Made by a program: the position numbers and the translations under genes. A stretch of DNA of 64,000 nt, from assembly GCA_035646355.1 (NCBI GenBank), contig DASRPN010000155.1:10711-74710 (forward strand), in the 5' to 3' direction. Positions 1-64,000 of this stretch are shown piece after piece (the stretch's first letter is position 1; each line of letters starts with the position of its first letter). The stretch comes from Pyrinomonadaceae bacterium (GTDB lineage: Bacteria; Acidobacteriota; Blastocatellia; Pyrinomonadales; Pyrinomonadaceae). The notes beneath the pieces are model-generated. The model did not search any database and was not told where the DNA came from. It was given only the letters and a program-made list of their open reading frames with translations.

Positions 1-355
1 TTATGACCGTTTCACGTACCGTATGTCGCGAGACAACTGCGTCACCGTAGACCATCAGATTTTCAAGTGCCGGAATCGAAACTGGAGTTGACGACAGTCG
101 GTCGCTGCTCATGATGCCAGTGATTTGGGTCACCTTACTGATAACGCCGCCAGAGGGACGGATAAATTGGAATTCGTCCGCATAAAGTTGTTCGAGCCGC
201 GCTCGATCTCTTTTCGTAATTGCGTCATTCAAGTCGCTGAACAGTTTCTGTATCTCTTCTTTCGTCTTGTCTTGCTGGTTCTGGTGGCTTTGTGCCAGGG
301 CCACGGCAGGCGTTATCAAAAGAAAGACGATAACGAGATTCATAAATTTGCTCAT
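1..355 (-). CDS. Partial secreted DUF4440/SnoaL-like (NTF2-fold) protein; C-terminus lies outside the window
   Basis: Absent from the ORF track because the window edge truncates it. My minus-strand translation from ATG 355-353 gives MSKFMNLVIVFLLITPAVALAQSHQNQQDKTKEEIQKLFSDLNDAITKRDRAARLEQLYADEFQFIRPSGGVISK... This is a signal peptide plus a DUF4440-like pattern. GAAGGAGG Shine-Dalgarno lies 5 nt upstream. Confidence 0.55.
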   Translation of the reverse strand, partial: MSKFMNLVIVFLLITPAVALAQSHQNQQDKTKEEIQKLFSDLNDAITKRDRARLEQLYADEFQFIRPSGGVISKVTQITGIMSSDRLSSTPVSIPALENLMVYGDAVVSRHTVRETVI

Positions 356-366
356 GTGTTCCTCCT

Positions 367-2538
367 TCATTTCACGTGACGATCGAACCACGCAAGCGTC
401 CGCTCCAGCGCGTCGATGCGATGCTTCGGTTCGCGCAAACTGTGACCTTCGCGCGGATAGCGGACAAAGACTGTTTCGACGCCACGACGCTTCAGCGCCA
501 TGTACATTTCTTCAGCCTGCGTGATGTGCACGTCATTATCCAGCTCGCCGTGAATAAACATCACCGGAGTCTGAACCTGCCGCACGAAACGCAACGGCGA
601 CCATTGCCACAATACTTCGAAGTTATCCCACGGAAATCCACCAAACTCCGCGTGAATCAGATCCTGGTAAAGAGACGTCGAATAAAAGCTAATAAGGTTA
701 CTAACACTCGCTACTGCCACGCCCGCACGAAAGCGCGGCGTTTGCGTGACGATCCAGTTCGTCATAAACCCACCGTAACTTCCTCCCGTCACACCCATGC
801 GACCGCCATCGATCCACGCATTCCGCTTCAACGCTTCGTCGACACCGGCCATCAAGTCGCGATAATCACCACCGCCCCACTCATTCAACGTCCCATCGGA
901 AAACCTCTGACCGTAACCACTCGACCCGCGCGGGTTCAAGTACAACACCGCGTACCCGCGCGCAGCATAAACCTGAAACGTCGCATTAAACGACCAGCCA
1001 AACATTCCGTGTGGTCCACCGTGAACGCTCACGATCAACGGACACTTGCGATCGCTCGTACAGCCGGCAGGTCGCATTAACCAACCTTGGATCTGCGTGC
1101 CGTCGAAGCTCGGGAACGTGATCTCCTCGGGAGCAACCAGTCGCATCGATCGCACTAATTGATCGTTGTGCCCACTGAGACGCCGCATCGGAATAGCGCT
1201 TCCATATCCCGACCAAACTTCCGCCGGACGCAAAGGGGTCCCGAATGTCATAACAAACGGGAACGAGATCTCACGCACGAGACTCGATCGATTGCTCAAA
1301 CTGAAACTCGTGATCTGGAACGCAACCCGGGTCGACGGCGCATTAACAGGCGCTGCCATGTATTTCGCGTCCATGTCTGTGAAGACGCCAATCATTTCGC
1401 CTTTCCCGTAATGGAGCGAAAACCGGCTGACCTTTCCACCTTGAACGCTGATGCGAAATAGCGTGGTGAAGCCCTTGTCGCCCGCCAGATACAAGATAAA
1501 GCGGCCGTCGGCTGACCAGCGTGGATCGCGAACACGTCGATCATGCTCGAACGTCAATTCTTTTCCGTTGCCGCCAGTAGCGGGGATCACCCACAGATGC
1601 GCATCTTCAGCAACGCTGTCGATCGTCGTGACCTCACGTTTTGTTGCCGTGTAGGCAATGGACCGTCCGTCAGGCGACCAGACCGGATCGTATTCGCAAC
1701 CCTTTGTCTGCGTGATCTGACGCGTTTGTCCACCAAGATCGACTGTGAAGATGTCAGAGTTATTGAAAGCGTCCGGATCGGATTCGTGGTTTGAGAGAAA
1801 CAGGATCTCGTCGCCGAGCGGACTGTAGCTAACCGCGTGGTCGTAAAACGCACCGGAAGTTAATTGCAGCGGCACCGGCCGATCGACTTCCACCACCCAC
1901 ACGTGCGTGCGTCGATTATCGGAAAAGCCGGTGCGCGATTTGTACTGGATGCGATCGATAACGCGCGGATCGTCACCGCCCGCCGATCGATCTGCCGCGA
2001 CCGGTCTTTCTGCACGAGCGGAGATATAAGCGATGCGTTTCGAGTCCGGCGACCATGAGAACGGTTCGCCCGCGTAAGTGATGAAGAAGTTCGTCGAAGT
2101 GACGGGCGCAATAAAACGCGGCTCAGGTTTGTCGAGTCTGATGACCCACAGTCCGTCATGTTCGTCCTGCTGGGACAGAAACGCGATCGACGTACTGTCA
2201 GGCGACCAACGAGGTGTCGACGCAGAAAACCCGGCCGGCAATAACGTGCGCGGTGCTATGCGGAGTTCGGGCCAGTCAAGATAGAACCCGGGTCGAGGTA
2301 AAGGCGTAGGTTGTGCCGTCGGTTCGACCGGCAGAATTTCAGGCAGCAAACGAGCGATCCAGAGCGTACTAACGGTCTTGTCGTCAGCAACCGAAGAAAC
2401 CGTATAGACGACGAACTGCCCGTTCGGTGAGATCTGCGCGTCGGTAACGTTCGCGACCCTCACGATATCCGCTGGTCTCATCACACCGCGCGGTTGCGCT
2501 GAAGACGTAAAAGCAATTGCAATGAGCAGCAAGAGCAT
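367..2538 (-). CDS. S9 family serine peptidase (acylaminoacyl-peptidase / dipeptidyl aminopeptidase type) with N-terminal TolB-like beta-propeller
   Basis: ORF 367..2697. The first 53 codons read through a hairpin repeat, so I moved the start to in-frame ATG 2538 (MLLLLIAIAFTSSAQ signal peptide). GGSYGG nucleophile motif plus HGELDNDV and EGHSL supply the catalytic Asp and His. Repeated WSPDG/WSADG propeller motifs. Confidence 0.85.
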   Translation of the reverse strand: MLLLLIAIAFTSSAQPRGVMRPADIVRVANVTDAQISPNGQFVVYTVSSVADDKTVSTLWIARLLPEILPVEPTAQPTPLPRPGFYLDWPELRIAPRTLLPAGFSASTPRWSPDSTSIAFLSQQDEHDGLWVIRLDKPEPRFIAPVTSTNFFITYAGEPFSWSPDSKRIAYISARAERPVAADRSAGGDDPRVIDRIQYKSRTGFSDNRRTHVWVVEVDRPVPLQLTSGAFYDHAVSYSPLGDEILFLSNHESDPDAFNNSDIFTVDLGGQTRQITQTKGCEYDPVWSPDGRSIAYTATKREVTTIDSVAEDAHLWVIPATGGNGKELTFEHDRRVRDPRWSADGRFILYLAGDKGFTTLFRISVQGGKVSRFSLHYGKGEMIGVFTDMDAKYMAAPVNAPSTRVAFQITSFSLSNRSSLVREISFPFVMTFGTPLRPAEVWSGYGSAIPMRRLSGHNDQLVRSMRLVAPEEITFPSFDGTQIQGWLMRPAGCTSDRKCPLIVSVHGGPHGMFGWSFNATFQVYAARGYAVLYLNPRGSSGYGQRFSDGTLNEWGGGDYRDLMAGVDEALKRNAWIDGGRMGVTGGSYGGFMTNWIVTQTPRFRAGVAVASVSNLISFYSTSLYQDLIHAEFGGFPWDNFEVLWQWSPLRFVRQVQTPVMFIHGELDNDVHITQAEEMYMALKRRGVETVFVRYPREGHSLREPKHRIDALERTLAWFDRHVK

Positions 2539-2540
2539 CG

Positions 2541-2653
2541 CGCAAAGGCGCAAAGACGCAAAGAAAGGCGTTATGCGAAATGGGGCATTGCCGCGCGTCG
2601 CTGGCAAGTAGCGGCAAAACGAACGCCTTCCTTTGCGCCTTTGCGCCTTTGCG
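2541..2653. repeat. Word-repeat hairpin element A (CGCAAAG type)
   Basis: Left arm is CGCAAAGGCGCAAAGACGCAAAGAAAGGCG (2541-2570). Right arm is CGCCTTCCTTTGCGCCTTTGCGCCTTTGCG (2624-2653). The arms are near-perfect inverted repeats. The element lies between the stop of the GxxExxY gene and the start of the peptidase. Confidence 0.85.
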
Positions 2654-2659
2654 TGACCC

Positions 2660-3042
2660 TCATTCCCGCACTCTATTAACGACCCTCTGAATTCCATCTT
2701 TCATTAGCTCCACGTTGAAGTTGATCAGCAAACCAAGCCGCTTATCCATCAATCGCAAATAAGTTAGTAACTGTTTTTTGTGAACAGGCAATATTGCTTC
2801 GACCGACTTGATCTCAACAACTACGCTATTCCCAACCAGCAAATCCACTCGGAAGCCAAGATCCAGTTTTACCCGTTCGTAATGAACCGGCAGAGTAAGT
2901 TCCCGTACCACGGTCAAATTTCGTTTTTGTAGCTCAAATTAAGAATCGCCTGGTAGACAGATTCCAGCAGGCCTGGACCAAGTGTCCTGTGTATCTTTAG
3001 TGCGGCATCGACCACAACAGTGGCAATTTCATTCTCGGTCAT
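2660..3042 (-). pseudogene. GxxExxY protein (PD-(D/E)XK-like), disrupted by a 1-nt frameshift
   Basis: ATG 3042 (AGGAG upstream) encodes MTENEIATVVVDAALKIHRTLGPGLLESVYQAILNLSYKNEI*, which contains the GxxExxY motif. The rest of the family-typical sequence (ELQKRNLTVVRELTLPVHYERVKLDLGFRVDLLV...LINFN...KDGIQRV) continues in another frame as ORF 2660..2917. The shift sits in an AATTT run near 2920-2930. Confidence 0.7.
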
Positions 3043-3083
3043 GTGAGGTCTCCTTGTGAGTAGGAAAATTGACGAACGCTAAA

Positions 3084-3668
3084 TTACGGAGAAGGTTTTA
3101 TTGAAGGAGACGCTGCTGGCGCCGGTTCCGCGATTTTTATAGTGGTTCGAAGCGTGTCCCACGCCGTCGCGAACTTCTTGATATCGCGATCTGGACCAAA
3201 GAGTGTCATCACGACGACTCGTTGGCCCACGAGAGCCCAGTAGATCTTCGCAGCGCCGGGCTCACCTCCCAGTGACGCGGTGAGTTGAACGCCATCGGCT
3301 TTAACTCCGCCGATCTCCGAAGTATCAGGCGACTTTTGCGGCGTTGCTCCCATGGCCACAAACTGCTTCTCAATCGAAGCGACATAAGGATCGATAAAAG
3401 CCTTTTTCGCCTCTGGGAGTTTCTCCGCGCCGATGCGGCCCTTATGCGCAAACACTCGCATCTGAATGTCGGCAGCGCTGTTCGCGAAACTGTACTGCTG
3501 GGCGTCGTCGTCGCTCATGTCCGTGAGCGTCCAGCCCTTTGGATAATTAAAAGAGAGATCGCCCTTCGAAAACTGTTGCGCGTCTGAGGGAGCTGGCGCG
3601 GGGGTTTGCGCGGAGGCAATGACGCCGCAAAAGACGACGATGACTAATAACTTAACCGTAAGTCTCAT
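3084..3668 (-). CDS. Secreted hypothetical protein
   Basis: ORF with N-terminal signal peptide MRLTVKLLVIVVFCGVIASAQ. No motif recognised. Confidence 0.6.
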   Translation of the reverse strand: MRLTVKLLVIVVFCGVIASAQTPAPAPSDAQQFSKGDLSFNYPKGWTLTDMSDDDAQQYSFANSAADIQMRVFAHKGRIGAEKLPEAKKAFIDPYVASIEKQFVAMGATPQKSPDTSEIGGVKADGVQLTASLGGEPGAAKIYWALVGQRVVVMTLFGPDRDIKKFATAWDTLRTTIKIAEPAPAASPSIKPSP

Positions 3669-3852
3669 GTTTCTCCTCCGCCGGATCTATTAAGTAGCGG
3701 GCGTGCAACCGGGACGCGCTGTACCCGCGGTGTCCTGATTGCCGGCCGCGATCTGTTTCACCGTACTGCCTGACACGCAATTCACCGGTTCCCTTCTTAA
3801 TCGATACAAACTTGTTGCCGCAGCTCGTCTCGACGATGTACTCGTTTCCGTT

Positions 3853-5328
3853 TCATGTAAGGGATCGTAATTGTTCGTTCAATAACTCCCAGACCTCACG
3901 CACGTGTTTTTCCGTCGTGCGAATGTTTCCGATCGAAAGTCGCAGCGTAAACTTGTCGTTCAAGCGCGTTTGTGAGAGAAGCGCTCGCCCACTTTCGTTG
4001 ACGCCATGCAGGATTGCTTCGTTCAGCGCATCCAGTCCCGCTGCATCCAAACCCTCGCGACGCGCTCGGAAACAGACCAGTCCCAGCGGCACCGGCGCCA
4101 GCAATTCCCAATCACTTGACTCATCGATCCATGAAGCAAGCACTCGCGCCAAACGACAGTGCTCCCGAATTCGCGCCGCGAGCCCGTCGTGTCCAAAATA
4201 GCGAATCACCAACCACAGCTTTAGCGCGCGAAAACGGCGACCGAGTTGTATGCCGTAATCCGATCCGCTTCGCACCTTGTCCTGTTCCGGCGTACTTAAA
4301 TACACGGGCGGAACGAGCGAAAACGCGCGCTTGAGCAGATCCATATGACGGCAATATAAAACCGAAAGATCAAACGGAGTGAAGAGCCACTTGTGCGGGT
4401 TCGTCACCAGCGAGTCGGCGCGTTCACAACCGGCAAGGATGTGTCGAAACTCAGGCACGACCGCGGCCGAACCTGCGTATGCGGCATCGACGTGCAACCA
4501 CATCGCATGCTCTTCGCCTATCGGGATGATCTCCTTGATTGGATCGATACTCGAGGTGGACGTCGTTCCCACTGTCGCAACGATGCAGAACGGCAGATGA
4601 CCGTCGCGCTTGTCTTCGGCAATGGCTTGCGCCAGAGCCTTGGCGTCCATGCGAAAATCTTTGTCGACCGGGATCTTGCGCAGGCTGCGTTGGCCCAGAC
4701 CGAGCGTGATCACCGCTTTCTCAATAGAGTTGTGAGCCTGCTCCGAAACGTAAACACGCAGCAGCGGCAAGTCGGTTCGCCCGCTCATTCCCTCTTCACG
4801 AATGCGTTGCTCGACGCCTTCGCGCGCGGCGGCAATCGCGTGCATGCTCGAAACCGACGCGGTGTCGTAAATGATCCCGATCATTCCCGGATCGAGTCCC
4901 ATCATCTGTCGTAGCCAGTCGAGTGTGACCTCTTCGAGTTCAGTTGATGCCGGCGACGTGCGCCACAGCATTGCCTTGTTATCGAAGGCGGCGGCCAACA
5001 TTTCGCCGAAAATTCCCGGCGCTGAAGTTGAGGTCGCAAAGTAGGCAAAGAAAGAGGGATGACTCCAGTGCGTCAACGCCGGAACGATCAGCCGATCGAC
5101 GTCGCCGAGGATCTTATCCATCGGTTCACCGTGCTGCGGTGGAGCATCGGGAAGTTGCGCTTTCAGATCGCCAGGCTCAAGCGCCGCCAGCACCGGTAGC
5201 TCTGGAACGCGCTCGAAATAATCGGCAATCCAGTCGACAAACTCGTGTCCGAAGCGACGAAAGTCTTCCTTATTCATGTCGCCTAAGTCGGGTGCGAAGC
5301 CGGTTTTGGCAGGTGTGGAGTGGCTCAC
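3853..5328 (-). CDS. Pyridoxal-dependent (group II) aromatic/L-amino-acid decarboxylase
   Basis: 491-aa ORF. The NPHKW PLP-lysine motif (TNPHKWLFTPFDLS) and overall pattern match DDC/tyrosine decarboxylase-type enzymes. Start is uncertain: GTG 5328 or ATG 5277. Confidence 0.8.
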   Translation of the reverse strand: MSHSTPAKTGFAPDLGDMNKEDFRRFGHEFVDWIADYFERVPELPVLAALEPGDLKAQLPDAPPQHGEPMDKILGDVDRLIVPALTHWSHPSFFAYFATSTSAPGIFGEMLAAAFDNKAMLWRTSPASTELEEVTLDWLRQMMGLDPGMIGIIYDTASVSSMHAIAAAREGVEQRIREEGMSGRTDLPLLRVYVSEQAHNSIEKAVITLGLGQRSLRKIPVDKDFRMDAKALAQAIAEDKRDGHLPFCIVATVGTTSTSSIDPIKEIIPIGEEHAMWLHVDAAYAGSAAVVPEFRHILAGCERADSLVTNPHKWLFTPFDLSVLYCRHMDLLKRAFSLVPPVYLSTPEQDKVRSGSDYGIQLGRRFRALKLWLVIRYFGHDGLAARIREHCRLARVLASWIDESSDWELLAPVPLGLVCFRARREGLDAAGLDALNEAILHGVNESGRALLSQTRLNDKFTLRLSIGNIRTTEKHVREVWELLNEQLRSLT

Positions 5329-5378
5329 GAAGCCCCTATATTACAGTCATAACCCAAAGATCTGCACGGCTTACAATA

Positions 5379-5468
5379 CTCTTGCCTTTGCGCCTTTGCG
5401 CCTTTGCGCCTTGGCGGGAAATAAGTTTCGGAGTATCTCCGGCAGAGGCGCAAAGGCGCAAAGAGGAG
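5379..5468. repeat. Word-repeat hairpin element B (CGCAAAG type)
   Basis: CTCTTGCCTTTGCGCCTTTGCGCCTTTGCGCCTTGGCGG ... CCGGCAGAGGCGCAAAGGCGCAAAGAGGAG. Inverted arms lie in the divergent intergenic region. Confidence 0.85.
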
Positions 5469-5518
5469 TTTTACCGGGACTCATTTTCCCAACCGCAATG
5501 CCGTAACCGGCTGCGCAC

Positions 5519-5546
5519 TCGACAGTTCGGGTGAAATCGCTATAAT
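5519..5546 (+). promoter_or_regulatory. Candidate sigma-70 promoter of the liv operon
   Basis: TCGACA (5519-5524), a 16-nt spacer, then TATAAT (5541-5546), about 75 nt upstream of ATG 5622. Confidence 0.4.
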
Positions 5547-5621
5547 TCGTCGCTGAACCAATAAGTCACAGTTTGACCCGGGCCCCGCTCGTAAATCCAA
5601 TTCGCCGTTAGTGAGGACCAC

Positions 5622-6920
5622 ATGAAACGCACGTCACTCGCGCTTTTGTTGATTACTACACTCTGCTTCAGTTTTGCCTGTGAACGCCGTGGATCAGGCA
5701 CCAATGCCACTGATGGTGGCGGTGAGATCGTAATCGGCTACTACGGCGATCTTACGGGACGCACTGCCAGCTTCGGCGTATCGACAAAGAATGGAGTCGA
5801 GATGGCCGCCGATGAGATCAACAAAGCCGGGGGCATCATGGGACGCAAGGTCAGAGTCATCGTCGAAGACGATCAGGGCGAACCCAATAAAGCGGCAACT
5901 GTGGTCAGCAAGCTGGTGAACCAGGACAAAGTCGCTGCCGTACTAGGCGAGGTAGCGTCGTCAAACAGTTTGGCCGCGGCGCCGAAGGCCCAGGAAGCCA
6001 AAATTCCGATGATTTCGCCTTCGTCCACTAATCCAAACGTGACTCAGGTGGGCGACTTCATCTTCCGCGTTTGTTTCATCGATCCTTTCCAGGGCGACGT
6101 AATGGCGAAGTTCGCTGCCAACAATTTGAAAGCGAAAAGAGCCGCTATCCTCTATGACTTCAATGCCGACTACAGCCGTGGGCTTCGCGAGTTTTTCACG
6201 CGTAGTTTTAAGGGGCTCGGTGGGCAGATCGTGGCAGAACAGTCGTACACGCAGGGCGACCGCGATTTCAGCGGTCAGTTAACGCAGATTCGTGCGGCAA
6301 ATCCTGACGTGATTTACGTGCCGGGTTACTACGGTGAAGTCGGCGTCATTTCCAATCAGAGCAAGCAACTCGGAATCAAAGCGCCATTGCTCGGCGGCGA
6401 TGGTTGGGATTCCCCTCAACTTTGGGAACTCGGCGGCGCATCTTTGAACGGCAATTACATCTCGAACCACTACTCAGTCGACGATCCATCGCCGGCGATT
6501 CAGAAGTTTGTGGCCGACTACAAATCCCGCTACAGCATCCTCCCCGACGCACTCGCCGCGCTTGGCTACGATTCAATGCGAGTTCTTGCTGACGCCATCA
6601 CTCGCGCCGGCGGCACTGATGGCACGAAGTTGCGCGATGCGATAGCGCAAACGAAAAACTTCGCGGGCGTGACGGGATCGATCTCGATCGACAAGGATCG
6701 AAATGCGGTGAAGCCCGCCGTCGTCCTGAAACTCCAGGATTCAAAATTTGTTTACGACACCACGATCTATCCGGAAGGTATGACACCGCCGGCGTCGTCT
6801 GCTGCCTCGCCACCGGCACCAGGCTACGCCTCACCGGCCGCCGCGACTTCGCCGGCGACGGGGGCACCAGCACCTCCACCGCCGACTAAGGCTGCGAGCC
6901 CGTCGCCGAGCAATAGGTGA
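5622..6920 (+). CDS. Branched-chain amino-acid ABC transporter substrate-binding lipoprotein (LivJ/K family), copy 1
   Basis: Lipoprotein signal (LLLITTLCFSFAC). Type-I periplasmic binding fold pattern (IVIGYYGDLTG...LGGDGWDSP). Pro/Ala/Ser-rich C-terminal tail. Confidence 0.85.
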   Translation: MKRTSLALLLITTLCFSFACERRGSGTNATDGGGEIVIGYYGDLTGRTASFGVSTKNGVEMAADEINKAGGIMGRKVRVIVEDDQGEPNKAATVVSKLVNQDKVAAVLGEVASSNSLAAAPKAQEAKIPMISPSSTNPNVTQVGDFIFRVCFIDPFQGDVMAKFAANNLKAKRAAILYDFNADYSRGLREFFTRSFKGLGGQIVAEQSYTQGDRDFSGQLTQIRAANPDVIYVPGYYGEVGVISNQSKQLGIKAPLLGGDGWDSPQLWELGGASLNGNYISNHYSVDDPSPAIQKFVADYKSRYSILPDALAALGYDSMRVLADAITRAGGTDGTKLRDAIAQTKNFAGVTGSISIDKDRNAVKPAVVLKLQDSKFVYDTTIYPEGMTPPASSAASPPAPGYASPAAATSPATGAPAPPPPTKAASPSPSNR

Positions 6921-6929
6921 GCCGTTTCG

Positions 6930-7856
6930 ATGGATACCTTCGTTCAGCAACTAATTAACGGTCTAAATGTCGGCGCCATCTACGCCCTGATCGCTCTGGG
7001 CTACACGATGGTCTACGGCATCCTCCGTCTAATCAATTTCGCGCACGGCGACGTTTACATGGTGGGCGCATTCGCAGGTTTTTATATCGCGCTCTACGCG
7101 GGTTTCGCTGCCGGCGCGTCGCTGGGTACGTTGATCCTCGTCCTTCTGGGGGCGATGATTATCGCGGCGGTCGTGGGCATGATCATTGAACGATTCGCTT
7201 ACCGGCCCGTGCGAAAATACTCGCGCATGACGACGCTGATCATGGCGATCGGCGTTTCGCTTTTGATCGAGAACCTGTTTGTGGCTCAGATCGGCGCGAC
7301 GCCGCGCGCGTTTCCTGATTTTTTGGGATCGCAGAGTCAAGCACCTTATCGTCTCTTCGGTAACGCCGCGATCTCGAAAGCACAGATCGTTATCTTTCTC
7401 GTTTCCATCGCGTTGATGCTGCTATTGCAGTGGATCGTGTTCAAGACGAAGGTCGGTACGGCGATGCGCGCCGTTTCCTTCAACCTGAACTCGGCGAAGT
7501 TGATGGGCATCAATACCGACGCGATCATCAGCCTGACATTCGCGATTGGTTCAGCGCTGGCAGCAGCAGGCGGTGTTTTGACCGCGCAGTACAATCCAAA
7601 CATCGATCCGTTGATGGGAATACTAACGGGATTGAAAGCCTTCGTGGCCGCGGTACTCGGCGGCATCGGAAACATACCCGGCGCAGTGCTCGGCGGTTTG
7701 CTCATCGGCGCGGCGGAGACTCTAGTCGTGGGTTACGGACATCATATCGGCATCGCTTCCACTTACCGTGATGCAGTGGCTTTTGCGATCTTGATTCTGG
7801 TTCTTTTGCTTCGTCCCTCAGGTCTACTCGGATCAACCGTACAGGAGAAAGTCTGA
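6930..7856 (+). CDS. livH: Branched-chain amino-acid ABC permease LivH
   Basis: 308-aa polytopic ORF whose N-terminus QQLINGL..G.IYALIALGYTMVYG is typical of LivH. Operon context. Confidence 0.85.
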   Translation: MDTFVQQLINGLNVGAIYALIALGYTMVYGILRLINFAHGDVYMVGAFAGFYIALYAGFAAGASLGTLILVLLGAMIIAAVVGMIIERFAYRPVRKYSRMTTLIMAIGVSLLIENLFVAQIGATPRAFPDFLGSQSQAPYRLFGNAAISKAQIVIFLVSIALMLLLQWIVFKTKVGTAMRAVSFNLNSAKLMGINTDAIISLTFAIGSALAAAGGVLTAQYNPNIDPLMGILTGLKAFVAAVLGGIGNIPGAVLGGLLIGAAETLVVGYGHHIGIASTYRDAVAFAILILVLLLRPSGLLGSTVQEKV

Positions 7857-7881
7857 AGGCTCGCAAATCGACATCCACTGA

Positions 7882-8985
7882 ATGCCAACCTTCATTAAAC
7901 GGATTCTGGGTTTAGTCGTCGTCGTCGTAGTGCTCGTGGTTTTAAACGCGTTCATGAGCCGGGACGGTCTCTTTGGTTTTGGACTGCCCTACTACTACGC
8001 CGAACTCCTCAACCTAACCGGCATCAGCATCATTCTTGCCGTCTCGCTAAACCTGATCACCGGGTTCACCGGACAGTTTTCAATTGGACACGCTGGCTTC
8101 ATGGCTGTCGGCGCTTATTCGTCTGTATTCCTGACTGTTTACTATTCACAGTCCGCGGAGCAGGCGTTGGCAGGTTTGTTCGGCGCAACGGTCGCTCAAG
8201 CTCTGGTTTTTCTTGGCATCGTTGTGTTCGGCGCGCTGGTGGCTGCCTTGGCTGGGTTGCTGGTGGGAATTCCGAGCTTGCGACTGCGCGGCGATTATCT
8301 CGCGATCGTTACGCTGGGTTTCGCGGAGATTATCCGCATTATTATTCTGAACATCGATCGCGTCGGCGGCGCGACCGGCTTTCGCGGCGCAGTGGCGCCG
8401 TGGGAAGGCCGTCCGATTATTCCGCTGTATGCAAACTTTGTTTGGATAGGTGGCTTTGCCGTAATCACGATCGTAGTCGTCTACAACATCGTCCGTTCCG
8501 ACATTGGACGCGCGCTGATCTCGATTCGTGAAGACGAACTCGCTGCCGAAGCAATGGGTATTAATACGACCCGTTACAAAGTGCTGGCGTTTGTCATCAG
8601 CTCGGCATTCGCCGGCATCGCGGGCGCACTCTTCGGCCACTTCCGTCAGTTTCTGCACACCAACGACTTCCAGTTTATTCGCTCGATCGAGATCATAATC
8701 ATGATCGTGCTTGGCGGAATGGGATCGATCACAGGGGCCGTGCTAGGCGCGATTGTGATCACCATCTTGCCCGAGCTGTTGCGCCAGTTACCCGGTAATC
8801 TCATCCACTATCGTCTCGTCATTTATTCAGCGTTGCTGGTCATTATCATGTTGACGCGGCCACAGGGGGTGATGGGCGCGCGAGAGTTTGGCATTCCGTG
8901 GCTGAAGCGAGCACAGAAGCGACCTGAAGGCGACAAGCCGGCCGGCGAAAAGGGCGTGCCGATAACACAAGAGGCACAAAAGTAA
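7882..8985 (+). CDS. livM: Branched-chain amino-acid ABC permease LivM
   Basis: 367-aa polytopic ORF with GQFSIGHAGFMAVGAY and LRLRGDYLAIVTLGFAEI motifs typical of LivM. Confidence 0.85.
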   Translation: MPTFIKRILGLVVVVVVLVVLNAFMSRDGLFGFGLPYYYAELLNLTGISIILAVSLNLITGFTGQFSIGHAGFMAVGAYSSVFLTVYYSQSAEQALAGLFGATVAQALVFLGIVVFGALVAALAGLLVGIPSLRLRGDYLAIVTLGFAEIIRIIILNIDRVGGATGFRGAVAPWEGRPIIPLYANFVWIGGFAVITIVVVYNIVRSDIGRALISIREDELAAEAMGINTTRYKVLAFVISSAFAGIAGALFGHFRQFLHTNDFQFIRSIEIIIMIVLGGMGSITGAVLGAIVITILPELLRQLPGNLIHYRLVIYSALLVIIMLTRPQGVMGAREFGIPWLKRAQKRPEGDKPAGEKGVPITQEAQK

Positions 8986-9014
8986 GACGCTAAAAGGCAC
9001 AAAACGGAAAGAAC

Positions 9015-9800
9015 ATGGCGGAAACGAAGACCAACGGCAGCGATCATCCACTAACGACCAAAAAGTGCACCATTCGTTTCGGCGGATTAGTAGCCGTCAA
9101 CGAGCTCGACATGCGTGTGCGCCAGGGAGAGATTTATGGATTGATCGGTCCCAACGGCGCCGGAAAAACGACGATCTTCAATCTTCTAACCGGCGTCTAC
9201 ACGCCAACTTCCGGCGAGCTTTATTTCAACGGCGAGCGGATCGACGGACTCAAGCCGTACGAAATCTCGCGCCGCGGCGTGTCGCGCACTTTCCAGAACA
9301 TCCGGCTGTTTCCAAGTATGTCGGTGCTGGAAAATGTCATGACCGCGTGTCATCGGCACGCCAAGCAGAACCTACTCGACGCCGTCCTGCGGTTGCCGCG
9401 ATTCGAACGTGATGAACGCGAGCATCGCGAGTTTGCGCTGGAGTTACTGGAAATATTCGACCTTGCGCGTTTCAAAGATGAAGGCGGAACGAGTTTGCCG
9501 TACGGATCACAACGTCGGCTCGAGATCGTGCGCGCGCTCGCGACGAGGCCGCAGCTGCTGCTGCTCGACGAACCCGCGGCGGGTATGAACCCGTCAGAGC
9601 AGGAAGATTTGATGAACTTGATCAAGCAGATCCGCGATCGCTTCGGACTCACGATTTTGCTCGTCGAACACAACATGAAAGTGGTGATGGGTGTGTGCGA
9701 AAGAATTCAGGTTGTCGACTACGGGAAGTCGATCGCACTCGGTCTTCCTGAAGAGATCAAGAATGACCCGAAGGTGATCGAAGCGTACCTCGGAGATTAG
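9015..9800 (+). CDS. livG: Branched-chain amino-acid ABC ATP-binding protein LivG
   Basis: Walker [10 protein letters not shown], signature YGSQRRLEI, Walker B LLLLDEP, and the LivG-type C-terminus [10 protein letters not shown]. Confidence 0.9.
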
Positions 9801-9802
9801 AG

Positions 9803-9922
9803 CTTAGTGTTTAGTACTTTGTCAGTGGTCCGTAGTCAGTGGTCAGTGATTTACGAACTGACTACGGACTACTGACTACTGACTACTGACTACTGACTAC
9901 TGACAAAGTACTAAACACTAAG
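9803..9922. repeat. Composite word-repeat hairpin element C (outer GTAC/CAAAG words, inner TGACTAC words)
   Basis: The outer 24 nt CTTAGTGTTTAGTACTTTGTCAGT pair perfectly with ACTGACAAAGTACTAAACACTAAG. Inner arms are GGTCCGTAGTCAGTGGTCAGT versus five tandem copies of the 7-mer ACTGACT. The element starts 2 nt after the livG stop and ends 17 nt before the livF ATG. Confidence 0.9.
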
Positions 9923-9939
9923 TACAAAGAACAAACAGA

Positions 9940-10644
9940 ATGCTTTCACTCGAAAACGTTTCAGTAAACTACGGCGCGATTGAAGCTCTCACGGGCGTGT
10001 CGCTGCACGTCGAGCTGGGCGAAGTCGTGACGCTGATCGGGGCCAACGGCGCCGGAAAGACAACCACGCTGCGCACGATCACCGGACTACTTCAACCACG
10101 GCAGGGCCGAGTAGTTTTTGAAGGTGAAGACATCAGCGCCAAGCCCACGCACAAACTGGTCGCGCGCGGGATCTCGATGTCGCCCGAGGGACGCGGCGTA
10201 TTCGCGAACCTCTCGGTTCGCGAGAACCTGAACATGGGCGCCTACCTGAAGAAAAACAAAGCTGAGATCGCCGCCGACATGGACCGCGCGTTCAAGATGT
10301 TTCCGCGTTTGAAAGAACGGGAGGCGCAGAAAGCAGGAACACTCTCCGGCGGTGAGCAACAGATGCTCGCTATCGGACGCGCGTTGATGTCAAAGCCGCG
10401 GCTTTTATTACTCGACGAACCGTCGCTGGGTCTCGCACCGCTCGTCGTGCACACCATCTTTGAAGCGATCGACGAGATCAAAAGTAAGGGCACTACGATT
10501 CTGCTGGTCGAGCAGAACGCGCACGCTGCCCTGGGCCACTCCGATCGGGCTTACGTTTTGGAGACGGGAAGAATAGTTATGGAAGGCCCATCGAAGGACC
10601 TGGCCAACGACCCCCGGATTAAAGAAGCTTACCTTGGTGAGTAG
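9940..10644 (+). CDS. livF: Branched-chain amino-acid ABC ATP-binding protein LivF
   Basis: Walker A GANGAGKTT, signature LSGGEQQML, Walker B LLLLDEPS, C-terminus DPRIKEAYLG. Confidence 0.9.
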   Translation: MLSLENVSVNYGAIEALTGVSLHVELGEVVTLIGANGAGKTTTLRTITGLLQPRQGRVVFEGEDISAKPTHKLVARGISMSPEGRGVFANLSVRENLNMGAYLKKNKAEIAADMDRAFKMFPRLKEREAQKAGTLSGGEQQMLAIGRALMSKPRLLLLDEPSLGLAPLVVHTIFEAIDEIKSKGTTILLVEQNAHAALGHSDRAYVLETGRIVMEGPSKDLANDPRIKEAYLGE

Positions 10645-10694
10645 ATTACGCGTTAGCAGTCAGTCAATTCAGTGGTGTCTTAGCTTGCTAGCAT

Positions 10695-10784
10695 TCTCTG
10701 CGTACCTCCGCGATCCTCTGCGACTCTGCGGTAAACGAACCGCAAAACGTATAAACCGCAGAGACGCAGAGGACCGCAGAGAGG
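10695..10784. repeat. Word-repeat hairpin element D (CTCTGCG type)
   Basis: TCTCTGCGTACCTCCGCGATCCTCTGCGACTCTGCGG ... CCGCAGAGACGCAGAGGACCGCAGAGAGG. Confidence 0.85.
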
Positions 10785-10867
10785 AAATCAAGACCCTACC
10801 GTCAATTCCGAAAGCCCCCCGGCAGCAGCATACGAGTCTCCACTTACAAAAGATAATCCTTCCGGTC

Positions 10868-12067
10868 GTGCTGGTGATGCTGGCACTGGCGTTTTCCTGC
10901 TCGCGCGACACCGCTGAGAACACAAATCAACCAGACCGCAGCACGATCAAAATCGGTTACTTCGGCGATCTGAGTGGTCCAACTTTCAACTTCGGACAGT
11001 CCGGGATCAACGGCGTGCTTATGGCCGCCGATAACATTAACCAGGCCGGAGGCATTAACGGCCGGCGCATCGACGTCGTGATCCAGGATGACAAGGGCAG
11101 TCCGGAAGAAGCGGCACGCCTCACGGCAAAACTGATCGATCAGGACAAGGTGGTAGCGATCATCGGCGGCGGCACGTCGGGGAACAGTCGCGCGGCCGCG
11201 CCACGGGCACAGTCGTCGCATGTGCCGCTGATCTCGCCCTCGTCAACTGACCCCGCGGTGACGCTCGTCGGCGATTACATCTTTCGCGCGTGTTTTGTCG
11301 ACGAGTTTCAGGGCGAAGTGATGGCAAGTTTCGCCTTCAACTCACTCAAAGCACGCAAGGCCGCGATACTTTTCGATTTCAACTCCCCGTACGGACGCGG
11401 TTTGACAAGCTTCTTTCAGGCGAGTTTCAAACGTCTCGGCGGACAAATCGTTAACGAGCAGTCGTACACGCAGGGCGACGTCGAATTCAAGGGTCAGTTA
11501 AGTTCGATCAAGGCGTCTGAACCTGACGTGATTTACATTCCGGGCTACTACGGCGATGTCACGTTGATTGCCAAACAAGCTCGGCAACTTGGTCTTACGC
11601 AACCGTTGCTCGGCGGCGATGGGTGGGACGCGCCTGAGCTGTGGCCGCTGGGAGGCGACGCTCTGAACGGTTCGTACATCTCGACGCACTATTCAGTTGA
11701 CGATCCTTCGCCGGCGATTCGCTCGTTCGTGGACGAGTACATGCGACGTTACGGCAACCTCGCGCCGGACGCACATGCCGCGTTGGCCTACGACGCTGCG
11801 CGAATTCTCTTCGCCGCAATTACGCGCGCCGGATCGACCGAAGGAGCAAAAGTGCGCGAAGCCCTGGCGCAAACGAAAGACTTCAACGGCGTGACGGGGA
11901 TGATCAGTATGGACCGACACCGCAACTCAGTGAAACCAGCAGTTGTGTTGAAGTTGATGGATGTGAGGTTTATTTACCAGGAGACGATTCAGCCAATTCG
12001 CGTCGAGCATTCGCCAGCGACTCCTTCACCGACGCCCTCGCCGTCCCGCCGGTCTGCGACTTCCTAG
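10868..12067 (+). CDS. Branched-chain amino-acid ABC transporter substrate-binding lipoprotein, copy 2 (paralogue of 5622..6920)
   Basis: ORF 10634..12067, but its first ~75 codons read through element D. The mature part aligns along its whole length with copy 1. Lipobox LALAFSC. The true start is uncertain: in-frame GTG 10868, GTG 10874 or ATG 10877. Pro/Ser/Thr-rich C-terminal tail. Confidence 0.8.
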   Translation: MLVMLALAFSCSRDTAENTNQPDRSTIKIGYFGDLSGPTFNFGQSGINGVLMAADNINQAGGINGRRIDVVIQDDKGSPEEAARLTAKLIDQDKVVAIIGGGTSGNSRAAAPRAQSSHVPLISPSSTDPAVTLVGDYIFRACFVDEFQGEVMASFAFNSLKARKAAILFDFNSPYGRGLTSFFQASFKRLGGQIVNEQSYTQGDVEFKGQLSSIKASEPDVIYIPGYYGDVTLIAKQARQLGLTQPLLGGDGWDAPELWPLGGDALNGSYISTHYSVDDPSPAIRSFVDEYMRRYGNLAPDAHAALAYDAARILFAAITRAGSTEGAKVREALAQTKDFNGVTGMISMDRHRNSVKPAVVLKLMDVRFIYQETIQPIRVEHSPATPSPTPSPSRRSATS

Positions 12068-13325
12068 TTAACGTTTGTTCTAGAGACAACGCGTCGTAGA
12101 CGTCCGTGTCGATGAGCGATGAGAACGTCTTTAATTCTTCGAGACTTATCTCTTCCATCTGTGTTTTCAGTTCGATCGCACGGACCACGACTCTACCGAC
12201 GATCTCATGCGCGTCTCGAAACGGCATTCCTTTGCGGACAAGATAATCGGCAAGCTCGGTTGCATTCATATAACCGCCGAGTGAGGGTTTGGTGACGGTG
12301 ATGTTTGTTAGAACGATGCTCGTCACTTGCAACGACGCCGTAACAGTATCGAACGCGTCAAACACCGCCTCCTTGTCTTCTTGCATGTCTTTGTTGTAAG
12401 CGAGCGGCAGACCTTTCAACGTCGTCAGCAGTCCAAGCAAGTCTCCAAACACACGACCCGCCTTTCCGCGTACCAGTTCCATCGAATCCGGATTCTTCTT
12501 CTGCGGCATCAGACTCGATCCGGTGGCAATCGCATCACCCAACTCGAAAAACCCAAACTCAGTCGTCGCATACACAATCACGTCTTCAGCCAACCGCGAC
12601 AGGTGGACCATGATCAACGAACACGCACTGAGGAACTCAACACAGAAATCGCGATCGCTGACGGCGTCGAGACTGTTTTTCGTCACATCTTCAAAACCAA
12701 GCGACTGCGCGAGTGCGGCGCGATCGATCGGAAACGATGTACCCGCCAGCGCTGCTGATCCCAGCGGCATGACGTTCACACGCCGGCGAGTATCGATCAG
12801 CCGTTCGCGATCGCGCGACAACATCTCGAAGTATGCGAGACACCAGTGCGCCAGCAACACAGGTTGCGCCCGTTGCAAGTGCGTGTACCCGGGAATGACG
12901 ATTTCGGAGTTCGCGTCAGCAAAGTCGAGCAGCGCGGTTTGCGTGAGTCGAAGCGTTGCGTCGAGGTTGTCGATGCCCTGGCGCAGCCAGAGTCGAAAGT
13001 CGGTGGCGACTTGATCGTTGCGGCTGCGTCCGGTATGCAGCTTCCTCCCTGCGTCGCCAATCAATTCGACTAATCGCGCCTCGACAAAGGAGTGCACGTC
13101 TTCTTCTGGCGCGTCATCCTGGCAACCACGGTCGAAAATCTTCTTGAGAGCATCACGGATCTGCGCACCCTCTTCCGCGGTGATAACTCGCGCGTTTTCG
13201 AGCGCTTCGGTGTACGCGATGCTCGCCGTTACATCAGCCTCAAACAGCCGGCGGTCGAAACGAAATGAGTTATTAAAGGCCGCGAAGCCGGGATCCGTCT
13301 TGTCCTTGAATCTGCCACCCCACAT
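11970..13325 (-). CDS. argH: Argininosuccinate lyase
   Basis: ORF 11970..13361. Start moved to ATG 13325 (MWGGRF...), with AAGGAG upstream. Fumarate-lyase signature GSSLMPQKKNPD. Confidence 0.92.
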   Translation of the reverse strand: MWGGRFKDKTDPGFAAFNNSFRFDRRLFEADVTASIAYTEALENARVITAEEGAQIRDALKKIFDRGCQDDAPEEDVHSFVEARLVELIGDAGRKLHTGRSRNDQVATDFRLWLRQGIDNLDATLRLTQTALLDFADANSEIVIPGYTHLQRAQPVLLAHWCLAYFEMLSRDRERLIDTRRRVNVMPLGSAALAGTSFPIDRAALAQSLGFEDVTKNSLDAVSDRDFCVEFLSACSLIMVHLSRLAEDVIVYATTEFGFFELGDAIATGSSLMPQKKNPDSMELVRGKAGRVFGDLLGLLTTLKGLPLAYNKDMQEDKEAVFDAFDTVTASLQVTSIVLTNITVTKPSLGGYMNATELADYLVRKGMPFRDAHEIVGRVVVRAIELKTQMEEISLEELKTFSSLIDTDVYDALSLEQTLTRKSQTGGTARASVKESLANARRELAESSPGK

Positions 13326-13365
13326 AAACCAAAAGTCTCCTTGACTACGTCCAACTCGCATGCTA

Positions 13366-13410
13366 GTTTATGCATCTATGCAACGATTATGCAAGTTGGT
13401 TGCATAAGTT
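13366..13410. promoter_or_regulatory. Putative ArgR operator(s) in the argH / argR divergent promoter region
   Basis: Three direct TATGCA(A/T) half-sites are followed by the perfect palindrome TTATGCAA-gttgg-TTGCATAA (13387-13407), 7 nt upstream of the argR ATG. Layout resembles tandem ARG boxes. Confidence 0.5.
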
Positions 13411-13413
13411 GGC

Positions 13414-13836
13414 ATGAATAAGCGCGACCGTCAGCAGAAGATTTTGAGCCTGATTCGAGCCAAGCCCATCGGCACGCAGGAAGACTTGCGTGCTCTGCTC
13501 GAGAAGTCCGGCGTGCCGGCCACGCAGTCGAGCGTGTCTCGCGATTTGGAAGAGCTCGGCGTCGTCAAGCACCACGGCCATTACACGCTGCCGCGAACAA
13601 ATGGCGCGGCTGCGCGCGGCCTGCTGAGTTTAGACCACGCGGGCGACAGTTTGGTAATCGCCCGCACCGTGCCGGGACTCGCGTCGGCAGTAGCAGTCGA
13701 GATCGACGCCGCCGCGATCCCTGAGATCGTCGGCACGATTGCTGGCGAAGACACCATCTTTATTGCAGTACGCGATCAGAAAATGACCGTAAAGAAAGTT
13801 TGGAAGTTATTTGGGACCGCGGATGAAAACAATTAA
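13414..13836 (+). CDS. argR: Arginine repressor ArgR
   Basis: 140 aa. N-terminal winged-helix pattern (RQQKILSLI....[28 protein letters not shown]) and C-terminal oligomerisation/arginine-binding pattern ([11 protein letters not shown]). Confidence 0.88.
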
Positions 13837-15016
13837 GAAGATAGTTTTGGCTTATTCGGGTGGTCTCGACACTTCGGTCATGCTCCGCTGGCTCAAAGAG
13901 CACTACGACTGCGAGGTCGTTTGCTACTGCGCCGACGTGGGCCAGGGCGCCGAGTTGTCGGGTCTTGAAGAGAAAGCCCACGCGACCGGAGCGTCGAAAC
14001 TTTACGTGGAAGATCTGCGCGAGGAGTTTGTGCGCGATTACGTTTGGACCGCGGTTAAAGCGAATGCGGTTTACGAAGGTGTTTATCTGATGGGCACTTC
14101 CCTCGCCCGTCCTGTGATCGCGAAACGGCAGATCGAGATTGCGCAAAAAGAGGGCGCGGACGCGGTGGCCCACGGGGCGACCGGCAAAGGAAACGATCAG
14201 GTCCGCTTCGAGCTGACTTACTACGCGCTGCAACCGGACATCAAGGTGATCGCGCCGTGGCGCGAGTGGGAGTACAAGGGACGGGCAGATTTAATCGCTT
14301 ACGCGAAAGAGCACGGCATCCCGGTCACGGCCACGGCCGAGAAACCATACTCGACTGATGCGAACTTGATGCACATCTCGTACGAGGGCGGCATCCTCGA
14401 GGACCCGTGGGCCGAACCGCCGGAGAACATCTTTCAGCTCACGCGCTCGCCTGAGAACGCAAGTGCCGAAGCGCAGTACGTCGAGATCTCTTTCGAGAAA
14501 GGTGAGCCGGTGGCGGTTGACGGGCGCCGGCTTGATCCGGTCACGCTGCTTGAGACCTTGAATGGATTGGGCGGCGCGCACGGGATTGGTCGTGTCGATC
14601 TCGTCGAGAATCGCTTCGTGGGGATGAAGTCGCGCGGCGTGTACGAGACGCCCGGCGTCACGATGCTGCACGCAGCGCATCGCGCGCTCGAGTCAATAAC
14701 TCTCGATCGCGAAGTCATGCACCTGCGCGATTCGCTGGGTGTGAAGTTCGCCGAGAGCGTGTATTACGGTTTCTGGTTTGCGCCGGAATTCAAGCTCATG
14801 AGCAAGCTGATTGACGAAACGCAGGTCAAGGTAACTGGCGACGTGCGTCTTAAGCTTTATCGCGGAAATACGATCGTCGTCGGACGTCGTTCACCGAATT
14901 CGTTGTACGACGAGAACATCGCCACGTTTGAAGCCGACACCGTTTACAACCAGCGCGATGCTGAAGGATTTATCAAGCTCAATGCGTTACGCCTGCGATT
15001 AGGGGGGCAAAGGTAA
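13823..15016 (+). CDS. argG: Argininosuccinate synthase
   Basis: ORF 13811..15016. Likely ATG 13823 ([18 protein letters not shown], the N-type ATP-PPase motif). Overlaps the argR 3' end by 14 nt. Confidence 0.92.
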
Positions 15017-15017
15017 T

Positions 15018-15169
15018 GAATGCGAAATTGCGGGATTGCGAAATTGCGGATTTGGCAGAGCGCAGAATTGTCCAATTGCCAGATGTCGAGAACGGCACGT
15101 CGCGGAATGAGTTCGAACTGCTGAACTCGACCAATGCCGCAATTTCGCAATCTCACGATTCCGCAATGG
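15018..15169. repeat. Word-repeat hairpin element E (ATTGCG type)
   Basis: GAATGCGAAATTGCGGGATTGCGAAATTGCGGATTTGG ... CCAATGCCGCAATTTCGCAATCTCACGATTCCGCAATGG. The loop holds a second small palindrome, GAGTTCgaactgctGAACTC. Confidence 0.8.
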
Positions 15170-16209
15170 TTTCCGTCGTTGATGTCGATAAAATCGGATC
15201 GGCCACGTCGCCGCTTGGATTGGCGAAGACCGTCGGTTTCGTAAGTTCATCGTCGTCAACGCGTGCGGGAGATGTTGTTGTCGTGCGCGCGCTGACTGAC
15301 AGTGCGACTTACAACATGCTCGAGCTGCCCACAGGACGTTTGGCGAAGATTAATCCGGGCGACATGTTGATTGGCGTGCTTGGTCGCCGGCGTGCGTTGA
15401 AGGGTTTCGTCGGCGACGTTCCTGCTAGCGTGAAAGCAGGAGACGAACTTCATTTGCTCAACATGGGCGGTGTGATTGGTTGTTGCACCGGACATCACTC
15501 GAGTCTTGGCGAGGCGATTAAGCTGGAAGTGATTGGACTCGTGTGTGATGAAGACGGCCAGGTGCTGAACATCGCAAACGCCGCGTTACCATTGCGCGCA
15601 CGACTGGGTAAAACCGCGCCGATCGTAATGATCGCCGGCACTAGTATGAACAGCGGCAAGACGTACGCCGCTACTGAGTTAATTAAACAAGCGACGCGAG
15701 CGGGGTTGAAAGTTGCCGCCGCTAAACTATCCGGTGTGGCCTGTCTGCGTGACACGCTGAACATGGCAGACCACGGAGCTGTTGCCACTGCGAGTTTTCT
15801 CGATTGCGGTTTGCCTTCGACTGTTGACGTCGAAGACCTTGCGCCGATGGCGAAAGCCATCATCGCGAAACTAAATGAGATCGCGCCTGATCTGATCGTC
15901 ATCGAGTTAGGCGACGGCATTCTCGGCGGCTATTCAGTCGATACAGTATTCAGCGATGTGGAGTTGCTGGATGCGACCGCGGCGCTGGTGTTCTGTGCGT
16001 CTGACTACGTTGGGGCGTGGGGAGGGATCGAGTTGTTGCGACGGCGCGGTGTCGAGGTCGATGTGGTTTCCGGTTCGGTTACTGACTCGCGCATGGGCGG
16101 CGACTACATCAAGTCGCAGTTCAATGTGCCGGCAGCTAATGCGCGGCGTGAAGGTGAAACGTTGTTTGAGTTGGTGATGGCTAAAGTTGGAGCAACAGTA
16201 GCAGTCTGA
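15166..16209 (+). CDS. Uncharacterised two-domain protein with a dethiobiotin-synthetase/CobQ/DUF1611-type P-loop, embedded in the arg operon
   Basis: ORF 15016..16209, whose first 50 codons are encoded by repeat element E. In-frame ATG 15166 gives 347 aa. GTSMNSGKT (G-x5-GKT) lies at 15637-15663, then IVIELGDG. Stop is 2 nt before the argC ATG. Confidence 0.6.
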   Translation: MVSVVDVDKIGSATSPLGLAKTVGFVSSSSSTRAGDVVVVRALTDSATYNMLELPTGRLAKINPGDMLIGVLGRRRALKGFVGDVPASVKAGDELHLLNMGGVIGCCTGHHSSLGEAIKLEVIGLVCDEDGQVLNIANAALPLRARLGKTAPIVMIAGTSMNSGKTYAATELIKQATRAGLKVAAAKLSGVACLRDTLNMADHGAVATASFLDCGLPSTVDVEDLAPMAKAIIAKLNEIAPDLIVIELGDGILGGYSVDTVFSDVELLDATAALVFCASDYVGAWGGIELLRRRGVEVDVVSGSVTDSRMGGDYIKSQFNVPAANARREGETLFELVMAKVGATVAV

Positions 16210-16211
16210 CG

Positions 16212-17234
16212 ATGAATAAAATCCGTGTGGCAATCCTTGGTGGTTCTGGTTACGGCGGCTCCGAGCTGCTGCGTATTCTGCTGTCTCATCCGAACGTCGA
16301 ACTGGCGCTCGTAACGGCGAACGAACACGCGGGCAAGGCCGTCGGCGAAGTGCACCGCAATCTCAATGGGCTGACTGATCTTAATTTTGTTGCAGCGCCG
16401 GAAAGCATCGATACCGTCGATTGCGTTTTCCTCGCGCTCCCGCACGGGCGGGCAATGGACATCGTTCCGCGACTGCCCGGTGAAACCAAGGCGATCGATC
16501 TGTCGGGCGATTTTCGACTGCGCGATCAAGCTGTTTTCGAGAAGCACTACAAACAACCGCACACCGCGATGGGAGTTCAGGCGGAGTTTGTTTATGGTCT
16601 GACTGAGACAAATCGCGAAGCAATTAAGAACGCGCGACTGATCGCTAACCCCGGCTGTTTTGCTACTGCAACGCTACTCGGACTAGCGCCTCTCGTTGCG
16701 AACGGCGTGCTCACCGGTCGCGTGATCGTTGACGCGAAGACGGGATCATCGGGTTCGGGCGCTAAAGCGGCGGCTAACACGCATCACCCGCAACGCATGA
16801 ACTCGTTCTACGCGTACAAGCCATTCACGCATCAGCACGTGCCCGAGATCGAACAAGAACTCGAACACGTCGGCGATTGGACCAACGAACTCGTCTTCAT
16901 GACACACTCGCTGCCGCTGTCGCGCGGGATCTTTGCGTCAATTTATGCTGAGACAAAAACAGATCACACCGAAGATCAATTGCGAACAATGTTCGCAGAT
17001 TATTATCGCGACTCCTTCTTCGTCCGGCTGGTAAACGGTTCGCCTGACATCAACTGGGTGAAGACGACTAACTTCTGCGACATCGGATTTGCGGTGCGCG
17101 CAAACTCCATCGTGGTCTTCTCTGCGATCGACAATCTCGTGAAAGGCGCCGCCGGTCAAGCAGTGCAGAACATGAATCTTATGTTTGGTCTGGATGAAAA
17201 GACCGGTTTGATGCTGGTCGGTACAAATCCGTGA
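16212..17234 (+). CDS. argC: N-acyl-gamma-glutamyl-phosphate reductase
   Basis: 340 aa. GGSGYGG NAD(P) loop and active-site NPGCFAT motif. Confidence 0.92.
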   Translation: MNKIRVAILGGSGYGGSELLRILLSHPNVELALVTANEHAGKAVGEVHRNLNGLTDLNFVAAPESIDTVDCVFLALPHGRAMDIVPRLPGETKAIDLSGDFRLRDQAVFEKHYKQPHTAMGVQAEFVYGLTETNREAIKNARLIANPGCFATATLLGLAPLVANGVLTGRVIVDAKTGSSGSGAKAAANTHHPQRMNSFYAYKPFTHQHVPEIEQELEHVGDWTNELVFMTHSLPLSRGIFASIYAETKTDHTEDQLRTMFADYYRDSFFVRLVNGSPDINWVKTTNFCDIGFAVRANSIVVFSAIDNLVKGAAGQAVQNMNLMFGLDEKTGLMLVGTNP

Positions 17235-18409
17235 AATCCGTAAAATCCGTGGTTCAGATCGAGGACGAGTTTCAGCTCGGCACTTATAAAAAAATGCCTA
17301 TCGCCGCTGAACGTGGCGATGGTGTGTGGATCTACACGACTGACGGCGACAAGTATCTCGATCTTTACGGCGGGCACGCTGTCGCCGGCACCGGGCATTG
17401 TCATCCACACGTGGTGCAGGCCATCGGCAAGCAGTCGGAGAAATTGTTGTTTTATTCGAACCTCGTCTACTCCGCCGCACGCGCGCGCGCAGCGGAACGG
17501 CTGATTTCGATCGCGCCCGCAGCATTGACCAAAGCTTTCTTCTGCAATTCCGGTACGGAAGCAAACGAGAACGCTATGCGTATGGCGCGCATGGCAACGG
17601 ACCGCGAAAACATCATCACCTTCAGCGGCGGATTTCACGGGCGTACAGCCGATTCGATTAGCGCGACGTTCCTGGGCAAGTATCGCGAACTCGGTCGACC
17701 AAACGTTCCCGGGCACTTGGAAGCAACGTTTGGCGATGTCGAATCGGTACGCGCGCTGGTTGACGAAAACGTCGCCGCGATCATGCTCGAACCGATCCAG
17801 TCGATGGCCGGCGTGCTCATGGCCCAACCCAAGTTTTATCGTGAACTGCGCGAGTTATGCGACGAATTTGGCGTGGTGCTGATCTACGACGAGGTGCAGA
17901 CCGGAGTAGGTCGCACCGGTGAATGGTTCTTCGCCGGAAACACAGCAGGTGACGGCGTCGTGCCCGACATCGTAACGCTGGCGAAGGCGCTCGGCAGCGG
18001 CGTGCCTGTCGGCGCGTGCCTGGTCACCGAAGCCATCAGTTCGCACATCAAAGAAAACGATCTCGGAACCACGTTTGGCGGCGGCATGTTGGCAATGGCG
18101 GCTGTGACCGCTACTCTTGAAGCGATCCAAAACGATGGAATGCTGGGGAACGTCAAAGCCGTCGAAGCACGCCTGCGAGAGCGATTGCGCGAGATCGAAC
18201 AGGTGGTTGCTGTCCGCGGTCTCGGCTTCTTGTTGGGAATTGAGTTCAAGGATAAAGCCGCACCCATTCACAAAGCGTTGCTCGACCGTAAAATCATTAC
18301 CGGAACGTCAAGCGACGCAAACGTTTTGCGGTTGCTGCCACCACTATGCTTAGGGATGGACCATGTGGATTTGTTTGTTGAGCAGCTAGGGGCGATATGC
18401 ACTTCCTAA
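17231..18409 (+). CDS. argD: Acetyl/succinyl-ornithine aminotransferase (class III PLP aminotransferase)
   Basis: 392 aa. GTEANE and DEVQTG...TLAKALG (PLP lysine) motifs. GTG start overlaps the argC stop (GTGA). Confidence 0.9.
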   Translation: MKSVKSVVQIEDEFQLGTYKKMPIAAERGDGVWIYTTDGDKYLDLYGGHAVAGTGHCHPHVVQAIGKQSEKLLFYSNLVYSAARARAAERLISIAPAALTKAFFCNSGTEANENAMRMARMATDRENIITFSGGFHGRTADSISATFLGKYRELGRPNVPGHLEATFGDVESVRALVDENVAAIMLEPIQSMAGVLMAQPKFYRELRELCDEFGVVLIYDEVQTGVGRTGEWFFAGNTAGDGVVPDIVTLAKALGSGVPVGACLVTEAISSHIKENDLGTTFGGGMLAMAAVTATLEAIQNDGMLGNVKAVEARLRERLREIEQVVAVRGLGFLLGIEFKDKAAPIHKALLDRKIITGTSSDANVLRLLPPLCLGMDHVDLFVEQLGAICTS

Positions 18410-19383
18410 CCACGAAAGATTCCGATCTGAATGCACTGATCGAGTCCGCGTTGCGCTTCAAGCGCGGCGACGATCGCTCGCGGCCGCTCGAGGGCAAGTC
18501 AGTGGCCCTGGTGTTCTTCAATCCGAGTTTGCGCACGCGTGCGTCGATGCAAGTGGGCGTCTACGAGCTAGGCGGCAACGCGGTCGTACTCGAACCCGGC
18601 GGGACGAGTTGGACGCTCGAGCATCGCGCAGGCGCGGTGATGGACGGTGATAAGACTGAACACGTATCCGAGTTTGTGCGCGTGCTCGAACGATACTGTG
18701 TCGCGATCGGTGTGCGTACCTTTGCGGCGCTGAAAGACTGGGCGGAGGAACGGACCGATCCGATTCTAAATTCGTTTGCACGGTACGCATCGGTGCCGAT
18801 CATCAATCTTGAATCCGCGATGCATCATCCCTGCCAATCACTCGCTGACATGATGACGATACGCGAGAAACTCGGCGCGGGACGCAAACGCGTCCTGTTG
18901 ACCTGGGCGTGGCATCCGAAATTGCTTCCGATGGCCGTGCCAAACAGTTTCGCACTCGCGGCGGCGCAAATGGGGCACGACCTCGTCATCGCACATCCGC
19001 CCGGATACGATCTCGACGAAGAGTTGATCGAAGATTCGCGAAAAGTTGCGGCCGATGCAGGCGGCAGCCTGACGATCAGTAACGACATGGACACGGCTTT
19101 CGCCGGCGCTGAAGTGATCTACGCGAAGAGTTGGGGCGCCAAACAGTTTTACGGGCGCGACGAACAAGACACGATCACGCGGGCGCAGTATCGCAACAAG
19201 TGGATCGTTAACGAGCGCCGCATGGCCCAAACGGACGACGCGATCTTCATGCATTGTCTGCCCGTGCGTCGTAACGTGATCGTAACCGACGGTGTGATCG
19301 ACTCAGCTTCATCCGTGGTGATTGATGAAGCCGAAAACCGGTTGCACGTCCAAAAAGCCGTAATTGCTGAGCTTTGTGCTTAG
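18397..19383 (+). CDS. argF': N-acyl-L-ornithine carbamoyltransferase (AOTCase/SOTCase family, argF')
   Basis: SLRTR replaces the STRTR of classical OTCase. HPCQ and HCLP motifs. Along its length it resembles the Xanthomonas N-acetylornithine transcarbamylase as I remember it (FFNPS.RTR, W..E, VMDGD..EH, IDEAENRLHVQKA). Confidence 0.85.
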   Translation: MHFLTTKDSDLNALIESALRFKRGDDRSRPLEGKSVALVFFNPSLRTRASMQVGVYELGGNAVVLEPGGTSWTLEHRAGAVMDGDKTEHVSEFVRVLERYCVAIGVRTFAALKDWAEERTDPILNSFARYASVPIINLESAMHHPCQSLADMMTIREKLGAGRKRVLLTWAWHPKLLPMAVPNSFALAAAQMGHDLVIAHPPGYDLDEELIEDSRKVAADAGGSLTISNDMDTAFAGAEVIYAKSWGAKQFYGRDEQDTITRAQYRNKWIVNERRMAQTDDAIFMHCLPVRRNVIVTDGVIDSASSVVIDEAENRLHVQKAVIAELCA

Positions 19384-19459
19384 TGCTTGGTACTTAATAC
19401 TTTGTTGTTTGGTCTGCGATCAAAGCACAAAGTACTAAGTACTAAGTACAAAGAACAAG
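19381..19459. repeat. Word-repeat hairpin element G (GTAC/CAAAG type)
   Basis: TAGTGCTTGGTACTTAATACTTTGTTGTTTG ... CAAAGCACAAAGTACTAAGTACTAAGTACAAAGAACAAG. Begins with the argF' stop codon and ends 4 nt before the argB ATG. Confidence 0.85.
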
Positions 19460-19463
19460 AAAC

Positions 19464-20375
19464 ATGACCGAACCGAGAACAAGTATCGACGATCAGCTAC
19501 GTCTCGATCTCCTGCGTGAAGCGCTGCCGTACATCCAGCGCTTCCAGGGACACACGTTTGTGGTCAAGCTCTCCGGAAAAGTTACCGAAGTTCAGGAGAA
19601 CCTCATTTCGCTGGCTGAGGAGTTGGCGTTACTGCACCAGGTCGGCATACGCATCTGCGTCGTGCACGGTGGGGGCAAACAACTCAGCGAACTCGCCACG
19701 AGGCTCGGGATCGAACAGACGATCATCGAGGGCCGTCGTGTCACGGACGACGCGACGCTCGAAATGGCCAAGATGATCTTTGCCGGCAAGATTAATACCG
19801 ACATCCTGGCAGCGCTCCGCCATCGCAGCATCGAAGCTGTCGGTTTGTCGGGCGTCGACGGCAACATCGTCCACGCCGAACGACGTCCGCCGAAAGAGAT
19901 CGTCAACCGCGAGACTGGTGTGCGCGACAAGGTCGATTTCGGACATGTCGGCGACGTCGTGCAGATCAACGCACGACTGCTGACCGTCCTGCTGGACCAC
20001 GGCTATCTGCCCGTGATCTCATCGCTTGGCGCGGATGACGAAGGCATGGTCTTCAACATCAACGCCGACACGATAGCCGCTGAAATCGCAGTCCAACTTC
20101 AGGCCGAGAAGCTAATCCTGCTCAGCGACGTCGACGGTATCTACTTGAAGTCCGGCGATCCACAGACAAAACTGTCGCGTCTCACGGCCGCCGAGACTGA
20201 TGAGTTGATCAGCAGCGGCGCCGCAACCGGCGGCATGATTCCGAAACTACAGAACATCGCCACGCTGTTGCGACGCGGCGTGCATAGTGCTCACATCATC
20301 AGCGGCTCCAAACGCAACGCGCTCCTGTCCGAAGTTTTCACCGACAAAGGCACCGGAACAATGATCGTCGCCTAA
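19464..20375 (+). CDS. argB: N-acylglutamate kinase
   Basis: 303 aa. Amino-acid kinase fold motifs VVKLSG, VVHGGG, NINAD. Confidence 0.9.
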   Translation: MTEPRTSIDDQLRLDLLREALPYIQRFQGHTFVVKLSGKVTEVQENLISLAEELALLHQVGIRICVVHGGGKQLSELATRLGIEQTIIEGRRVTDDATLEMAKMIFAGKINTDILAALRHRSIEAVGLSGVDGNIVHAERRPPKEIVNRETGVRDKVDFGHVGDVVQINARLLTVLLDHGYLPVISSLGADDEGMVFNINADTIAAEIAVQLQAEKLILLSDVDGIYLKSGDPQTKLSRLTAAETDELISSGAATGGMIPKLQNIATLLRRGVHSAHIISGSKRNALLSEVFTDKGTGTMIVA

Positions 20376-20384
20376 CAGCAGCCT

Positions 20385-20486
20385 CCCGCAAAGACGCAAA
20401 GCCGCAAAGAAAGACCTCAGAAATTGTCTCTAACCCTCCGGCGGCTTTTCTTGGTTCCTGTCTTTGCAACTTTGCGCCTTTGCGGG
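20385..20486. repeat. Word-repeat hairpin element H (CGCAAAG type)
   Basis: CCCGCAAAGACGCAAAGCCGCAAAGAAAGAC ... GTCTTTGCAACTTTGCGCCTTTGCGGG, between convergent genes. Confidence 0.85.
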
Positions 20487-20499
20487 AACTCTCCTCGTT

Positions 20500-21078
20500 T
20501 CACCCTATGGGTGATTGCGGCAAGTACCGATCGCGATCGAACGGCGGCTCTTCGTGCTCCGGTATCGGATCGTCGGGCCAGTCCTGCGCCCAGCGTTTGC
20601 GGTGTTCACCGTCGGCGTAATACCTGAGGTAAATTTGATTATCAGTTTCACTACCACTCCCGGTGAGGTCGATCATGTACGCATAGCTCGGGTTCTCCGG
20701 AAACAACACCGCTTCCTCACGCAAACCGTCAACATAAAGATAATTGTAGAGTTCGCGATCGGTGAGGTGATTAGTGTGCAACAGGTACGCTCCAAGCGAC
20801 GCCATGCGCTCCACGATCTCCTTTAGCTTCGAGCTGAGCGATGGTTCATCGAGTTGGTCCGGCGGCGGAATCTCGAGACCACTGTTTTCGATGAGACGAA
20901 ACAAGCTGATCGGTTCAGAGGTTTCGTACTCCAACACTTGCCGCAGAAACTCTTCCTCCATGTCAGCCGGCATCGACTCGAGCGACATAGCGCTGCCGCC
21001 AAGCTTCTCCAGTTCCTGACGCAGTCTGGCGATACGTTCTTCCTGATCCGGTTCGTCGGCGAATTGAATAGTCGTCAT
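20500..21078 (-). CDS. Acidic hypothetical protein
   Basis: 192-aa ORF with coding-like composition. No motif recognised. Confidence 0.5.
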   Translation of the reverse strand: MTTIQFADEPDQEERIARLRQELEKLGGSAMSLESMPADMEEEFLRQVLEYETSEPISLFRLIENSGLEIPPPDQLDEPSLSSKLKEIVERMASLGAYLLHTNHLTDRELYNYLYVDGLREEAVLFPENPSYAYMIDLTGSGSETDNQIYLRYYADGEHRKRWAQDWPDDPIPEHEEPPFDRDRYLPQSPIG

Positions 21079-21211
21079 TCGTGGCTCCTTAAGCAGTCTG
21101 AGAGGTTTAAGGATTGAGGCGCCTGGAGGCGATGAGGCTCTCCGTCCAAGTTATGTTTTATGTGGGTGAGCGCGCATTGTCGTACTTGCGCTCGGAAAAG
21201 TAAAGCGAGCC

Positions 21212-21967
21212 TTAGGCGGACGGTTTTCCCGAGGGCGGTGGCGCGGTGAACGTGCCGAGATCAGTCATTCCCATACTCGCTTCGATCTCGTGGATGCGGG
21301 CCACAGCAGCTTCGAAACCGTTGGCATCGCCGAAATGATCCATTTCGATTTGTTCAAACTTAGCGCCAAGTTCTTCAAGCTCTGCTTCTCCAAGCGAGGC
21401 CTTCCAGGCAGGAAAAACAATCGTGTCTTCAATCGCGGAGTGATAGTCATACATTCGCGCGAAAGATTCCAGCGCGTTGATCAGCGGCGTTGTGACGTTC
21501 GAAGCAATACGATCCGAATTTGTCACCGACAGGATGTAATCGGTGATCTCACGGCCGCGTTTATGTTGGACCAACAGCACGTCCACGTACACTTCCGCCG
21601 GATTGCGAAACTTCTTAATCAGCGGCAGGACAAACTTTTCCTCCAGTTTTTTCTCGTGATAGTCTTCGCCAAAAACACGAAACAGTTGTGCGGTCTTTTC
21701 GAGTATGTCCGGCGTTATTGAATTGGGATCCTGGCGAAGACGTGTTGCAGCCTCGCGATAGACAAGCAACGCGCGCCGCAAAACACCGTGCTCTCGCATT
21801 AAGTCCTCAGCGGCCGAGACATCAGTCGGGCCAAGCTCGCCGGCTGTGGGTTCGTTCGGGTTGGTGCTGCTACCGTCGCTTTGACTCGATCTTCGGCAAC
21901 CAACGAGCAAAGCACCTGCGCCGGCGAGCGAGATCCCCGCCAGCAATTCTCTTCTTGTCTTGATCAA
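21212..21967 (-). CDS. Hemerythrin-like (HHE cation-binding) domain lipoprotein with Tat-type signal
   Basis: TRRELLAGISLAGAGALLVGC (twin-arginine plus lipobox). EDLMREHGVLRRAL and DYHSAIEDTIVFP are hemerythrin-like His/Glu patterns. TTG start. Confidence 0.6.
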   Translation of the reverse strand: MIKTRRELLAGISLAGAGALLVGCRRSSQSDGSSTNPNEPTAGELGPTDVSAAEDLMREHGVLRRALLVYREAATRLRQDPNSITPDILEKTAQLFRVFGEDYHEKKLEEKFVLPLIKKFRNPAEVYVDVLLVQHKRGREITDYILSVTNSDRIASNVTTPLINALESFARMYDYHSAIEDTIVFPAWKASLGEAELEELGAKFEQIEMDHFGDANGFEAAVARIHEIEASMGMTDLGTFTAPPPSGKPSA

Positions 21968-22055
21968 CTATTTGTTCTCCTGGATGAAACCGTGTCGTTC
22001 CTAAGAACCCTTTGATAATACCTTGCTCGCGAAGTTAGACTAAGCAAAATCTCAA

Positions 22056-22514
22056 ATGGACAATGAAGCCATTGCTCGCCGGTTCTATCGTTTTGCTGCC
22101 TTGATGGAGCTGCGTGACGACGATCCGTTTCGCTGGCGCTCCTATCGCAACGCTGCTGAAGCCATCGAAGTCTGGCCCACGCCGTTGAAGGAGATCGCGG
22201 AGAAGGAAGGTGTCGCGGGTTTGCAGGAAATCCCCGGCGTCGGCAAAGCGATCGCCGGCAAAGTGATCGACCTCCTCAATCGCGGAACCTTCGACGCCTG
22301 GGACCGGCTGACTGCGGAAACACCGGAAAGTGTTCTCGACTTGATGGAGATTCCGGGCATTGGGCCGAAAACAGCGGCCCTGCTGCACCAGCGTTTTAAA
22401 GTCTCCTCACTTGCCGAGTTCAAGACATTCGTTGCGGGCGGCGGTCTCGACATGGTTGACGGCATCGGACCCAAGACTGCCGAAAAGATCAGGGAGTCGC
22501 TGGAGTATTATTAA
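22056..22514 (+). CDS. Stand-alone helix-hairpin-helix protein equivalent to the N-terminal 8-kDa plus fingers region of family X DNA polymerases
   Basis: MDNEAIARRFYRFAALMELRDDDPFRWRSYRNAAEAIE..., then IPGVGKAIAGKV, IPGIGPKTAA and VDGIGPKTAEKI HhH motifs. The ORF ends at 152 aa with no palm, thumb or PHP domain. Confidence 0.65.
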   Translation: MDNEAIARRFYRFAALMELRDDDPFRWRSYRNAAEAIEVWPTPLKEIAEKEGVAGLQEIPGVGKAIAGKVIDLLNRGTFDAWDRLTAETPESVLDLMEIPGIGPKTAALLHQRFKVSSLAEFKTFVAGGGLDMVDGIGPKTAEKIRESLEYY

Positions 22515-22556
22515 CATTGATCTGTAGTTCCACTTCTGATTGAATGGGCCACCACC

Positions 22557-23678
22557 ATGACAAAGAAAATGAAACGCCGTGATTTCATGCGCACGGGTGC
22601 AGCCGCTGGTTTGACGATAGCGGCCACCACGAACGAGGTCGCCGGTTTCCCGACAATCCTCAAACAGAGCATCGTTAAGCCGCTCGTCATCGCCTCAGCG
22701 AATGGTAATCGATTCAAAAACGGCGGCGACGTCACTGCGGTCATGAAGGCGTTCACGATGATGACCGGCGGCGCCGACGTGCTCGACTGCGTAGTAGCGG
22801 GCGTCAACATCGTCGAACTGGATCCACTCGACGACAGCGTCGGTTACGGCGGTTTGCCAAACGCTGACGGCGTGGTGCAACTCGACTCATCAGTGATGCA
22901 TGGTCCAAAGAAACGCGCGGGCGCCGTTGGCGCTCTCGAAGGCGTGCGCACGCCGTCGCTGGTGGCGAAGGCCGTGCTGGAAAATACGGACCATCACCTG
23001 ATCGTCGGCAAAGGTGCACAGGACTTCGCGCGCAACATGGGATTCAAGATCGAAGATGATCTGAACACGGAGAATTCCCGCCGCAAGTGGCTCGAGTGGA
23101 AAAGAAGATCTGATCCCGACCATTATTTAGATCCAAAGAAGCGTGCTGAAGCCGGTCATAAAGCCGCGTTGGATATGTTGGCGGCCGGAATTCTTCGCGA
23201 AGAAAACATGCACGGCACGATCAACTGCGACGCCATCAACTCGAAGGGCGAGATCTGCGGCGTCACCACCACCAGCGGTCTTGCGTGGAAGATACCGGGA
23301 CGCATCGGCGACTCGCCGATACTCGGCGCCGGTCTTTACGTCGATGGTGCTGTCGGAGCTGCTGGTTCGACCGGTCGCGGCGAAGCGAATCTTTTCAATC
23401 TTTGCTCATTCGTGATCGTCGAGGAGATGCGTCGAGGCGTGCGTCCGAAAGACGCGGGCATGGAAGTCCTGAACCGGATCAAAAGCAACACTGTCGAGAA
23501 GCGTTTGCTCAACAGTCGCGGCCTGCCGAACTTCGGCATCACGTTCTACATTCTCAATGCGAAAGGTGAGTATGCCGGCGTGACGATGTATGAGGGTGGA
23601 TCATTCGCGATCTGCAATGAGAACGGCCCGCAAACATTGAGGTGCGATGCGTTGTTAACGGGCCGTCCCAGCGACTGA
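22557..23678 (+). CDS. Ntn-hydrolase of the asparaginase-2 / glycosylasparaginase family, Tat-exported
   Basis: RRDFMRTGAAAGL twin-arginine signal. HGTI putative autoprocessing site. GDSPILGAGLYVD and GAAGSTGRGE motifs. Confidence 0.75.
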   Translation: MTKKMKRRDFMRTGAAAGLTIAATTNEVAGFPTILKQSIVKPLVIASANGNRFKNGGDVTAVMKAFTMMTGGADVLDCVVAGVNIVELDPLDDSVGYGGLPNADGVVQLDSSVMHGPKKRAGAVGALEGVRTPSLVAKAVLENTDHHLIVGKGAQDFARNMGFKIEDDLNTENSRRKWLEWKRRSDPDHYLDPKKRAEAGHKAALDMLAAGILREENMHGTINCDAINSKGEICGVTTTSGLAWKIPGRIGDSPILGAGLYVDGAVGAAGSTGRGEANLFNLCSFVIVEEMRRGVRPKDAGMEVLNRIKSNTVEKRLLNSRGLPNFGITFYILNAKGEYAGVTMYEGGSFAICNENGPQTLRCDALLTGRPSD

Positions 23679-23751
23679 TTGGTCAGTTGTCCGTTTGTTC
23701 GCAGGTGCTACGAAGCACTGAGTACTGACAACTGACCACTGACCACTGACA
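23679..23751. repeat. Word-repeat hairpin element I (TGACCAC type)
   Basis: TTGGTCAGTTGTC ... GACAACTGACCACTGACCACTGACAA with an inner GTGCTacgaAGCAC hairpin, between convergent genes. Confidence 0.7.
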
Positions 23752-23753
23752 AT

Positions 23754-24137
23754 CTACTGAGCGTTCGGGTCACCTTGCATCATCCCGAAGATGTTGCCTT
23801 CGGTGTCTTTGCAATAGACTAACCATCCCATCCCGGGGATCGCCATCTTTGGTAGTGCTATTTGCCCGCCGTTCGACAGCGCCGTGTTCGTCGAAGCATC
23901 GACGTCCGCCACGTCCACCGTGCAAACGTAAGCAATCACAGCCTGCCCGTCGATCTCGCCCTTGCGGCGCATGAGCCCACCGTTGATACCTGGCTGGCCG
24001 TCTGGTCCAGTTGTGACGAGCCAGTACTCCATCGGTCCTTCCCACTTCTGAAACTGCCAGTCGAAAAGCGTCTTGTAAAAGTTGACGGCGCGCTCAGGAT
24101 CCGCCGCGTGAATCTCAAAATGCACAACTCTAGGCAT
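23754..24137 (-). CDS. VOC (glyoxalase/bleomycin-resistance/dioxygenase) family protein
   Basis: 127 aa. The N-terminus VVHFEIHAADPERAVNFYKTLFDW is typical of VOC proteins. Confidence 0.75.
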   Translation of the reverse strand: MPRVVHFEIHAADPERAVNFYKTLFDWQFQKWEGPMEYWLVTTGPDGQPGINGGLMRRKGEIDGQAVIAYVCTVDVADVDASTNTALSNGGQIALPKMAIPGMGWLVYCKDTEGNIFGMMQGDPNAQ

Positions 24138-24177
24138 GAATGTATGTCTCCTTATTATCGGGGTTAAGAAATACTGA

Positions 24178-24528
24178 TTAGCTCCTCGCGGGCGAGGGCG
24201 AATTGCCGTACTTTTGCGTCGCGAACCCGACGATCAATCCGACGAGTGTGCCGGGCAGAATGATCTCGAAGTAGTAACCACCCTGCATTAGCGCGATCAG
24301 AAACGCCAGGAAAGCGCCGACGAGCAAACCGAAGACAATTCCGAGCGGCAGCGATTGAAACTTTTTCGCAAAGAACCCGATCGCGATGCCGGCGATTATT
24401 CCTTTGACAGTTGAGCCGATCACGATGCCGCCGAGTTGATCTCGTACGGCCGGGGTGAACCACGCGGTCAGACCGTCGATCGCGCCGAGCACGGCGCCGA
24501 GGATTACACCAATAAGCGGTTTCGACAT
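24178..24528 (-). CDS. Small Gly-rich integral membrane protein
   Basis: 116 aa with 3-4 predicted TM helices. Sits downstream of the sigma/kinase pair on the same strand. Confidence 0.55.
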   Translation of the reverse strand: MSKPLIGVILGAVLGAIDGLTAWFTPAVRDQLGGIVIGSTVKGIIAGIAIGFFAKKFQSLPLGIVFGLLVGAFLAFLIALMQGGYYFEIILPGTLVGLIVGFATQKYGNSPSPARS

Positions 24529-24589
24529 GAGTGTCTCTCCTTTGGGGGTTTGTTTCCTATCCTTCTATTAAACGTCGCAGGCGATTTCT

Positions 24590-25612
24590 TTAACTGCGAG
24601 AGGTGAAAATGAAAAAAATTCTCATCAGCAGGTAAACGAGCACCAAAAGCACCAGGAAACGGTTCTTACCTATCCACCGGTTAACCTTTTCGTAAGCGTT
24701 CTCGCGATAGGCTGACACCGGTTCCGCGTCCAGCAATCGACTCACGTCGGCGGCCAGTTCGGCAGCGCTGGCGTAGCGATTGCCCCGATCTCGCGCCATC
24801 GCTTTCAAACAAACGGCTTCGGCGGGTTTCGTCATTTTCGGATTCACCGCGCGCGGTTTGTCGTCGTTTGGAGGTTGATCGGTCAGCAAAAAATAGAACA
24901 CTGCGCCGAGGGAGTAAATGTCAGAACGTTGGTCGAGTTGATCGACTTCGCCGCGGGCTTGTTCCGGCGACATGTACTGGCGCGTGCCAATGACGGTGCC
25001 CTGACTCGTGTCGCTCGTTGTGTTCGGATTCGGTTGATTGGGGCCGGGCAGCATCAAGGTGTCTGCTTCAGAGGCGACTGGTCCACGATCGTCACGCAAG
25101 ATTTTCGCGACGCCCCAGTCGAGCACAAGCACCTCGCCAAACGAACCAATCATGATGTTTTGCGGTTTCAAATCGCGATGAATAACGCCGTGCGCGTGAG
25201 CGAATGCGACCGCGTCACACACTGCTTGAAACTTGCGCAGCCGTTCTCTCATGGAGCTTGTGTTCGCCGCATACTCGTCGAGACGCACGCCGCGCACTAG
25301 CTTCATCGCGTAGAACACGCGGCCGTCCGGCAACTCGCCTACGTCGTGGACGGGAACGATGCCAGGGTGTTCGAGCCTCGCAATAATTTGCGCCTCGCGT
25401 ATCATCCGGCGGCGCAGGTCATCTGAGATCTCCGTAGCGCTGAGTACTTTGATCGCGACCTGACGGTTCAGTTCCGTGTCTTCGGCGAGATATACCGTTC
25501 CCATGCCGCCGCGCGCGAGTTCCTTGATGAACGTGTACTTCGTACCGCTGAAGTCGGGATTGCCGACCACTTCTCGCAAATGACTCAGTTTGTTGTCCGA
25601 CAGCCACTTCAT
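24590..25612 (-). CDS. Ser/Thr protein kinase with a C-terminal membrane anchor
   Basis: Hanks motifs GGMGTVY, AIK, HRDLKPQN, DWG, SPE. C-terminal TM segment FLVLLVLVYLLMRIFFIF. ATG overlaps the sigma-factor stop (ATGA). Confidence 0.9.
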   Translation of the reverse strand: MKWLSDNKLSHLREVVGNPDFSGTKYTFIKELARGGMGTVYLAEDTELNRQVAIKVLSATEISDDLRRRMIREAQIIARLEHPGIVPVHDVGELPDGRVFYAMKLVRGVRLDEYAANTSSMRERLRKFQAVCDAVAFAHAHGVIHRDLKPQNIMIGSFGEVLVLDWGVAKILRDDRGPVASEADTLMLPGPNQPNPNTTSDTSQGTVIGTRQYMSPEQARGEVDQLDQRSDIYSLGAVFYFLLTDQPPNDDKPRAVNPKMTKPAEAVCLKAMARDRGNRYASAAELAADVSRLLDAEPVSAYRENAYEKVNRWIGKNRFLVLLVLVYLLMRIFFIFTSRS

Positions 25613-26361
25613 TTCACGTCAACTCCAAGTAGTGAACGTGCTTCGGTGCGAAACTCTTCCTCAGTGGCGGTGATCTCGCGTAGTTTGTCGAGCACGATGC
25701 GACGGAAGTCGCGACGCGCCGCGGCGAGGTAATTGTTAACTGTCGCTGGTTCGAGTTCGAATGTTTTTGCAAGCGAGGCGTATGAGACTGATGAGTCTTC
25801 GTCGTCACGGAGGTCGTACGCTTCAAACAACTGAAAATGGACCATGCGTCCCGAGGCCTCGTATCGTTCGCGCAACGCGTCGACAGACATCGTGAACATC
25901 CACCGCACCCACTCGCGATGAAAATAATCTTCGGGACTTAGATCGGCGCTTGTCGCATGCATCGCAATCTCGTCTTCCGCGCTAAGGAAGTCGAGTTGAA
26001 AATGATTAGTGTCGCCGCCGCGTTTCAAACGCTTGCCCGCTTTTCGTTCATTGGCGACGAAGCCGTCGAGACATGTGCGCAGGAAAGTTTGGAAGCTGGC
26101 CTTGCGCGCGTCGTAGTTCGCAAAATGGTTTTTCTCGAATGCGTTTGCGAAGAATCCCTGCGTCAGATCTTTCGCGTCTTCGTTGTTTGCCTGCCACTTC
26201 AGACGAACGTACTTGTACGCGGGTTTCCAGTAACTGTTGAGGATGGTGTCGAAGGCGCGCTGGCGCACGACTTGATCCTCGCTGCGGGCGGCTGCGATTG
26301 CTGACTGGTTGGTGACGGGGAACCGCTGCTGCGCACCGCCAATGTCGGTATCCGGGTCCAT
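25609..26361 (-). CDS. ECF-type sigma-70 family factor (kinase-associated type)
   Basis: 250 aa. Sigma-2-like region (AKDLTQGFFANAF) and sigma-4 HTH (SYASLAKTFELEPATVNNYLAAARRDFR). No anti-sigma gene adjacent. Confidence 0.7.
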   Translation of the reverse strand: MDPDTDIGGAQQRFPVTNQSAIAAARSEDQVVRQRAFDTILNSYWKPAYKYVRLKWQANNEDAKDLTQGFFANAFEKNHFANYDARKASFQTFLRTCLDGFVANERKAGKRLKRGGDTNHFQLDFLSAEDEIAMHATSADLSPEDYFHREWVRWMFTMSVDALRERYEASGRMVHFQLFEAYDLRDDEDSSVSYASLAKTFELEPATVNNYLAAARRDFRRIVLDKLREITATEEEFRTEARSLLGVDVK

Positions 26362-26415
26362 GTTGAGGCGGAATTATCACACGAAGCCAGTCGGAAGGCG
26401 GTATTATTTCATGCC

Positions 26416-26811
26416 GTGAAACGATTCCATCTGGTCTTTGGGCTGGTCGTGTTGATCGTTTTTCTTTTAACGGGCCAATACATGGACCGTTATCACAACC
26501 ATCTGGAATTTATGGCCGATGGACCAAGGCTGCTTTACCGCACGCGGCACATCTTCATTCTCATGTCCGGCTTGCTGCATCTTGGGATTGGTACTTACTT
26601 TAGTTTTCAACCTACCGCTACGCGGCGAGCGTTACAGACCACTGGCTCGATGCTGATCACCGTCGCTACCATGTCATTCACGATCGCATTCTTCTATGAA
26701 CCTCGCCTCGAGAATCTCGAAACACCGCTTTCGCTTGCCGGAACGATCATGATCGCCGTCGGCACGTTACTACACCTGTTCAGTGGCGTGAGGCAGCGGG
26801 GCGCGGGATAG
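26416..26811 (+). CDS. Hypothetical 4-TM membrane protein
   Basis: 131-aa ORF with a GTG start and four hydrophobic segments. Confidence 0.5.
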   Translation: MKRFHLVFGLVVLIVFLLTGQYMDRYHNHLEFMADGPRLLYRTRHIFILMSGLLHLGIGTYFSFQPTATRRALQTTGSMLITVATMSFTIAFFYEPRLENLETPLSLAGTIMIAVGTLLHLFSGVRQRGAG

Positions 26812-27870
26812 GACACGTCGCTGAATCCATACGGTGAAAAGGATCAGGCTCAAGCCAAGCAGCGCCAGCACAAACGGGAAGAAAAATGAATCCTCGAAGA
26901 CTCGGTAAGCAAGATGGCCTAAATAGATATGCACCCCGAGTGCTCCGAACACCAGAAATGTCGATCGCCCCATCTTCACGGCCAACGCGATAAAGCCAAC
27001 GTTCAGCAACGCATACAAAGCTTTGTTTAACTCCGAGTTACTGTGCATCGAAGTCAATCCGCCCCAGAAAGCCATCATCCCAAAGAGGTAACACCAGAAG
27101 ACAAAATCTTCTGACCGCGGTTCGTTTCGCTTATGCAGGAGTTTTTCCAGTCCAAAACCGACGAGAAGTATGACCAGGCCAACGGCCACGCTGATCCATT
27201 GATTAGTTTCATAACTCAGGTGGGCCTTCTTAGCTATCAACGCTGCCAAATCCATTGAGAGAAACCAGAAGGAAAAAGCGATCGGAGCCGTGAGAAAACC
27301 AAAACGCACAAAGCGCAAGACGATTGCGGCAACTGCAATGGTCGCGAGTTCCATGACGATCCATGAGCCGTGAATCCATGGGTAATACCGCTCGTAATTT
27401 CCCGGGTCGCCATCGGGCCAAACTCCGAGTATGTCCTGTATTGAGTAGGTGAATAGAGGTACAAGACAAACGGCCACCGTTATCAATAGACCACCGCCGA
27501 TAAGATATCCTTTGCCGCGCAGCCACCATCCCAATCCGCCCGCCAACGCCATGTAGACAACCACCGTCACCAATATTCCCGGTGAGCCAAGCTCCTCCCA
27601 TTTATCACCGAGGAACCACGCGCAGGCCGAAATCATGAACATCGCACCGAAGTAATAAGCGACGGTGACGAAATTCAAACCCTTTCGGTGTTCCACTTCG
27701 ATTGGTTTCGGTGGGGCAACGCGTGGCTCATTGAAACGTTGTTCGAGACCCCAACCAACAAGTCGATCAGCATCATCCCGCGAGAGCACACCTTGTTCGG
27801 CGGCACGATAAATATCAGACGATGTAAGTGAGACTTCGTAGTTGGGAGTATCAGAATCGGCTGTAGGCAT
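26770..27870 (-). CDS. Polytopic membrane protein of unknown function
   Basis: 366 aa. Soluble N-terminal ~60 aa followed by about 9 TM helices. Its 3' end overlaps ORF 26416..26811 by 42 nt (convergent). Confidence 0.6.
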   Translation of the reverse strand: MPTADSDTPNYEVSLTSSDIYRAAEQGVLSRDDADRLVGWGLEQRFNEPRVAPPKPIEVEHRKGLNFVTVAYYFGAMFMISACAWFLGDKWEELGSPGILVTVVVYMALAGGLGWWLRGKGYLIGGGLLITVAVCLVPLFTYSIQDILGVWPDGDPGNYERYYPWIHGSWIVMELATIAVAAIVLRFVRFGFLTAPIAFSFWFLSMDLAALIAKKAHLSYETNQWISVAVGLVILLVGFGLEKLLHKRNEPRSEDFVFWCYLFGMMAFWGGLTSMHSNSELNKALYALLNVGFIALAVKMGRSTFLVFGALGVHIYLGHLAYRVFEDSFFFPFVLALLGLSLILFTVWIQRRVLSRAPLPHATEQV

Positions 27871-27896
27871 TCGGGGGTTCCCTTCGTTAGTTGGGC

Positions 27897-28469
27897 TTAC
27901 TCATTACGCCTTGGTTGCGACAATGCCGCTTCGAGCCCTCGCAGTCGCTGTGCGGTTGTACCCACAAGCTCGAGTATCGAAGGCCGATCATGCGTGAACA
28001 GACCTAAATCGTCATCGAGCAACATTCGTTCCAACCGCGCGTCTACTGCGCGTCTCAATTTAGGATCTTCCGATTCGGGCGCGGGCAAATCGGAGGCTGG
28101 AAGGTAGACGATCACATCGAGCAACGCCAAAGCATTCCCCGCTGCGGTGATCGATTGTTTTGCTAGCGCAGCGTCCGCCGTGTCACGGTCCAAATCTGTA
28201 AGGGCCAGCAGATATGCAACAAAATCGGCCGGACTACGCTCGAAGATGACCCGATCGCGCGAGCGGTACCGCTGAAGACGCTCGATCTGGTACTCCAACT
28301 GTCGGAAGAAATCTTCTGCTGACGGATCAGCACCGAAACCTTCGCCATACAGGTCGTTAAGGGCCTCGTATGGTTCAGGCTCGTAGATATATTCGGCGTG
28401 GGCGGAGAGGAACGCATCAATGAGTGTGCTCTTGCCAGAGCAGTGTGTTCCTGAGACTGCCACTCGCAT
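27897..28469 (-). CDS. Small P-loop ATPase/kinase-like protein (AAA_28/NadR-C-like)
   Basis: Walker A at the extreme N-terminus (VAVSGTHCSGKSTL). 190 aa. Starts 9 nt after the PP2C stop. Confidence 0.6.
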   Translation of the reverse strand: MRVAVSGTHCSGKSTLIDAFLSAHAEYIYEPEPYEALNDLYGEGFGADPSAEDFFRQLEYQIERLQRYRSRDRVIFERSPADFVAYLLALTDLDRDTADAALAKQSITAAGNALALLDVIVYLPASDLPAPESEDPKLRRAVDARLERMLLDDDLGLFTHDRPSILELVGTTAQRLRGLEAALSQPRRNE

Positions 28470-28478
28470 TGGAAACTG

Positions 28479-30191
28479 TCAGTGAATGCTCTGCCGCTTG
28501 ACGATCACGAGTGTGATGTCGTCAGCGGCGCTGGTTCCCTGAGCGAATTTAGTAAGAGAGGATTCGATGCGATCACGGATGCCGGCGGCGGACGCCTCGA
28601 CGTTGCGCGAGACTACTTCATACAAACGTGTTGGACCAAACTCTTCGCCGGTCGGGCTGACGGCTTCGGTGACACCGTCCGAGTAGATCACTAAAACATC
28701 ACCCGGCTGCAACTGCGTGCGGCCCTCGCGATACTCCGCATCCGGCTTAATACCCAACGGCAAACCGCCCGACGCAAGTTGTTCAACCGTTCCCGCCGAA
28801 TGAATGATCAGCGGCGGATTGTGACCCGCATTCAGAAACGACATCGATCCTGATTCCGGATCCAACTCTGCATAAAACAGCGTGACGAAACGATTCGCGG
28901 GAATGTTGTCCGCGAGGTAACGATTTACAGCCGAGATCGTCGCGACCAGCGAATCGTGCGACGCCGACTGCGCGTGAATCGCGGCATGCAACGACGACAT
29001 CAACAGCGCCGCTGCAGTTCCCTTGCCCGACACGTCGCCCAGCGCAATCACCAAACGTCCATCTTCACGCTCGATAAAGTCGTAGTAGTCGCCACCAATT
29101 TCGTAACAGGGAAAACTGATCCCCTGGAACTCATAACCGTTGATTTGCGGCGGCGCAGTTGGCTGGAACCGTTGCTGAATTTCGCTGGCCAGCGCGAGTT
29201 CGCGTTCGAGACGTTCGCGTTCGAGTCGCGCTTCCACCAGTCGCGCATTTTCAACGCGGATCGCGGCCACAGAGGCCAGCGTCGTTAACACTTTCAGATG
29301 GTCCTCAGTAAACCGGCCTTCAGCGATCGGCGAATCCGCGTAGATGATACCGAACACTTTTTCGGAAACGCCCAGTGGCACAGCGAGGACCGCGCGCACG
29401 CCCTGCAAAACCATCGTGCCACTCGCGAATCGCGGATCGTGTTGCGCATCAGACGTCAACACAGACTTGCCGCGGATCACAACCTCGTCAAGCACGTTGC
29501 GACTAACGCGAATCTCTCCGACTTCCCCAACGCGATCTCTCAACCTCGCGACCGCCACTCGCAGTTCTTCACCGCCCTCGTCGCGCATCATGATCACACA
29601 GCGGTCTGCGGGCACTGCTTCGAACACGAGCGTAACGATCTGTTCGAGCGTTTCATTCAACGTCGCCGAAGCCAATAACGTGATGCCCACTTTGCTGATC
29701 AGAGCCAGCAAGTCGCTTTGTTTTATTTTCGGAGCTACAGCGGTCGCCGTCGCGGCAATCTCTTCCTTGGTCCGTGCTCCCTCGATCGCTTCGAGTAGTC
29801 CCGACGTGGTCCGATCACCTGAAGCGAGTGCAATGGTCGCTTCCGGAAGCGATGTACCGGAATTGTCGGTGATCATCGTGGCGCCCATACCGGAGTTGTA
29901 TGTGCCGTCGTCAAAGATGATCTCCGTTTCGCCAATCTGAATGCGACCACCGGCCCGCAGGTGAATCACGCCGTCGACCGTCGCGCCGTTGTAGAGCGTG
30001 CCATTCGCCGAACCCAGATCCTGCAACACGTACTCGTCGCCCTCTCGACGCACCTCCGCGTGGACTCTCGACGCGAACGGGTCAGGGATACAGAGATCGT
30101 TTCGCGCCGAGCGGCCGATGGTGATGCGTAGACGGCCCAACGGGAAATGGTCGGGGGTGCGATCGGGGTACTTAACTATGAGCTCTGACAT
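28479..30191 (-). CDS. FHA - GAF - PP2C (SpoIIE-type) protein phosphatase
   Basis: N-terminal FHA (LRITIGRSARNDLCIPDPFASRVHAEV...LQDLGSANGTLYNG). Central GAF-like region. C-terminal PPM motifs (GGDYYDF, LGDVSGKG, SDGVTE, DDITLV). Confidence 0.88.
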   Translation of the reverse strand: MSELIVKYPDRTPDHFPLGRLRITIGRSARNDLCIPDPFASRVHAEVRREGDEYVLQDLGSANGTLYNGATVDGVIHLRAGGRIQIGETEIIFDDGTYNSGMGATMITDNSGTSLPEATIALASGDRTTSGLLEAIEGARTKEEIAATATAVAPKIKQSDLLALISKVGITLLASATLNETLEQIVTLVFEAVPADRCVIMMRDEGGEELRVAVARLRDRVGEVGEIRVSRNVLDEVVIRGKSVLTSDAQHDPRFASGTMVLQGVRAVLAVPLGVSEKVFGIIYADSPIAEGRFTEDHLKVLTTLASVAAIRVENARLVEARLERERLERELALASEIQQRFQPTAPPQINGYEFQGISFPCYEIGGDYYDFIEREDGRLVIALGDVSGKGTAAALLMSSLHAAIHAQSASHDSLVATISAVNRYLADNIPANRFVTLFYAELDPESGSMSFLNAGHNPPLIIHSAGTVEQLASGGLPLGIKPDAEYREGRTQLQPGDVLVIYSDGVTEAVSPTGEEFGPTRLYEVVSRNVEASAAGIRDRIESSLTKFAQGTSAADDITLVIVKRQSIH

Positions 30192-30243
30192 TTGTTCAGC
30201 AGTTCAGCAGATTATCGGGCGGCAAATGAGCAGCATCTAGAAA

Positions 30244-30732
30244 CTATAGAGAACCTTCCCGGACGACGATGGTGCCGGCAATCATATCGTGCAAACCCCG
30301 GCCATGCACGGACACAGCCGCCATTAAAAAGCCGATGCCCAACAGGGCAAACGAGACTGGATACCCGACAAAGTGGCGCAGAAACGCGCGTCCAATGCTG
30401 AGTTCGCCGCCGTCATTTCTTTCGATCCGCAAACCGGTGGCCCATTTACCGAGAGTAAAACCGGTCAAACCAGGCAGCAGTCCCAGGTTCAACACCGCCA
30501 GCGCGATCGTCATTAGAATGCCTGCCGTCTCGGCGGAACTGCCGGCGGCTCGCGCACCGCCACCCATCATGCGCGCGAACAGCGTGCTCACGACGAGCAC
30601 CGAGGCGAGCAAAATGTAATCGATCAAAATGGCGCCACAGCGCAGTGGAAACGGAGGCCGGAGCCTTTGACCAGCCTGTTTGGCGGTGCGGCTTCGAGGA
30701 TGGGAGCGGGGCAAACCCTGGGCAGCTGTCAT
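30244..30732 (-). CDS. RDD family membrane protein
   Basis: ILIDYILL..., GKWATGLRI and GLHDMIAGTIVV are typical RDD-domain motifs. 3 TM segments. Confidence 0.75.
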   Translation of the reverse strand: MTAAQGLPRSHPRSRTAKQAGQRLRPPFPLRCGAILIDYILLASVLVVSTLFARMMGGGARAAGSSAETAGILMTIALAVLNLGLLPGLTGFTLGKWATGLRIERNDGGELSIGRAFLRHFVGYPVSFALLGIGFLMAAVSVHGRGLHDMIAGTIVVREGSL

Positions 30733-30741
30733 TTTTGGAAC

Positions 30742-30904
30742 TTGTGCTTTGTACTTGGAGCTTTGTACTTTGACGTTGTCCGTGGTCAGTAGTCCGTGGG
30801 CAGCGGTGGCTTATCGATCCGTCGATCACCTGAGACTCACAACTGACCACTGACTACGACCTCTGACTACTGACAAAAACTAAGTACAAAAATCGAAGCA
30901 CAAA
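30742..30904. repeat. Composite word-repeat hairpin element J (outer GTAC/CAAAG words, inner TGACTAC/TGACCAC words)
   Basis: TTGTGCTTTGTACTTGGAGCTTTGTACTTTG-...GTCCGTGGTCAGTAGTCCGTGG ... CAACTGACCACTGACTACGACCTCTGACTACTGAC-AAAAACTAAGTACAAAAATCGAAGCACAAA. Fills the gap between the kinase stop (30905) and the RDD start (30732). Confidence 0.85.
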
Positions 30905-32800
30905 TCAGCCTACTAAAAAGTGCAACGTCGTCTCGCCGACGCGCAATTTGTCTCCGCTATCTAATACGCGTGGTTGGCGCGGCGCAAGTTTCACCGAATC
31001 GTTAATCACCGTGCCGTTCACCGATCCCAAATCCTCGACGAGAAACGTTTCACCTTCGAGCCAGATACGTGCATGACGCCGAGAGACCTTCGTTTCGGGA
31101 TCGAATCGCGAGAGATCGATCTCGGGGAAGATGTTTGAATGGGGGTCAGTGCGTCCAAGCAAGTTGCTGTCTTTCTGGAGGATGAACGACGCGTCGAGCT
31201 CCGTGGTTCCCGTGACGACGAGTTTCGCCGTCGGTCGCGCAGCGTGCAAAGTGGCGCTGGCGCCGACTGCGGCTAGCGGTTGTCGAGCACCGCAGTGCGC
31301 ACAGAACACGTCGTCCGCGGCGATGCGGCCACCACAAAAACCGCAATAGACCGTCGCGACCTGAACAGTTTCGCCGCCGAGGAGTGGCGCCGGCATGCCG
31401 AAACTGACCTGCCCCTTCATTAACCGGTCGAGATGATTTACGAGCTCGTTCCGCAACTCACCTGCCGAGCGATAGCGATCCTCCAGCCGGTACTCGACGC
31501 AGCGCATCAGAATCTGCTCCATCTCAGTCGAGATTGAAGGCGCGATCTGGCGCGGACGCGGGTTCTTCGAAAAGTCGAAAATCAGGAGCGGGTTGTCCTG
31601 CGGATCCGACCCGGTCAACAGGTGGAACATCGTTGCCCCGAGACTGTAGACGTCCGAAGCGGGCTGCACGCGTCCGCTAAACAACTCGGGCGGAGCATAA
31701 CCCATCGTGCCAACAGCCGTGACGCCTTTCTCCTGTTGTTGCGTGACCCAGCGCGCGATTCCGAAGTCGATCAGCATTATGCGTCCGGTGTTGCCGTCAA
31801 TCATCAAATTCGCGGGTTTCAGGTCGCGGTAGATGATTGGTTTGGGACGCGAATGGAGATAGTCGAGCACGTCGGCGACCTGCATGCCCCAGTCGGTGAC
31901 GGTCTTCTCATCGAGTCGTCCGCCAATCGCCGCGCGCATCCGCGACGCCAGATCGCCGCCCGAGATGTACTTCATGACGAGGTAGAAACGGCTGCGATCA
32001 GCGTCGTAGAAATAGTCGTAGATGGTCGGGATGCACGGATGCTCGAGTGACGTAAGCAGTAGTGACTCGCGTTTGAAGTCGCCGATCGCTTTCTCGTGCT
32101 GCGCCGGATCGAGATGCGATTCCATCATCTCTTTTACAGCGCGCGGCGCGTCGCCAAGATTACGATCCTTCGCGAGGTAGACCGCGCCCATACCACCGCC
32201 GCCGATCCGGCGTACGATCTCATAGCGGCCATTCAATACTGTATTCGCCGGGAGTTGCTTGACAGTCGGCTGGTGTCCGCCAGTCGTTCCACGGTGTTTC
32301 GACGTGTGACTCGCGGCTGGCTCCGCGGGAATATTGTCAGTGTACGAACCACCGAGCGAGTCTGAAGAGATGGGCTTCGGTTCTTCGACGGCTTTCGCAA
32401 CAGGCGCCGGAGCTTCCGCAACAGCAGTGGCGGATTCGTGAAAAAAGTCAGACTTCGCTCCGGCCGGATCGTCAACTCCTGGCTCTTCTTCTTGGCCAAC
32501 AGGTGTCTCGCGCGTTTCGGCGTCTTCGAATGTAGTGGCCAACTGGGCAGACGTCATTGGTGGCGCGTCTGTATCAGCCAGTTGGGCAGACGTCATCGGT
32601 GGCGCGTCTGTATCAGCCAACTGAGCAGAGGTCATCCGTGGCGCGTCGTCCTCGTCACCGAGAGTCGCCGCCATGGTCTTCAATTCCGGGTCGTTAGGAA
32701 TCAGTTGGGCGCCGCAATTGCCGCAGAAGTGTTCACCCGGGGAGTAGCGGGCACCGCATGCACTACACTCAGCCATCTCGATCCGTATTACGTCTTTCAT
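30905..32800 (-). CDS. Zinc-ribbon - Ser/Thr kinase - zinc-ribbon - FHA multidomain protein
   Basis: CSACGARYSPGEHFCGNCG. Hanks kinase core (GGGGMGAVY, VKE, YRDLKPAN, DFG, APE). CGFCGGRIAADDVFCAHCG. C-terminal FHA (LLGRTDP...SRRHARI...VEDLGSVNGT). Confidence 0.9.
   Translation of the reverse strand: MKDVIRIEMAECSACGARYSPGEHFCGNCGAQLIPNDPELKTMAATLGDEDDAPRMTSAQLADTDAPPMTSAQLADTDAPPMTSAQLATTFEDAETRETPVGQEEEPGVDDPAGAKSDFFHESATAVAEAPAPVAKAVEEPKPISSDSLGGSYTDNIPAEPAASHTSKHRGTTGGHQPTVKQLPANTVLNGRYEIVRRIGGGGMGAVYLAKDRNLGDAPRAVKEMMESHLDPAQHEKAIGDFKRESLLLTSLEHPCIPTIYDYFYDADRSRFYLVMKYISGGDLASRMRAAIGGRLDEKTVTDWGMQVADVLDYLHSRPKPIIYRDLKPANLMIDGNTGRIMLIDFGIARWVTQQQEKGVTAVGTMGYAPPELFSGRVQPASDVYSLGATMFHLLTGSDPQDNPLLIFDFSKNPRPRQIAPSISTEMEQILMRCVEYRLEDRYRSAGELRNELVNHLDRLMKGQVSFGMPAPLLGGETVQVATVYCGFCGGRIAADDVFCAHCGARQPLAAVGASATLHAARPTAKLVVTGTTELDASFILQKDSNLLGRTDPHSNIFPEIDLSRFDPETKVSRRHARIWLEGETFLVEDLGSVNGTVINDSVKLAPRQPRVLDSGDKLRVGETTLHFLVG
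32538..32647. repeat. In-frame 39-nt tandem repeat (about 2.8 copies) inside the kinase gene
   Basis: GCCAACTGGGCAGACGTCATTGGTGGCGCGTCTGTATCA repeated with a few substitutions. Encodes (DAPPMTSAQLADT)n in the linker between the zinc ribbon and the kinase domain. Confidence 0.85.
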
Positions 32801-32848
32801 TCCGAAGTTGCCGCGGCTTCTCTGGATGAAGACGCCTGGGGTAGAAGT

Positions 32849-33415
32849 CTATTTCACGATATGGAAGCGCAGAAACGTCTTGCCGACGATAATCTCGTCG
32901 CCATCACACAACGCCTGACGCTGTCCCGGAGGCAATCTCTTGCCGCGGTTGATGAACGTGCCGTTGGTCGAGCCCAAATCCTCGAGAAAGTACTGGCCGT
33001 TGCTCAAAGTAATCCGTGCGTGACGGCGAGAGACTTTGGCCTCGGGATCGTCCGTGTCGAGATCGACGTCCGGGAAGATGCCACCGTCGGCGTCCCATCT
33101 TCCAATCTGGGCTTCCACTTCACTCAACATGAACTGTTTGCCGCTCGATCTACCACGTTCGATGATTAACCTGGCGTGCGGTTTGGCTGCGGAATGGATC
33201 GAAGAAAAACTCAATCCCGCCGACACTCGTCCGGAATTGCCGGCGAGCTCCGGATGCGCACTGGGCGACGGCGTATGCGACCCGTTTTGGCCCGGTTGTT
33301 GAAACATCGTGTTTCTGGAGCTCGGACGGCCGTTGGGCCGCAACGGCGCACCGCACTCGTCGCAGTACTGCGAGCCGTCGAGATTTTCTGTTTTGCACCT
33401 GTCGCAGGTAATCAT
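32849..33415 (-). CDS. Zinc-ribbon plus FHA domain protein
   Basis: ORF 32849..33433. Likely ATG 33415 (MITCDRCKTENLDGSQYCDECG). C-terminal FHA (IGRWDADG...SRRHARI...LEDLGSTNGTF). Confidence 0.85.
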   Translation of the reverse strand: MITCDRCKTENLDGSQYCDECGAPLRPNGRPSSRNTMFQQPGQNGSHTPSPSAHPELAGNSGRVSAGLSFSSIHSAAKPHARLIIERGRSSGKQFMLSEVEAQIGRWDADGGIFPDVDLDTDDPEAKVSRRHARITLSNGQYFLEDLGSTNGTFINRGKRLPPGQRQALCDGDEIIVGKTFLRFHIVK

Positions 33416-33504
33416 CTGAATCCCAAAAAGCAAGACATTCTATCGCGAAAGCCACTCCACACGCCATCAGACAGGATCCGAGTAGTGCCCTACTTTGGAA
33501 ATCT

Positions 33505-33542
33505 TCTCTGCGTATCGCTGCGTGCCTCTGCGACTCTGCGGT
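33505..33542. repeat. Half element K (CTCTGCG words, direct copies only)
   Basis: TCTCTGCGTATCGCTGCGTGCCTCTGCGACTCTGCGG uses the same words as element D. I saw no complementary arm nearby. Confidence 0.6.
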
Positions 33543-33854
33543 TAATGCTTCTTACTCCATATTTACCGTTGCCAACACAGTTAATAGAGCACTACCAAGA
33601 TCCGGCCCATCGTTGGCAACTGAGATTTAACGACGTGCACCTGTTAAGAAAGAGGCCCGCGAAAACGTCCTATAAAGTGCGAACCTTTTTGCAGGAATTG
33701 GTGTCTAATGCGGTTGCCTCCGTTTGCTCTAAAATGAAACAGTTTGATAACTTTTCACGTAGAAGCTACCGGTTTGGCACGAGCGGTTCCGATTAGAGCC
33801 ACTACCTCGTTTTCATTTCACTAGTTTTTACCCCCGAGTCTAAGGAATTTAAAG

Positions 33855-35372
33855 ATGGCATTGAGTCGCAAAAAGAAGATTATTATCGCTGTGGCTGTGG
33901 CTGCGGTCCTTGGAATCGCTGTGATCGTCAGCGTAATCGCAACCCGCAGGGAAGAGCCTGAAGTAATTACAATCAAGCTCGCCACCAGACCGGAACTGAA
34001 GCAAACGGTCACCGCCTCAGGTGAGGTCCGTCCCATTCGTTACATCAAGCTCACGAGTGAGGTTCCCGGACGAATCGAAGAGATCTACGTGACTGCCGGC
34101 GATCTGGTCATCAAAGGCAAGCCGTTGGTCCGGATTGATCCCACCGAGCTACAGTCGAGCCAGGAGGCCCAGTGGGCCGCGACTCAGGCGTCGCTAAACG
34201 AGGTACAGAACGCGCGAACCGCAGTTTCATCGGCGCAACAGGCGCTGGTCGTTGCGGAAGCTTCCGTGGCCGCGGCGAGACAGCAGGTGGTCGCCATGCA
34301 GACCAACGTCGATCGCGCCCAGGTAGACCTGAACACAGCCCAACGCGAGTTGAAGCGTTATACCGAACTGATCGAGGCAGGCGTTTCATCGCGACTCGAA
34401 TACGACACGGCCCGCGATCGTTTTGAAACCGCCAAGATTGCCCTGGAAACCGCCAAGGCGAATCTCGAATCGCAAAAGATCGCGGTCAAAGAAGCAACCG
34501 AAAGGGCCAATCAACAGCGCATCGCCGTCAAAGACGCGCAGACCAGCATTAAGTCGTCCGAAATGCGCGCTAACCAACAGTCGGCCATGCTGCGCGGTCA
34601 AACGATTCGACGTGACAAAGCAACGCAGTTGTCACCGTTGAATGGCGTCGTTGCCGACATCCCAACCCGCGTCGGCGAGTTCGCAGTCGCCGGATTGTCA
34701 ACCACGCCGCTGATGACCATTGCGGACATGTCGCAGATCAACGTCGAAGTAAACGTCGACGAGACAGAAATCAACAACGTCAAGGTGGGCCAGGAGGCGA
34801 AAGTTAAAGTCGACGCTCTCGGCGACAAAGAGATCAAAGCGGTAGTCACGCAGAAGAACCCGCTGGCCATTTCCAAGTCAGACCAGACGGGCGGTTTGTC
34901 GAACCGCGTGAACGTGCAGGAAGCGAAAGAGTTCAAAGTCACACTCGAACTCAGAGAACTGACTGAGGAAACTCAACTTGCTTTGCGTCCAGGCATGAGC
35001 TCCACCGCGACTATCACCACCGACACGAAGACAAACGTGATGGCAGTACCGCTCGAGTCGATCGTCGAGAGACAGGCGCCGTCGAGTTCGCCGTCGCCGG
35101 CAGTCGCTGGCAGCGTTCCAACTGCCTCGCCCGAGAAGCCAAAAGCTCAGAAGGGTGTATATCTGATCGAGGGTAACAAGGTAAGATTTATCGAAGTTAC
35201 CACCGGCATCACGGGTGAAGCCGACATTGAAATCACTAGTGGTCTATCGGCCGACAAGAACCAGGAGATCGTGCGTGGTCCAAGTCGAGTCCTGAAAACA
35301 CTCAAGGATGGAATGACTGTCAAACGCCAGACGCGCAAACCCGGCAATGCGAATGGAAACGAGGGCAGCTAA
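33855..35372 (+). CDS. HlyD/MacA-type periplasmic adaptor (membrane fusion protein)
   Basis: N-terminal TM anchor, long coiled-coil (Ala/Gln-rich) hairpin, barrel-sandwich and beta-barrel patterns. Directly followed by the ABC ATPase. Confidence 0.85.
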   Translation: MALSRKKKIIIAVAVAAVLGIAVIVSVIATRREEPEVITIKLATRPELKQTVTASGEVRPIRYIKLTSEVPGRIEEIYVTAGDLVIKGKPLVRIDPTELQSSQEAQWAATQASLNEVQNARTAVSSAQQALVVAEASVAAARQQVVAMQTNVDRAQVDLNTAQRELKRYTELIEAGVSSRLEYDTARDRFETAKIALETAKANLESQKIAVKEATERANQQRIAVKDAQTSIKSSEMRANQQSAMLRGQTIRRDKATQLSPLNGVVADIPTRVGEFAVAGLSTTPLMTIADMSQINVEVNVDETEINNVKVGQEAKVKVDALGDKEIKAVVTQKNPLAISKSDQTGGLSNRVNVQEAKEFKVTLELRELTEETQLALRPGMSSTATITTDTKTNVMAVPLESIVERQAPSSSPSPAVAGSVPTASPEKPKAQKGVYLIEGNKVRFIEVTTGITGEADIEITSGLSADKNQEIVRGPSRVLKTLKDGMTVKRQTRKPGNANGNEGS

Positions 35373-36134
35373 ATGAGCAACGCGACGCTCACGCTTTCTC
35401 CTCCGGAGAACGAAGTCAAGCCAACGACTCCGCTCGATGGGCATGACCCGAACATGCTTATCTCGATGCGCAACATCTGGAAGACTTACCAGATGGGAAC
35501 GGAGTCAGTGCACGCTTTGCATGGCGTTTCGTTTGACATCCCGCGTGGCGAGTACATCGCTATCATCGGCCCGTCTGGTTCCGGCAAATCGACGTTGATG
35601 AACCTGATCGGCTGTCTTGACACCCCTACGCAGGGTGAATACTGGCTCAACGGCAAGAACGTTTCCGAGATGGACGACGACGAACTGGCGCGCATCCGCA
35701 ACCAGGAAGTCGGCTTCGTGTTTCAAACCTTCAACCTGCTGGCCCGCGCCACCGCGCTGCACAACGTCGAACTGCCGCTGATCTACGGCGGCATCGGCGC
35801 TTCGCAGCGCCACGAAATGGCGAAGAAGGCACTGACGGCCGTCGAGTTAACCGACCGCATGATGCACCGGCCCAACGAGCTATCAGGCGGTCAACGACAA
35901 CGTGTAGCCATCGCGCGCGCACTCGTGAACCACCCGTCAATCCTGCTGGCTGACGAACCCACCGGTGCGCTTGACTCGCATACCAGCATGGAAATCATGG
36001 ACCTCTTCGAACGACTGCACTCCGAAGGAAACACGATCATCGTCGTTACTCACGAGCACGACATCGCGGCACGTGCCCATCGCGTAGTTTCCATTCGTGA
36101 CGGTCTAATCGAGAAGGACGAGCGAATCAAGTAG
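35373..36134 (+). CDS. MacB/LolD-type ABC ATP-binding protein
   Basis: Walker [19 protein letters not shown], signature LSGGQRQR, Walker [15 protein letters not shown] immediately follows the adaptor stop. Confidence 0.9.
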
Positions 36135-36142
36135 AAGGTTAG

Positions 36143-36243
36143 CCACAAAAGGCACAAGAAGCACAAAAGGCACAAGGGACAAAGGCATGTTCAGTGCCTT
36201 TTTTGACTTTTGTGCCTCTTGTGTTTCTTGTGCCTTTTTGCGG
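36143..36243. repeat. Word-repeat hairpin element L (GGCACAA type) with a terminator-like core
   Basis: CCACAAAAGGCACAAGAAGCACAAAAGGCACAAGGGACAAAGGCA-tgttcag-TGCCTTTTTTGACTTTTGTGCCTCTTGTGTTTCTTGTGCCTTTTTGCGG. The apical stem AAAGGCA/TGCCTTT is followed by a T-run. Confidence 0.85.
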
Positions 36244-36327
36244 CTATGCTTTGCGTTGGGAGTGACCATTGCTAATATGCGGGGTGCAACCCTAACCCGG
36301 ATCAACCCGTAATAAACGTCCAAGGCC

Positions 36328-37563
36328 GTGAAGTTTGTCGAAACGTTAAAACTGGCTCTCGCCGCGATCTGGGCGCATAAACTGCGCTCGGCGCTGACAC
36401 TGCTCGGAATGATTGTCGGCGTCACTGCTTTCGTCGTCGTCGTTTCGCTGATCGCCGGATTTAATCGCTACGTTGACGAAAAGATCGCCGGAATCGGCGC
36501 GAAGTCATTTACCGTTCAACGATTCAATCCCCTCGAAGACTTCAAAGACACTGACACAATCGCCGCGGCTGCGAGGCGCAACAAGGAGCTGACGCTCGAC
36601 GATTACGACTACCTGAGAGAACGCGCGTCGCTGATTGATAAGATCGGTGCCCGCGCACGAGTCACGCCATCGGAAGTGAAACGTGGCGATCAGGTGTTGG
36701 AAGACGTCTTTGTCTCCGGCGCCACTGCCAACTGCGTTGATATTGAGAACCGCGACGTCGCCGACGGACGCTTCATCGCCGAACCTGAAAACGACAACGG
36801 CGCGCGGGTCGCGTATCTGGGCGCGGACATCGCCGACAAGCTTTTTACCGGCAGCCCCATCGGACAAGAGATCTCCATTCGCGGCTTACCGTATCGAGTA
36901 ATCGGCGTCGAGGTCGCGAAAGGAACAGTCTTCGGCATTCCGCAGGACAACTTCATCATCATCCCTTTGAAGACTTATGCCGTTAACTACGGCGGACTCA
37001 TCCGGCAGCGTTCGCTCTACTTCATCGCCACTTCGAAATCAGATGAGCTATTCAACGACGCCGTCGAAGAATCACGTTACCTGATGCGCGCCCGGCGCAA
37101 ACTTGGTCCAAGTGAAAAAGACAACTTCGGCATCGTTACGCCCGACGCGATTACAGGACTGCGCGATCGACTTTTCGGGACGATCTTTATCGTGGCTATT
37201 GCCGTCCCCGGTATCGCGCTGGTCGTGGGCGCGATCGTGATCATGAACATCATGCTGGTTTCGGTGACGGAACGTACCAAGGAGATTGGGATCAGAAAAT
37301 CGCTTGGAGCGCGCCAGATGGACATCCTGAAGCAGTTCTTAGTTGAGGCAGCGACCCTCGCGCTTATGGGTGGAATTGTGGGGGTTTTTCTTGCGTGGGT
37401 TATCGGCTTTCTAGTCTCTGCGTTTCTTCTCCCGACGTACCTGTCGATTTTTGCGATTGCCGGCGCTTTGGCGGTCTCTGGCGGCGCTGGGGTTGCTTCC
37501 GGAATCTTCCCCGCCTGGAAAGCGGCGAGACTCGATCCAATTGAAGCGCTGAGGGCGGACTAA
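36328..37563 (+). CDS. MacB-type ABC permease (FtsX-like, 4 TM with large periplasmic domain), copy 1
   Basis: N-terminus LRSALTLLGMIVGV, large extracytoplasmic domain, C-terminal FtsX motif (MNIMLVSVTERTKEIGIRKSLGA). Confidence 0.88.
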   Translation: MKFVETLKLALAAIWAHKLRSALTLLGMIVGVTAFVVVVSLIAGFNRYVDEKIAGIGAKSFTVQRFNPLEDFKDTDTIAAAARRNKELTLDDYDYLRERASLIDKIGARARVTPSEVKRGDQVLEDVFVSGATANCVDIENRDVADGRFIAEPENDNGARVAYLGADIADKLFTGSPIGQEISIRGLPYRVIGVEVAKGTVFGIPQDNFIIIPLKTYAVNYGGLIRQRSLYFIATSKSDELFNDAVEESRYLMRARRKLGPSEKDNFGIVTPDAITGLRDRLFGTIFIVAIAVPGIALVVGAIVIMNIMLVSVTERTKEIGIRKSLGARQMDILKQFLVEAATLALMGGIVGVFLAWVIGFLVSAFLLPTYLSIFAIAGALAVSGGAGVASGIFPAWKAARLDPIEALRAD

Positions 37564-37567
37564 CAGA

Positions 37568-38824
37568 ATGCGAATCATCAGAAGCGACATTTATGAAAAT
37601 CTCAAGATGGCTCTCTCCACCTTGCGCGCCAACAAGCTGCGGTCGTTTCTGACTGTCTTCGGTGTCGTTATTGGCATCATTACCGTGATGTTGATCGCTT
37701 CGATCATCAGCGGCATCGACGTGTCGGTGAAGAATGAAGTGGAGTCGTTCGGCACGCGCTCCATTTTCGTCACTAAATTCGATCCTGGTATTCACATGGG
37801 CCGACGGTCGCGCGAAGAGCGCATGCGCAAAGAGCTGACGTACGACGACGCCATAGCACTCCAATCTCTGGATGCCATCGAGTTGTCAGTTCCCTTCCTC
37901 GATATCACGAACAATTGGTTTGGCGGCAGACTGATGGTGTCGGGCGGCGGCAAGACGTCGGCGCAAGTCGCACTTCAGGGAACATTGCCGGAGTTTGAAA
38001 AGGCCGGCACGCAGGTGATCTCCGAAGGCCGGTTTTTCACGCAAACAGAGAACGATACGAACCAGGAAGTTTGCGTGGTCGGCTCAAAAGTGTCTGACGA
38101 CTTTTTCAAACTCGGCTCGCCTGTTGGGCAAACCATCAAGATCGGTACGACGGAGTTCCGTGTCGTTGGCACGCTCGTGAAAAGGGAACAGTTTCTCATT
38201 AGCGGCGGTAGTGACGATCAAAACAACGTCATTTACGTGCCCTACTCAGTGGCCCAAAAACTAAAACCGAACGCGGACGACGTTTACATCCTCGCCGTCG
38301 CTAAGCCGGGTATGATGGACGAAGCGAAGGACCAGGTGCGCGACCTGCTGCGCGTCCGTCGCCAGGTTCCTTTTGCGGCCAACGACAACTTCGGTTTGCA
38401 GACCTCGGAAAGTATTCTCGATAACTTTCGGTCCATCACTGCGATGATGGCGATCGCGATGGTCGTGATCTCGTCGGTTGGTTTGATGGTGGGTGGGATC
38501 GGCGTGATGAACATCATGCTGGTGTCCGTCACGGAACGAACGCGCGAGATCGGCGTGCGTAAGGCAATCGGCGCCAAGCGCAGCGACATCATGTGGCAGT
38601 TTTTGATCGAGGCGGCAACGCTTACCGGGCTCGGTGGGATCGTTGGCCTATCGATCGGTTGGGGTTTGACGCTGCTACTGCGGTTACTGCTTCCGTCTTA
38701 CGTTCCACTCTGGGCGCCGATTGGCGGACTCATCGCGAGCGTTGGGATCGGACTGATCTTCGGTCTTTGGCCGGCATGGAAAGCCGCGCGTCTCGATCCC
38801 ATCGAATCGCTCAGGTACGAGTAG
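37568..38824 (+). CDS. MacB-type ABC permease, copy 2
   Basis: Same architecture as copy 1 (MNIMLVSVTERTREIGVRKAIGA; C-terminus WKAARLDPIESLRYE). Confidence 0.88.
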   Translation: MRIIRSDIYENLKMALSTLRANKLRSFLTVFGVVIGIITVMLIASIISGIDVSVKNEVESFGTRSIFVTKFDPGIHMGRRSREERMRKELTYDDAIALQSLDAIELSVPFLDITNNWFGGRLMVSGGGKTSAQVALQGTLPEFEKAGTQVISEGRFFTQTENDTNQEVCVVGSKVSDDFFKLGSPVGQTIKIGTTEFRVVGTLVKREQFLISGGSDDQNNVIYVPYSVAQKLKPNADDVYILAVAKPGMMDEAKDQVRDLLRVRRQVPFAANDNFGLQTSESILDNFRSITAMMAIAMVVISSVGLMVGGIGVMNIMLVSVTERTREIGVRKAIGAKRSDIMWQFLIEAATLTGLGGIVGLSIGWGLTLLLRLLLPSYVPLWAPIGGLIASVGIGLIFGLWPAWKAARLDPIESLRYE

Positions 38825-38831
38825 AGCGGAC

Positions 38832-39851
38832 TTATGCAAAAATGCCCGGCATCAAGACCGCAAAAGTAAGGCCTAAGAAAAGTCCTATTAACAATAGACT
38901 GATAGAGACACCCCATCCTGCGCCACTACTTGCACGCGTAGCTCCGAGGTGCATTCCCTTCGCACGCAACCAAATTCCGTAGAACGACGTGATTCCGATA
39001 ACGCTGAGGAGTACGAACAGGACCGGTTGATCCGCCGGCGTAACAAGAATACCCAGATTATCCTGAAGCGTGGTGTCCCGGTTGAGATTCACATGCAAAT
39101 CCTCGGGTGCTTTTAAGTACAGGATGATAAGCCCAAGCACTTTCTGAATTACTACAATAGGCACAGCGCCGTAGGTGGTCACCGCCAACGCCTGCCAGAA
39201 ATTCATTCGCCCGCCAAATGCCAACATGCCGAGCAAACTCAGGCCCGCAACCGCTGCGATGAAGAGGAAAGTCGCGGGCACAGCGTTGAGCGCTGCCCCG
39301 ACACGTGTGACGGGGTGCTTCATCGCTTCCAACTGACGCGTCAACTGTTCCTCACGTCTCTCCGGCGTTCCCGCCAAATTTCCCATACTCTCCGTCTGCT
39401 GCCTCGCCTGCTCGACAATTCGTTCCGGAGTGATACGTTGCACGAATGCGTACGAATAAGTCGCTGAGAGCAGGCCCATCAAGATGAACGCTCCGACCCA
39501 CAGCGGGTGTTCGCGCAGGTTGCGGAACACTCGACTCGGCTCGAAAAAAATACCGGTTACTTTTTGCAGGAACGAAAGTGGTTCCTCTTTCTGGGGAACC
39601 GCAGGCAGCGGAATGAAGCTCAGACCGAAGATGAGCAAACCGACAAAACAGAACGCGATCGCGGTGAACCACGCATCCGGACTCAACTTCGTTAAAGAGC
39701 CAACCAGGAACAGCAACCCCAATACGAAAAAGCCTATCGCAAAGGGCCACAAGTAAGTGGGCCGAGGAGCTTTTGGTTCGGTTGGTGGCGTTGGAGGTGG
39801 CGGCGGTGGCGGCGGGAAAACTGGTTCGGTCAGAGCACTCATCAGTGTCAT
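38832..39851 (-). CDS. Membrane protein with poly-Pro N-terminus, possibly Yip1-family
   Basis: 339 aa. PPPPPPPPTPPTEP near the N-terminus and about 6 TM segments. The Yip1 assignment is only a pattern impression. Confidence 0.45.
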   Translation of the reverse strand: MTLMSALTEPVFPPPPPPPPTPPTEPKAPRPTYLWPFAIGFFVLGLLFLVGSLTKLSPDAWFTAIAFCFVGLLIFGLSFIPLPAVPQKEEPLSFLQKVTGIFFEPSRVFRNLREHPLWVGAFILMGLLSATYSYAFVQRITPERIVEQARQQTESMGNLAGTPERREEQLTRQLEAMKHPVTRVGAALNAVPATFLFIAAVAGLSLLGMLAFGGRMNFWQALAVTTYGAVPIVVIQKVLGLIILYLKAPEDLHVNLNRDTTLQDNLGILVTPADQPVLFVLLSVIGITSFYGIWLRAKGMHLGATRASSGAGWGVSISLLLIGLFLGLTFAVLMPGIFA

Positions 39852-39916
39852 CCGTGCTTCTTTAAATTTTGTTCAAAAAGTCGCTTGTTTGATACGGCGT
39901 TACGAAGGTCAAAGTT

Positions 39917-40915
39917 TCACTCAACGGCCTTCGCTTCGGGCCAACCCGGTACGCGAATGCACGCCACCGAGTGGCCCGGCTCCACTTCACGCAGCTCCGG
40001 ATCGACGTGCGCACACTCTTCGATCGTGATCGGGCAGCGTGTGCGAAAGCGGCAGCCTGACGGTGGGTTGATCGGCGTCGGCACGTCTCCCTGAAGGATA
40101 ATTCGATTCCGCTTCTGACGCGGATCCGGAATCGGAATCGCCGACAACAACGCCTGCGTGTACGGATGAAGCGGCTGCGCGTAAAGATCGGCAGCCGGTG
40201 CGATTTCGACGATCCGGCCGAGGTACATCACTGCGACGCGCGTCGAGATGTGTTCGACGACGGCGAGTCCGTGTGAGATGAAGAGGTAAGTCAACCTGAA
40301 TTCCTGCTGAAGTTCCTGTAACAGGTTGACGACCTGCGCTTGCACGGACACGTCGAGGGCCGAGACTGGTTCGTCGGCGACGATCAGTTTCGGATTCAGC
40401 GCGAGGGTCCGTGCGACGCCGATGCGCTGACGTTGACCGCCGGAGAACTCGTGCGCGTAACGATTCATGTAATCAGGATCCAGACCCACACGTCGCAGCA
40501 GCTGGGCCACCCGGTCGCGTCGATCGTTCTTCGATCCCTCGTTATGAATCACGAGCGGTTCCCCGACTATGTCGCCGATCTTCATGCGCGGATTTAGTGA
40601 GGCGTACGGATCCTGAAAGATGATCTGCATTTCGCGCCGCATTTGTCGCAATTCTTTTTTATCGAGCGCGAGTATGTCGCGACCCTGAAAGTTGACGCGA
40701 CCGGAGGTCGGTTCGATTAAGCGAAGGAGACATCGGCCCACGGTCGACTTGCCACAACCCGATTCGCCGACCAAACCGAGCGTTTCACCGGTGAAGATCT
40801 GAAACGTCACACCGTCGACCGCGCGCACGACGTCGTCCGATCCTTCGACCGGAAAATGTTTGACGAGGTCACGCACGCTCACGAGCGTGTCGGTTTGCAC
40901 GGATGTAGCAATCAT
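39917..40915 (-). CDS. Oligopeptide/dipeptide-type ABC ATP-binding protein (OppF/DppF-like)
   Basis: ORF 39917..41071. Start moved to the in-frame ATG ([11 protein letters not shown]...), which overlaps the upstream stop as ATGA. Walker [10 protein letters not shown], signature FSGGQRQR, C-terminal Cys-containing Opp extension. Confidence 0.88.
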
Positions 40916-41940
40916 TTTCTCAACTGGTCGGCATCGTGATCGGCTGCGACCGCGGCTGCCAGATCGTAAAGAACGCACCGCACTTTGACGCCACCATCGA
41001 GTTCGTAGAGCGGAATGTCCTCTTCTGTACAGCGTGGCATGCGGTGCGGGCAGCGCGGCGCGAAGTGACAACCCGGCGGTAGATCCGTCGGACGCGGCAC
41101 GACACCTTCAATCGTCTCCAATCGTTCTTTTCTGAGAACGTGTTCGCTCGTCAGTTTCGGTACGGAGCGCAGCAGGCCTTCCGTGTACGGATGCTTGGGC
41201 CGAGCGAATAATTCTTCAACCGGCGATTCTTCGACGATTCGTCCGGTGTACATCACTGCCACGCGATCGGCGACTTCGGCTACGACGCCGAGATCGTGTG
41301 TGATCAAAAGCACCGCCAACTCGCGTTGCATTCTTAGTTCGTTCAGCAGCTCGAGAATCTGCGCCTGGATCGTGACATCGAGCGCCGTCGTTGGTTCGTC
41401 TGCGATAAGTAGTTTTGGATTACACGCGAGCGCCATCGCGATCATTACGCGCTGACGCATGCCGCCGGAAAGTTGATGTGGATAGTCGTCGACGCGTCGT
41501 GCCGGATCGGGAATCGCCACTTCGCGCATCGCTTCAATCGTCGCGCGGCGCGCTTCTTTGCGCGGCAACTTACGATGCAAGCGAAGGGCTTCGGCAATCT
41601 GTTCTCCGACAGTGAACACCGGATTGAGCGATGTCATCGGATCCTGGAAGATCATGGCGATGTCGTCGCCACGCATCTGTCGCATCTCGGTGTCGGAAAG
41701 TCTGAGTAGATCCTTGCCTTCGAAGAGTATTTCGCCATTGACGATCTTTCCCGGAGGCGCGATGAGACGCATGACCGACAGCGCGGTGATCGACTTACCA
41801 CAACCGGATTCACCAACAAGCCCCAGCAACTCGCCGCGATCGAGATGAAAGTTCACCCCATCAACCGCGCGCACGAGTCCACTGCGAGTCGGAAAATGCG
41901 TTTGTAAATCTTTAACTTCGAGAAGGTGCGACGTGGGCAT
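40912..41940 (-). CDS. Oligopeptide/dipeptide-type ABC ATP-binding protein (OppD/DppD-like)
   Basis: ORF 40912..41976. Likely ATG 41940 ([12 protein letters not shown]...). Walker A GESGCGKS, signature LSGGMRQR, C-terminal [17 protein letters not shown]. Confidence 0.88.
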
Positions 41941-42824
41941 TAGTAGAGATTGAAATTGTACTCGAGTTGCAGCCACATGGAGACGTATTTGCCATTTTTG
42001 ACAGCGGGAACGAACTTGATCATCCTCGAAGCCGCGACGGCCTGTTCCGTTAGGCCGTGCGGAAGCATTTCAACCACACGAATGTTGCCGACGCTTCCGT
42101 TGCACGAGAAGACAACCTTCAAAATAACGGTGCCCACTACCTGTTTCTGGCGGGCAGACTCCGTGTACCTGGGTTCGGGTTTCATGACGACCCGGACCTT
42201 GCGGTCCACCTCTCTTCCTCCTCCCGCAATCGCGTCGCAGCTCGGGGTTGAGAAAGGCACTCCTTCACCGTCGCTAATCTTGATACCTTCGACCTTCTTC
42301 CCGAACACGATTGAGGAAAAGAACTGCTTCGTCCCCTCATCTTCAACATCGTTGCCGACAACGCTGAATTCATAGAGGCGTCCTTCCATAGCAAAAAACT
42401 GGGCCGTCTCATTCACAGGCTTACCGCGCGACGTCAACTGCTCACCTTTGATCTCGCCGACGGTTACACCAGTTTCTGATGAACCATCCCAGCGACCGTG
42501 TCTGTTCCGTTCGCGCATAAAATCTGCCAGCGACTGGTTGCGAACGTTCTCGTAAACGTAAACGGTATATACGGCGCCGTCAGCATACGCGCCGATGTTT
42601 CGTTGACGCTGAGTTCTGCGAATGTCCCAGATTAACGTTTTCAACGTCGTCATTGCTGGAACAGTCGGCAGGGTTACGGAAAACCGCTCACCATCGACCG
42701 TGTATCTCTTCCACCCGCTAAGTTCGGCCTGCCTTTGCGCAGCCGGAGACGCGGTTTGCGGTTGGGCCATCGCGGCCGTCGCCGCTAACACGACGCATGC
42801 GAGTAAGGACAGTTGCTTCTTCAT
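41940..42824 (-). CDS. Secreted protein with a C-terminal TonB_C-like domain
   Basis: Signal peptide [21 protein letters not shown]. The C-terminal ~80 aa ([63 protein letters not shown]) match the TonB C-terminal pattern. Its stop overlaps the oppD-like start (TAATG). Confidence 0.7.
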
Positions 42825-42860
42825 GGTGAGATCTCCTCGAGAGGTGAGATACGTTCAACA

Positions 42861-43799
42861 TCAAAGCCCTAATTTATCCATTCGCTTGTTCTCGTACACT
42901 GAGTCTTCCGCCGGGTAGCGTAGCGACTTCGCGATCGTGCCGTTCTCTTTTGCAATCGACCAGATGATGCTTTCGCCGGCCGGGACGACCTTGGGTTGGG
43001 CCAGGAAAACTGAATCGGTAAATGCGTCTTCGGCGTCGATCGGTTGCCAGCCTTTTCCTTTTAACATTTGGATGACATCGTTCAGGAACAGACCGTTGAG
43101 CAGATTGAAATGCGTCAGAATCGTGTGCTTGACGGGACGACCGGCGACGCGCTGCGCCAATGAGTCGTAGTACTCGGCGCGCGCCCACATGTGTTCGAGA
43201 TAGAAGTCGCGATACGGTTTCAGGTCGGCGTTTGGGTCTTTCTTCAATCGCGCAGTCAATCGTTGGTCGATGGCCCAATCGGAATTGTCGATGGTCACGT
43301 GCCCGTTGCGATAACCGTTCTGCGACATGAAATTTCGCATACCGTCGCGTTTCGCAGGTGTGTCGCCTTCTTTCAGCATCGGGAAGCGCAAGTACTTGCG
43401 AAAGCGTGGAAACTCTTTCAGCAATCCTTCGGCGCGCAGAATGTCTTCCTGGTAGGCATTCAGCTCGGACTCAGGCGCGTTGAAGTTTCGATGTGAATAG
43501 GTGTGGTTGCCGATGAGGTGGCCCGCCTTGTCCCACGCGGCAACGAGATCCTTTCCCTCCTGGGGTTCGATGTTGCGACCGATGACAAATGCGGCGGCCT
43601 TGATCGAATGTTTGTTCAGCGTGTCGAGAATCGACTGGTTACGTTCCTGCGCAGTTTGCTTTACGGCGTTGCGCCAGTGGTAGTCGTCCATCGTGATGGA
43701 AAACTGCGTGGCAGGTTTTGCGGCCAGCGCGGGTACGCCGCCCACGCCGATCGCGAGAGTGCTCAACGTAAACGTTTTGGTAAATGTTCTTCGGTTCAT
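42861..43799 (-). CDS. Polysaccharide deacetylase (NodB homology / CE4) family protein
   Basis: ORF 42861..43856. The N-terminal 19 codons read into repeat M, so the likely start is ATG 43799 (MNRRTFTKTFTLSTLAIG...). FSITMDD and GNHTYSH motifs. Confidence 0.75.
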   Translation of the reverse strand: MNRRTFTKTFTLSTLAIGVGGVPALAAKPATQFSITMDDYHWRNAVKQTAQERNQSILDTLNKHSIKAAAFVIGRNIEPQEGKDLVAAWDKAGHLIGNHTYSHRNFNAPESELNAYQEDILRAEGLLKEFPRFRKYLRFPMLKEGDTPAKRDGMRNFMSQNGYRNGHVTIDNSDWAIDQRLTARLKKDPNADLKPYRDFYLEHMWARAEYYDSLAQRVAGRPVKHTILTHFNLLNGLFLNDVIQMLKGKGWQPIDAEDAFTDSVFLAQPKVVPAGESIIWSIAKENGTIAKSLRYPAEDSVYENKRMDKLGL

Positions 43800-43818
43800 T
43801 TGCTTCTCAAGAATGGTT

Positions 43819-43902
43819 CCCGCAAAGGCGCAAAGCCGCAAAGCCGCAAAGGACAACCTGAATTCTTATCTTGGCGCCTTTGCGCCTTTGCGCCCTTGCG
43901 GG
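43819..43902. repeat. Word-repeat hairpin element M (CGCAAAG type)
   Basis: CCCGCAAAGGCGCAAAGCCGCAAAGCCGCAAAGG ... GGCGCCTTTGCGCCTTTGCGCCCTTGCGGG. Lies between the mutase stop (43906) and the deacetylase start. Confidence 0.85.
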
Positions 43903-43905
43903 AAA

Positions 43906-45474
43906 CTACACAGTTGATGTTTCTCGATACTCGCCCCAAACTCGTCGCAGCGTGTTGCTGATCTCGCCGACTGTCGCGTACGACTCAACACACGCAAGAA
44001 TTCGCGGCATCAGGTTTTCTGTCGTCGCTGCTGCTCGTTCAAGTTCTCGCAGCGCGTCTTCAAATGCCTTTTCATCGCGTCGTGCACGTAATGTTCTCAC
44101 GCGCTCGACTTGCGCTTGTTCCAAAGCCGGGTCGATCCGCAATAGTTGCGTTGGCGGCTCTGACTCGAGTTGAAAGCGATTTACGCCGACGACGATCTCA
44201 TCCTGCGACTCGATCGCCCGTTGATAGCGATACGCCGACTCCTGGATCTCACGCTGAACGTATCCAGTTTCGATCGCGCGCAACATTCCACCCATGCCGT
44301 CGATCTTGTTCAAATACTCTTCGGCCCGGTGCTCCACCTGATTTGTCAACTCTTCGATCGCATACGAACCAGCCAACGGATCGACCGTATCGGCAACGCC
44401 AGACTCATGCGCAATCACCTGCTGCGTGCGCAACGCAACTCGCGCGGCGTCTTCAGTTGGCAACGCCAGCGCCTCGTCCATGGAATTGGTGTGCAACGAT
44501 TGAGTGCCGCCAAGTACGGCAGCCAGCGCTTGTATCGTAGTCCGTACGACGTTCACCTCCGGTTGTTGCGCCGTTAACGACGAACCCGCCGTCTGCGTGT
44601 GAAACCGTAGCATCAACGAACGTGGATCGCGCGCGTTGAAACGATCGCGCATGATGCGCGCCCAGAGTCGCCGCGCGGCACGAAACTTTGCGATCTCTTC
44701 GAGGAGATTGTTGTGCGCGTTGAAGAAGAACGAAATGCGCGGCGCGAATTCGTCAACTGCGAGACCTGCGGTGAGCGCGGCTTCAACATACGTGATGCCG
44801 TCGGCCAGCGTAAACGCGACTTCCTGCACCGCCGTCGATCCCGCTTCACGAATGTGATATCCGCTGATCGAGATCGTGTTCCAGTGCGGCACTTCGCGAG
44901 CGCAATACGCAAAGATGTCAGTGACGAGACGCAACGAAGGCGCGGGCGGATAGATGTAAGTGCCGCGCGCGATGTATTCCTTCAGGATGTCGTTTTGCAG
45001 CGTACCTCGGAGTTTGTCGAACGAAACGTTCTGCTTGCGCGCAACCGCGAGATACAGTGAGAGCAGTATCGCCGCTGTCGCGTTAATCGTCATCGAGGTC
45101 GAGACTTCGTTCAGTGGAATGTCTGCAAACAACCGCTCCATGTCGTCGAGTGAATCGATCGCGACGCCGACTTTTCCCACTTCACCCATCGCCAGCGGAT
45201 CGTCGGAGTCCAGGCCTATCTGCGTCGGCAAATCGAAGGCGACGGAAAGGCCGGTTGTGCCGTGGGCCAGGAGGTATTTGTAGCGCGCGTTCGATTCTTC
45301 AGCCGTGGCGTAACCGGCATACTGCCGCATGGTCCAAAGCCGGCCGCGATACATCGTCGGATAGATCCCGCGCGTGTACGGGAACTCGCCCGGATCTCCT
45401 AAATCCGCCTTGTAATCTATGGGATCCGTGTTACCGGGGTTGAAGACGCTCGGAAGTTCTATACCTGCTGCCAT
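43906..45474 (-). CDS. Methylmalonyl-CoA mutase family catalytic (TIM-barrel) subunit, without a B12-binding domain
   Basis: 522 aa. [35 protein letters not shown] and [18 protein letters not shown] are hallmark MCM/ICM large-subunit motifs. No C-terminal DxHxxG domain. Confidence 0.85.
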
Positions 45475-45500
45475 TGCTGGAGCGTAGCATAACGCAATTT

Positions 45501-45525
45501 GACACGATTACACGATTGACACGAG
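45501..45525. repeat. Short direct word repeat N (ACACGATT x3)
   Basis: GACACGATTACACGATTGACACGAG in the divergent region upstream of rlmI. No inverted partner seen. Confidence 0.5.
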
Positions 45526-45535
45526 AGTATTCGGC

Positions 45536-46702
45536 ATGAAAACGGTCCGGGTTAACAAGAAGGGCGCCGACCGCGTGCGTCATGGCCACCTCTGGATCTA
45601 TCGCAGCGACGTGATCGAGGTCGACGCAGAAGGCGGTTCGGTTGTGTCGGTCAGCGATGAGCGCGGAAACTTTATCGGACAGGCTTTATTCAGCGACGCG
45701 TCGCAAATAGCGCTGCGCTTCCTGACGCAGGGAACAGAAGAAATAGATCGCGATTGGTGGCGCCGGAAGATCACGGAGGCGGCCGCACGGCGCCATATCG
45801 CGGCGGATACCAACGCGTATCGCGTTGTCTATTCCGAAGGCGATCTGCTGCCGTCGTTGATCGTCGATCGCTACGCCGACGTTCTTGTTTTGCAAACACT
45901 CTCGCAGGGCACTGACGCGGTGAAGTCGATGCTCGTCGAGATACTGGTCGAAGAGTTCAACCCGCGCGCGATCATCGAGCGAAACGATGCGCGTGTTCGC
46001 GAACTCGAAGGACTGCCGTTGAGCAGCGGCACGATCTACGGCGAAGCGCCTAACGAACTGGAAACACTACAACACGGCCTACGCTTCCTCGTCGCTCCTT
46101 CGGGCGGTCAAAAGACTGGATCGTTTCTGGACCAGCGCGACAATCGCGTCGCAGCTCGTGACGCGGCACAAACAACAAACCGCGGCCGCGCACTTGACTG
46201 TTTCACGTTCAACGGGGCGTTCGCGCTTCATCTCGCCGGAGTCTGCGAACACGTGACCGGCATCGACATCTCAGGCGAGGCAGTCGCAGCGGCGCAACGC
46301 AACGCAGAACTGAATCAGTTGACGAACGTCGAGTTTCGCGAAGCAAACGTCTTCGACGCGTTGCGTGAGATGGAAGCGACTCGCGAACGTTTCGACGCGA
46401 TCGTGCTCGACCCACCGGCGTTCGCGAAGAATCGAGCGAGTTTGAAGTCAGCTTTACGGGGTTATAAAGAGATCAATCTGAGAGCGCTGAAGTTGCTGAA
46501 TCGCGGCGGCGTGCTCGTTACCTGCACCTGCTCATATCACGTTTCCGAGGAGTTGTTTGTCGACGTCCTAATGCAGACAGCGATTGATGCACACCGTCGC
46601 CTGCAAATCGTTGAGAAACGAATGCAGGCGACGGACCACCCGGTCTTGATCACGATGCCTGAGACTTATTATCTCAAGTGCGTGATCGCGCGCGTCATTT
46701 AG
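45536..46702 (+). CDS. rlmI: Class I SAM-dependent rRNA (cytosine-C5) methyltransferase, RlmI-like (PUA plus MTase)
   Basis: N-terminus GHLWIYRSDV (PUA-like). LDCFTFNGAFALH SAM motif, DPPAFAK, and a C-terminus typical of RlmI/RlmK-like enzymes. Confidence 0.75.
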   Translation: MKTVRVNKKGADRVRHGHLWIYRSDVIEVDAEGGSVVSVSDERGNFIGQALFSDASQIALRFLTQGTEEIDRDWWRRKITEAAARRHIAADTNAYRVVYSEGDLLPSLIVDRYADVLVLQTLSQGTDAVKSMLVEILVEEFNPRAIIERNDARVRELEGLPLSSGTIYGEAPNELETLQHGLRFLVAPSGGQKTGSFLDQRDNRVAARDAAQTTNRGRALDCFTFNGAFALHLAGVCEHVTGIDISGEAVAAAQRNAELNQLTNVEFREANVFDALREMEATRERFDAIVLDPPAFAKNRASLKSALRGYKEINLRALKLLNRGGVLVTCTCSYHVSEELFVDVLMQTAIDAHRRLQIVEKRMQATDHPVLITMPETYYLKCVIARVI

Positions 46703-46703
46703 A

Positions 46704-49700
46704 TCACGGATTGATTCCGGGATCGTTTTCGATAACGACCTTGGTCGTGTAGTCCTTACCACCAACCGACATTTTCACGACGTACGTGCCGGCTTCCAGC
46801 GGCAGGCCCTGGGCGAATCCTCCGAACCCGCCGCCGCCTCCACCGCCGCCACCGCCTCCACCACCAAATCCACCGCCCCCGGGCGGACGAGGAGGCGGAT
46901 CACCGCGAAGGTTCCATTGAATCCTGTTCAGACCAACATCCTTCGTTCCGTTGATGTTCCGCACCACCTTGCCCGTGTAGTCTGAGATCGTGATCTTCAC
47001 GTCGCCGCTGGGGGCTGACTTAAGGTAGTAGCTGATCGCGGTACCGGGTTGCGGGTTGGTGCCGCGGAAGAGTTTTGCGGCACCCCAATAGCGAGCGAGA
47101 CGAATGTCGTTCAGCCAGTTCGTTCCCGGTCTGACTTCAAAGATATGCGCCTCGGAGTCCATCACCTTCTGCGTCATCTGCTGCAACGAAGTGATGTCGT
47201 CGAGGATGAAGATCCCGCGTCCGTGGGTACCGATGATCAGATCGTTATCGCGCGGATGGACCAGGATGTCATCAATGCGCATCGTAGGCATGCCCGACAT
47301 GAACGGCTTCCATTCCTTGCCGCCGTTCATCGAGATGAACAATCCAAACTCGGTGCCGACGTACAGCAGGTTCTGGTTTTTTGGATCTTCCTTGATTACG
47401 TTGACGTTACCCCACTTCGGAAGGTTGTTGGTGAGCGAAGTCCACGTCGCGCCGTAATCCTTAGTAACGAAGATGTAGGGCTTCATGTCGTTAAGGCGAT
47501 GGCCGTCAACTGACAGATAGCAAGTCCCCGCGTCATACCGCGAAGGTTCGACGCGCGAGATATGGTATGTGTCGCCAATGCCCGGCACGTTCTTGCTGAC
47601 GTTGGTCCAGGTGGCGCCACCGTCCTTACTAACCTGGATGTTGCCGTCGTCAGTTCCGACCCACAGGATGCCCGGGATCTTCGGCGACTCAGCCATGGTT
47701 ACGATGTAGCCGTATCCGGAATAACCATCGTGCTTGGAAGCCATCGGGTCTTTGCCTGGCACGCCCATGATCGGCAGTGTGCTGCGATCGATCTGTTTCG
47801 AGAGATCGGGTGTGGCCGTCCAGGTATCACCACGGTCCATCGATCTGAACAACCGGTTGCCGCCGACATACACGACGCGCGGGTTGTGCGGCGAAAGATG
47901 AATCGGGGTGCTCCAGTAAAAACGATAGGTTTCACTGGCGGGTGGCGTCGGCACCACGTTCGACTGGAGACCTGCACCGAAACCCTGTGCAGCGGCAAAC
48001 GCAGCGAGTGTATCAGGAGTCGGCGAACCTTCCGGTGAAGGACTCGCGCTCGGCGAACCACTCGCGCTCGGCGAGCCACTCGCGGCTGGTCCACCACCGC
48101 CCTGGCGTCCACTTCCTCGCGGACGCGGTACGCCACGCGGCCGAATGCTGATGCTACGTCCAGTGCGCATATCCAGACGCTGCACTGCCCCGCCCTGCGA
48201 TTCGACGTAAATGATGTTGTGGTCCGTGGGATCTATCTGCGTGTAGAATCCGTCGCCGCCGCCTATGCGATACCAGTCAGCGTTCGTAATTCCAACCTGC
48301 TGATTGCGCGTTTGACTTGGACCACCCCACGAGCCGTTGTCCTGCAATCCGCCGTAGACGTAGTAAGGCTTACGCATGTCGACGCCGATCGCGTAGAACT
48401 GCGCGGCGGGAATCGTGTTGACGAACTCCCACGTCGCACCCTGATCGTAACTGACGTTCAAACCACCATCGTTGCCGACCAGCAAGTGATCGCTGTTCGC
48501 AGGGTTAATCCAGATCGCGTGGTTATCGACGTGCGCGATGCCTTGTTGCAGCGATCGAAATGTCTTGCCGCCATCCGTCGACTTGCTGAAATTCAAACCA
48601 CCCACATAAACAGTCTCCGGATTCTTCGGATCGACGCGAATCTGGCTGTAGTACATCGGGCGATTGTTTTCGTTGCTGACGACGCGCCAGGTTTTGCCTT
48701 TGTCATCGGAACGCCAGACACCGGATCGCTTCGGATCGGGCGGCCGTGGCGTGGGCGAAGCGGCCGGACTCGGCGCGACGCTTGGCGATGGTGAAGCGGA
48801 AGGTGACGGACTCGGACTCGGTGCGACCTGCCCGCCCGGCGTTTCTTCGCCGCCCGTTCCCGTGCTTGTGCCTACTTCAATCTGCGCGTACAGGATGTTT
48901 GGATTCGATCGCGAAACATCGAGACCGATGCGGCCGAGAATTCCTTCCGGCAAACCGGCGCCTTCGAGTTTCTTCCACGTCTTGCCTGCGTCGATGGTTT
49001 TCCAGATGCCGCTGTTTGGTCCACCACCGTTAAAACCAAAGTTGGTGCGGCGGCGCTGATACGAAGCGGCGTAGAGAATCTTGTTGTCGGAGGCGTCCAT
49101 CGCGAGGTCGGTGAAGCCTGTGTCTTCGTCGATGAACTTGACGTTGGTCCACGTCTTACCGCCGTCGGTAGTCTTGTAGACCCCGCGCTCCTTGTTTGGT
49201 CCAAACAGGTGACCGATCACGGCAACATAGACGGTGTTCACATCTTTCGGATCGATGACTATGCGGCCGATGGTCTGCGAGTCTTCGAGTCCCATCTTCG
49301 TGAACGTCTTGCCAGCGTCGACTGATTTATAAATGCCATCGCCATAGCTGGAGCTCTGTCGGTTGTTTGGCTCACCGGTGCCCACCCAAACGGTGTTTGG
49401 ATCCGACGGCGCAACGGCGATATCACCGATCGAATGCGTGCTGTACGTGTCGAAGATCGGCGTGAACGTCGTGCCGTTGTTCGTCGACTTCCAAACGCCA
49501 TTGGTCGCGAACGCGATATAAATGATGTACGGATTCTGTTCCGGCACGGCGAAGTCGTCGATACGTCCGCCCATACTGGCCGGGCCGATGCTGCGAAAGA
49601 CAAAACGTTTCAGCGTCGGATCGGTTGACCAGTTGATTGGCGTTGGCGTAGGGCTGGGGCTGGCTTGAGCCGCGGCCTGATTCTGCTGTGACGCAGCGTT

Positions 49701-49793
49701 CCGCGAGTGCACCGTCACTGTAGCCAGCGCCACAGCAAGAACGATCACGATTAAGAGCCCAAAATCGTAAACGGAGCGGGACCGGTCTTTCAT
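46704..49793 (-). CDS. Very large secreted VPS10/sortilin-like BNR (Asp-box) beta-propeller protein
   Basis: ORF 46704..49811. Likely ATG 49793 (MKDRSRSVYDFGLLIVIVLAVALA). Many S-x-D-x-G-x-T-W Asp-boxes (SVDAGKTF, TTDGGKTW, SDDKGKTW, STDGGKTF, SYDQGATW, SMDRGDTW, SKDGGATW, TKDYGATW, SMNGGKEW). Low-complexity inserts. Confidence 0.85.
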   Translation of the reverse strand: MKDRSRSVYDFGLLIVIVLAVALATVTVHSRNAASQQNQAAAQASPSPTPTPINWSTDPTLKRFVFRSIGPASMGGRIDDFAVPEQNPYIIYIAFATNGVWKSTNNGTTFTPIFDTYSTHSIGDIAVAPSDPNTVWVGTGEPNNRQSSSYGDGIYKSVDAGKTFTKMGLEDSQTIGRIVIDPKDVNTVYVAVIGHLFGPNKERGVYKTTDGGKTWTNVKFIDEDTGFTDLAMDASDNKILYAASYQRRRTNFGFNGGGPNSGIWKTIDAGKTWKKLEGAGLPEGILGRIGLDVSRSNPNILYAQIEVGTSTGTGGEETPGGQVAPSPSPSPSASPSPSVAPSPAASPTPRPPDPKRSGVWRSDDKGKTWRVVSNENNRPMYYSQIRVDPKNPETVYVGGLNFSKSTDGGKTFRSLQQGIAHVDNHAIWINPANSDHLLVGNDGGLNVSYDQGATWEFVNTIPAAQFYAIGVDMRKPYYVYGGLQDNGSWGGPSQTRNQQVGITNADWYRIGGGDGFYTQIDPTDHNIIYVESQGGAVQRLDMRTGRSISIRPRGVPRPRGSGRQGGGGPAASGSPSASGSPSASPSPEGSPTPDTLAAFAAAQGFGAGLQSNVVPTPPASETYRFYWSTPIHLSPHNPRVVYVGGNRLFRSMDRGDTWTATPDLSKQIDRSTLPIMGVPGKDPMASKHDGYSGYGYIVTMAESPKIPGILWVGTDDGNIQVSKDGGATWTNVSKNVPGIGDTYHISRVEPSRYDAGTCYLSVDGHRLNDMKPYIFVTKDYGATWTSLTNNLPKWGNVNVIKEDPKNQNLLYVGTEFGLFISMNGGKEWKPFMSGMPTMRIDDILVHPRDNDLIIGTHGRGIFILDDITSLQQMTQKVMDSEAHIFEVRPGTNWLNDIRLARYWGAAKLFRGTNPQPGTAISYYLKSAPSGDVKITISDYTGKVVRNINGTKDVGLNRIQWNLRGDPPPRPPGGGGFGGGGGGGGGGGGGFGGFAQGLPLEAGTYVVKMSVGGKDYTTKVVIENDPGINP

Positions 49794-50070
49794 GCGAAAG
49801 TGTCCTTTCACTTTTTGGTCGTCTAACTTCTGCGGGATAGAACTGTTGCCTTAGAAAAAGGCAGTAGAACGGTAGCAACGCAACCCAATTTTTCGTAGGT
49901 TGAATTGCGGAATATAAAGAAGTAGCGGGTTTTATGCAATAGATCGGCTTGGCATTGCGTCCTGCGGGGTTGTGTTGCAAACACCGCTTCGAAATAATCT
50001 CGAAAGACTTTTTCCATTGTAAAAGGCGTAGAATCGGCCATCCTTATTGGAATTGAGAATTAGGGAGTCC

Positions 50071-53000
50071 ATGATCACTCGCGCGCGGCGGTTTGTATTC
50101 GTTCTGTGGTTCGCATCTGTTTGTCTGCTTGCGTCACCATCGACTCCGGCGCAGGAACGGCTGTGCGATCCATCATGGGAGTTTTGTTACGACCAGATAC
50201 GGCAGCTCGTGCGGTCAGAAACGGTCGGCATCGACATGGCGTTTTACATGATCGAGCTGCCGGGGCTGGTTGACGAGGTCATCGCCAGGCATAACGCCGG
50301 CGTTCGTGTACGCCTCGTCGTGGAACCGCGCGGTAGTATTAAGTTTCCTCAAAACCAGCCACTACTCGATAAATTGCAAGCTGCCGGAATTCCCATGCGC
50401 TATAAGGTGGGCGACGGTATTGTGCACGTTAAACAGGCGCTCTTCGCAGCTCAGAACACCGTGCTCTTCACCGGGTCGAACTTCGGCGATGCGGATGTCG
50501 GACCTTACGCGCAGTTTGAGAACTACGTCGATGGAGCGTGGTATTTCACTAACGATCCGGCAGTCGTTAACAGCTTCAAAACCAGGTACGACGACATCTG
50601 GACTAACACGACTCTCTATGGAAACTACGCGAATATTACCGGTCCTCTGACACGGCGCTATCCGACGTTTGCGATCGATCCGTCGGTGAATTTTGTGCCC
50701 AACAGCAACCCCGCGGAAGATTACGGCGCGCGGATGATTGCCGAGCTCGATCGTGAGAACCAGAAGATCGATTTGACGATGTACCGCGTCACGGACGTGG
50801 GAATTGTTGATGCGTTGTTGCGTGCGTTGGCGCGTGGCGTGCCGGTGCGGCTGCTCGCGGAGCCTCATGAATACCGCTTTGACATAAGCCGACTTGGTGC
50901 GGAGTTCACGGGCCCTTACAACATGGACCGGATGTTTGCGGCGGGTGTGCAGATCCGTATGCGCAAGCATCGCGGGTTGAATCATCAGAAGTCGGTAACG
51001 CTTTACGGGAATGGAATGACGGTCTTTGGTTCGTCGAACTGGAGCTGGCAGTCATTCAACTTCCAGGAAGAGCACAACTATTTCACGAACAAGGGTTGGT
51101 TTTTTCAGTGGTTCGTCGATCAGTTTAATCGGAAGTGGAACTCGGCGACGGAGTATGAGGCGTTTGTGCCATTGCCGCCGGAAGTACCGGTTAACCGCGG
51201 ACCCGCGATTGGAACGACCGTTGGAACGTCGGCGATGTTGAGCTGGGAAGGAGGACGTTGGGCGCACAAGTACGACATTTATCTCGGGACGAGTCCGAGT
51301 GAATTGTCGCGGGTTGCGGCTGATGTAGTTACGGGGACGTTGGGACCGGATGGGGAGGAGACGTTCATCGTTTCGGGCTTGCAGAGTGGTGTGACGTATC
51401 ACTGGCGCATCACCGGCAAAACGATGGCGAATAAGACTACTGATGGTCCGGTGTGGAGTTTTACAGTGTCCGGTACGGCACCGACGCCCACGCCAACTCC
51501 TCCACCCACTCCTACTCCTACACCGAGTCCTACACCCACTCCGACTCCTACTCCTACACCGACGCCAACTCCGACGCCGAGCTCGGAATCGCCGAACAAC
51601 ACGCGCCTACCACCAGCTACTCAGATCGTCGACAGCACCGGGGCTGTGTGGACACTGTCGGGTCAAATTATTTTGCGCAACGGTGTAGACACAGGTGGGC
51701 GCGGTACTCCAATTCTGTATTGCACTCGTGTCGTATATGTGTTTGGCCTCGATAACCAATGGTGGCGTTGGAACGGCAGCTGGATACCGGTGGGTGTTGT
51801 CGATCCGTGCAGCGGATCCACTCCCACACCGACACCAACTCCAACGCCTACGCCAACACCGGGCGGAGAGTCTCCGAATAACACACGCGTGCCACCAGGC
51901 ACGCAAATCGTGGACAGCAATGGTGATATCTGGACTCGTGCGGCTAACGGAGCGATCCTGCGCAACGGTGTCCAAGCATCGGGCGGCGTTGGTTCTCAGA
52001 TTCTTTACTGCAATCGCATCGTCTATGTGTTCGGCACAGATTCGCAGTGGTATAGGTGGAATGGTGGATGGACAGAGCTAGGAACCATTGATCCCTGTGG
52101 TGGGGCAACGCCTACTCCAACGCCGACGCCAACACCGACTTCGACTCCCACGCCGACGCCAGGAACGGAGTCACCTAACAACACACGCGTTCCGCCAGGG
52201 ACTCAGATCACCGATAGCGTTGGCGCTGTGTGGACGCTTTCGAATGGAAAAGTATTCCGTAATGGTCAAGACACAGGCGGTCTCGGCACTCCACTTGTGT
52301 ACTGCGATCACGTCGTATATGTGTTCGGCCTCGATAACCAATGGTGGCGGTGGCTCGGTAGCTGGCAACCAGTAGGTACTGTCGAGCCATGTGGCGGATC
52401 CACACCGACGCCAACGCCGACTCCCACGCCTACGCCTACACCTACACCAACGCCGACACCGGTTCCAGGTGAAACCGTCATACTTGAAGACAATTTCAAC
52501 GACAACGCGATGGACGGCGTGAAGTGGCAGGCCAATAGTCTCTTCAGTGGATTCACTGATGCGGCTGTGGCCACGGCCGAGAGCGCACAACGCTTGCAGA
52601 TTGGTCCATTGTTCGCCGGGCAGTCGGGATCGCATTACAACGGTATCCGATCGACAAACACGCACAACTTCACGGGAGCTTACAGCTACGTCGAGTTGGT
52701 CCAGGGGCCGTCAGCGTCAACTAAGGCCAATGCGATGTTTACTGTGGGCATTGATGCGCACAACTACTACCGCATCTACGTCGAGGAAGGCATCTTTATC
52801 TGCCAGTCAAGGATAGGCGGAAACAAGCTGAACCTCTTCACTGTCGCCTACAGCCCAGTGACACACCGTTACTGGCGTATACGACACGATTCATCTTCGG
52901 GGAACGTCGTGTTCGAAACGGCGAGTGACAATGGTGGGAGCCCTGGAATCTGGACCATCCGTTCGAGCGCAAGCTGGAACACCTCAGCGGTCCCGGTAAC

Positions 53001-53097
53001 CGCAGTGCGCTTCGAACTAAAGGCCGGAACCTGGCAACCCGAACCCGTCGCGCCCGGAACTGTCATCTTCGACAACTTCCGCGCCGCCCGCCCGTGA
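50071..53097 (+). CDS. Secreted multidomain protein: PLD-like (two HxK...GSxN half-sites) - FN3-like - three copies of a novel ~80-aa W/Cys module - ConA/LamG-like C-terminal domain, joined by (PT)n linkers
   Basis: ORF 50047..53097. Likely ATG 50071 (AGGGAG upstream; MITRARRFVFVLWFASVCLLASPSTPAQE). HVKQALF...GSNF (from about 50425) and HQKSVTL...GSSNW (from about 50983). Confidence 0.8.
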   Translation: MITRARRFVFVLWFASVCLLASPSTPAQERLCDPSWEFCYDQIRQLVRSETVGIDMAFYMIELPGLVDEVIARHNAGVRVRLVVEPRGSIKFPQNQPLLDKLQAAGIPMRYKVGDGIVHVKQALFAAQNTVLFTGSNFGDADVGPYAQFENYVDGAWYFTNDPAVVNSFKTRYDDIWTNTTLYGNYANITGPLTRRYPTFAIDPSVNFVPNSNPAEDYGARMIAELDRENQKIDLTMYRVTDVGIVDALLRALARGVPVRLLAEPHEYRFDISRLGAEFTGPYNMDRMFAAGVQIRMRKHRGLNHQKSVTLYGNGMTVFGSSNWSWQSFNFQEEHNYFTNKGWFFQWFVDQFNRKWNSATEYEAFVPLPPEVPVNRGPAIGTTVGTSAMLSWEGGRWAHKYDIYLGTSPSELSRVAADVVTGTLGPDGEETFIVSGLQSGVTYHWRITGKTMANKTTDGPVWSFTVSGTAPTPTPTPPPTPTPTPSPTPTPTPTPTPTPTPTPSSESPNNTRLPPATQIVDSTGAVWTLSGQIILRNGVDTGGRGTPILYCTRVVYVFGLDNQWWRWNGSWIPVGVVDPCSGSTPTPTPTPTPTPTPGGESPNNTRVPPGTQIVDSNGDIWTRAANGAILRNGVQASGGVGSQILYCNRIVYVFGTDSQWYRWNGGWTELGTIDPCGGATPTPTPTPTPTSTPTPTPGTESPNNTRVPPGTQITDSVGAVWTLSNGKVFRNGQDTGGLGTPLVYCDHVVYVFGLDNQWWRWLGSWQPVGTVEPCGGSTPTPTPTPTPTPTPTPTPTPVPGETVILEDNFNDNAMDGVKWQANSLFSGFTDAAVATAESAQRLQIGPLFAGQSGSHYNGIRSTNTHNFTGAYSYVELVQGPSASTKANAMFTVGIDAHNYYRIYVEEGIFICQSRIGGNKLNLFTVAYSPVTHRYWRIRHDSSSGNVVFETASDNGGSPGIWTIRSSASWNTSAVPVTAVRFELKAGTWQPEPVAPGTVIFDNFRAARP
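51586..52398 (+). repeat. Three tandem copies (about 231-237 nt each, separated by PT-linker DNA) encoding the repeated protein module
   Basis: Copies at 51586-51816, 51868-52104 and 52168-52398. Each encodes ESPNNTR(L/V)PP.TQI.DS.G..WT......(L/F)RNG.......G...(L/V)YC...VYVFG.D.QW(W/Y)RW.G.W...G..(D/E)PC.G. Confidence 0.85.
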
Positions 53098-53272
53098 CGC
53101 ACAAGACTTAGCAGTTTGAGAAACAACGTGCGCTTTAGCCGCGGCTTCGCCGCCCGATGTCTATGCCTCGTCTCACATCAAGCGGCGAGCCGCAACGGAT
53201 CAGCGCCCCTCTCCGCAATAAATTTTCGTTACCTACGAGCCGGAAAGATTAAGGTCTGCGAGTTTGGAATGG

Positions 53273-55033
53273 TTAACCCTGCCACACGCCGTTGCGCGCA
53301 TTGTCGGCGAGGCGTTTGGCGTCGGGAAGGGCGTCGAGGGCGCGGAGGACTTGAACGTCGCTGTCGAGCATAATGCGGGCGCCGGCGTCGTTGGAAAATG
53401 AGGCGGTGATGATCTCCTGCCGAAGTCGCAGCTTCGTAAACTCCAACTCTTCATCAATCTGCCCCGGCAGAACGTGAAAAGACGGGTCGGTGCGCACGAA
53501 GTTGCGAAACGCCTCCAGCACACGATCGTTAATCGGAAAGTCAGTCGACTTCGCAGTCCTTCCGTACAACACTTTCTCGACCTTATACGACTCCAGCCCC
53601 GTCGTAAGCCCCGCCGCTAATTGTCGCGTGAAATGAAACGCCGCTTCAGCGATGCGCGCTCGCGCCGTCGTGTTCGCCGCTTCCTTCACTTCAATGTCCG
53701 GCGTGATTCCACCACCGCCATAAAACACGCGACCAACAGCAGTCTGCACTCCCGGCCCACTGTGCGGATGCGGCGTCGGCGACGCGAGCTGCAACGGCGC
53801 TTCCAGATTGCGTGATCCATTCGCGGGCGGCGGAGGCGTTTCTTCAGAATCCTGACGTGTGTAGTAATCGTAAATCGACCCGCTCGAATAATCGCGCTGC
53901 AACGAACGACCATACGGCGTGTAGTAGCGCGCAGTCGTCAACGTCAACCCGGTATTGAACGGCAACTGATAAATCCGTTGGACCAACCCTTTGCCGAAAC
54001 TCGTCTCGCCGACAATCAACCCACGCCCGTGATCCTGAACCGCGCCCGCAACAATCTCTGAAGCTGACGCACTATTTCGATTGATCAAGATAACCAGCGG
54101 CAGAGTAGACGGGTTGGAGCCGTTAGATTTGTAAACGATCGGTTCGTTGTACTCAGTACGACCTTTAACCGAAACGATAGTCTTGTCGCGCGGCAAAAAT
54201 TCGCTTGCCACGTCGACTGCCTGTTCGAGAAGCCCGCCCGGGTTGTTACGCAGGTCGAGAACGAGCTGGCGCATCCCCTCTCCCTGGAGTTTCTTCATCG
54301 CCTTCGACAACTCGTCGTCACTCGAACGCTGAAATCCGCCGGTCAAACCGATGTATCCGGTGCCGGGACGAATCATGTACGAGTTGCGAATCGACGGCAG
54401 CGGAACGGCCGCGCGAACAATCGTGAAATACAACGGCGCCGGATGGCCCGCGCGCTCGACTTTGATTGTGACGGGTTCTCCCAACCCACCGCGCACGTTC
54501 TTCGATACCTGCTCGCTGGTCCAACCGCGTGAGTCTTTACCATCAACTTCGACGATCCGATCGCCGTAACGCACGCCGAGTTTCGCCGCGGGCGCGCCCT
54601 CAACTGCTGATTGAACGTAAACGCCGTCCCGGTGCTGCACGATCGTGACGCCGATGCCATAGAAGCTCGAGGACTGATCCTCTTTCAGCTTCTTAAACTC
54701 GCTATACGGGAAGTAAGAGGAATGCGGGTCGAGCGTCGAAAGCATGCTCTGAATGGCGGATTGCGTCGCTTTTTCGTGATCGATGTCGCCTGAGTAGTTC
54801 GACGTGATGGTGGCGACAGCTTCGTTATAATCCTTTTCGATTTCGTCGACGACGCGGTACGAGTTCTTATTCGCGGTTGAGGTGAGACCGCTTAGTCGCT
54901 GGGTGGTGCCGATGACGCCGCCAAAGATGGACGCAGCCAGTATGACAACGGCCGCTGTCACGGTGAATTTCTTAGTGACCCATCCGCCCTTGTATTGCGA
55001 AGACGATGGTTCTAATTGGCGGGCGACTTCCAT
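53273..55033 (-). CDS. S41 family C-terminal processing peptidase (Ctp) with a PDZ domain
   Basis: ORF 53273..55039 (TTG); ATG at 55033. N-terminal TM anchor, PDZ (GDRIVEVDG), and S41 motifs LDLRNNPGG, NRNSASASEI, TSFGKGLVQ. Confidence 0.85.
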   Translation of the reverse strand: MEVARQLEPSSSQYKGGWVTKKFTVTAAVVILAASIFGGVIGTTQRLSGLTSTANKNSYRVVDEIEKDYNEAVATITSNYSGDIDHEKATQSAIQSMLSTLDPHSSYFPYSEFKKLKEDQSSSFYGIGVTIVQHRDGVYVQSAVEGAPAAKLGVRYGDRIVEVDGKDSRGWTSEQVSKNVRGGLGEPVTIKVERAGHPAPLYFTIVRAAVPLPSIRNSYMIRPGTGYIGLTGGFQRSSDDELSKAMKKLQGEGMRQLVLDLRNNPGGLLEQAVDVASEFLPRDKTIVSVKGRTEYNEPIVYKSNGSNPSTLPLVILINRNSASASEIVAGAVQDHGRGLIVGETSFGKGLVQRIYQLPFNTGLTLTTARYYTPYGRSLQRDYSSGSIYDYYTRQDSEETPPPPANGSRNLEAPLQLASPTPHPHSGPGVQTAVGRVFYGGGGITPDIEVKEAANTTARARIAEAAFHFTRQLAAGLTTGLESYKVEKVLYGRTAKSTDFPINDRVLEAFRNFVRTDPSFHVLPGQIDEELEFTKLRLRQEIITASFSNDAGARIMLDSDVQVLRALDALPDAKRLADNARNGVWQG

Positions 55034-55123
55034 AGCCAAAATATAGCACAGGCATCGTCGCAGCTCCGAAGCTGAAAATCTGCGACTCCCGGCTGTGTGG
55101 TATATTGCGATTGAGACACCCGA

Positions 55124-55894
55124 ATGTCCCAGTTTCTCTCGATCATCATTCCTGCATATAACGAAGCGGCCCGGCTGGGGAAAACCCTCGAGACCGTCGC
55201 GGACTACATGCGCCAGAGTTACCCCGAGGGCGAGATAATCATTGTTGACGACGGTTCCGCCGATGAGACGGCGACCCTCGCGCGACAGTTGCTGGCCGGC
55301 AGGGGTACGCTCCGCACTTCCGTCATCAGTTACAAATCAAACCTGGGAAAAGGACGGGCCGTGCGCCTCGGACTACTCGCGGCGCGGGGCGAGGTCGCAC
55401 TTTTCTCAGATGCCGATCTCTCGACGCCAATCACAGAGACGCCGAAACTGTGCGATCCCATTCTGAAGAACGAATGTGATGTGGCGTTTGGGTCGCGCGC
55501 GTTGGACCGCAAACTGATCGGCGTGCACCAATCCTGGCGCCGTGAGCAGGGTGGCCGGGTTTTCAATCTGGCCGTTCGTGTGGCGACGGGCATGCCATTC
55601 TGGGACACTCAGTGCGGCTTCAAAGCATTCAAGATGTCTGTCTGCCGTCCGCTGGTTGAAGCGGCGACTATCGATCGGTTTGGCTTCGACGTCGAGCTTC
55701 TCTATCTCGCCTATCGCGCGGGACTACGGCTGCGCGAAATACCCGTTCGATGGGACCATAACGAGGGAAGCAAGATCAGTCTGTTCAGCGACAGTTTCAA
55801 GATGCTGGGCGAGGTTGGACTCATTCGGCAGCAGGCCCGTCGCGGCGTCTACGATGCTGCCATTCGCGCCGTGCACGACAGGACTACGCCGTGA
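55124..55894 (+). CDS. Family 2 glycosyltransferase (dolichyl/polyprenyl-phosphate hexosyltransferase-like)
   Basis: LSIIIPAYNEA, IIVDDGSADET, DADLSTP (DxD-type) motifs. Confidence 0.8.
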   Translation: MSQFLSIIIPAYNEAARLGKTLETVADYMRQSYPEGEIIIVDDGSADETATLARQLLAGRGTLRTSVISYKSNLGKGRAVRLGLLAARGEVALFSDADLSTPITETPKLCDPILKNECDVAFGSRALDRKLIGVHQSWRREQGGRVFNLAVRVATGMPFWDTQCGFKAFKMSVCRPLVEAATIDRFGFDVELLYLAYRAGLRLREIPVRWDHNEGSKISLFSDSFKMLGEVGLIRQQARRGVYDAAIRAVHDRTTP

Positions 55895-55989
55895 GCTTTG
55901 TACTTTGAGCTTTGTACTTGGTATTTTTTCCTTGCTGAGTAGACCGTTGTCAGCGGGCGGGAACCAAGCACCAAGAACAAGCACAAAAC
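55895..55989. repeat. Word-repeat hairpin element O (GTAC/CAAAG type)
   Basis: GCTTTGTACTTTGAGCTTTGTACTTGGT ... ACCAAGCACCAAGAACAAGCACAAAAC. Starts right after the GT2 stop and ends 2 nt before the pdxJ ATG. Confidence 0.85.
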
Positions 55990-55991
55990 AC

Positions 55992-56738
55992 ATGACTGCA
56001 CGTCTTAACATCAACATCGATCACGTCGCGACGGTGAGACAGGCGCGAAGGGCGCCGGAGCCGAATGTGATTGCGGCAGCGATGGCGTGTGAACAAGCGG
56101 GCGCTGATGGGATCACGGTCCACCTGCGCGGCGATCGTCGTCATATCCAGGATCTCGACGTGCGTCTGCTGCGCGAATCAGTGACGACGTACCTCAATCT
56201 CGAAATGGCGGCAACCGAAGAGATGCTTGACGTCGCGCGTGAGGCTCGACCGGATGCGGTCACGCTTGTAGCAGAGCGCCCGGATGAAATAACCACCGAA
56301 GGCGGACTCGACGTTAAAGCGAATAAGTTGGCTGTCAGCAACGCAATTGATGCGATTAGAGAGAGCGGGATGCTGGCGAGTGTCTTTATCGATCCGGATC
56401 CGGCGCAGATCGAAGTCGCTCACGAGATCGGCGCGCAGCAGGTCGAGTTATGCACGGCAGCTTACGCGGAGGCGATGTTAGGCGCGCGCGGGATTCACGG
56501 CGAAGGCGCGGTCCATGCTCACCAGGAGTTACGAAGATTAAGAGAAGGGGCTGAACTGGCGGCGCAGTATGGATTACTCGTCGCGGCCGGTCATGGTTTG
56601 ACTTACCGAAACGTCGGCGCTGTCGCCGCGATCGACGAGATCATCGAATTCAACATCGGCCACAACATCGTGGCCCGTGCGATTTTTGTTGGATTGGAAA
56701 CCGCAGTTAAAGAAATGCGTGCAGCGATTGGCCGTTGA
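55992..56738 (+). CDS. pdxJ: Pyridoxine 5'-phosphate synthase
   Basis: The in-frame ATG within ORF 55542..56738 gives MTARLNINIDHVATVRQARR..., the canonical PdxJ N-terminus. HLRGDRRHI and EFNIGH motifs. The upstream 150 codons overlap GT2 and repeat O. Confidence 0.9.
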   Translation: MTARLNINIDHVATVRQARRAPEPNVIAAAMACEQAGADGITVHLRGDRRHIQDLDVRLLRESVTTYLNLEMAATEEMLDVAREARPDAVTLVAERPDEITTEGGLDVKANKLAVSNAIDAIRESGMLASVFIDPDPAQIEVAHEIGAQQVELCTAAYAEAMLGARGIHGEGAVHAHQELRRLREGAELAAQYGLLVAAGHGLTYRNVGAVAAIDEIIEFNIGHNIVARAIFVGLETAVKEMRAAIGR

Positions 56739-56744
56739 TCCGTG

Positions 56745-57152
56745 TTACCGGGAAGAAGCGAGTTGTAATCGCACGACAGAACGCTCCAGCTTGGCCCGCG
56801 CCACCTCGAAGTCCTCTTCAGTTCCACTCCACTGATTGAGCTGTTTTTCAAGGCGTTCACGCGACAACTTCGCGCGGGCCGCGTCGATCTCTTCCGGCCG
56901 CTCGGCAACATCCGCGAGCACCGAAACATGATCGTCGCGCACCTCGACAAACCCGCCTGAGACATGCAAAGGGGAACTCTTCCCATCCTGCACGTACGTC
57001 AACACACCAGTTTGTAGTTGTGAGATTAGCGGCGTGTGACCCGGAAGAATTCCTAACTCACCGCCAAGTCCCGGGACCGTAACCATGTCCACGGTCTCGG
57101 CCAACACACGCCGCTCAGGAGTAACAACTTCGAGTTGTATTCGGTCTGCCAT
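56745..57152 (-). CDS. atpC: F0F1 ATP synthase epsilon subunit
   Basis: 135 aa. The N-terminus LEVVTPERRVL...V.MVTVPG..GELGILPGH is typical of AtpC. Follows atpD. Confidence 0.9.
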   Translation of the reverse strand: MADRIQLEVVTPERRVLAETVDMVTVPGLGGELGILPGHTPLISQLQTGVLTYVQDGKSSPLHVSGGFVEVRDDHVSVLADVAERPEEIDAARAKLSRERLEKQLNQWSGTEEDFEVARAKLERSVVRLQLASSR

Positions 57153-57176
57153 ACAGGATTCGTCTTGCTTTTGGTT

Positions 57177-58826
<1,650 letters not shown>

Positions 58827-59096
58827 TTATATTTCGGGATCGATGCGAATCTTCATTCGCTGGAGGACCTGTAGATCTTCTTCGGTGAGATCGAGAGTGG
58901 CGCGATCAGTCTCAGTGTCATCTTCGCCGGCGTGAGGTCTGAGACCGATCTCGAGACGCAGCGTCAATTCCATTTCGTATCCGGCTTCTCGCAATCGTTC
59001 GATTGCTTCCGCAACTTTCGTCGAGTTCTCGACTGATTCGTTAATCGCGCTGCCAATCTCGCGAACTATCTCTTTTGCGTCGTCATCGATTTCCAT
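58827..59096 (-). CDS. Small acidic hypothetical protein upstream of atpD
   Basis: 89-aa ORF, same strand as atpDC, with predicted helical, highly acidic composition. No motif recognised. Confidence 0.4.
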   Translation of the reverse strand: MEIDDDAKEIVREIGSAINESVENSTKVAEAIERLREAGYEMELTLRLEIGLRPHAGEDDTETDRATLDLTEEDLQVLQRMKIRIDPEI

Positions 59097-59171
59097 TTTG
59101 CTGGTATGCTACGACAGTAGCTGAAGATTGCCAACTGTCAATCGCACCTTATAGACTGTCATAGTCCCGTT

Positions 59172-60284
59172 ATGTTTGGAACCATTGGAATTCTGACCGG
59201 AGGTGGCGATGCGCCGGGTCTGAATGCGGTGATTCGCGCGGTGGTGAAGGCTGCCACGTGCGAATACGGCATGCGCGTAATCGGCATCGAAGACGGCTTC
59301 GAAGGTTTACTCGGCGCCAGCAAAACACGTTCGCTTAATGCGTCGGACGTGCGGGGACTTTTGCCTCGTGGCGGAACGATTCTCGGGACGCGCAATCGCG
59401 GCTGTTTTGTCGAACGTGAGAAAGATGGCGTGCGGATGAGCGTCGAGGCCGTTTACGCAGAAGCCATCGCCAACATGAAGATCCTCGGGATCGATGCCCT
59501 CGTGGTCCTTGGCGGTGAAGGTACGCTGGGCATCGCCAATGAATTTCACAAACGTGGCGTTCCGATCTGTGGCGTACCCAAGACGATCGACAATGATCTC
59601 GCTTGCACGGAACTGACGTTTGGTTTTGTCACTGCGTTGGATATCGCCACGGAAGCGCTTGATCGGTTGCACACGACGGCTGAGTCGCACGATCGCGTGA
59701 TGATCCTCGAAGTAATGGGCCGGCACGCAGGTTGGATTGCGCTGCACTCGGGGATCGCGGGCGGCGCTGATGTGATCCTGATTCCGGAGATACCGTTTAC
59801 GCTCGATTCAGTTTGTGAGAAAGTGCGCGCGCGCGACGCGATGGGATCAAATTTTAGTATCATCGTGGTCGCGGAAGGCGCGATCGAAATCGGGCACGAG
59901 CTGGTTTATCAAGACAAGGGTGATAGTTCTCGTGCACCCCGGCTCGGGGGAATCGGCCAGCACTTGCAGCGAGATCTCGAGGAGGTTACCGGACGAGAGA
60001 CGCGGTGCGTGGTTCTGGGACACCTCCAGCGGGGCGGGCGCCCGAACGCTTTTGACCGCATGTTGGCGACGAATTTTGGGTCTTGTGCGGTGCGAGCGTT
60101 GGCGAATGGTGAAAGTGGCGTAATGGTGGCGCTCCAGGCGGGCGACGTCGTCACTGTGCCGCTAGCCGAGGCGATCAAGGGTATTAAAACAGTACCGCCG
60201 GACGGTCAGCTCGTGCGGACAGCGCGTGACACCGGCGTTTCTTTTGGCGCGCAGAACGAGGCCAGTTATCATAAGCCGAGTTAG
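59172..60284 (+). CDS. pfkA: 6-phosphofructokinase (ATP- or PPi-dependent not resolved)
   Basis: GILTGGGDAPGLNAVIR, GGEGT, PKTIDNDL, MGRHAGW motifs. Confidence 0.85.
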   Translation: MFGTIGILTGGGDAPGLNAVIRAVVKAATCEYGMRVIGIEDGFEGLLGASKTRSLNASDVRGLLPRGGTILGTRNRGCFVEREKDGVRMSVEAVYAEAIANMKILGIDALVVLGGEGTLGIANEFHKRGVPICGVPKTIDNDLACTELTFGFVTALDIATEALDRLHTTAESHDRVMILEVMGRHAGWIALHSGIAGGADVILIPEIPFTLDSVCEKVRARDAMGSNFSIIVVAEGAIEIGHELVYQDKGDSSRAPRLGGIGQHLQRDLEEVTGRETRCVVLGHLQRGGRPNAFDRMLATNFGSCAVRALANGESGVMVALQAGDVVTVPLAEAIKGIKTVPPDGQLVRTARDTGVSFGAQNEASYHKPS

Positions 60285-60319
60285 TGGAACGCGGATTGAA
60301 TGGTCCGGATTGAATTTAG

Positions 60320-60817
60320 ATGTCACAGGTAATCAAAGAAAAGCTACAGGGCGAACTCGACGAGCTCGAAACGGAGCTTCGCATTCATCTGCCGAAGGAG
60401 ATTAAGCGGGCGCTCGAGTTTGGCGACCTGCGCGAGAATTCCGAGTATCGCGCCGCGCTCGACCGGCAGAACGTCGTCAAGGCCCGGATAGTCGAACTCC
60501 GGCAACGGATTAGCGAGATTGCCTCAATCGATCCGAACAAGGTGCCGCGTGATAAGGCGTCGTATGGATCGACGCTGGTCCTGTTCGACGCGGAGAAGGA
60601 CGAAGAGGTCACTTATCGTCTCGTGACTCCGGAGGAAAGTGACCCGGCCCAGGGACTGATTTCAACCACTTCGCCGGTAGGCAGGAGCCTGATGGGCAAA
60701 CAGGAAGGCGACGAAGTGGTGGTCCGCACCCCGTCCGGCGCGCGCAACTTCGAGATCCGGCAACTTAGGACCCTGCATGATGAAATGTCCGCGGACGTAC
60801 AGTCGGGCACACCCTAA
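60320..60817 (+). CDS. greA: Transcription elongation factor GreA
   Basis: 165 aa. Coiled-coil N-terminus with GDLRENSEYRAA and a C-terminal FKBP-like domain (YGSTLVLFD...YRLV...E.D...G.IS..SP.G..LMGK..GDEV). Confidence 0.9.
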   Translation: MSQVIKEKLQGELDELETELRIHLPKEIKRALEFGDLRENSEYRAALDRQNVVKARIVELRQRISEIASIDPNKVPRDKASYGSTLVLFDAEKDEEVTYRLVTPEESDPAQGLISTTSPVGRSLMGKQEGDEVVVRTPSGARNFEIRQLRTLHDEMSADVQSGTP

Positions 60818-60863
60818 GCGAGTAAAAAATACGGGATTAACCGAGGAGAAACTAAGCTAGCAG

Positions 60864-61577
60864 ATGTTTGGTGCAAGTATCGGACGAGCCGCCCAGCGGA
60901 TCATCGATGCCATTGTGCGGTGGCTGGCCAGTGGGCACATCAATCCCAATCTCCTGACCGTGATCGGCGTTGGCATAAATGTCGGCTGCGGTCTTCTTTT
61001 TGGGTTTGGGCGTTTTTTCTCAGCGGGCATTCTGCTCCTGGTCGCAAACCTCTTCGACATGCTTGACGGCCAGGTGGCCCGGCTCTCGGGCCGAGTAACG
61101 AGATTTGGCGGCTTTCTCGATTCTTCGTTGGACCGCCTGTCGGATATGGTTGTATTTGTGGGCCTTATGGTCTTTTACGCCCGCGACATCCCGGACCACT
61201 CAACTCTTAACGTTTTTCTCGCGGGCGCCGGACTAATGGGCTCGGTTATGGTAAGCTACGCCAGCGCGCGGGCAGAGAGCCTGATTCCCAAATGCGATGT
61301 CGGCTTCCTGCGACGCCCAGAACGCGTGATACTCTTTATTATCGGCGCGCTTAGTACTCATCCAGGTTCTGATAATTTCTTTGCCAATCGGATGCCGGCT
61401 GTGTTGTGGGTACTTGCAGTTGGCTCCTATTGGACCTTCGCGCATCGCATGTACCACACGTGGCGCGAACTGGCGAAGGTAGAGGCAACAAAAACAGAGA
61501 ACGTGCCGGCTCAGGAAATACGTATACAGAATCCGATATCGTTCGTTAAGTCCGCGTTTCCGGAAAAACAGGGATAA
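60864..61577 (+). CDS. CDP-alcohol phosphatidyltransferase family protein
   Basis: DMLDGQVARLSGRVTRFGGFLDSSLDRLSD matches D-G-x2-A-R-x8-G-x3-D-x3-D. Multiple TM segments. Confidence 0.8.
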   Translation: MFGASIGRAAQRIIDAIVRWLASGHINPNLLTVIGVGINVGCGLLFGFGRFFSAGILLLVANLFDMLDGQVARLSGRVTRFGGFLDSSLDRLSDMVVFVGLMVFYARDIPDHSTLNVFLAGAGLMGSVMVSYASARAESLIPKCDVGFLRRPERVILFIIGALSTHPGSDNFFANRMPAVLWVLAVGSYWTFAHRMYHTWRELAKVEATKTENVPAQEIRIQNPISFVKSAFPEKQG

Positions 61578-61603
61578 CGCGAGCGCTCTTTTGAGGTAGA
61601 AAC

Positions 61604-62512
61604 GTGACTATCTGTCCGTGCTGTGGCTTCAAGTTTGTTGGAGCCTTGAGCAATGGTTGTAGACAATGTGGGGCCCGCTCGGTAGGTGAGCCCCTTCCGA
61701 GACCGGCCCACGAACTTCCGTCCTACGGACGCGCGCTCGTGTTGGCAGTTGCCGGCTCCCTCACCGTCCTTCTTTTCCTCACGCAAACAGTCATCGCGGT
61801 GTTTTCCAAATCGCTGGATCCATTGGGTGGATGGTCCTGGATCACGGCGGGCCAGATCGCTGCGTGGCGGTTGAAGTGGGTCTCGATTCCGCTGCTGATC
61901 GTAACCGTCTGGTTAGGCCGAAAGCTTTACCGCTCGATCAAACAGAACCCGGAAAAGTTTTGCGGTCTGAAACATGCGCGACGCGGTTTGTTCGCGACAT
62001 CCTTCGTAGTGTTTCTGATTGCGTTGTTGATCGGAGTCACTGTGCCGGAGCGACTGCGACAACGACAAATGGCGAAGGATGCCACTTTCAAGGCTCACTA
62101 CTACAAGTTTGAAACCGCCACCCTCGAATATCAGTTGCGCTACCAAACCTACCCGGCCGACATCGCCGATCTCAGAAAACGGATTCCGGATCCTGATGGC
62201 ACCCTGGCCGAAGCCTTAAGATTCATAGACCCAAATGGTTACCGGCCCAGTGCCGACTTCGCTGCAAATGCCGCGGAGAAAACGCCGTCTCTGCGCGGCG
62301 CGGCTATCCGCCGAGTTTCATTATCCGCCACCGACGATACCCCGAGTGGAAGTTTGGCATTCACCACCTACGAACTACAGCTCCCGGGTGAAGACAAGAT
62401 CCTTGGCACCGAAGACGACTGGATCGGGTCGAACGGCATCCTGAAGCGAGTAACCGAGGTTTCCAAAGGTGGTGTGGGCCGTTCCGTTTCAGCCGGTATC
62501 CTGCAACCATAG
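61604..62512 (+). CDS. Zinc-ribbon membrane protein of unknown function
   Basis: GTG start. CPCCGFKFVGALSNGCRQCG, then 3 TM segments and a ~170-aa extracytoplasmic domain that is faintly pseudopilin-like. Confidence 0.55.
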   Translation: MTICPCCGFKFVGALSNGCRQCGARSVGEPLPRPAHELPSYGRALVLAVAGSLTVLLFLTQTVIAVFSKSLDPLGGWSWITAGQIAAWRLKWVSIPLLIVTVWLGRKLYRSIKQNPEKFCGLKHARRGLFATSFVVFLIALLIGVTVPERLRQRQMAKDATFKAHYYKFETATLEYQLRYQTYPADIADLRKRIPDPDGTLAEALRFIDPNGYRPSADFAANAAEKTPSLRGAAIRRVSLSATDDTPSGSLAFTTYELQLPGEDKILGTEDDWIGSNGILKRVTEVSKGGVGRSVSAGILQP

Positions 62513-62518
62513 CGACGC

Positions 62519-62806
62519 ATGTCGTTTCTGGATCGTTTCCGTAAAAAAGTCGAAGACGAAGCCTCACGAATCGCACGTCTTTCCAAGACGGGACGCATGA
62601 CTGACGGAAACATCATCGACGCCGTCTCCGACAACAACGGTCGCATCACGCAAGTCACTTACACATACACGCTGGCGGGAGTGCTTTACGAATCTTCACA
62701 GGCACTCACCGACCAGCAACAGCAGCATTCATTCGACTACGCGCCCGGTAAACAAATCGTCGTCAGATACGATCCACGTCAACCTGCGAACTCGATTGTC
62801 GTATAG
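62519..62806 (+). CDS. Small hypothetical protein (DUF3592-like beta-rich pattern)
   Basis: 95 aa. ...PGKQIVVRYDPRQPANSIVV resembles the DUF3592 C-terminal pattern. No TM segment. Confidence 0.45.
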   Translation: MSFLDRFRKKVEDEASRIARLSKTGRMTDGNIIDAVSDNNGRITQVTYTYTLAGVLYESSQALTDQQQQHSFDYAPGKQIVVRYDPRQPANSIVV

Positions 62807-62896
62807 AGCTTTGTTCTTTGTGCTTTGTACTTTGACTCCGTAGACTGGCACTCTTGTAATGATCGAACAAAGAACAAAGTTCTAAGCACAAAGCTC
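62807..62896. repeat. Word-repeat hairpin element P (GTAC/CAAAG type)
   Basis: GAGCTTTGTTCTTTGTGCTTTGTACTTTG ... CAAAGAACAAAGTTCTAAGCACAAAGCTC. Starts right after the stop at 62806 and ends 7 nt before ATG 62904. Confidence 0.85.
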
Positions 62897-62903
62897 AAAA
62901 CGA

Positions 62904-64000
62904 ATGTTTCGCAAAGTACTGATAGCCAATCGTGGGGAGATCGCTGTCCGCATCATTCGCGGTTGCCGCGAGCTGGGCATCAGGGCCGTCGCGATCTATT
63001 CCGAAGCGGATGCCGAAAGCTTGCACGTGCGCGCCGCGGATGAGGCGGTGTGCGTCGGTCCCGCTTCGTCAGCCCACAGCTATCTCAACATCGACGCCGT
63101 CATCGCAGCGGCGAAGTCCGTCGGTGCCGAAGCCATCCATCCCGGCTACGGCTTTCTCGCCGAAAACGCTGACTTCGCTCGCGCTGTGACTTCAGCGGGT
63201 TTGACCTTCATTGGTCCAAGTGCTGAAGCAATGGAGTTGATGGGTTCGAAAACAAGCGCGCGCCGCGTCGCTGTTGAAGCGGGTGTCCCCATCGTGCCGG
63301 GGACCGTTGATGCACTCGGGTCATTTGAAGAAGCGCGCAAGACGGCGGAAGAGTTTGGTTATCCAGTGATGTTGAAAGCCGCGGCGGGTGGTGGCGGCAA
63401 AGGCATGCGGCTGGTGACGAGCGGTGACGAACTGCGTTCGGCATTCGAGACCGCGCAGACCGAAGCTGCAGCCGCGTTCGGCGATTCAGCGTTGTACTTA
63501 GAGAAAGCAATCGAACGTCCGCGGCATATTGAAATCCAGATTTTCGGCGATAGTCATGGCCACGTGGTCCATCTCGGCGAGCGCGAGTGTTCGATTCAAC
63601 GTCGACACCAGAAGGTGATCGAGGAGTGTCCGTCGCCAATCAATGATCCGGATTTACGTCGGCGCATGGGCGGGGCGGCTGTGAAGATCGGCCAGTCCGT
63701 GAACTACACGGGCGCGGGAACGGTCGAGTTTTTACTGTCAGACGCGACACGCGAGTTTTACTTTCTCGAGATGAACACGCGTCTACAGGTGGAGCATCCT
63801 GTAACTGAACTCGTTACTGGTTTCGATCTCGTGCGAGAGCAGTTTCGGGTTGCGGCTGGTGAGCCGCTGTCGTTCACGCCGGACGACGTGCGCTGGTTGG
63901 GCCATGCGATTGAATGCCGGATTTACGCCGAGGATCCTGCCAACAACTTCTTTCCTTCGCCGGGAACGATCACGTACCTGCGCGAACCTTCCGGGCCGGG
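62904..64000 (+). CDS. accC: Biotin carboxylase (acetyl-CoA carboxylase AccC, or the BC domain of another biotin-dependent carboxylase); 3' end outside the window
   Basis: Not in the ORF track because there is no stop within the window. My translation gives MFRKVLIANRGEIAVRIIRGCRELGIRAVAIYSEADAESLHVRAADEAVCVGP...HPGYGFLAEN...MLKAAAGGGGKGMRLV...EMNTRLQVEHPVTE. Confidence 0.85.
   Translation, partial: MFRKVLIANRGEIAVRIIRGCRELGIRAVAIYSEADAESLHVRAADEAVCVGPASSAHSYLNIDAVIAAAKSVGAEAIHPGYGFLAENADFARAVTSAGLTFIGPSAEAMELMGSKTSARRVAVEAGVPIVPGTVDALGSFEEARKTAEEFGYPVMLKAAAGGGGKGMRLVTSGDELRSAFETAQTEAAAAFGDSALYLEKAIERPRHIEIQIFGDSHGHVVHLGERECSIQRRHQKVIEECPSPINDPDLRRRMGGAAVKIGQSVNYTGAGTVEFLLSDATREFYFLEMNTRLQVEHPVTELVTGFDLVREQFRVAAGEPLSFTPDDVRWLGHAIECRIYAEDPANNFFPSPGTITYLREPSGP

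Follow-up and report, generated by a model that had tools for sequence, protein, structure and literature searches.

The stretch of DNA analysed here, a 64,000-nucleotide window from a Pyrinomonadaceae bacterium, carries liv and arg operons among other genes, and many of its gene junctions are filled by short hairpins whose arms are tandem arrays of 7-10-nt words (Table 1). A first-pass annotation had listed such elements, A to P, with recurring word sets. The word sets are in the elements as it gave them, and its list resolves into 12 strong hairpins, the weak hairpin O, the decayed copy K and two one-armed arrays, F and N, or 14 palindromic hairpin elements per 64 kb when K and O are included. 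The majority lie inside operons, and an element is typically found within 10 nt of a stop codon and ends a few nucleotides before the next start codon. The earlier statement that all copies are intergenic is true of the majority but not of G, which holds the last codons and the stop codon (19381-19383) of argF', of E, whose last word supplies the probable ATG (15166) of gene X, or of F, which lies in a gene overlap.

Table 1. Hairpin elements and one-armed arrays of the window (strand unassigned throughout; z, score for folding as single-stranded DNA; TRF, Tandem Repeats Finder).
Element	Position	Description	Evidence
A	2533..2661	CGCAAAG-family hairpin, 3 words per arm, upstream of S9 peptidase gene	TRF and inverted-repeat finder; z -6.6; aligned with 21 other CGCAAAG-family copies
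B	5384..5463	CGCAAAG-family hairpin, reverse arrangement (CTTTGCG arm first), divergent intergenic region	z -7.1
C	9797..9929	Composite hairpin, outer CTTWGTA words and nested inner GTCAGTG/ACTGACT; fills livG/livF junction	45-bp stem; z -10.7; absent in L006
D	10696..10782	CTCTGCG-family hairpin, livF / second binding-protein gene	z -7.5
E	15012..15174	ATTGCG(R)A-word hairpin, argG / gene X	z -4.6
F	17225..17251	One-armed array AAATCCGTG x3 at argC/argD overlap	TRF
G	19374..19458	CTTWGTA-family hairpin, argF' / argB	z -6.3
H	20384..20487	CGCAAAG-family hairpin, termini TCCCGCAAAG...CTTTGCGGGA, convergent genes	z -6.3
I	23680..23752	GGTCAGT/ACTGACN-word hairpin, convergent genes	z -3.1
J	30745..30907	Composite CTTTGTA-outer/GTCAGT-inner hairpin, kinase / RDD genes	z -5.4
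K	33482..33595	Decayed CTCTGCG-family copy	Outer termini GTAGTGCCCTAC...TAGAGCACTAC and left-arm words kept, right-arm words lost
L	36141..36238	GGCACAA(A)AG-word hairpin, MacB-type ATPase / permease genes	z -8.3
M	43817..43904	CGCAAAG-family hairpin, 4 words per arm, 1 nt past methylmalonyl-CoA mutase stop codon	z -6.9
N	45499..45524	One-armed array TTGACACGA x3, divergent intergenic region; membership uncertain	TRF; no hairpin
O	55892..55984	Weak, decayed CTTTGTA-family hairpin with remnant of inner GTCAG words, between GT2 gene (stop 55892-55894) and pdxJ (ATG 55993)	z -2.0
P	62799..62903	CTTTGTN-family hairpin, beginning at DUF3592 gene stop codon (62804-62806) and ending at biotin carboxylase ATG (62904)	z -3.6

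The hairpins with tandem-word arms are confirmed. Tandem Repeats Finder returned paired arrays with 7-10-nt units at the listed places; for periods of 6-10 it found 38 arrays in the window, 27 of them inside listed elements, versus 3-10 in shuffled sequence. At A, B, C, D, E, G, H, J, L, M and P an inverted-repeat finder recovered arms of 27-54 nt with 73-95% complementarity, separated by 3-63 nt. An independent search for stems of 16 or more matched bp with loops of no more than 120 nt gave 11 long-stem clusters, all 11 of them elements already listed, whereas 20 dinucleotide shuffles averaged 0.15 and never exceeded 1. Single-stranded DNA folding gave z-scores of -3.0 to -10.7 for 12 of 13 hairpins, O being the exception. 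Periodicity reaches 0.65 or more in 47% of 522 arms drawn from the window and 80 related loci, versus 1.3% of shuffled arms; the word period depends on the family, 7 nt being commonest and 8, 9 and 10 nt also common. The arms are arrays of purine- or pyrimidine-rich words that lack self-complementarity. Relatives have 279 hairpins in 1.2 Mb (216 of 263 intergenic). An assembly artefact is rejected, because element C recurs in independent metagenomes and the closest relative (L006) has an assembled hairpin of 126 nt at site I.

As DNA repeats, the elements are scattered over many loci and turn over rapidly. L006 is collinear with the window and 92.8% identical to it over 20 kb, and it lacks B, C, D, E, G and H, having spacers of 0-14 nt at exactly those sites; the six differences are clean indels of 75-155 nt with no direct repeats. 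Between two other genomes that are 90% identical (L042 and L059), every break in collinearity is the gain, loss or replacement of such an element, and filled and empty sites, compared in this pair and at the six sites of the window, show no target-site duplication, as the first-pass annotation had held. Element B is also missing from L008 and L013, which like L006 have a 7-nt spacer there; D is an insertion when compared with L006 and some 25 other genomes, and site E is empty in 53 of 77 relatives. Insertion leaves no target duplication and can go either way round, and a new copy often lies within an older element or takes its place: site I of L006 holds a different family (GGCACAAGA), and some insertions, such as E, resemble small replacements rather than clean insertions. 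At site G, which in L006 is an ATGA stop/start overlap, the element is present in L007 and L009 and missing from the much closer L006, which requires either parallel insertion or precise loss; no recombination tract is seen, and import from L007- or L009-like relatives is rejected because the flanks are closest to L006 right up to the element.

It could be argued that the hairpins exist mainly for a function in the transcript or the DNA, selected by the host, for example as hairpin-only terminators or attenuators, as 3'-end stabilisers for differential operon expression, as devices for translational coupling or decoupling, or as arrays of sites for RNA- or DNA-binding proteins. About 30 of 36 genomes have a hairpin of some kind at the livG/livF junction, conservation at orthologous sites is much higher in the arms than in the spacer around them, covariation maintains the stems (see below), and the position near stop codons resembles that of E. 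coli REPs. REPs at E. coli stop codons are reported to influence translation and mRNA decay. However, the same junctions are empty in close relatives whose operons are intact, one site is occupied by unrelated families in different genomes, and occupancy is 17-21% at co-directional, convergent and divergent junctions alike (by crude gene calls), so that the depletion from divergent, promoter-containing regions reported for REPs is not seen. The RNA-level roles that the first-pass annotation had proposed are not supported by the features tested. Its observation that most elements lack a U-tract is true of every stem, as no more than 5 of the 10 nt that follow any stem are T on either strand, and with the majority of elements inside operons we reject intrinsic terminators. 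Rfam covariance models at the gathering score had no matches on either strand of the 64 kb, and the window has neither a tRNA nor a tmRNA. The sense strand of 136 co-directional elements folds on average 1.25 kcal/mol more stably than the antisense strand (mean difference -1.25 kcal/mol), with 74 elements favouring sense and 61 antisense, a slight excess that is marginal in non-independent data (p=0.046); oriented copies, marked by a G:T or A:C mismatch, lie both ways relative to transcription, including those of the CACAGATTA family, and strand-specific selection on RNA (G:U versus A:C) is not convincing. A single periodic binding protein is also unlikely, since the word period varies between families. 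We consider host selection, the best placed of the alternatives, to be unlikely as the reason for these elements.

Every family is marked by a word and by conserved termini of its own, and copies with these termini are found at unrelated loci, both in one genome and in different genomes. The ATCCACAGATTACRCAGAT..ATCTGYGTAATCTGTGGAT family has at least 25 copies in 13 genomes, among them copies 3.2 kb apart that are identical at 39 of 39 positions. For the CGCAAAG family, 11 genomes yielded 22 copies, whose termini are TTTCnCGCAAAG..CTTTGCGn'GAAA. Outer stems that are not made of words are common to CTCTGYG-family copies in the window, L038 and L065; the outer termini of K recur in the L065 and L038 copies, and the inner end and flanks of D in those of L042 and L038. 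The family of element L is found at other loci in L006, L024, L030, L055 and L059. Nesting is seen in C and J, at site I in L065 and L038, and in L078, J being a paralogue of C with the identical inner/outer junction TGACAAA.ACTAA. Loops, by contrast with near-identical arms, are wholly different between copies, and no conserved unpaired tag was found in the CACAGATTA or CGCAAAG families.

Once in place, word arrays change copy number by replication slippage, as indicated by variation in word number between near-identical strains: the right arm of C has 5, 6 or 7 copies of ACTGACT among strains 99.6-100% identical, the contigs that vary being 99.6-99.9% identical to the window, and array F has one 9-nt copy more than its L006 counterpart, an in-frame slippage of native sequence. 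Word changes spread through both arms and preserve the hairpin. The terminal pair of the CGCAAAG family is AU in 9 copies, CG in 7, GC in 3 and UA in 1, and the covariation score is 0.153 versus 0.089 +/- 0.012 in shuffles, none of 500 scoring as high; CRCRGAT words form Watson-Crick pairs in 47 of 53 and 43 of 53 cases at two variable sites, and in L021 and L031 all the words of both arms have changed together. Since the arms co-vary across subfamilies, it is the hairpin itself that is maintained.

Slippage is also the starting point of a second alternative, in which the hairpins arise locally and independently of any transposase, by word duplication followed by fold-back or template-switch synthesis of the inverted arm, and in which words are alike across loci because of similar seeds (stop-codon contexts) or ectopic template switching through word microhomology. 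Slippage is seen directly at C and F, F being an expansion of a native tandem AAATCCGTG pair; at the empty site G the native GAGCTCTGTG resembles GAGCTTTGTG, at the empty site E the native GCAATGA resembles CGCAAT, and at site F AATCCGTGA adjoins half-elements of the CACGGATT family. The unrelated loops, the absence of target duplications and the very large diversity of words fit as well. Targeting through microhomology is suggestive at G, E and F, but a systematic comparison showed empty junctions to be no more similar to the elements found at those junctions in other genomes than to elements of other sites: scores for the two kinds of pair were indistinguishable, with no diagonal excess in the site-by-site matrix. 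Moreover, termini and non-word outer stems common to unrelated loci cannot stem from local seeds, and near-identical copies a few kilobases apart and the junction shared by the composites C and J also speak against it. We regard local origin as improbable, and less probable than host selection.

Relatives of the host do encode a true RAYT (Y1_Tnp, NHYH...YVHHNP) flanked by inverted REPs, and in 66 metagenome loci with enough flank to test it is flanked by the identical REP type. The RAYTs found form a single clade that serves a different REP (GTTYAGAGTTCAAGC-TTTA-GCTTG), absent from the window. RAYT-linked REPINs occupy the same junction sites as the tandem-word hairpins, can duplicate their heptamer tail, and in one case sit nested in the centre of a tandem-word hairpin. 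In another acidobacterium, Solibacter usitatus, about 600 REP-like structures occur with class 3 Y1 transposases (PMC6006769). A Pfam search of about 58 ORFs revealed no transposase gene in the window, and in the window and 1.5 Mb of related loci we found neither a transposase flanked by tandem-word hairpins nor a cognate RAYT flanked by inverted copies of any tandem-word family; as for an autonomous IS with matching arms, family arms bracket only ordinary conserved genes among the loci examined. In four genomes, copies of the dominant family stand on both sides of a 192-aa gene (20500-21078), but the gene product is acidic, without an HUH motif or a Pfam match, and the gene is a conserved one between two occupied junctions; we reject it as the mobiliser.

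Least probable of the readings that we weighed, and doubtful, is that tandem-word hairpins are a distinct self-propagating foldback class that needs no dedicated transposase and spreads or is replaced by template switching or annealing seeded by its own words, which would account for the half-elements, the unrelated loops and the nesting, for insertion without target duplications and for the occasional word-like native sequence at insertion points, and would reveal a bacterial route for the de novo birth of REP-like repeats; in a variant, each word family would be an array of recognition or cleavage sites for an as yet unrecognised single-strand DNA enzyme.

The reading that we favour, with a probability of roughly 0.65, is that the elements are non-autonomous palindromic (foldback) repeats of the REP/REPIN/MITE kind that have multiplied in this bacterium and its relatives. 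They behave like an undescribed variant, with word-built arms, of known REP/MITE-type elements, and the earlier suggestion of a REP/BIME-like system, one architecture carrying several word sets, is supported and broadened by the presence/absence polymorphism, the nesting, the conserved termini and the RAYT/REPIN system in the same bacterial family. The unit recognised and moved may be a single-stranded DNA hairpin. As no transposase flanked by tandem-word hairpins was found in the window or the related loci, the mobiliser is one that we infer, and it would probably be an HUH/Y1 (RAYT-like) transposase acting in trans, of the sort that serves the second, canonical REP family in these bacteria. 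Long word-built stems might persist because slippage lengthens the arms and because longer or multi-site hairpins would be better substrates, and effects on mRNA (operon decoupling, 3'-end protection, new stop and start codons) would be consequences of the elements and not the reason for them. Loop divergence between copies with near-identical arms is unusual for simple copy-and-paste and counts against a REP/MITE-kind origin. We also counted against it the missing hairpin-flanked transposase, the specificity of the RAYT clade for a REP that the window lacks, the missing classical REP features, the distribution of G and the replacement-like insertions.

If the REP/MITE-kind reading is correct, REP-like mobile hairpins are numerous and varied in a dominant uncultured soil lineage and have an arm architecture not described for bacterial repeats; they insert into 0-14-nt junctions of core operons (liv, arg) and rewrite stop and start codons. 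As they differ between genomes that are 90-93% identical, the elements would be a major source of micro-diversity; they would also be a likely cause of fragmented metagenome assemblies in Pyrinomonadaceae and could act as a strain marker. The system would offer a tractable approach to two old questions, how REP-type repeats originate and become diverse, and what makes short tandem repeats of the heptamer type build up between the genes of some phyla.

No described family matching the elements was found in Rfam or the searchable literature, in agreement with the first-pass annotation, which was also right that they are not CRISPRs: 7-10-nt contiguous inverted arrays differ from 24-48-nt direct repeats with unique spacers of similar length. 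TAACTGA heptamer repeats are intergenic in Beggiatoaceae, Cyanobacteria and Bacteroidetes, and in a Beggiatoa genome they form direct arrays, 1 of 170 sets being inverted (PMC4679880). The present elements share with these repeats and with cyanobacterial STRR sequences the tandem 7-nt units, some similar words (CAACTGA/CCACTGA against TAACTGA), an intergenic position often abutting the next start codon, absence from close relatives and a tendency to break assemblies, but here the arrays face their reverse complement across 3-63 nt and form hairpins, the phylum is a different one (Acidobacteriota), and dispersed families have conserved termini. A cyanobacterial STRR origin is rejected, as ArgG and the flanks, at a locus with ArgR, place the host in Pyrinomonadaceae. 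BOX elements carry repeated boxB modules. A Porphyromonas gingivalis MITE carries an internal minisatellite (PMC4596501). Like these, the tandem-word hairpins are non-autonomous, dispersed and prone to slippage in their repeats; in such elements the repeats lie inside, flanked by terminal inverted repeats of unique sequence, and target sites are usually duplicated, whereas here the repeats are themselves the inverted arms and the target-site duplications of IS-derived MITEs are absent. Foldback (FB) elements of Drosophila and other eukaryotes have inverted terminal arms of tandem short repeats, variable in copy number, so that the whole element folds back; they are kilobase-sized, with P-like or Mutator-like transposases. 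Their arm architecture is alike, an analogy of architecture only. In REPs each unit is a short stem-loop of 5-13 bp that bears a conserved tag, GTAG or CGTC, left unpaired (PMC3733652). Unlike REPs, the present hairpins have stems of 25-50 bp built of 7-10-nt word arrays, with no small subterminal hairpin of their own, no GTAG/CGTC tag, highly variable loops and no cognate RAYT in the window and 1.5 Mb of related DNA. Nevertheless, like REPs and REPINs they are short extragenic palindromes of high copy number in family-specific sequence populations, which are placed right after coding regions and within operons, are polymorphic in presence without target duplication, nest and cluster, and have stems that co-vary between families; and the bacterial family that carries them also has a true RAYT, with a REPIN family that shares their junction sites.

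The word-repeat elements of the window (A to P, a word being the 7-10-nt unit repeated in tandem in the arms of a hairpin) are dispersed, polymorphic, nested and orientation-free palindromes whose arms slip and co-vary, and they are best explained, with a probability of about 0.65, as mobile foldback repeats of a REP-like type whose word arms are prone to slippage. The feature itself is real and statistically solid. Tandem Repeats Finder gives paired arrays with 7-10-nt units at the very coordinates proposed in the first-pass annotation, whose word sets match the raw sequences exactly, and an inverted-repeat finder places each array opposite its own reverse complement, with arms of 27-54 nt that are 73-95% complementary and lie 3-63 nt apart. 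An independent stem finder (at least 16 matched bp, loop of at most 120 nt) returned 11 stem clusters in the 64 kb, all 11 of them listed elements, as against a mean of 0.15 in dinucleotide shuffles of the window. Folding as single-stranded DNA gave z-scores of -3.0 to -10.7 for 12 of 13 hairpins, and O is a weak hairpin in the same analysis; F and N are arrays with one arm only, and K is a copy that has decayed. A periodicity of 0.65 was reached by 47% of arms compared with 1.3% of shuffled arms, and the window has 38 short-period tandem arrays, 27 of which lie inside elements. The word period differs by family (7 is commonest, then 8, 9 and 10 in falling frequency), which argues against one protein with fixed spacing. 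No T-tract directly follows the stem on either strand in any window element, and an Rfam search of the window gave 0 matches.

ArgG and the surrounding 20 kb match Pyrinomonadaceae genomes (Acidobacteriota, Blastocatellia) assembled from metagenomes. The collinear relative L006 is closest (98% ArgG identity, 92.8% nucleotide identity), and LivF proteins identical to that of the window are found on soil metagenome contigs. The gene context inferred earlier was borne out by Pfam: a liv ABC operon, argR-argG-X-argC-argD-argF'-argB (argF' being the argF-like gene before argB), a MacB-type exporter, kinase and RDD genes, and a GT2 gene adjoining pdxJ. Gene X has only a sub-threshold match to the DUF1611 P-loop family, and its position between argG and argC is conserved across the bacterial family. 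Tandem repeats also occur within genes: that for a 1016-aa PLD-domain protein carries hexamer and 18-mer arrays (ACTCCT, ACGCCG), that for a 1035-aa BNR/sortilin-like protein has 18-nt repeats, and an FHA/kinase gene has 2.8 repeats of a 39-nt unit.

Comparison with relatives shows that the elements come and go. L006 has only 0-14-nt spacers at the positions of B, C, D, E, G and H; at livG|livF the livG stop is followed by 7 nt and the livF ATG, and argF' and argB overlap at ATGA. The extra window segments are clean, 75-155 nt long and without flanking direct repeats. Element density differs sharply between close relatives, with 7-8 in the window and 1 in L006 over the same region, and at the junction of element I both carry a hairpin, made of different words. 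Between two further relatives that are 90% identical (L042 and L059), wherever collinearity breaks, an element of this kind has been gained, lost or replaced. Among 80 related loci, the argG|X and argF'|argB junctions show a bimodal distribution of spacer length: most are empty, and some hold 100-290 nt. At livG|livF about 30 of 36 genomes have a hairpin, and at least 10 different words make up these hairpins. Element G is common to the window and the more distant L007 and L009, and is missing from L006. Since its flanks are nonetheless closest to L006 right up to the element, with no recombination tract around it, the pattern at this site implies either parallel insertion or precise loss.

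Clustering of 279 hairpins from 1.2 Mb showed families, each with its own word, period and termini, that have copies at unrelated loci, both in one genome and across genomes. At least 25 copies of the ATCCACAGATTACRCAGAT-loop-ATCTGYGTAATCTGTGGAT family occur in 13 genomes, and some of these lie 3.2 kb apart with 39 nt identical; the 22 copies of the TTTCnCGCAAAG...CTTTGCGn'GAAA family come from 11 genomes and include A, H and M of the window; and a third dispersed family begins TAGCCACAAAAAGGCAC... The CTCTGYG elements have extra non-word outer stems common to window D and K and to copies in L038, L042 and L065. Nesting is also seen: C and J of the window share one composite structure, a GTCAGT hairpin within a CTTTGTA hairpin with an identical inner/outer junction, and L065 and L038 carry a CTCTGYG element within a CACRGATTA element. 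We note that relatives also have dispersed palindromes without tandem words (for example in L033 and L069, and upstream of gene X in L076 and L084), of the forms AACAAGTCAGGAAGGGTGGCTTGCCCCCGC...GCGGGGGCAAGCC..CTTCCTGACTTGTT, ACCGCCTGCGGTAGCGGGCGGTT... and GTTTAGAGGCGGGC-nnnn-GCCCGCC.

The two arms co-vary, so that the hairpin itself is what is maintained. In the CGCAAAG family the terminal variable pair is A-T in 9 copies, C-G in 7, G-C in 3 and T-A in 1, and the covariation score of 0.153 exceeds both the shuffled value (0.089 +/- 0.012; 0 of 500 shuffles as high) and every slid control. In L021 and L031 CAACG has replaced CAAAG in every word of both arms, and at two variable positions of CRCRGAT words Watson-Crick pairs are kept in 47 and 43 of 53 copies. 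The loops, in contrast, show no relation from one copy of a family to the next. Copy number varies as well: the right arm of C has 7 ACTGACT copies in the window and 5 or 6 in soil contigs that are 99.6-99.9% identical, and compared with L006 element F has one extra in-frame 9-mer. Three soil contigs from short-read metagenomes (L002, L004 and L005) start inside the ACTGACT array; because contigs begin or end within it and its copy number differs, these repeats fragment assemblies of the lineage.

Maintenance of the hairpin could act on RNA or on DNA. A perfect palindrome reads alike on both strands, and therefore only wobble pairs can reveal selection at the RNA level. For the 136 elements that lie between co-directional genes, folding favours the sense strand in 74 and the antisense strand in 61, with a mean sense-antisense difference of -1.25 kcal/mol (p=0.046) in data that include orthologues. 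Copies occur in either orientation, marked by a fixed G:T or A:C mismatch, and oriented copies at the same junction type lie both ways; occupancy is 17-21% alike for co-directional, convergent and divergent junctions. Given this marginal strand difference, the two orientations and the equal occupancy, our reading is that the structure is kept by something acting on DNA, or at any rate that its upkeep does not depend on a strand-specific RNA function.

Some elements have remodelled gene ends. Element G contains the argF' stop codon, and with this new stop the C-terminus reads ...AELCA, as compared with ...SELCGS in L006; the last word of element E supplies the probable ATG of gene X, giving the N-terminus MVSVVDVD in place of MTKEIAVVDVD. 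We also note that genes 3' of CTTTGTA-family elements start 5-17 nt after the A-rich arm, without a Shine-Dalgarno motif. At argC|argD, the junction of element F, the native stop/start region is itself a tandem AAATCCGTG pair (about 45 loci). Directly after it, about 11 genomes carry half of a CACGGATT-family element, the right arm (ending CCGTGGCTA), and 4 genomes a full hairpin of that family. Deletion between direct copies of a word, or seeding from the native sequence, could account for this. Native sequence resembles the occupying word in single, anecdotal cases, and a global test of this likeness gave no confirmation.

Coordinates of features in the window and in related loci
Feature	Coordinates	Remark
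Element E	window 15012-15174
Gene X	window 15166-16209
Native argC stop/argD start region	window 17216-17261
Element G	window 19374-19458	region of the remodelled gene end, window 19374-19489
Part of element C	window 9857-9904	compared with soil contigs L001 and L003 for ACTGACT copy number
Window at RAYT site	window 22514-22557
Coding tandem repeat	window 51496-52460	unrelated to hairpins
Coding tandem repeat	window 46828-46862	unrelated to hairpins
Coding tandem repeat	window 48042-48097	unrelated to hairpins
Coding tandem repeat	window 32538-32647	unrelated to hairpins
RAYT gene	L028:18402-19125	between HhH-protein gene and asparaginase gene
RAYT gene	L079:8770-9560	between HhH-protein gene and asparaginase gene
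Word-free palindrome	L033:12269-12342
Word-free palindrome	L069:12278-12403

Pfam finds no transposase gene among the window ORFs. When all ORFs of the related loci were scanned for motifs, two Y1 transposases came up, one in L028 and one in L079, both between the HhH-protein gene and the asparaginase gene; they pass Pfam Y1_Tnp and have NHYH...YVHHNP motifs; the L079 copy has an in-frame stop, and the window has an empty 42-nt spacer at the site. Several of 2145 homologues are named 'REP-associated tyrosine transposase' (RAYT) by JGI. The L028 gene is bracketed by inverted copies of GTTCAGAGTTCAAGC-TTTA-GCTTG, and in the 66 metagenome loci with enough flank to test the same REP type lies on both sides, its small hairpin showing compensatory changes; the clade is specific to this REP. 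RAYT-linked REPINs (paired inverted REPs) fill livG|livF in L033, L055 and L023, and sometimes duplicate their heptamer tail (GTTCAGA GTTCAGA); one, in L078, occupies the centre of a tandem-word hairpin. The presence of the RAYT and of REPINs at the same junctions means that the lineage is equipped to move single-stranded hairpins there and tends to do so. The window has none of the GTTCAGAGTTCAAGC-TTTA-GCTTG REPs, and no transposase bracketed by tandem-word hairpins was seen in the related loci or the window. In another acidobacterium, about 600 REP-like structures are reported together with Y1 transposases of class 3 (PMC6006769). By eye, a loose core CRCRRAK fits many different words (CACAAAG, CGCAAAG, CACAGAG, CGCAGAG, CACAGAT, CGCGGAT), and CAGAG is common to many words and the RAYT-linked REP tail GTTCAGAG; these likenesses could reflect common descent or a shared recognition motif. 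The RAYT-linked REP also has the tail GTTTAGAG in common with the GTTTAGAGGCGGGC-nnnn-GCCCGCC palindrome.

We infer that an HUH-type enzyme, acting in trans, moves the elements in the form of single-stranded DNA hairpins. Arm words would multiply by slippage, and might be retained because longer or multi-site stems would be better substrates; any effects on transcripts would then be side effects, perhaps co-opted. A search of the available literature found no paper describing repeats in Pyrinomonadaceae. Other phyla have STRR and TAACTGA repeats, which likewise consist of tandem heptamers and abut start codons but are direct arrays, whereas those of the window are inverted pairs (PMC4679880). 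Target duplications, typical of IS-derived MITEs, do not accompany the window elements. The elements work like REPs and REPINs but depart from them in two defining features: their unit is not a small stem-loop with a tag, and no cognate RAYT was found in the window or the related loci. In the eukaryotic Foldback element the inverted arms consist of tandem short repeats, and by architecture this is the nearest analogue.

Follow-up and report, generated by a model that had tools for sequence, protein, structure and literature searches.

Which enzyme starts arginine biosynthesis in a bacterium around whose arginine gene cluster no ArgA/ArgJ-type or ArgE-type gene has been found? Arginine pathway reconstructions of prototrophic bacteria repeatedly lack an N-acylglutamate synthase, and the 64,000-nucleotide stretch of Pyrinomonadaceae DNA analysed here (the window) raises the question together with a candidate, an uncharacterised gene, here called X, that lies between argG and argC. 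We consider it probable that X encodes the first arginine enzyme of this genome, which would stand in for ArgA/ArgJ as a non-orthologous enzyme and N-acylate L-glutamate, with N-succinyl-L-glutamate as its most probable product. If X fills the gap, automated auxotrophy predictions would change for abundant soil lineages (Pyrinomonadaceae/Blastocatellia, Gemmatimonadota and Planctomycetota), the succinylated route to arginine would reach well beyond Bacteroidota, and the committed, normally arginine-regulated first step would have a third, structurally unrelated solution.

The genes are arranged in the order argH<-argR-argG-X-argC-argD-argF'-argB, with argH divergent from argR (Table 1). Neighbours of X were identified with Pfam and NCBIfam profiles, and their coordinates agree with the original prediction, made from the sequence of the window, of a co-directional cluster with hairpin-filled gaps. 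The argC and argD genes overlap by 4 nt, and both larger intergenic gaps contain long imperfect inverted repeats at 15012-15174 (54-nt arms) and 19374-19458 (41-nt arms). The listed argG ORF begins at TTG 13811, and ATG 13823 is its likely start. The LysW/ArgX carrier-protein pathway was ruled out on account of ArgB and ArgC scores typical of the classical enzymes and of the ArgF'-type acylornithine transcarbamylase in the cluster.

Table 1. Positions of the arginine genes and of the parts of X in the window
Feature	Coordinates	Strand	Evidence
argH (argininosuccinate lyase)	11970..13361	-	ORF; Lyase_1/ASL_C2 in syntenic locus L001; synteny in 80 loci
argR (arginine repressor)	13414..13836	+	PF01316, PF02863
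argG (argininosuccinate synthase)	13823..15016	+	NF001770, 630 bits
Hairpin element between argG stop/ancestral X start and conserved X body	15017..15165	+	Inverted repeat; absent in L003
X, candidate N-succinyl(acyl)-L-glutamate synthase, 347 aa	15166..16209	+	ORF; homologue lengths; L003; AF2 pLDDT 97.7
X N-terminal all-beta domain, residues 1-147	15166..15606	+	AF2 model of this domain by itself, pLDDT 96.4
X C-terminal dethiobiotin-synthetase-like (SIMIBI-type) P-loop domain	15607..16209	+	Foldseek; hhalign to E. coli BioD
X Walker A GTSMNSGKT (G158..G164-K165-T166), GxxxxxGKT spacing	15637..15663	+	Sequence; aligns to BioD GTDTEVGKT
X K187 (AAKLSGV), invariant lysine	15724..15726	+	Aligns with BioD K37 position
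X E247 (IVIELGDG), invariant glutamate	15904..15906	+	Aligns with BioD E115 position (VEGAGG)
argC	16212..17234	+	TIGR01850, 404.5 bits
argD (N-acylornithine aminotransferase)	17231..18409	+	PF00202, 339.5 bits; NF002325, 371.5 bits (cut-off 372)
argF' (N-acylornithine carbamoyltransferase)	18397..19383	+	NF003384 (N-acetylornithine carbamoyltransferase), 445.7 bits (cut-off 288)
argB (N-acylglutamate kinase)	19464..20375	+	TIGR00761, 221.6 bits

The reading frame of X proved to be as first described: the ORF spans 15016-16209 (397 aa), or 347 aa from the internal ATG at 15166, and closes with TGA at 16207-16209, just ahead of the argC ATG at 16212. Its homologues are mostly ~350 aa long. In a 93%-identical relative (locus L003), the hairpin is absent and the start of X overlaps the stop of argG (ATGA), which indicates that 15016-15165 (150 nt) is an insertion directly after the ancestral X start codon. 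The hairpin element is in frame with X and stop-free, and X may start either at ATG 15166 or at the ancestral ATG 15016. A 50-codon N-terminal extension was ruled out as a conserved part of X, being missing in L003.

With respect to the missing steps, Pfam detected no GNAT, ArgJ or M20 domain in 30 further ORFs of the window (116-570 aa), and tblastn searches of the window with two M20 deacylases gave no match. The claim that these families are absent from the window stands for the ORFs scanned and is very likely correct for the whole window, in which ~19 of the 57 non-overlapping ORFs with 90 aa or more lay outside the direct scan (mostly ABC-transport, >580 or <100 aa).

X itself reached no threshold in Pfam or NCBIfam. 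Neither collection detected a GNAT, amino-acid-kinase or ArgJ domain in it, so X is not a classical ArgA or ArgJ. Its family spans 1440 clusters at 50% identity; neither Pfam nor NCBIfam has a model for it, and no structure of it is solved. The best, sub-threshold Pfam match was DUF1611 (PF07755), the family of DgcN, which is a D-glutamate N-acetyltransferase (EC 2.3.1.312; PMC11747546), in agreement with the original prediction. DUF1611 scored 21.9 bits on X (cut-off 25) and matched the P-loop only (~37 residues; residues 149-185 against profile positions 10-46 of 201), falling short of a gathering-threshold match over the ~200-residue P-loop domain. Nine more members or paralogues of the X family scored at most 21 bits, and 18 of 69 diverse homologues matched at E <= 0.01 (best 1.3e-5). 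Being below the gathering threshold and having a different N-domain, X does not formally belong to DUF1611; profile searches place it only at the edge of DUF1611/CbiA/MobB.

An AlphaFold model of whole X (pLDDT 97.7) comprises an all-beta N-domain of ~147 residues, where a beta-rich domain of ~140 aa had been expected, and an alpha/beta P-loop C-domain. The N-domain of DUF1611 proteins is Rossmann-like. No such DgcN/DUF1611-type domain was found in X: a Pfam search returned nothing on residues 1-147, and Foldseek of the AF2 N-domain against the PDB gave no match, 7XRJ (DgcN) included (best E 0.47, TM < 0.3). Conserved residues of this domain are G35, E53, G73, R75, P86, G102, G105 and G124, and as a family-specific module it would probably contribute substrate binding.

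When whole X was compared with the PDB using Foldseek, dethiobiotin synthetase ranked first (3of5, E 1.1e-6) and DgcN fifth (7XRJ, E 6.7e-6, 229 columns, rmsd 5.3 A, TMq 0.38), the latter similarity being weak and no better than that to BioD, HypB or FtsY. Other matches were HypB, FtsY, MeaB and SRP GTPases, at E-values similar to that of BioD. A PDB sequence search with X alone returned nothing, and one with the X-family profile recovered only P-loop segments of FtsY, BioD and MobB, leaving 7XRJ undetected. DgcN shares with X the fold class of its P-loop alpha/beta domain, and it acylates the amino group of glutamate, as is proposed for X; it differs from X in using D-Glu and, going by its EC class, acetyl-CoA and in serving catabolism, as well as in the profile and N-domain comparisons given above.

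The GTSMNSGKT motif, with the BioD-type Walker A spacing, and the IVIELGDG segment that follows it had been pointed out from the sequence, and alignment to BioD agrees. In an hhalign profile alignment with E. coli BioD (probability 76%, E 2.2e-5), GTSMNSGKT pairs with GTDTEVGKT, K187 with the lysine known as K37, of catalytic role, and E247 with the glutamate known as E115, of Mg2+ role. The GxxxxxGKT loop, K187 and E247 are all invariant in the X family, G164 and K165 are invariant among 69 diverse homologues, and K165, T166, K187, D196, D213 and E247 are (nearly) invariant throughout the superfamily, non-arginine paralogues included. Arg-clade X carries S12, Y49, G254, Y256, D307 and N325. 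By this alignment X has the signature of the dethiobiotin synthetase-like class of ATP-dependent amide-forming P-loop enzymes (GxxxxxGK[ST], a following-strand lysine as BioD K37 and an acidic Mg ligand as BioD E115). It is unlike BioD in its extra 147-residue N-domain, in its arginine rather than biotin context and in its score with the BioD equivalog TIGR00347 (14.4 bits against a cut-off of 83.3).

These residues bear on two other readings of X. The Foldseek matches to HypB, MeaB and SRP GTPases would suit an accessory or regulatory NTPase that is co-transcribed with the arg genes and stands outside the pathway, e.g. a HypB- or MeaB-like metallochaperone or an assembly factor. We hold this to be very improbable, given the BioD-type loop spacing with its K37 and E115 counterparts and, as described below, a step otherwise unfilled in a complete operon and an ArgB-like fusion that indicates a metabolic role. 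A G3E metallochaperone in particular was ruled out by its Walker A spacing, which is the wrong one, and by the presence in X of the BioD lysine and glutamate counterparts.

The second reading keeps X at the same step and changes its chemistry: X would be an ATP-dependent ligase (N-succinylglutamate synthetase) with no need for a CoA thioester, in which the carboxylate of free succinate or acetate is phosphorylated and the alpha-amino group of glutamate attacks the acyl phosphate, as in dethiobiotin synthetase, CobB/CobQ and CTP synthase. Dethiobiotin synthetase as the top structural match, the pairing of loop, lysine and glutamate in hhalign, the fit of the six superfamily-wide residues to a conserved Mg-NTP phosphoryl-transfer site, and a Priestia plasmid paralogue flanked by two ATP-grasp ligases within a natural-product-like cluster all point in this direction. 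However, the Mg-ligand assignment depends on the 76%-probability alignment, and DgcN, the sole characterised glutamate-acylating relative, is classed as an acyltransferase (EC 2.3.1.312). Because the ADP moiety of CoA can also be held by a P-loop, a conserved loop fits transferase and ligase alike. On balance we think the ligase chemistry unlikely, though a real contender, and we give the same weight to its boldest form, in which X would be the first of a class of N-succinylglutamate synthetases that depend on ATP and not on CoA, with the P-loop turning free succinate into succinyl phosphate and the all-beta domain presenting L-glutamate. In that case a ligase instead of an acyltransferase would open the arginine pathway of Acidobacteriota, Gemmatimonadota, Planctomycetota and others, and the ~30%-identical paralogues found in natural-product-like clusters would count as related ligases that form amides.

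Under the acyltransferase reading that we prefer, catalysis would likewise be sited in the dethiobiotin-synthetase-like P-loop domain. In the leading mechanism, modelled on the remote relative DgcN, the acyl group of succinyl-CoA would be transferred while the P-loop grips the nucleotide part of CoA; reaction, acyl group and acyl donor are all predictions. The product of X would pass through ArgB, ArgC and ArgD to the N-acylornithine carbamoyltransferase ArgF', and a deacylase encoded elsewhere would release citrulline for ArgG and ArgH.

Genomic context ties X closely to this pathway. The order argR-argG-X-argC-argD-argF'-argB was kept, as far as contigs extend, in 80 of 80 Blastocatellia loci, across which X is 74-97% identical, similar to the arg enzymes; the genome-collection scan with the X family comprised Blastocatellia loci only. 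Homologues at 32-51% identity also reside within arg clusters, several of them from MAGs labelled Gemmatimonadota, Deltaproteobacteria/Pseudomonadota, Planctomycetota and Wallbacteria, and altogether eight independent distant arg-linked contexts and one ArgB fusion were found. Examples are argR-X-argC-argD-argF'-argB (P0150, 40% identity to X, and also a MAG labelled Deltaproteobacteria), argG-argH-X-argC-argD-argF'-argB adjoining an M20 gene (P0180, 32%), argG-X-argF'-argH (P0188, 32%), argR-X-argC-argD-argB-argG in a Gemmatimonadota MAG and argG-X in a Wallbacteria MAG. Linkage with argC/argF', proposed as a check on the original prediction, therefore holds down to 32% identity and includes MAGs labelled with five phyla. 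In the Planctomycetota locus L098 the order is argG-X-argC-argD-argF'-argB-M20(ArgE/DapE family)-argH, an operon with all steps present but ArgA, and X is its single extra gene. P0164 (626 aa, four contigs) is an in-frame fusion of X with a kinase domain of the ArgB/ArgA amino-acid-kinase type (TIGR00761, 127 bits), an arrangement that resembles the kinase-acyltransferase pairing of classical ArgA.

The same loci speak to a further possibility, namely that X serves the other missing step, alone or together with the first, as an N-acylcitrulline deacylase or as an ArgJ-like transacylase from N-acylcitrulline or N-acylornithine to glutamate. No gene of ArgA or ArgE type turned up in the window, nor within 10 kb of X at any of the 80 Blastocatellia loci, which speaks for this possibility. 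However, some arg-linked homologues (L084 and L098) adjoin an ArgE/DapE-family M20 deacylase, so that in these, if not in all, a separate gene serves deacylation; the fusion partner of X is the step-2 kinase and not a late-pathway enzyme; and we know of no P-loop hydrolase or transacylase of such a kind. We give this possibility little credence, even though Steroidobacter is described in a preprint as having neither ArgA nor ArgE (bioRxiv 10.1101/2024.10.14.618325).

The neighbouring ArgF' informs on the acyl group. Alignment to the X. campestris enzyme (3kzc and its E92 mutants) places Thr87 of ArgF' at the specificity position Glu92. Threonine occupies this position in the window and in 62 of the loci whose ArgF' match covers it; distant loci have S, A, V, P or I, and never Glu. 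According to the preprint's account of Shi et al. 2007, replacement of Glu92 by A, P, S or V switched the enzyme to N-succinylornithine (bioRxiv 10.1101/2024.10.14.618325). An ArgF' lacking Glu at the acetylornithine-selecting position indicates succinylated intermediates, and judged from these sequences succinyl is the more likely acyl group than acetyl. Threonine, the residue in the window, lies outside the set of substitutions made by mutagenesis at this position.

A synthase role of this kind has already been published as an independent prediction, computational like ours: in Appendix 2 of the GapMind 2026 preprint, the ArgA role (N-succinylglutamate synthase) is predicted for ACG33_RS14135 (A0A127FCT3) of Steroidobacter, whose homologues are stated never to co-occur with ArgA homologues (bioRxiv 10.1101/2024.10.14.618325). 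X looks like a member of the same family, as likened by the properties described there and not by sequence; large protein searches for X homologues and cluster look-ups gave no Steroidobacter-named match. As far as the preprint's description goes, both are hypothetical proteins within arg clusters (argB, argC, argD, argF', argG, argH, argR), sometimes beside an argE candidate, a location that is near-constant in the ACG33_RS14135 family and that X has in every Blastocatellia locus. Both adjoin an ArgF' with A/P/S/V (or I/T) in place of Glu at position 92, and both show weak Foldseek similarity to 7XRJ (rmsd 5.6 A and E 1.4e-7 for ACG33_RS14135, against 5.3 A and 6.7e-6 for X). X comes from a different phylum (Acidobacteriota, Pyrinomonadaceae), and the ArgB fusion, the unmatched N-domain, the BioD-like catalytic residues and the non-arginine paralogues are absent from the preprint's main-text paragraph and Appendix 2.

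The reaction proposed for X is that of classical ArgA/ArgJ and of the GNAT-type synthases (BT3761 of B. thetaiotaomicron and Cabys_1732), to none of which X has any sequence or fold relationship. The Bacteroides GNAT BT3761 belongs to an arg operon of five genes that also includes argG (BT3760) and argC (BT3759) (PMC8121099), which agrees with the Bacteroidetes acyltransferase slot beside argG named in the original prediction. It takes the same place in its operon as X, and its pathway likewise uses an ArgF'-type transcarbamylase, with succinylated intermediates such as are predicted for X.

X is accordingly predicted to be the synthase from its synteny in Blastocatellia, from linkage that persists despite rearrangement and divergence, from the completeness of L098 and from the ArgB-type fusion; DgcN among the top structural matches, the ArgF' position, the lack of GNAT, ArgJ or M20 genes among the window ORFs scanned and, as far as the preprint describes it, the published prediction point the same way. 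The computational tests run favour the non-orthologous N-acyl-L-glutamate synthase first put forward, with the amendments that X stands outside formal DUF1611 and that succinyl is preferred over acetyl. Points against a synthase are the remoteness of the DgcN similarity, the unmatched N-domain and relatives at ~30% identity outside arginine contexts, from which it follows that the fold alone leaves the reaction unfixed. Such non-arginine relatives occur on Paracoccus and Priestia plasmids and in a glgA/glgC neighbourhood. Another relative of ~30% identity was encoded on a contig whose neighbouring genes bear fungal domains.

X is probably an N-succinyl(acyl)-L-glutamate synthase, and the predicted role of N-acyl-L-glutamate synthase originally proposed for it is supported by linkage to arginine genes, a weak fold match to DgcN and fusion to an ArgB/ArgA-type domain. 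The gene comes from a member of the Pyrinomonadaceae (Acidobacteriota, Blastocatellia). Its flanking genes were identified using Pfam and NCBIfam, establishing that the arginine cluster is real, and the positions of the X motifs and gene junctions were confirmed in the sequence. As first noticed, the window appears to lack GNAT, ArgJ and M20 genes: none was found in a Pfam scan of 30 further ORFs, and tblastn with two M20 queries detected no M20 deacylase there.

Arginine genes, X and hairpin elements in the window
Feature	Position	Strand	Evidence or description
argH	11970-13361	-	ORF list
argR	13414-13836		ORF list; both Pfam domains passed, NCBIfam equivalog cut-off not reached
argG	end at 15016		ORF list; NCBIfam score above curated cut-off
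argG-X hairpin element	15016-15165		exactly 150 nt, in frame, without stop codons
X	15016/15166-16209		ORF list
argC	16212-17234		ORF list; above curated cut-off
argD	17231-18409		clear Pfam Aminotran_3 match; NCBIfam 371.5 against cut-off of 372
argF'	18397-19383		NF003384, 445.7 bits (cut-off 288); N-acylornithine-type carbamoyltransferase
argF'-argB hairpin	19374-19458		long, imperfect; 41-nt arms, 80% complementary
argB	19464-20375		ORF list; above curated cut-off

The arrangement argH<-argR-argG-X-argC-argD-argF'-argB was kept in 80/80 retrieved Blastocatellia loci, as far as the contigs reach; the closest, from an uncultured Acidobacteriota MAG, is 97% identical. Linkage to arginine genes persists, in differing gene orders, in far more distant homologues such as P0150 (40% identity to X; argR-X-argC-argD-argF'-argB), P0180 (32%; argG-argH-X-argC-argD-argF'-argB, with an M20 gene alongside) and P0188 (32%; argG-X-argF'-argH), and in MAGs labelled Gemmatimonadota (P0130; argR-X-argC-argD-argB-argG), Deltaproteobacteria/Pseudomonadota (P0402; argR-X-argC-argD-argF'-argB), Candidatus Wallbacteria (P0415; argG-X, with argC ~5 kb downstream) and Planctomycetota (P0482; argG-X-argC-argD-argF'-argB-M20-argH). 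The context that says most about the role of X is the Planctomycetota operon. All arginine steps that follow N-acylglutamate are encoded there, an ArgE/DapE-family deacylase among them, and X is its sole extra gene; therefore, the only unassigned reaction is glutamate acylation. That X is itself a deacylase or transacylase is highly improbable.

The two larger intergenic gaps of the cluster hold long imperfect inverted repeats. The argG-X element sits directly after an ATG overlapping the argG stop (TAATG). It may interrupt the 5' end of the X gene as an in-frame insertion rather than being purely intergenic, because a 93%-identical relative (L003, 1240-1300) starts X at an ATG overlapping the argG stop (ATGA) and has no hairpin element. 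A 389-aa gene call exists for P0001, a 97%-identical homologue. The argF'-argB hairpin contains AT-rich GTACT/AAGTAC repeats, and the gaps at arg gene junctions in several Blastocatellia loci are variable and sometimes much larger.

P0164 (626 aa, four contigs) is an in-frame fusion of X with an ArgB/ArgA-type amino-acid-kinase domain. The fusion occurs on metagenome contigs (L086 8001-9881, also L087 and L088), and its tblastn match begins ~100 nt before the called start. No mention of it was found in the main-text paragraph or Appendix 2 of bioRxiv 10.1101/2024.10.14.618325. Other domain fusions of the wider family are P0233 (519 aa), P0246 and P0260 (~600-640 aa); in one, a response-regulator receiver domain precedes the X-like protein, and the other two carry N-terminal extensions of ~270 residues with no Pfam match.

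The window ArgF' aligns without gaps to the N-acetylornithine transcarbamylase of X. campestris, with Thr in place of Glu92, and PDB entries of the E92A, E92S and E92V mutants fall at the same column. Among the fetched loci with an ArgF' match spanning this position, 62 have Thr; in distant arg-linked loci the residue is S, A, V, P or I, and Glu was found in none of the fetched or distant arg-linked loci covering the position. Replacement of Glu92 by A, P, S or V is reported to make the enzyme specific for N-succinylornithine, Thr not being among the substitutions tested (Shi et al. 2007, as cited in Appendix 2 of bioRxiv 10.1101/2024.10.14.618325). Taken with the missing Glu, this points to succinylated intermediates as the likelier route here, as in Bacteroides (PMC7311316, PMC8121099), where the GNAT BT3761 does lie in an arg operon with argG and argC (PMC8121099).

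X reached no curated family threshold in Pfam or NCBIfam. Its best Pfam matches, to DUF1611 (21.9 bits, cut-off 25), CbiA and MobB, all fell within a stretch of ~40 residues that surrounds the Walker A loop, and NCBIfam gave BioD, CobB and MobB at noise level only; likewise, sub-threshold profile matches were all that 69 diverse homologues gave, as did 9 more members or paralogues. At 50% identity, 1440 clusters of the family have E < 1e-3 and 171 reach E < 1e-30. In an alignment of 69 full-length members (28-50% identity), G164, K165, K187 and E247 are invariant, and near-invariant residues are G35, E53, G73, R75, P86, G102, G105 and G124 in the N-terminal part and T166, G190, D196, D213, G215, T219, D280 and G303 in the P-loop part.

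The AlphaFold model of X (pLDDT 97.7, pTM 0.94) predicts two domains, an all-beta one (residues 1 to ~147) and, after it, an alpha/beta P-loop domain. In a Foldseek search of the PDB only the C-domain was matched (TMq at most 0.41), in the order dethiobiotin synthetase (BioD; 3of5, E 1.1e-6), HypB, FtsY, DgcN (7XRJ; fifth match, E 6.7e-6, rmsd 5.3 A) and MeaB; the N-domain modelled alone (pLDDT 96.4) matched no structure (best E 0.47, TM < 0.3). Profile alignment to E. coli BioD (probability 76%, E 2e-5) superposes GTSMNSGKT of X on GTDTEVGKT, K187 on the BioD lysine known as K37 and E247 on the BioD glutamate known as E115. X therefore retains the machinery for phosphoryl transfer or nucleotide binding that characterises the dethiobiotin-synthetase class. 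The BioD-type lysine and glutamate do not vary anywhere in the superfamily, nor do Lys and Thr of the P-loop, and a natural-product-like plasmid cluster has a paralogue among its ATP-grasp ligases; for these two reasons an ATP-dependent ligase joining succinate to glutamate is a serious, if distinctly less probable, alternative mechanism; a non-enzymatic NTPase is very unlikely. In the leading mechanism, X would act as an acyl-CoA transferase resembling DgcN, which, as the original prediction stated, is a D-glutamate N-acetyltransferase (EC 2.3.1.312; PMC11747546, PMC12363236).

The idea of an alternative ArgA is not new. In Appendix 2 of bioRxiv 10.1101/2024.10.14.618325 the predicted candidate is ACG33_RS14135 of Steroidobacter (UniProt A0A127FCT3), whose homologues are described as 'virtually always' in arg operons, never co-occurring with ArgA homologues, weakly similar to DgcN 7XRJ by Foldseek (rmsd 5.6 A, E 1.4e-7) and accompanied by A/P/S/V at ArgF' position 92 in 90% (97% including I and T). 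Each of these published descriptors is matched by X, and the two families, compared by these descriptors, are very probably identical. X is best placed as an acidobacterial representative of a family whose role as an alternative ArgA has been predicted but not proven; the family is large, without a curated model and structurally distinctive.

In a rough neighbour-joining tree, X, its 40-51% homologues, P0180 and the ArgB fusion form one clade, and ~30%-identity paralogues without arginine context branch apart. Candidates for substrate specificity are the residues whose conservation is restricted to the arg clade (S12, Y49, L78, G80, N99, G249, G254, Y256, D307 and N325). An exception to the separate branching of homologues without arginine context is P0215 (L085 8001-9056; GCA_009193465.1, ML742132.1), a full-length homologue of 30% identity sharing a sister clade with the arg-linked bacterial P0188. 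Its neighbours carry fungal domains (a Zn_clus/Fungal_trans transcription factor and an EF3-type ABC protein), it adjoins citrate synthase, and no arginine genes are nearby.

Paralogues of 28-31% identity occur on the Paracoccus plasmids NZ_CP040765.1 and NZ_CP115776.1, where the X-like gene forms a conserved trio with an alpha/beta hydrolase and an ABC transporter, an S8 peptidase and a sigma factor being near. Their annotation is either 'dethiobiotin synthase' or 'DUF1611 domain-containing protein', and both labels rest on P-loop matches below threshold (19.5 and 21 bits, cut-off 25). The Priestia megaterium plasmid NZ_CP085446.1 (85461-94149) carries a 33%-identity paralogue in a natural-product-like, transposase-flanked cluster with an OTC-like carbamoyltransferase, two ATP-grasp proteins, a split TPP enzyme, an M20 peptidase, an LLM oxidoreductase and an isocitrate lyase/PEP mutase family protein. 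Another X-like paralogue lies in a glgA/glgC neighbourhood without arginine context, and the response-regulator fusion is placed among the non-arginine paralogues by domain content and tree position only. Arginase-family (PF00491) genes (L093/L094 4713-5600, and in L086/L087) lie near two differing members: the ArgB fusion, which one divergently adjoins in L086 and L087, the loci reaching that far, and P0262, a non-arg member adjoining glgC. This proximity may be coincidence or may reflect a link to arginine/agmatine metabolism outside the biosynthetic operon.
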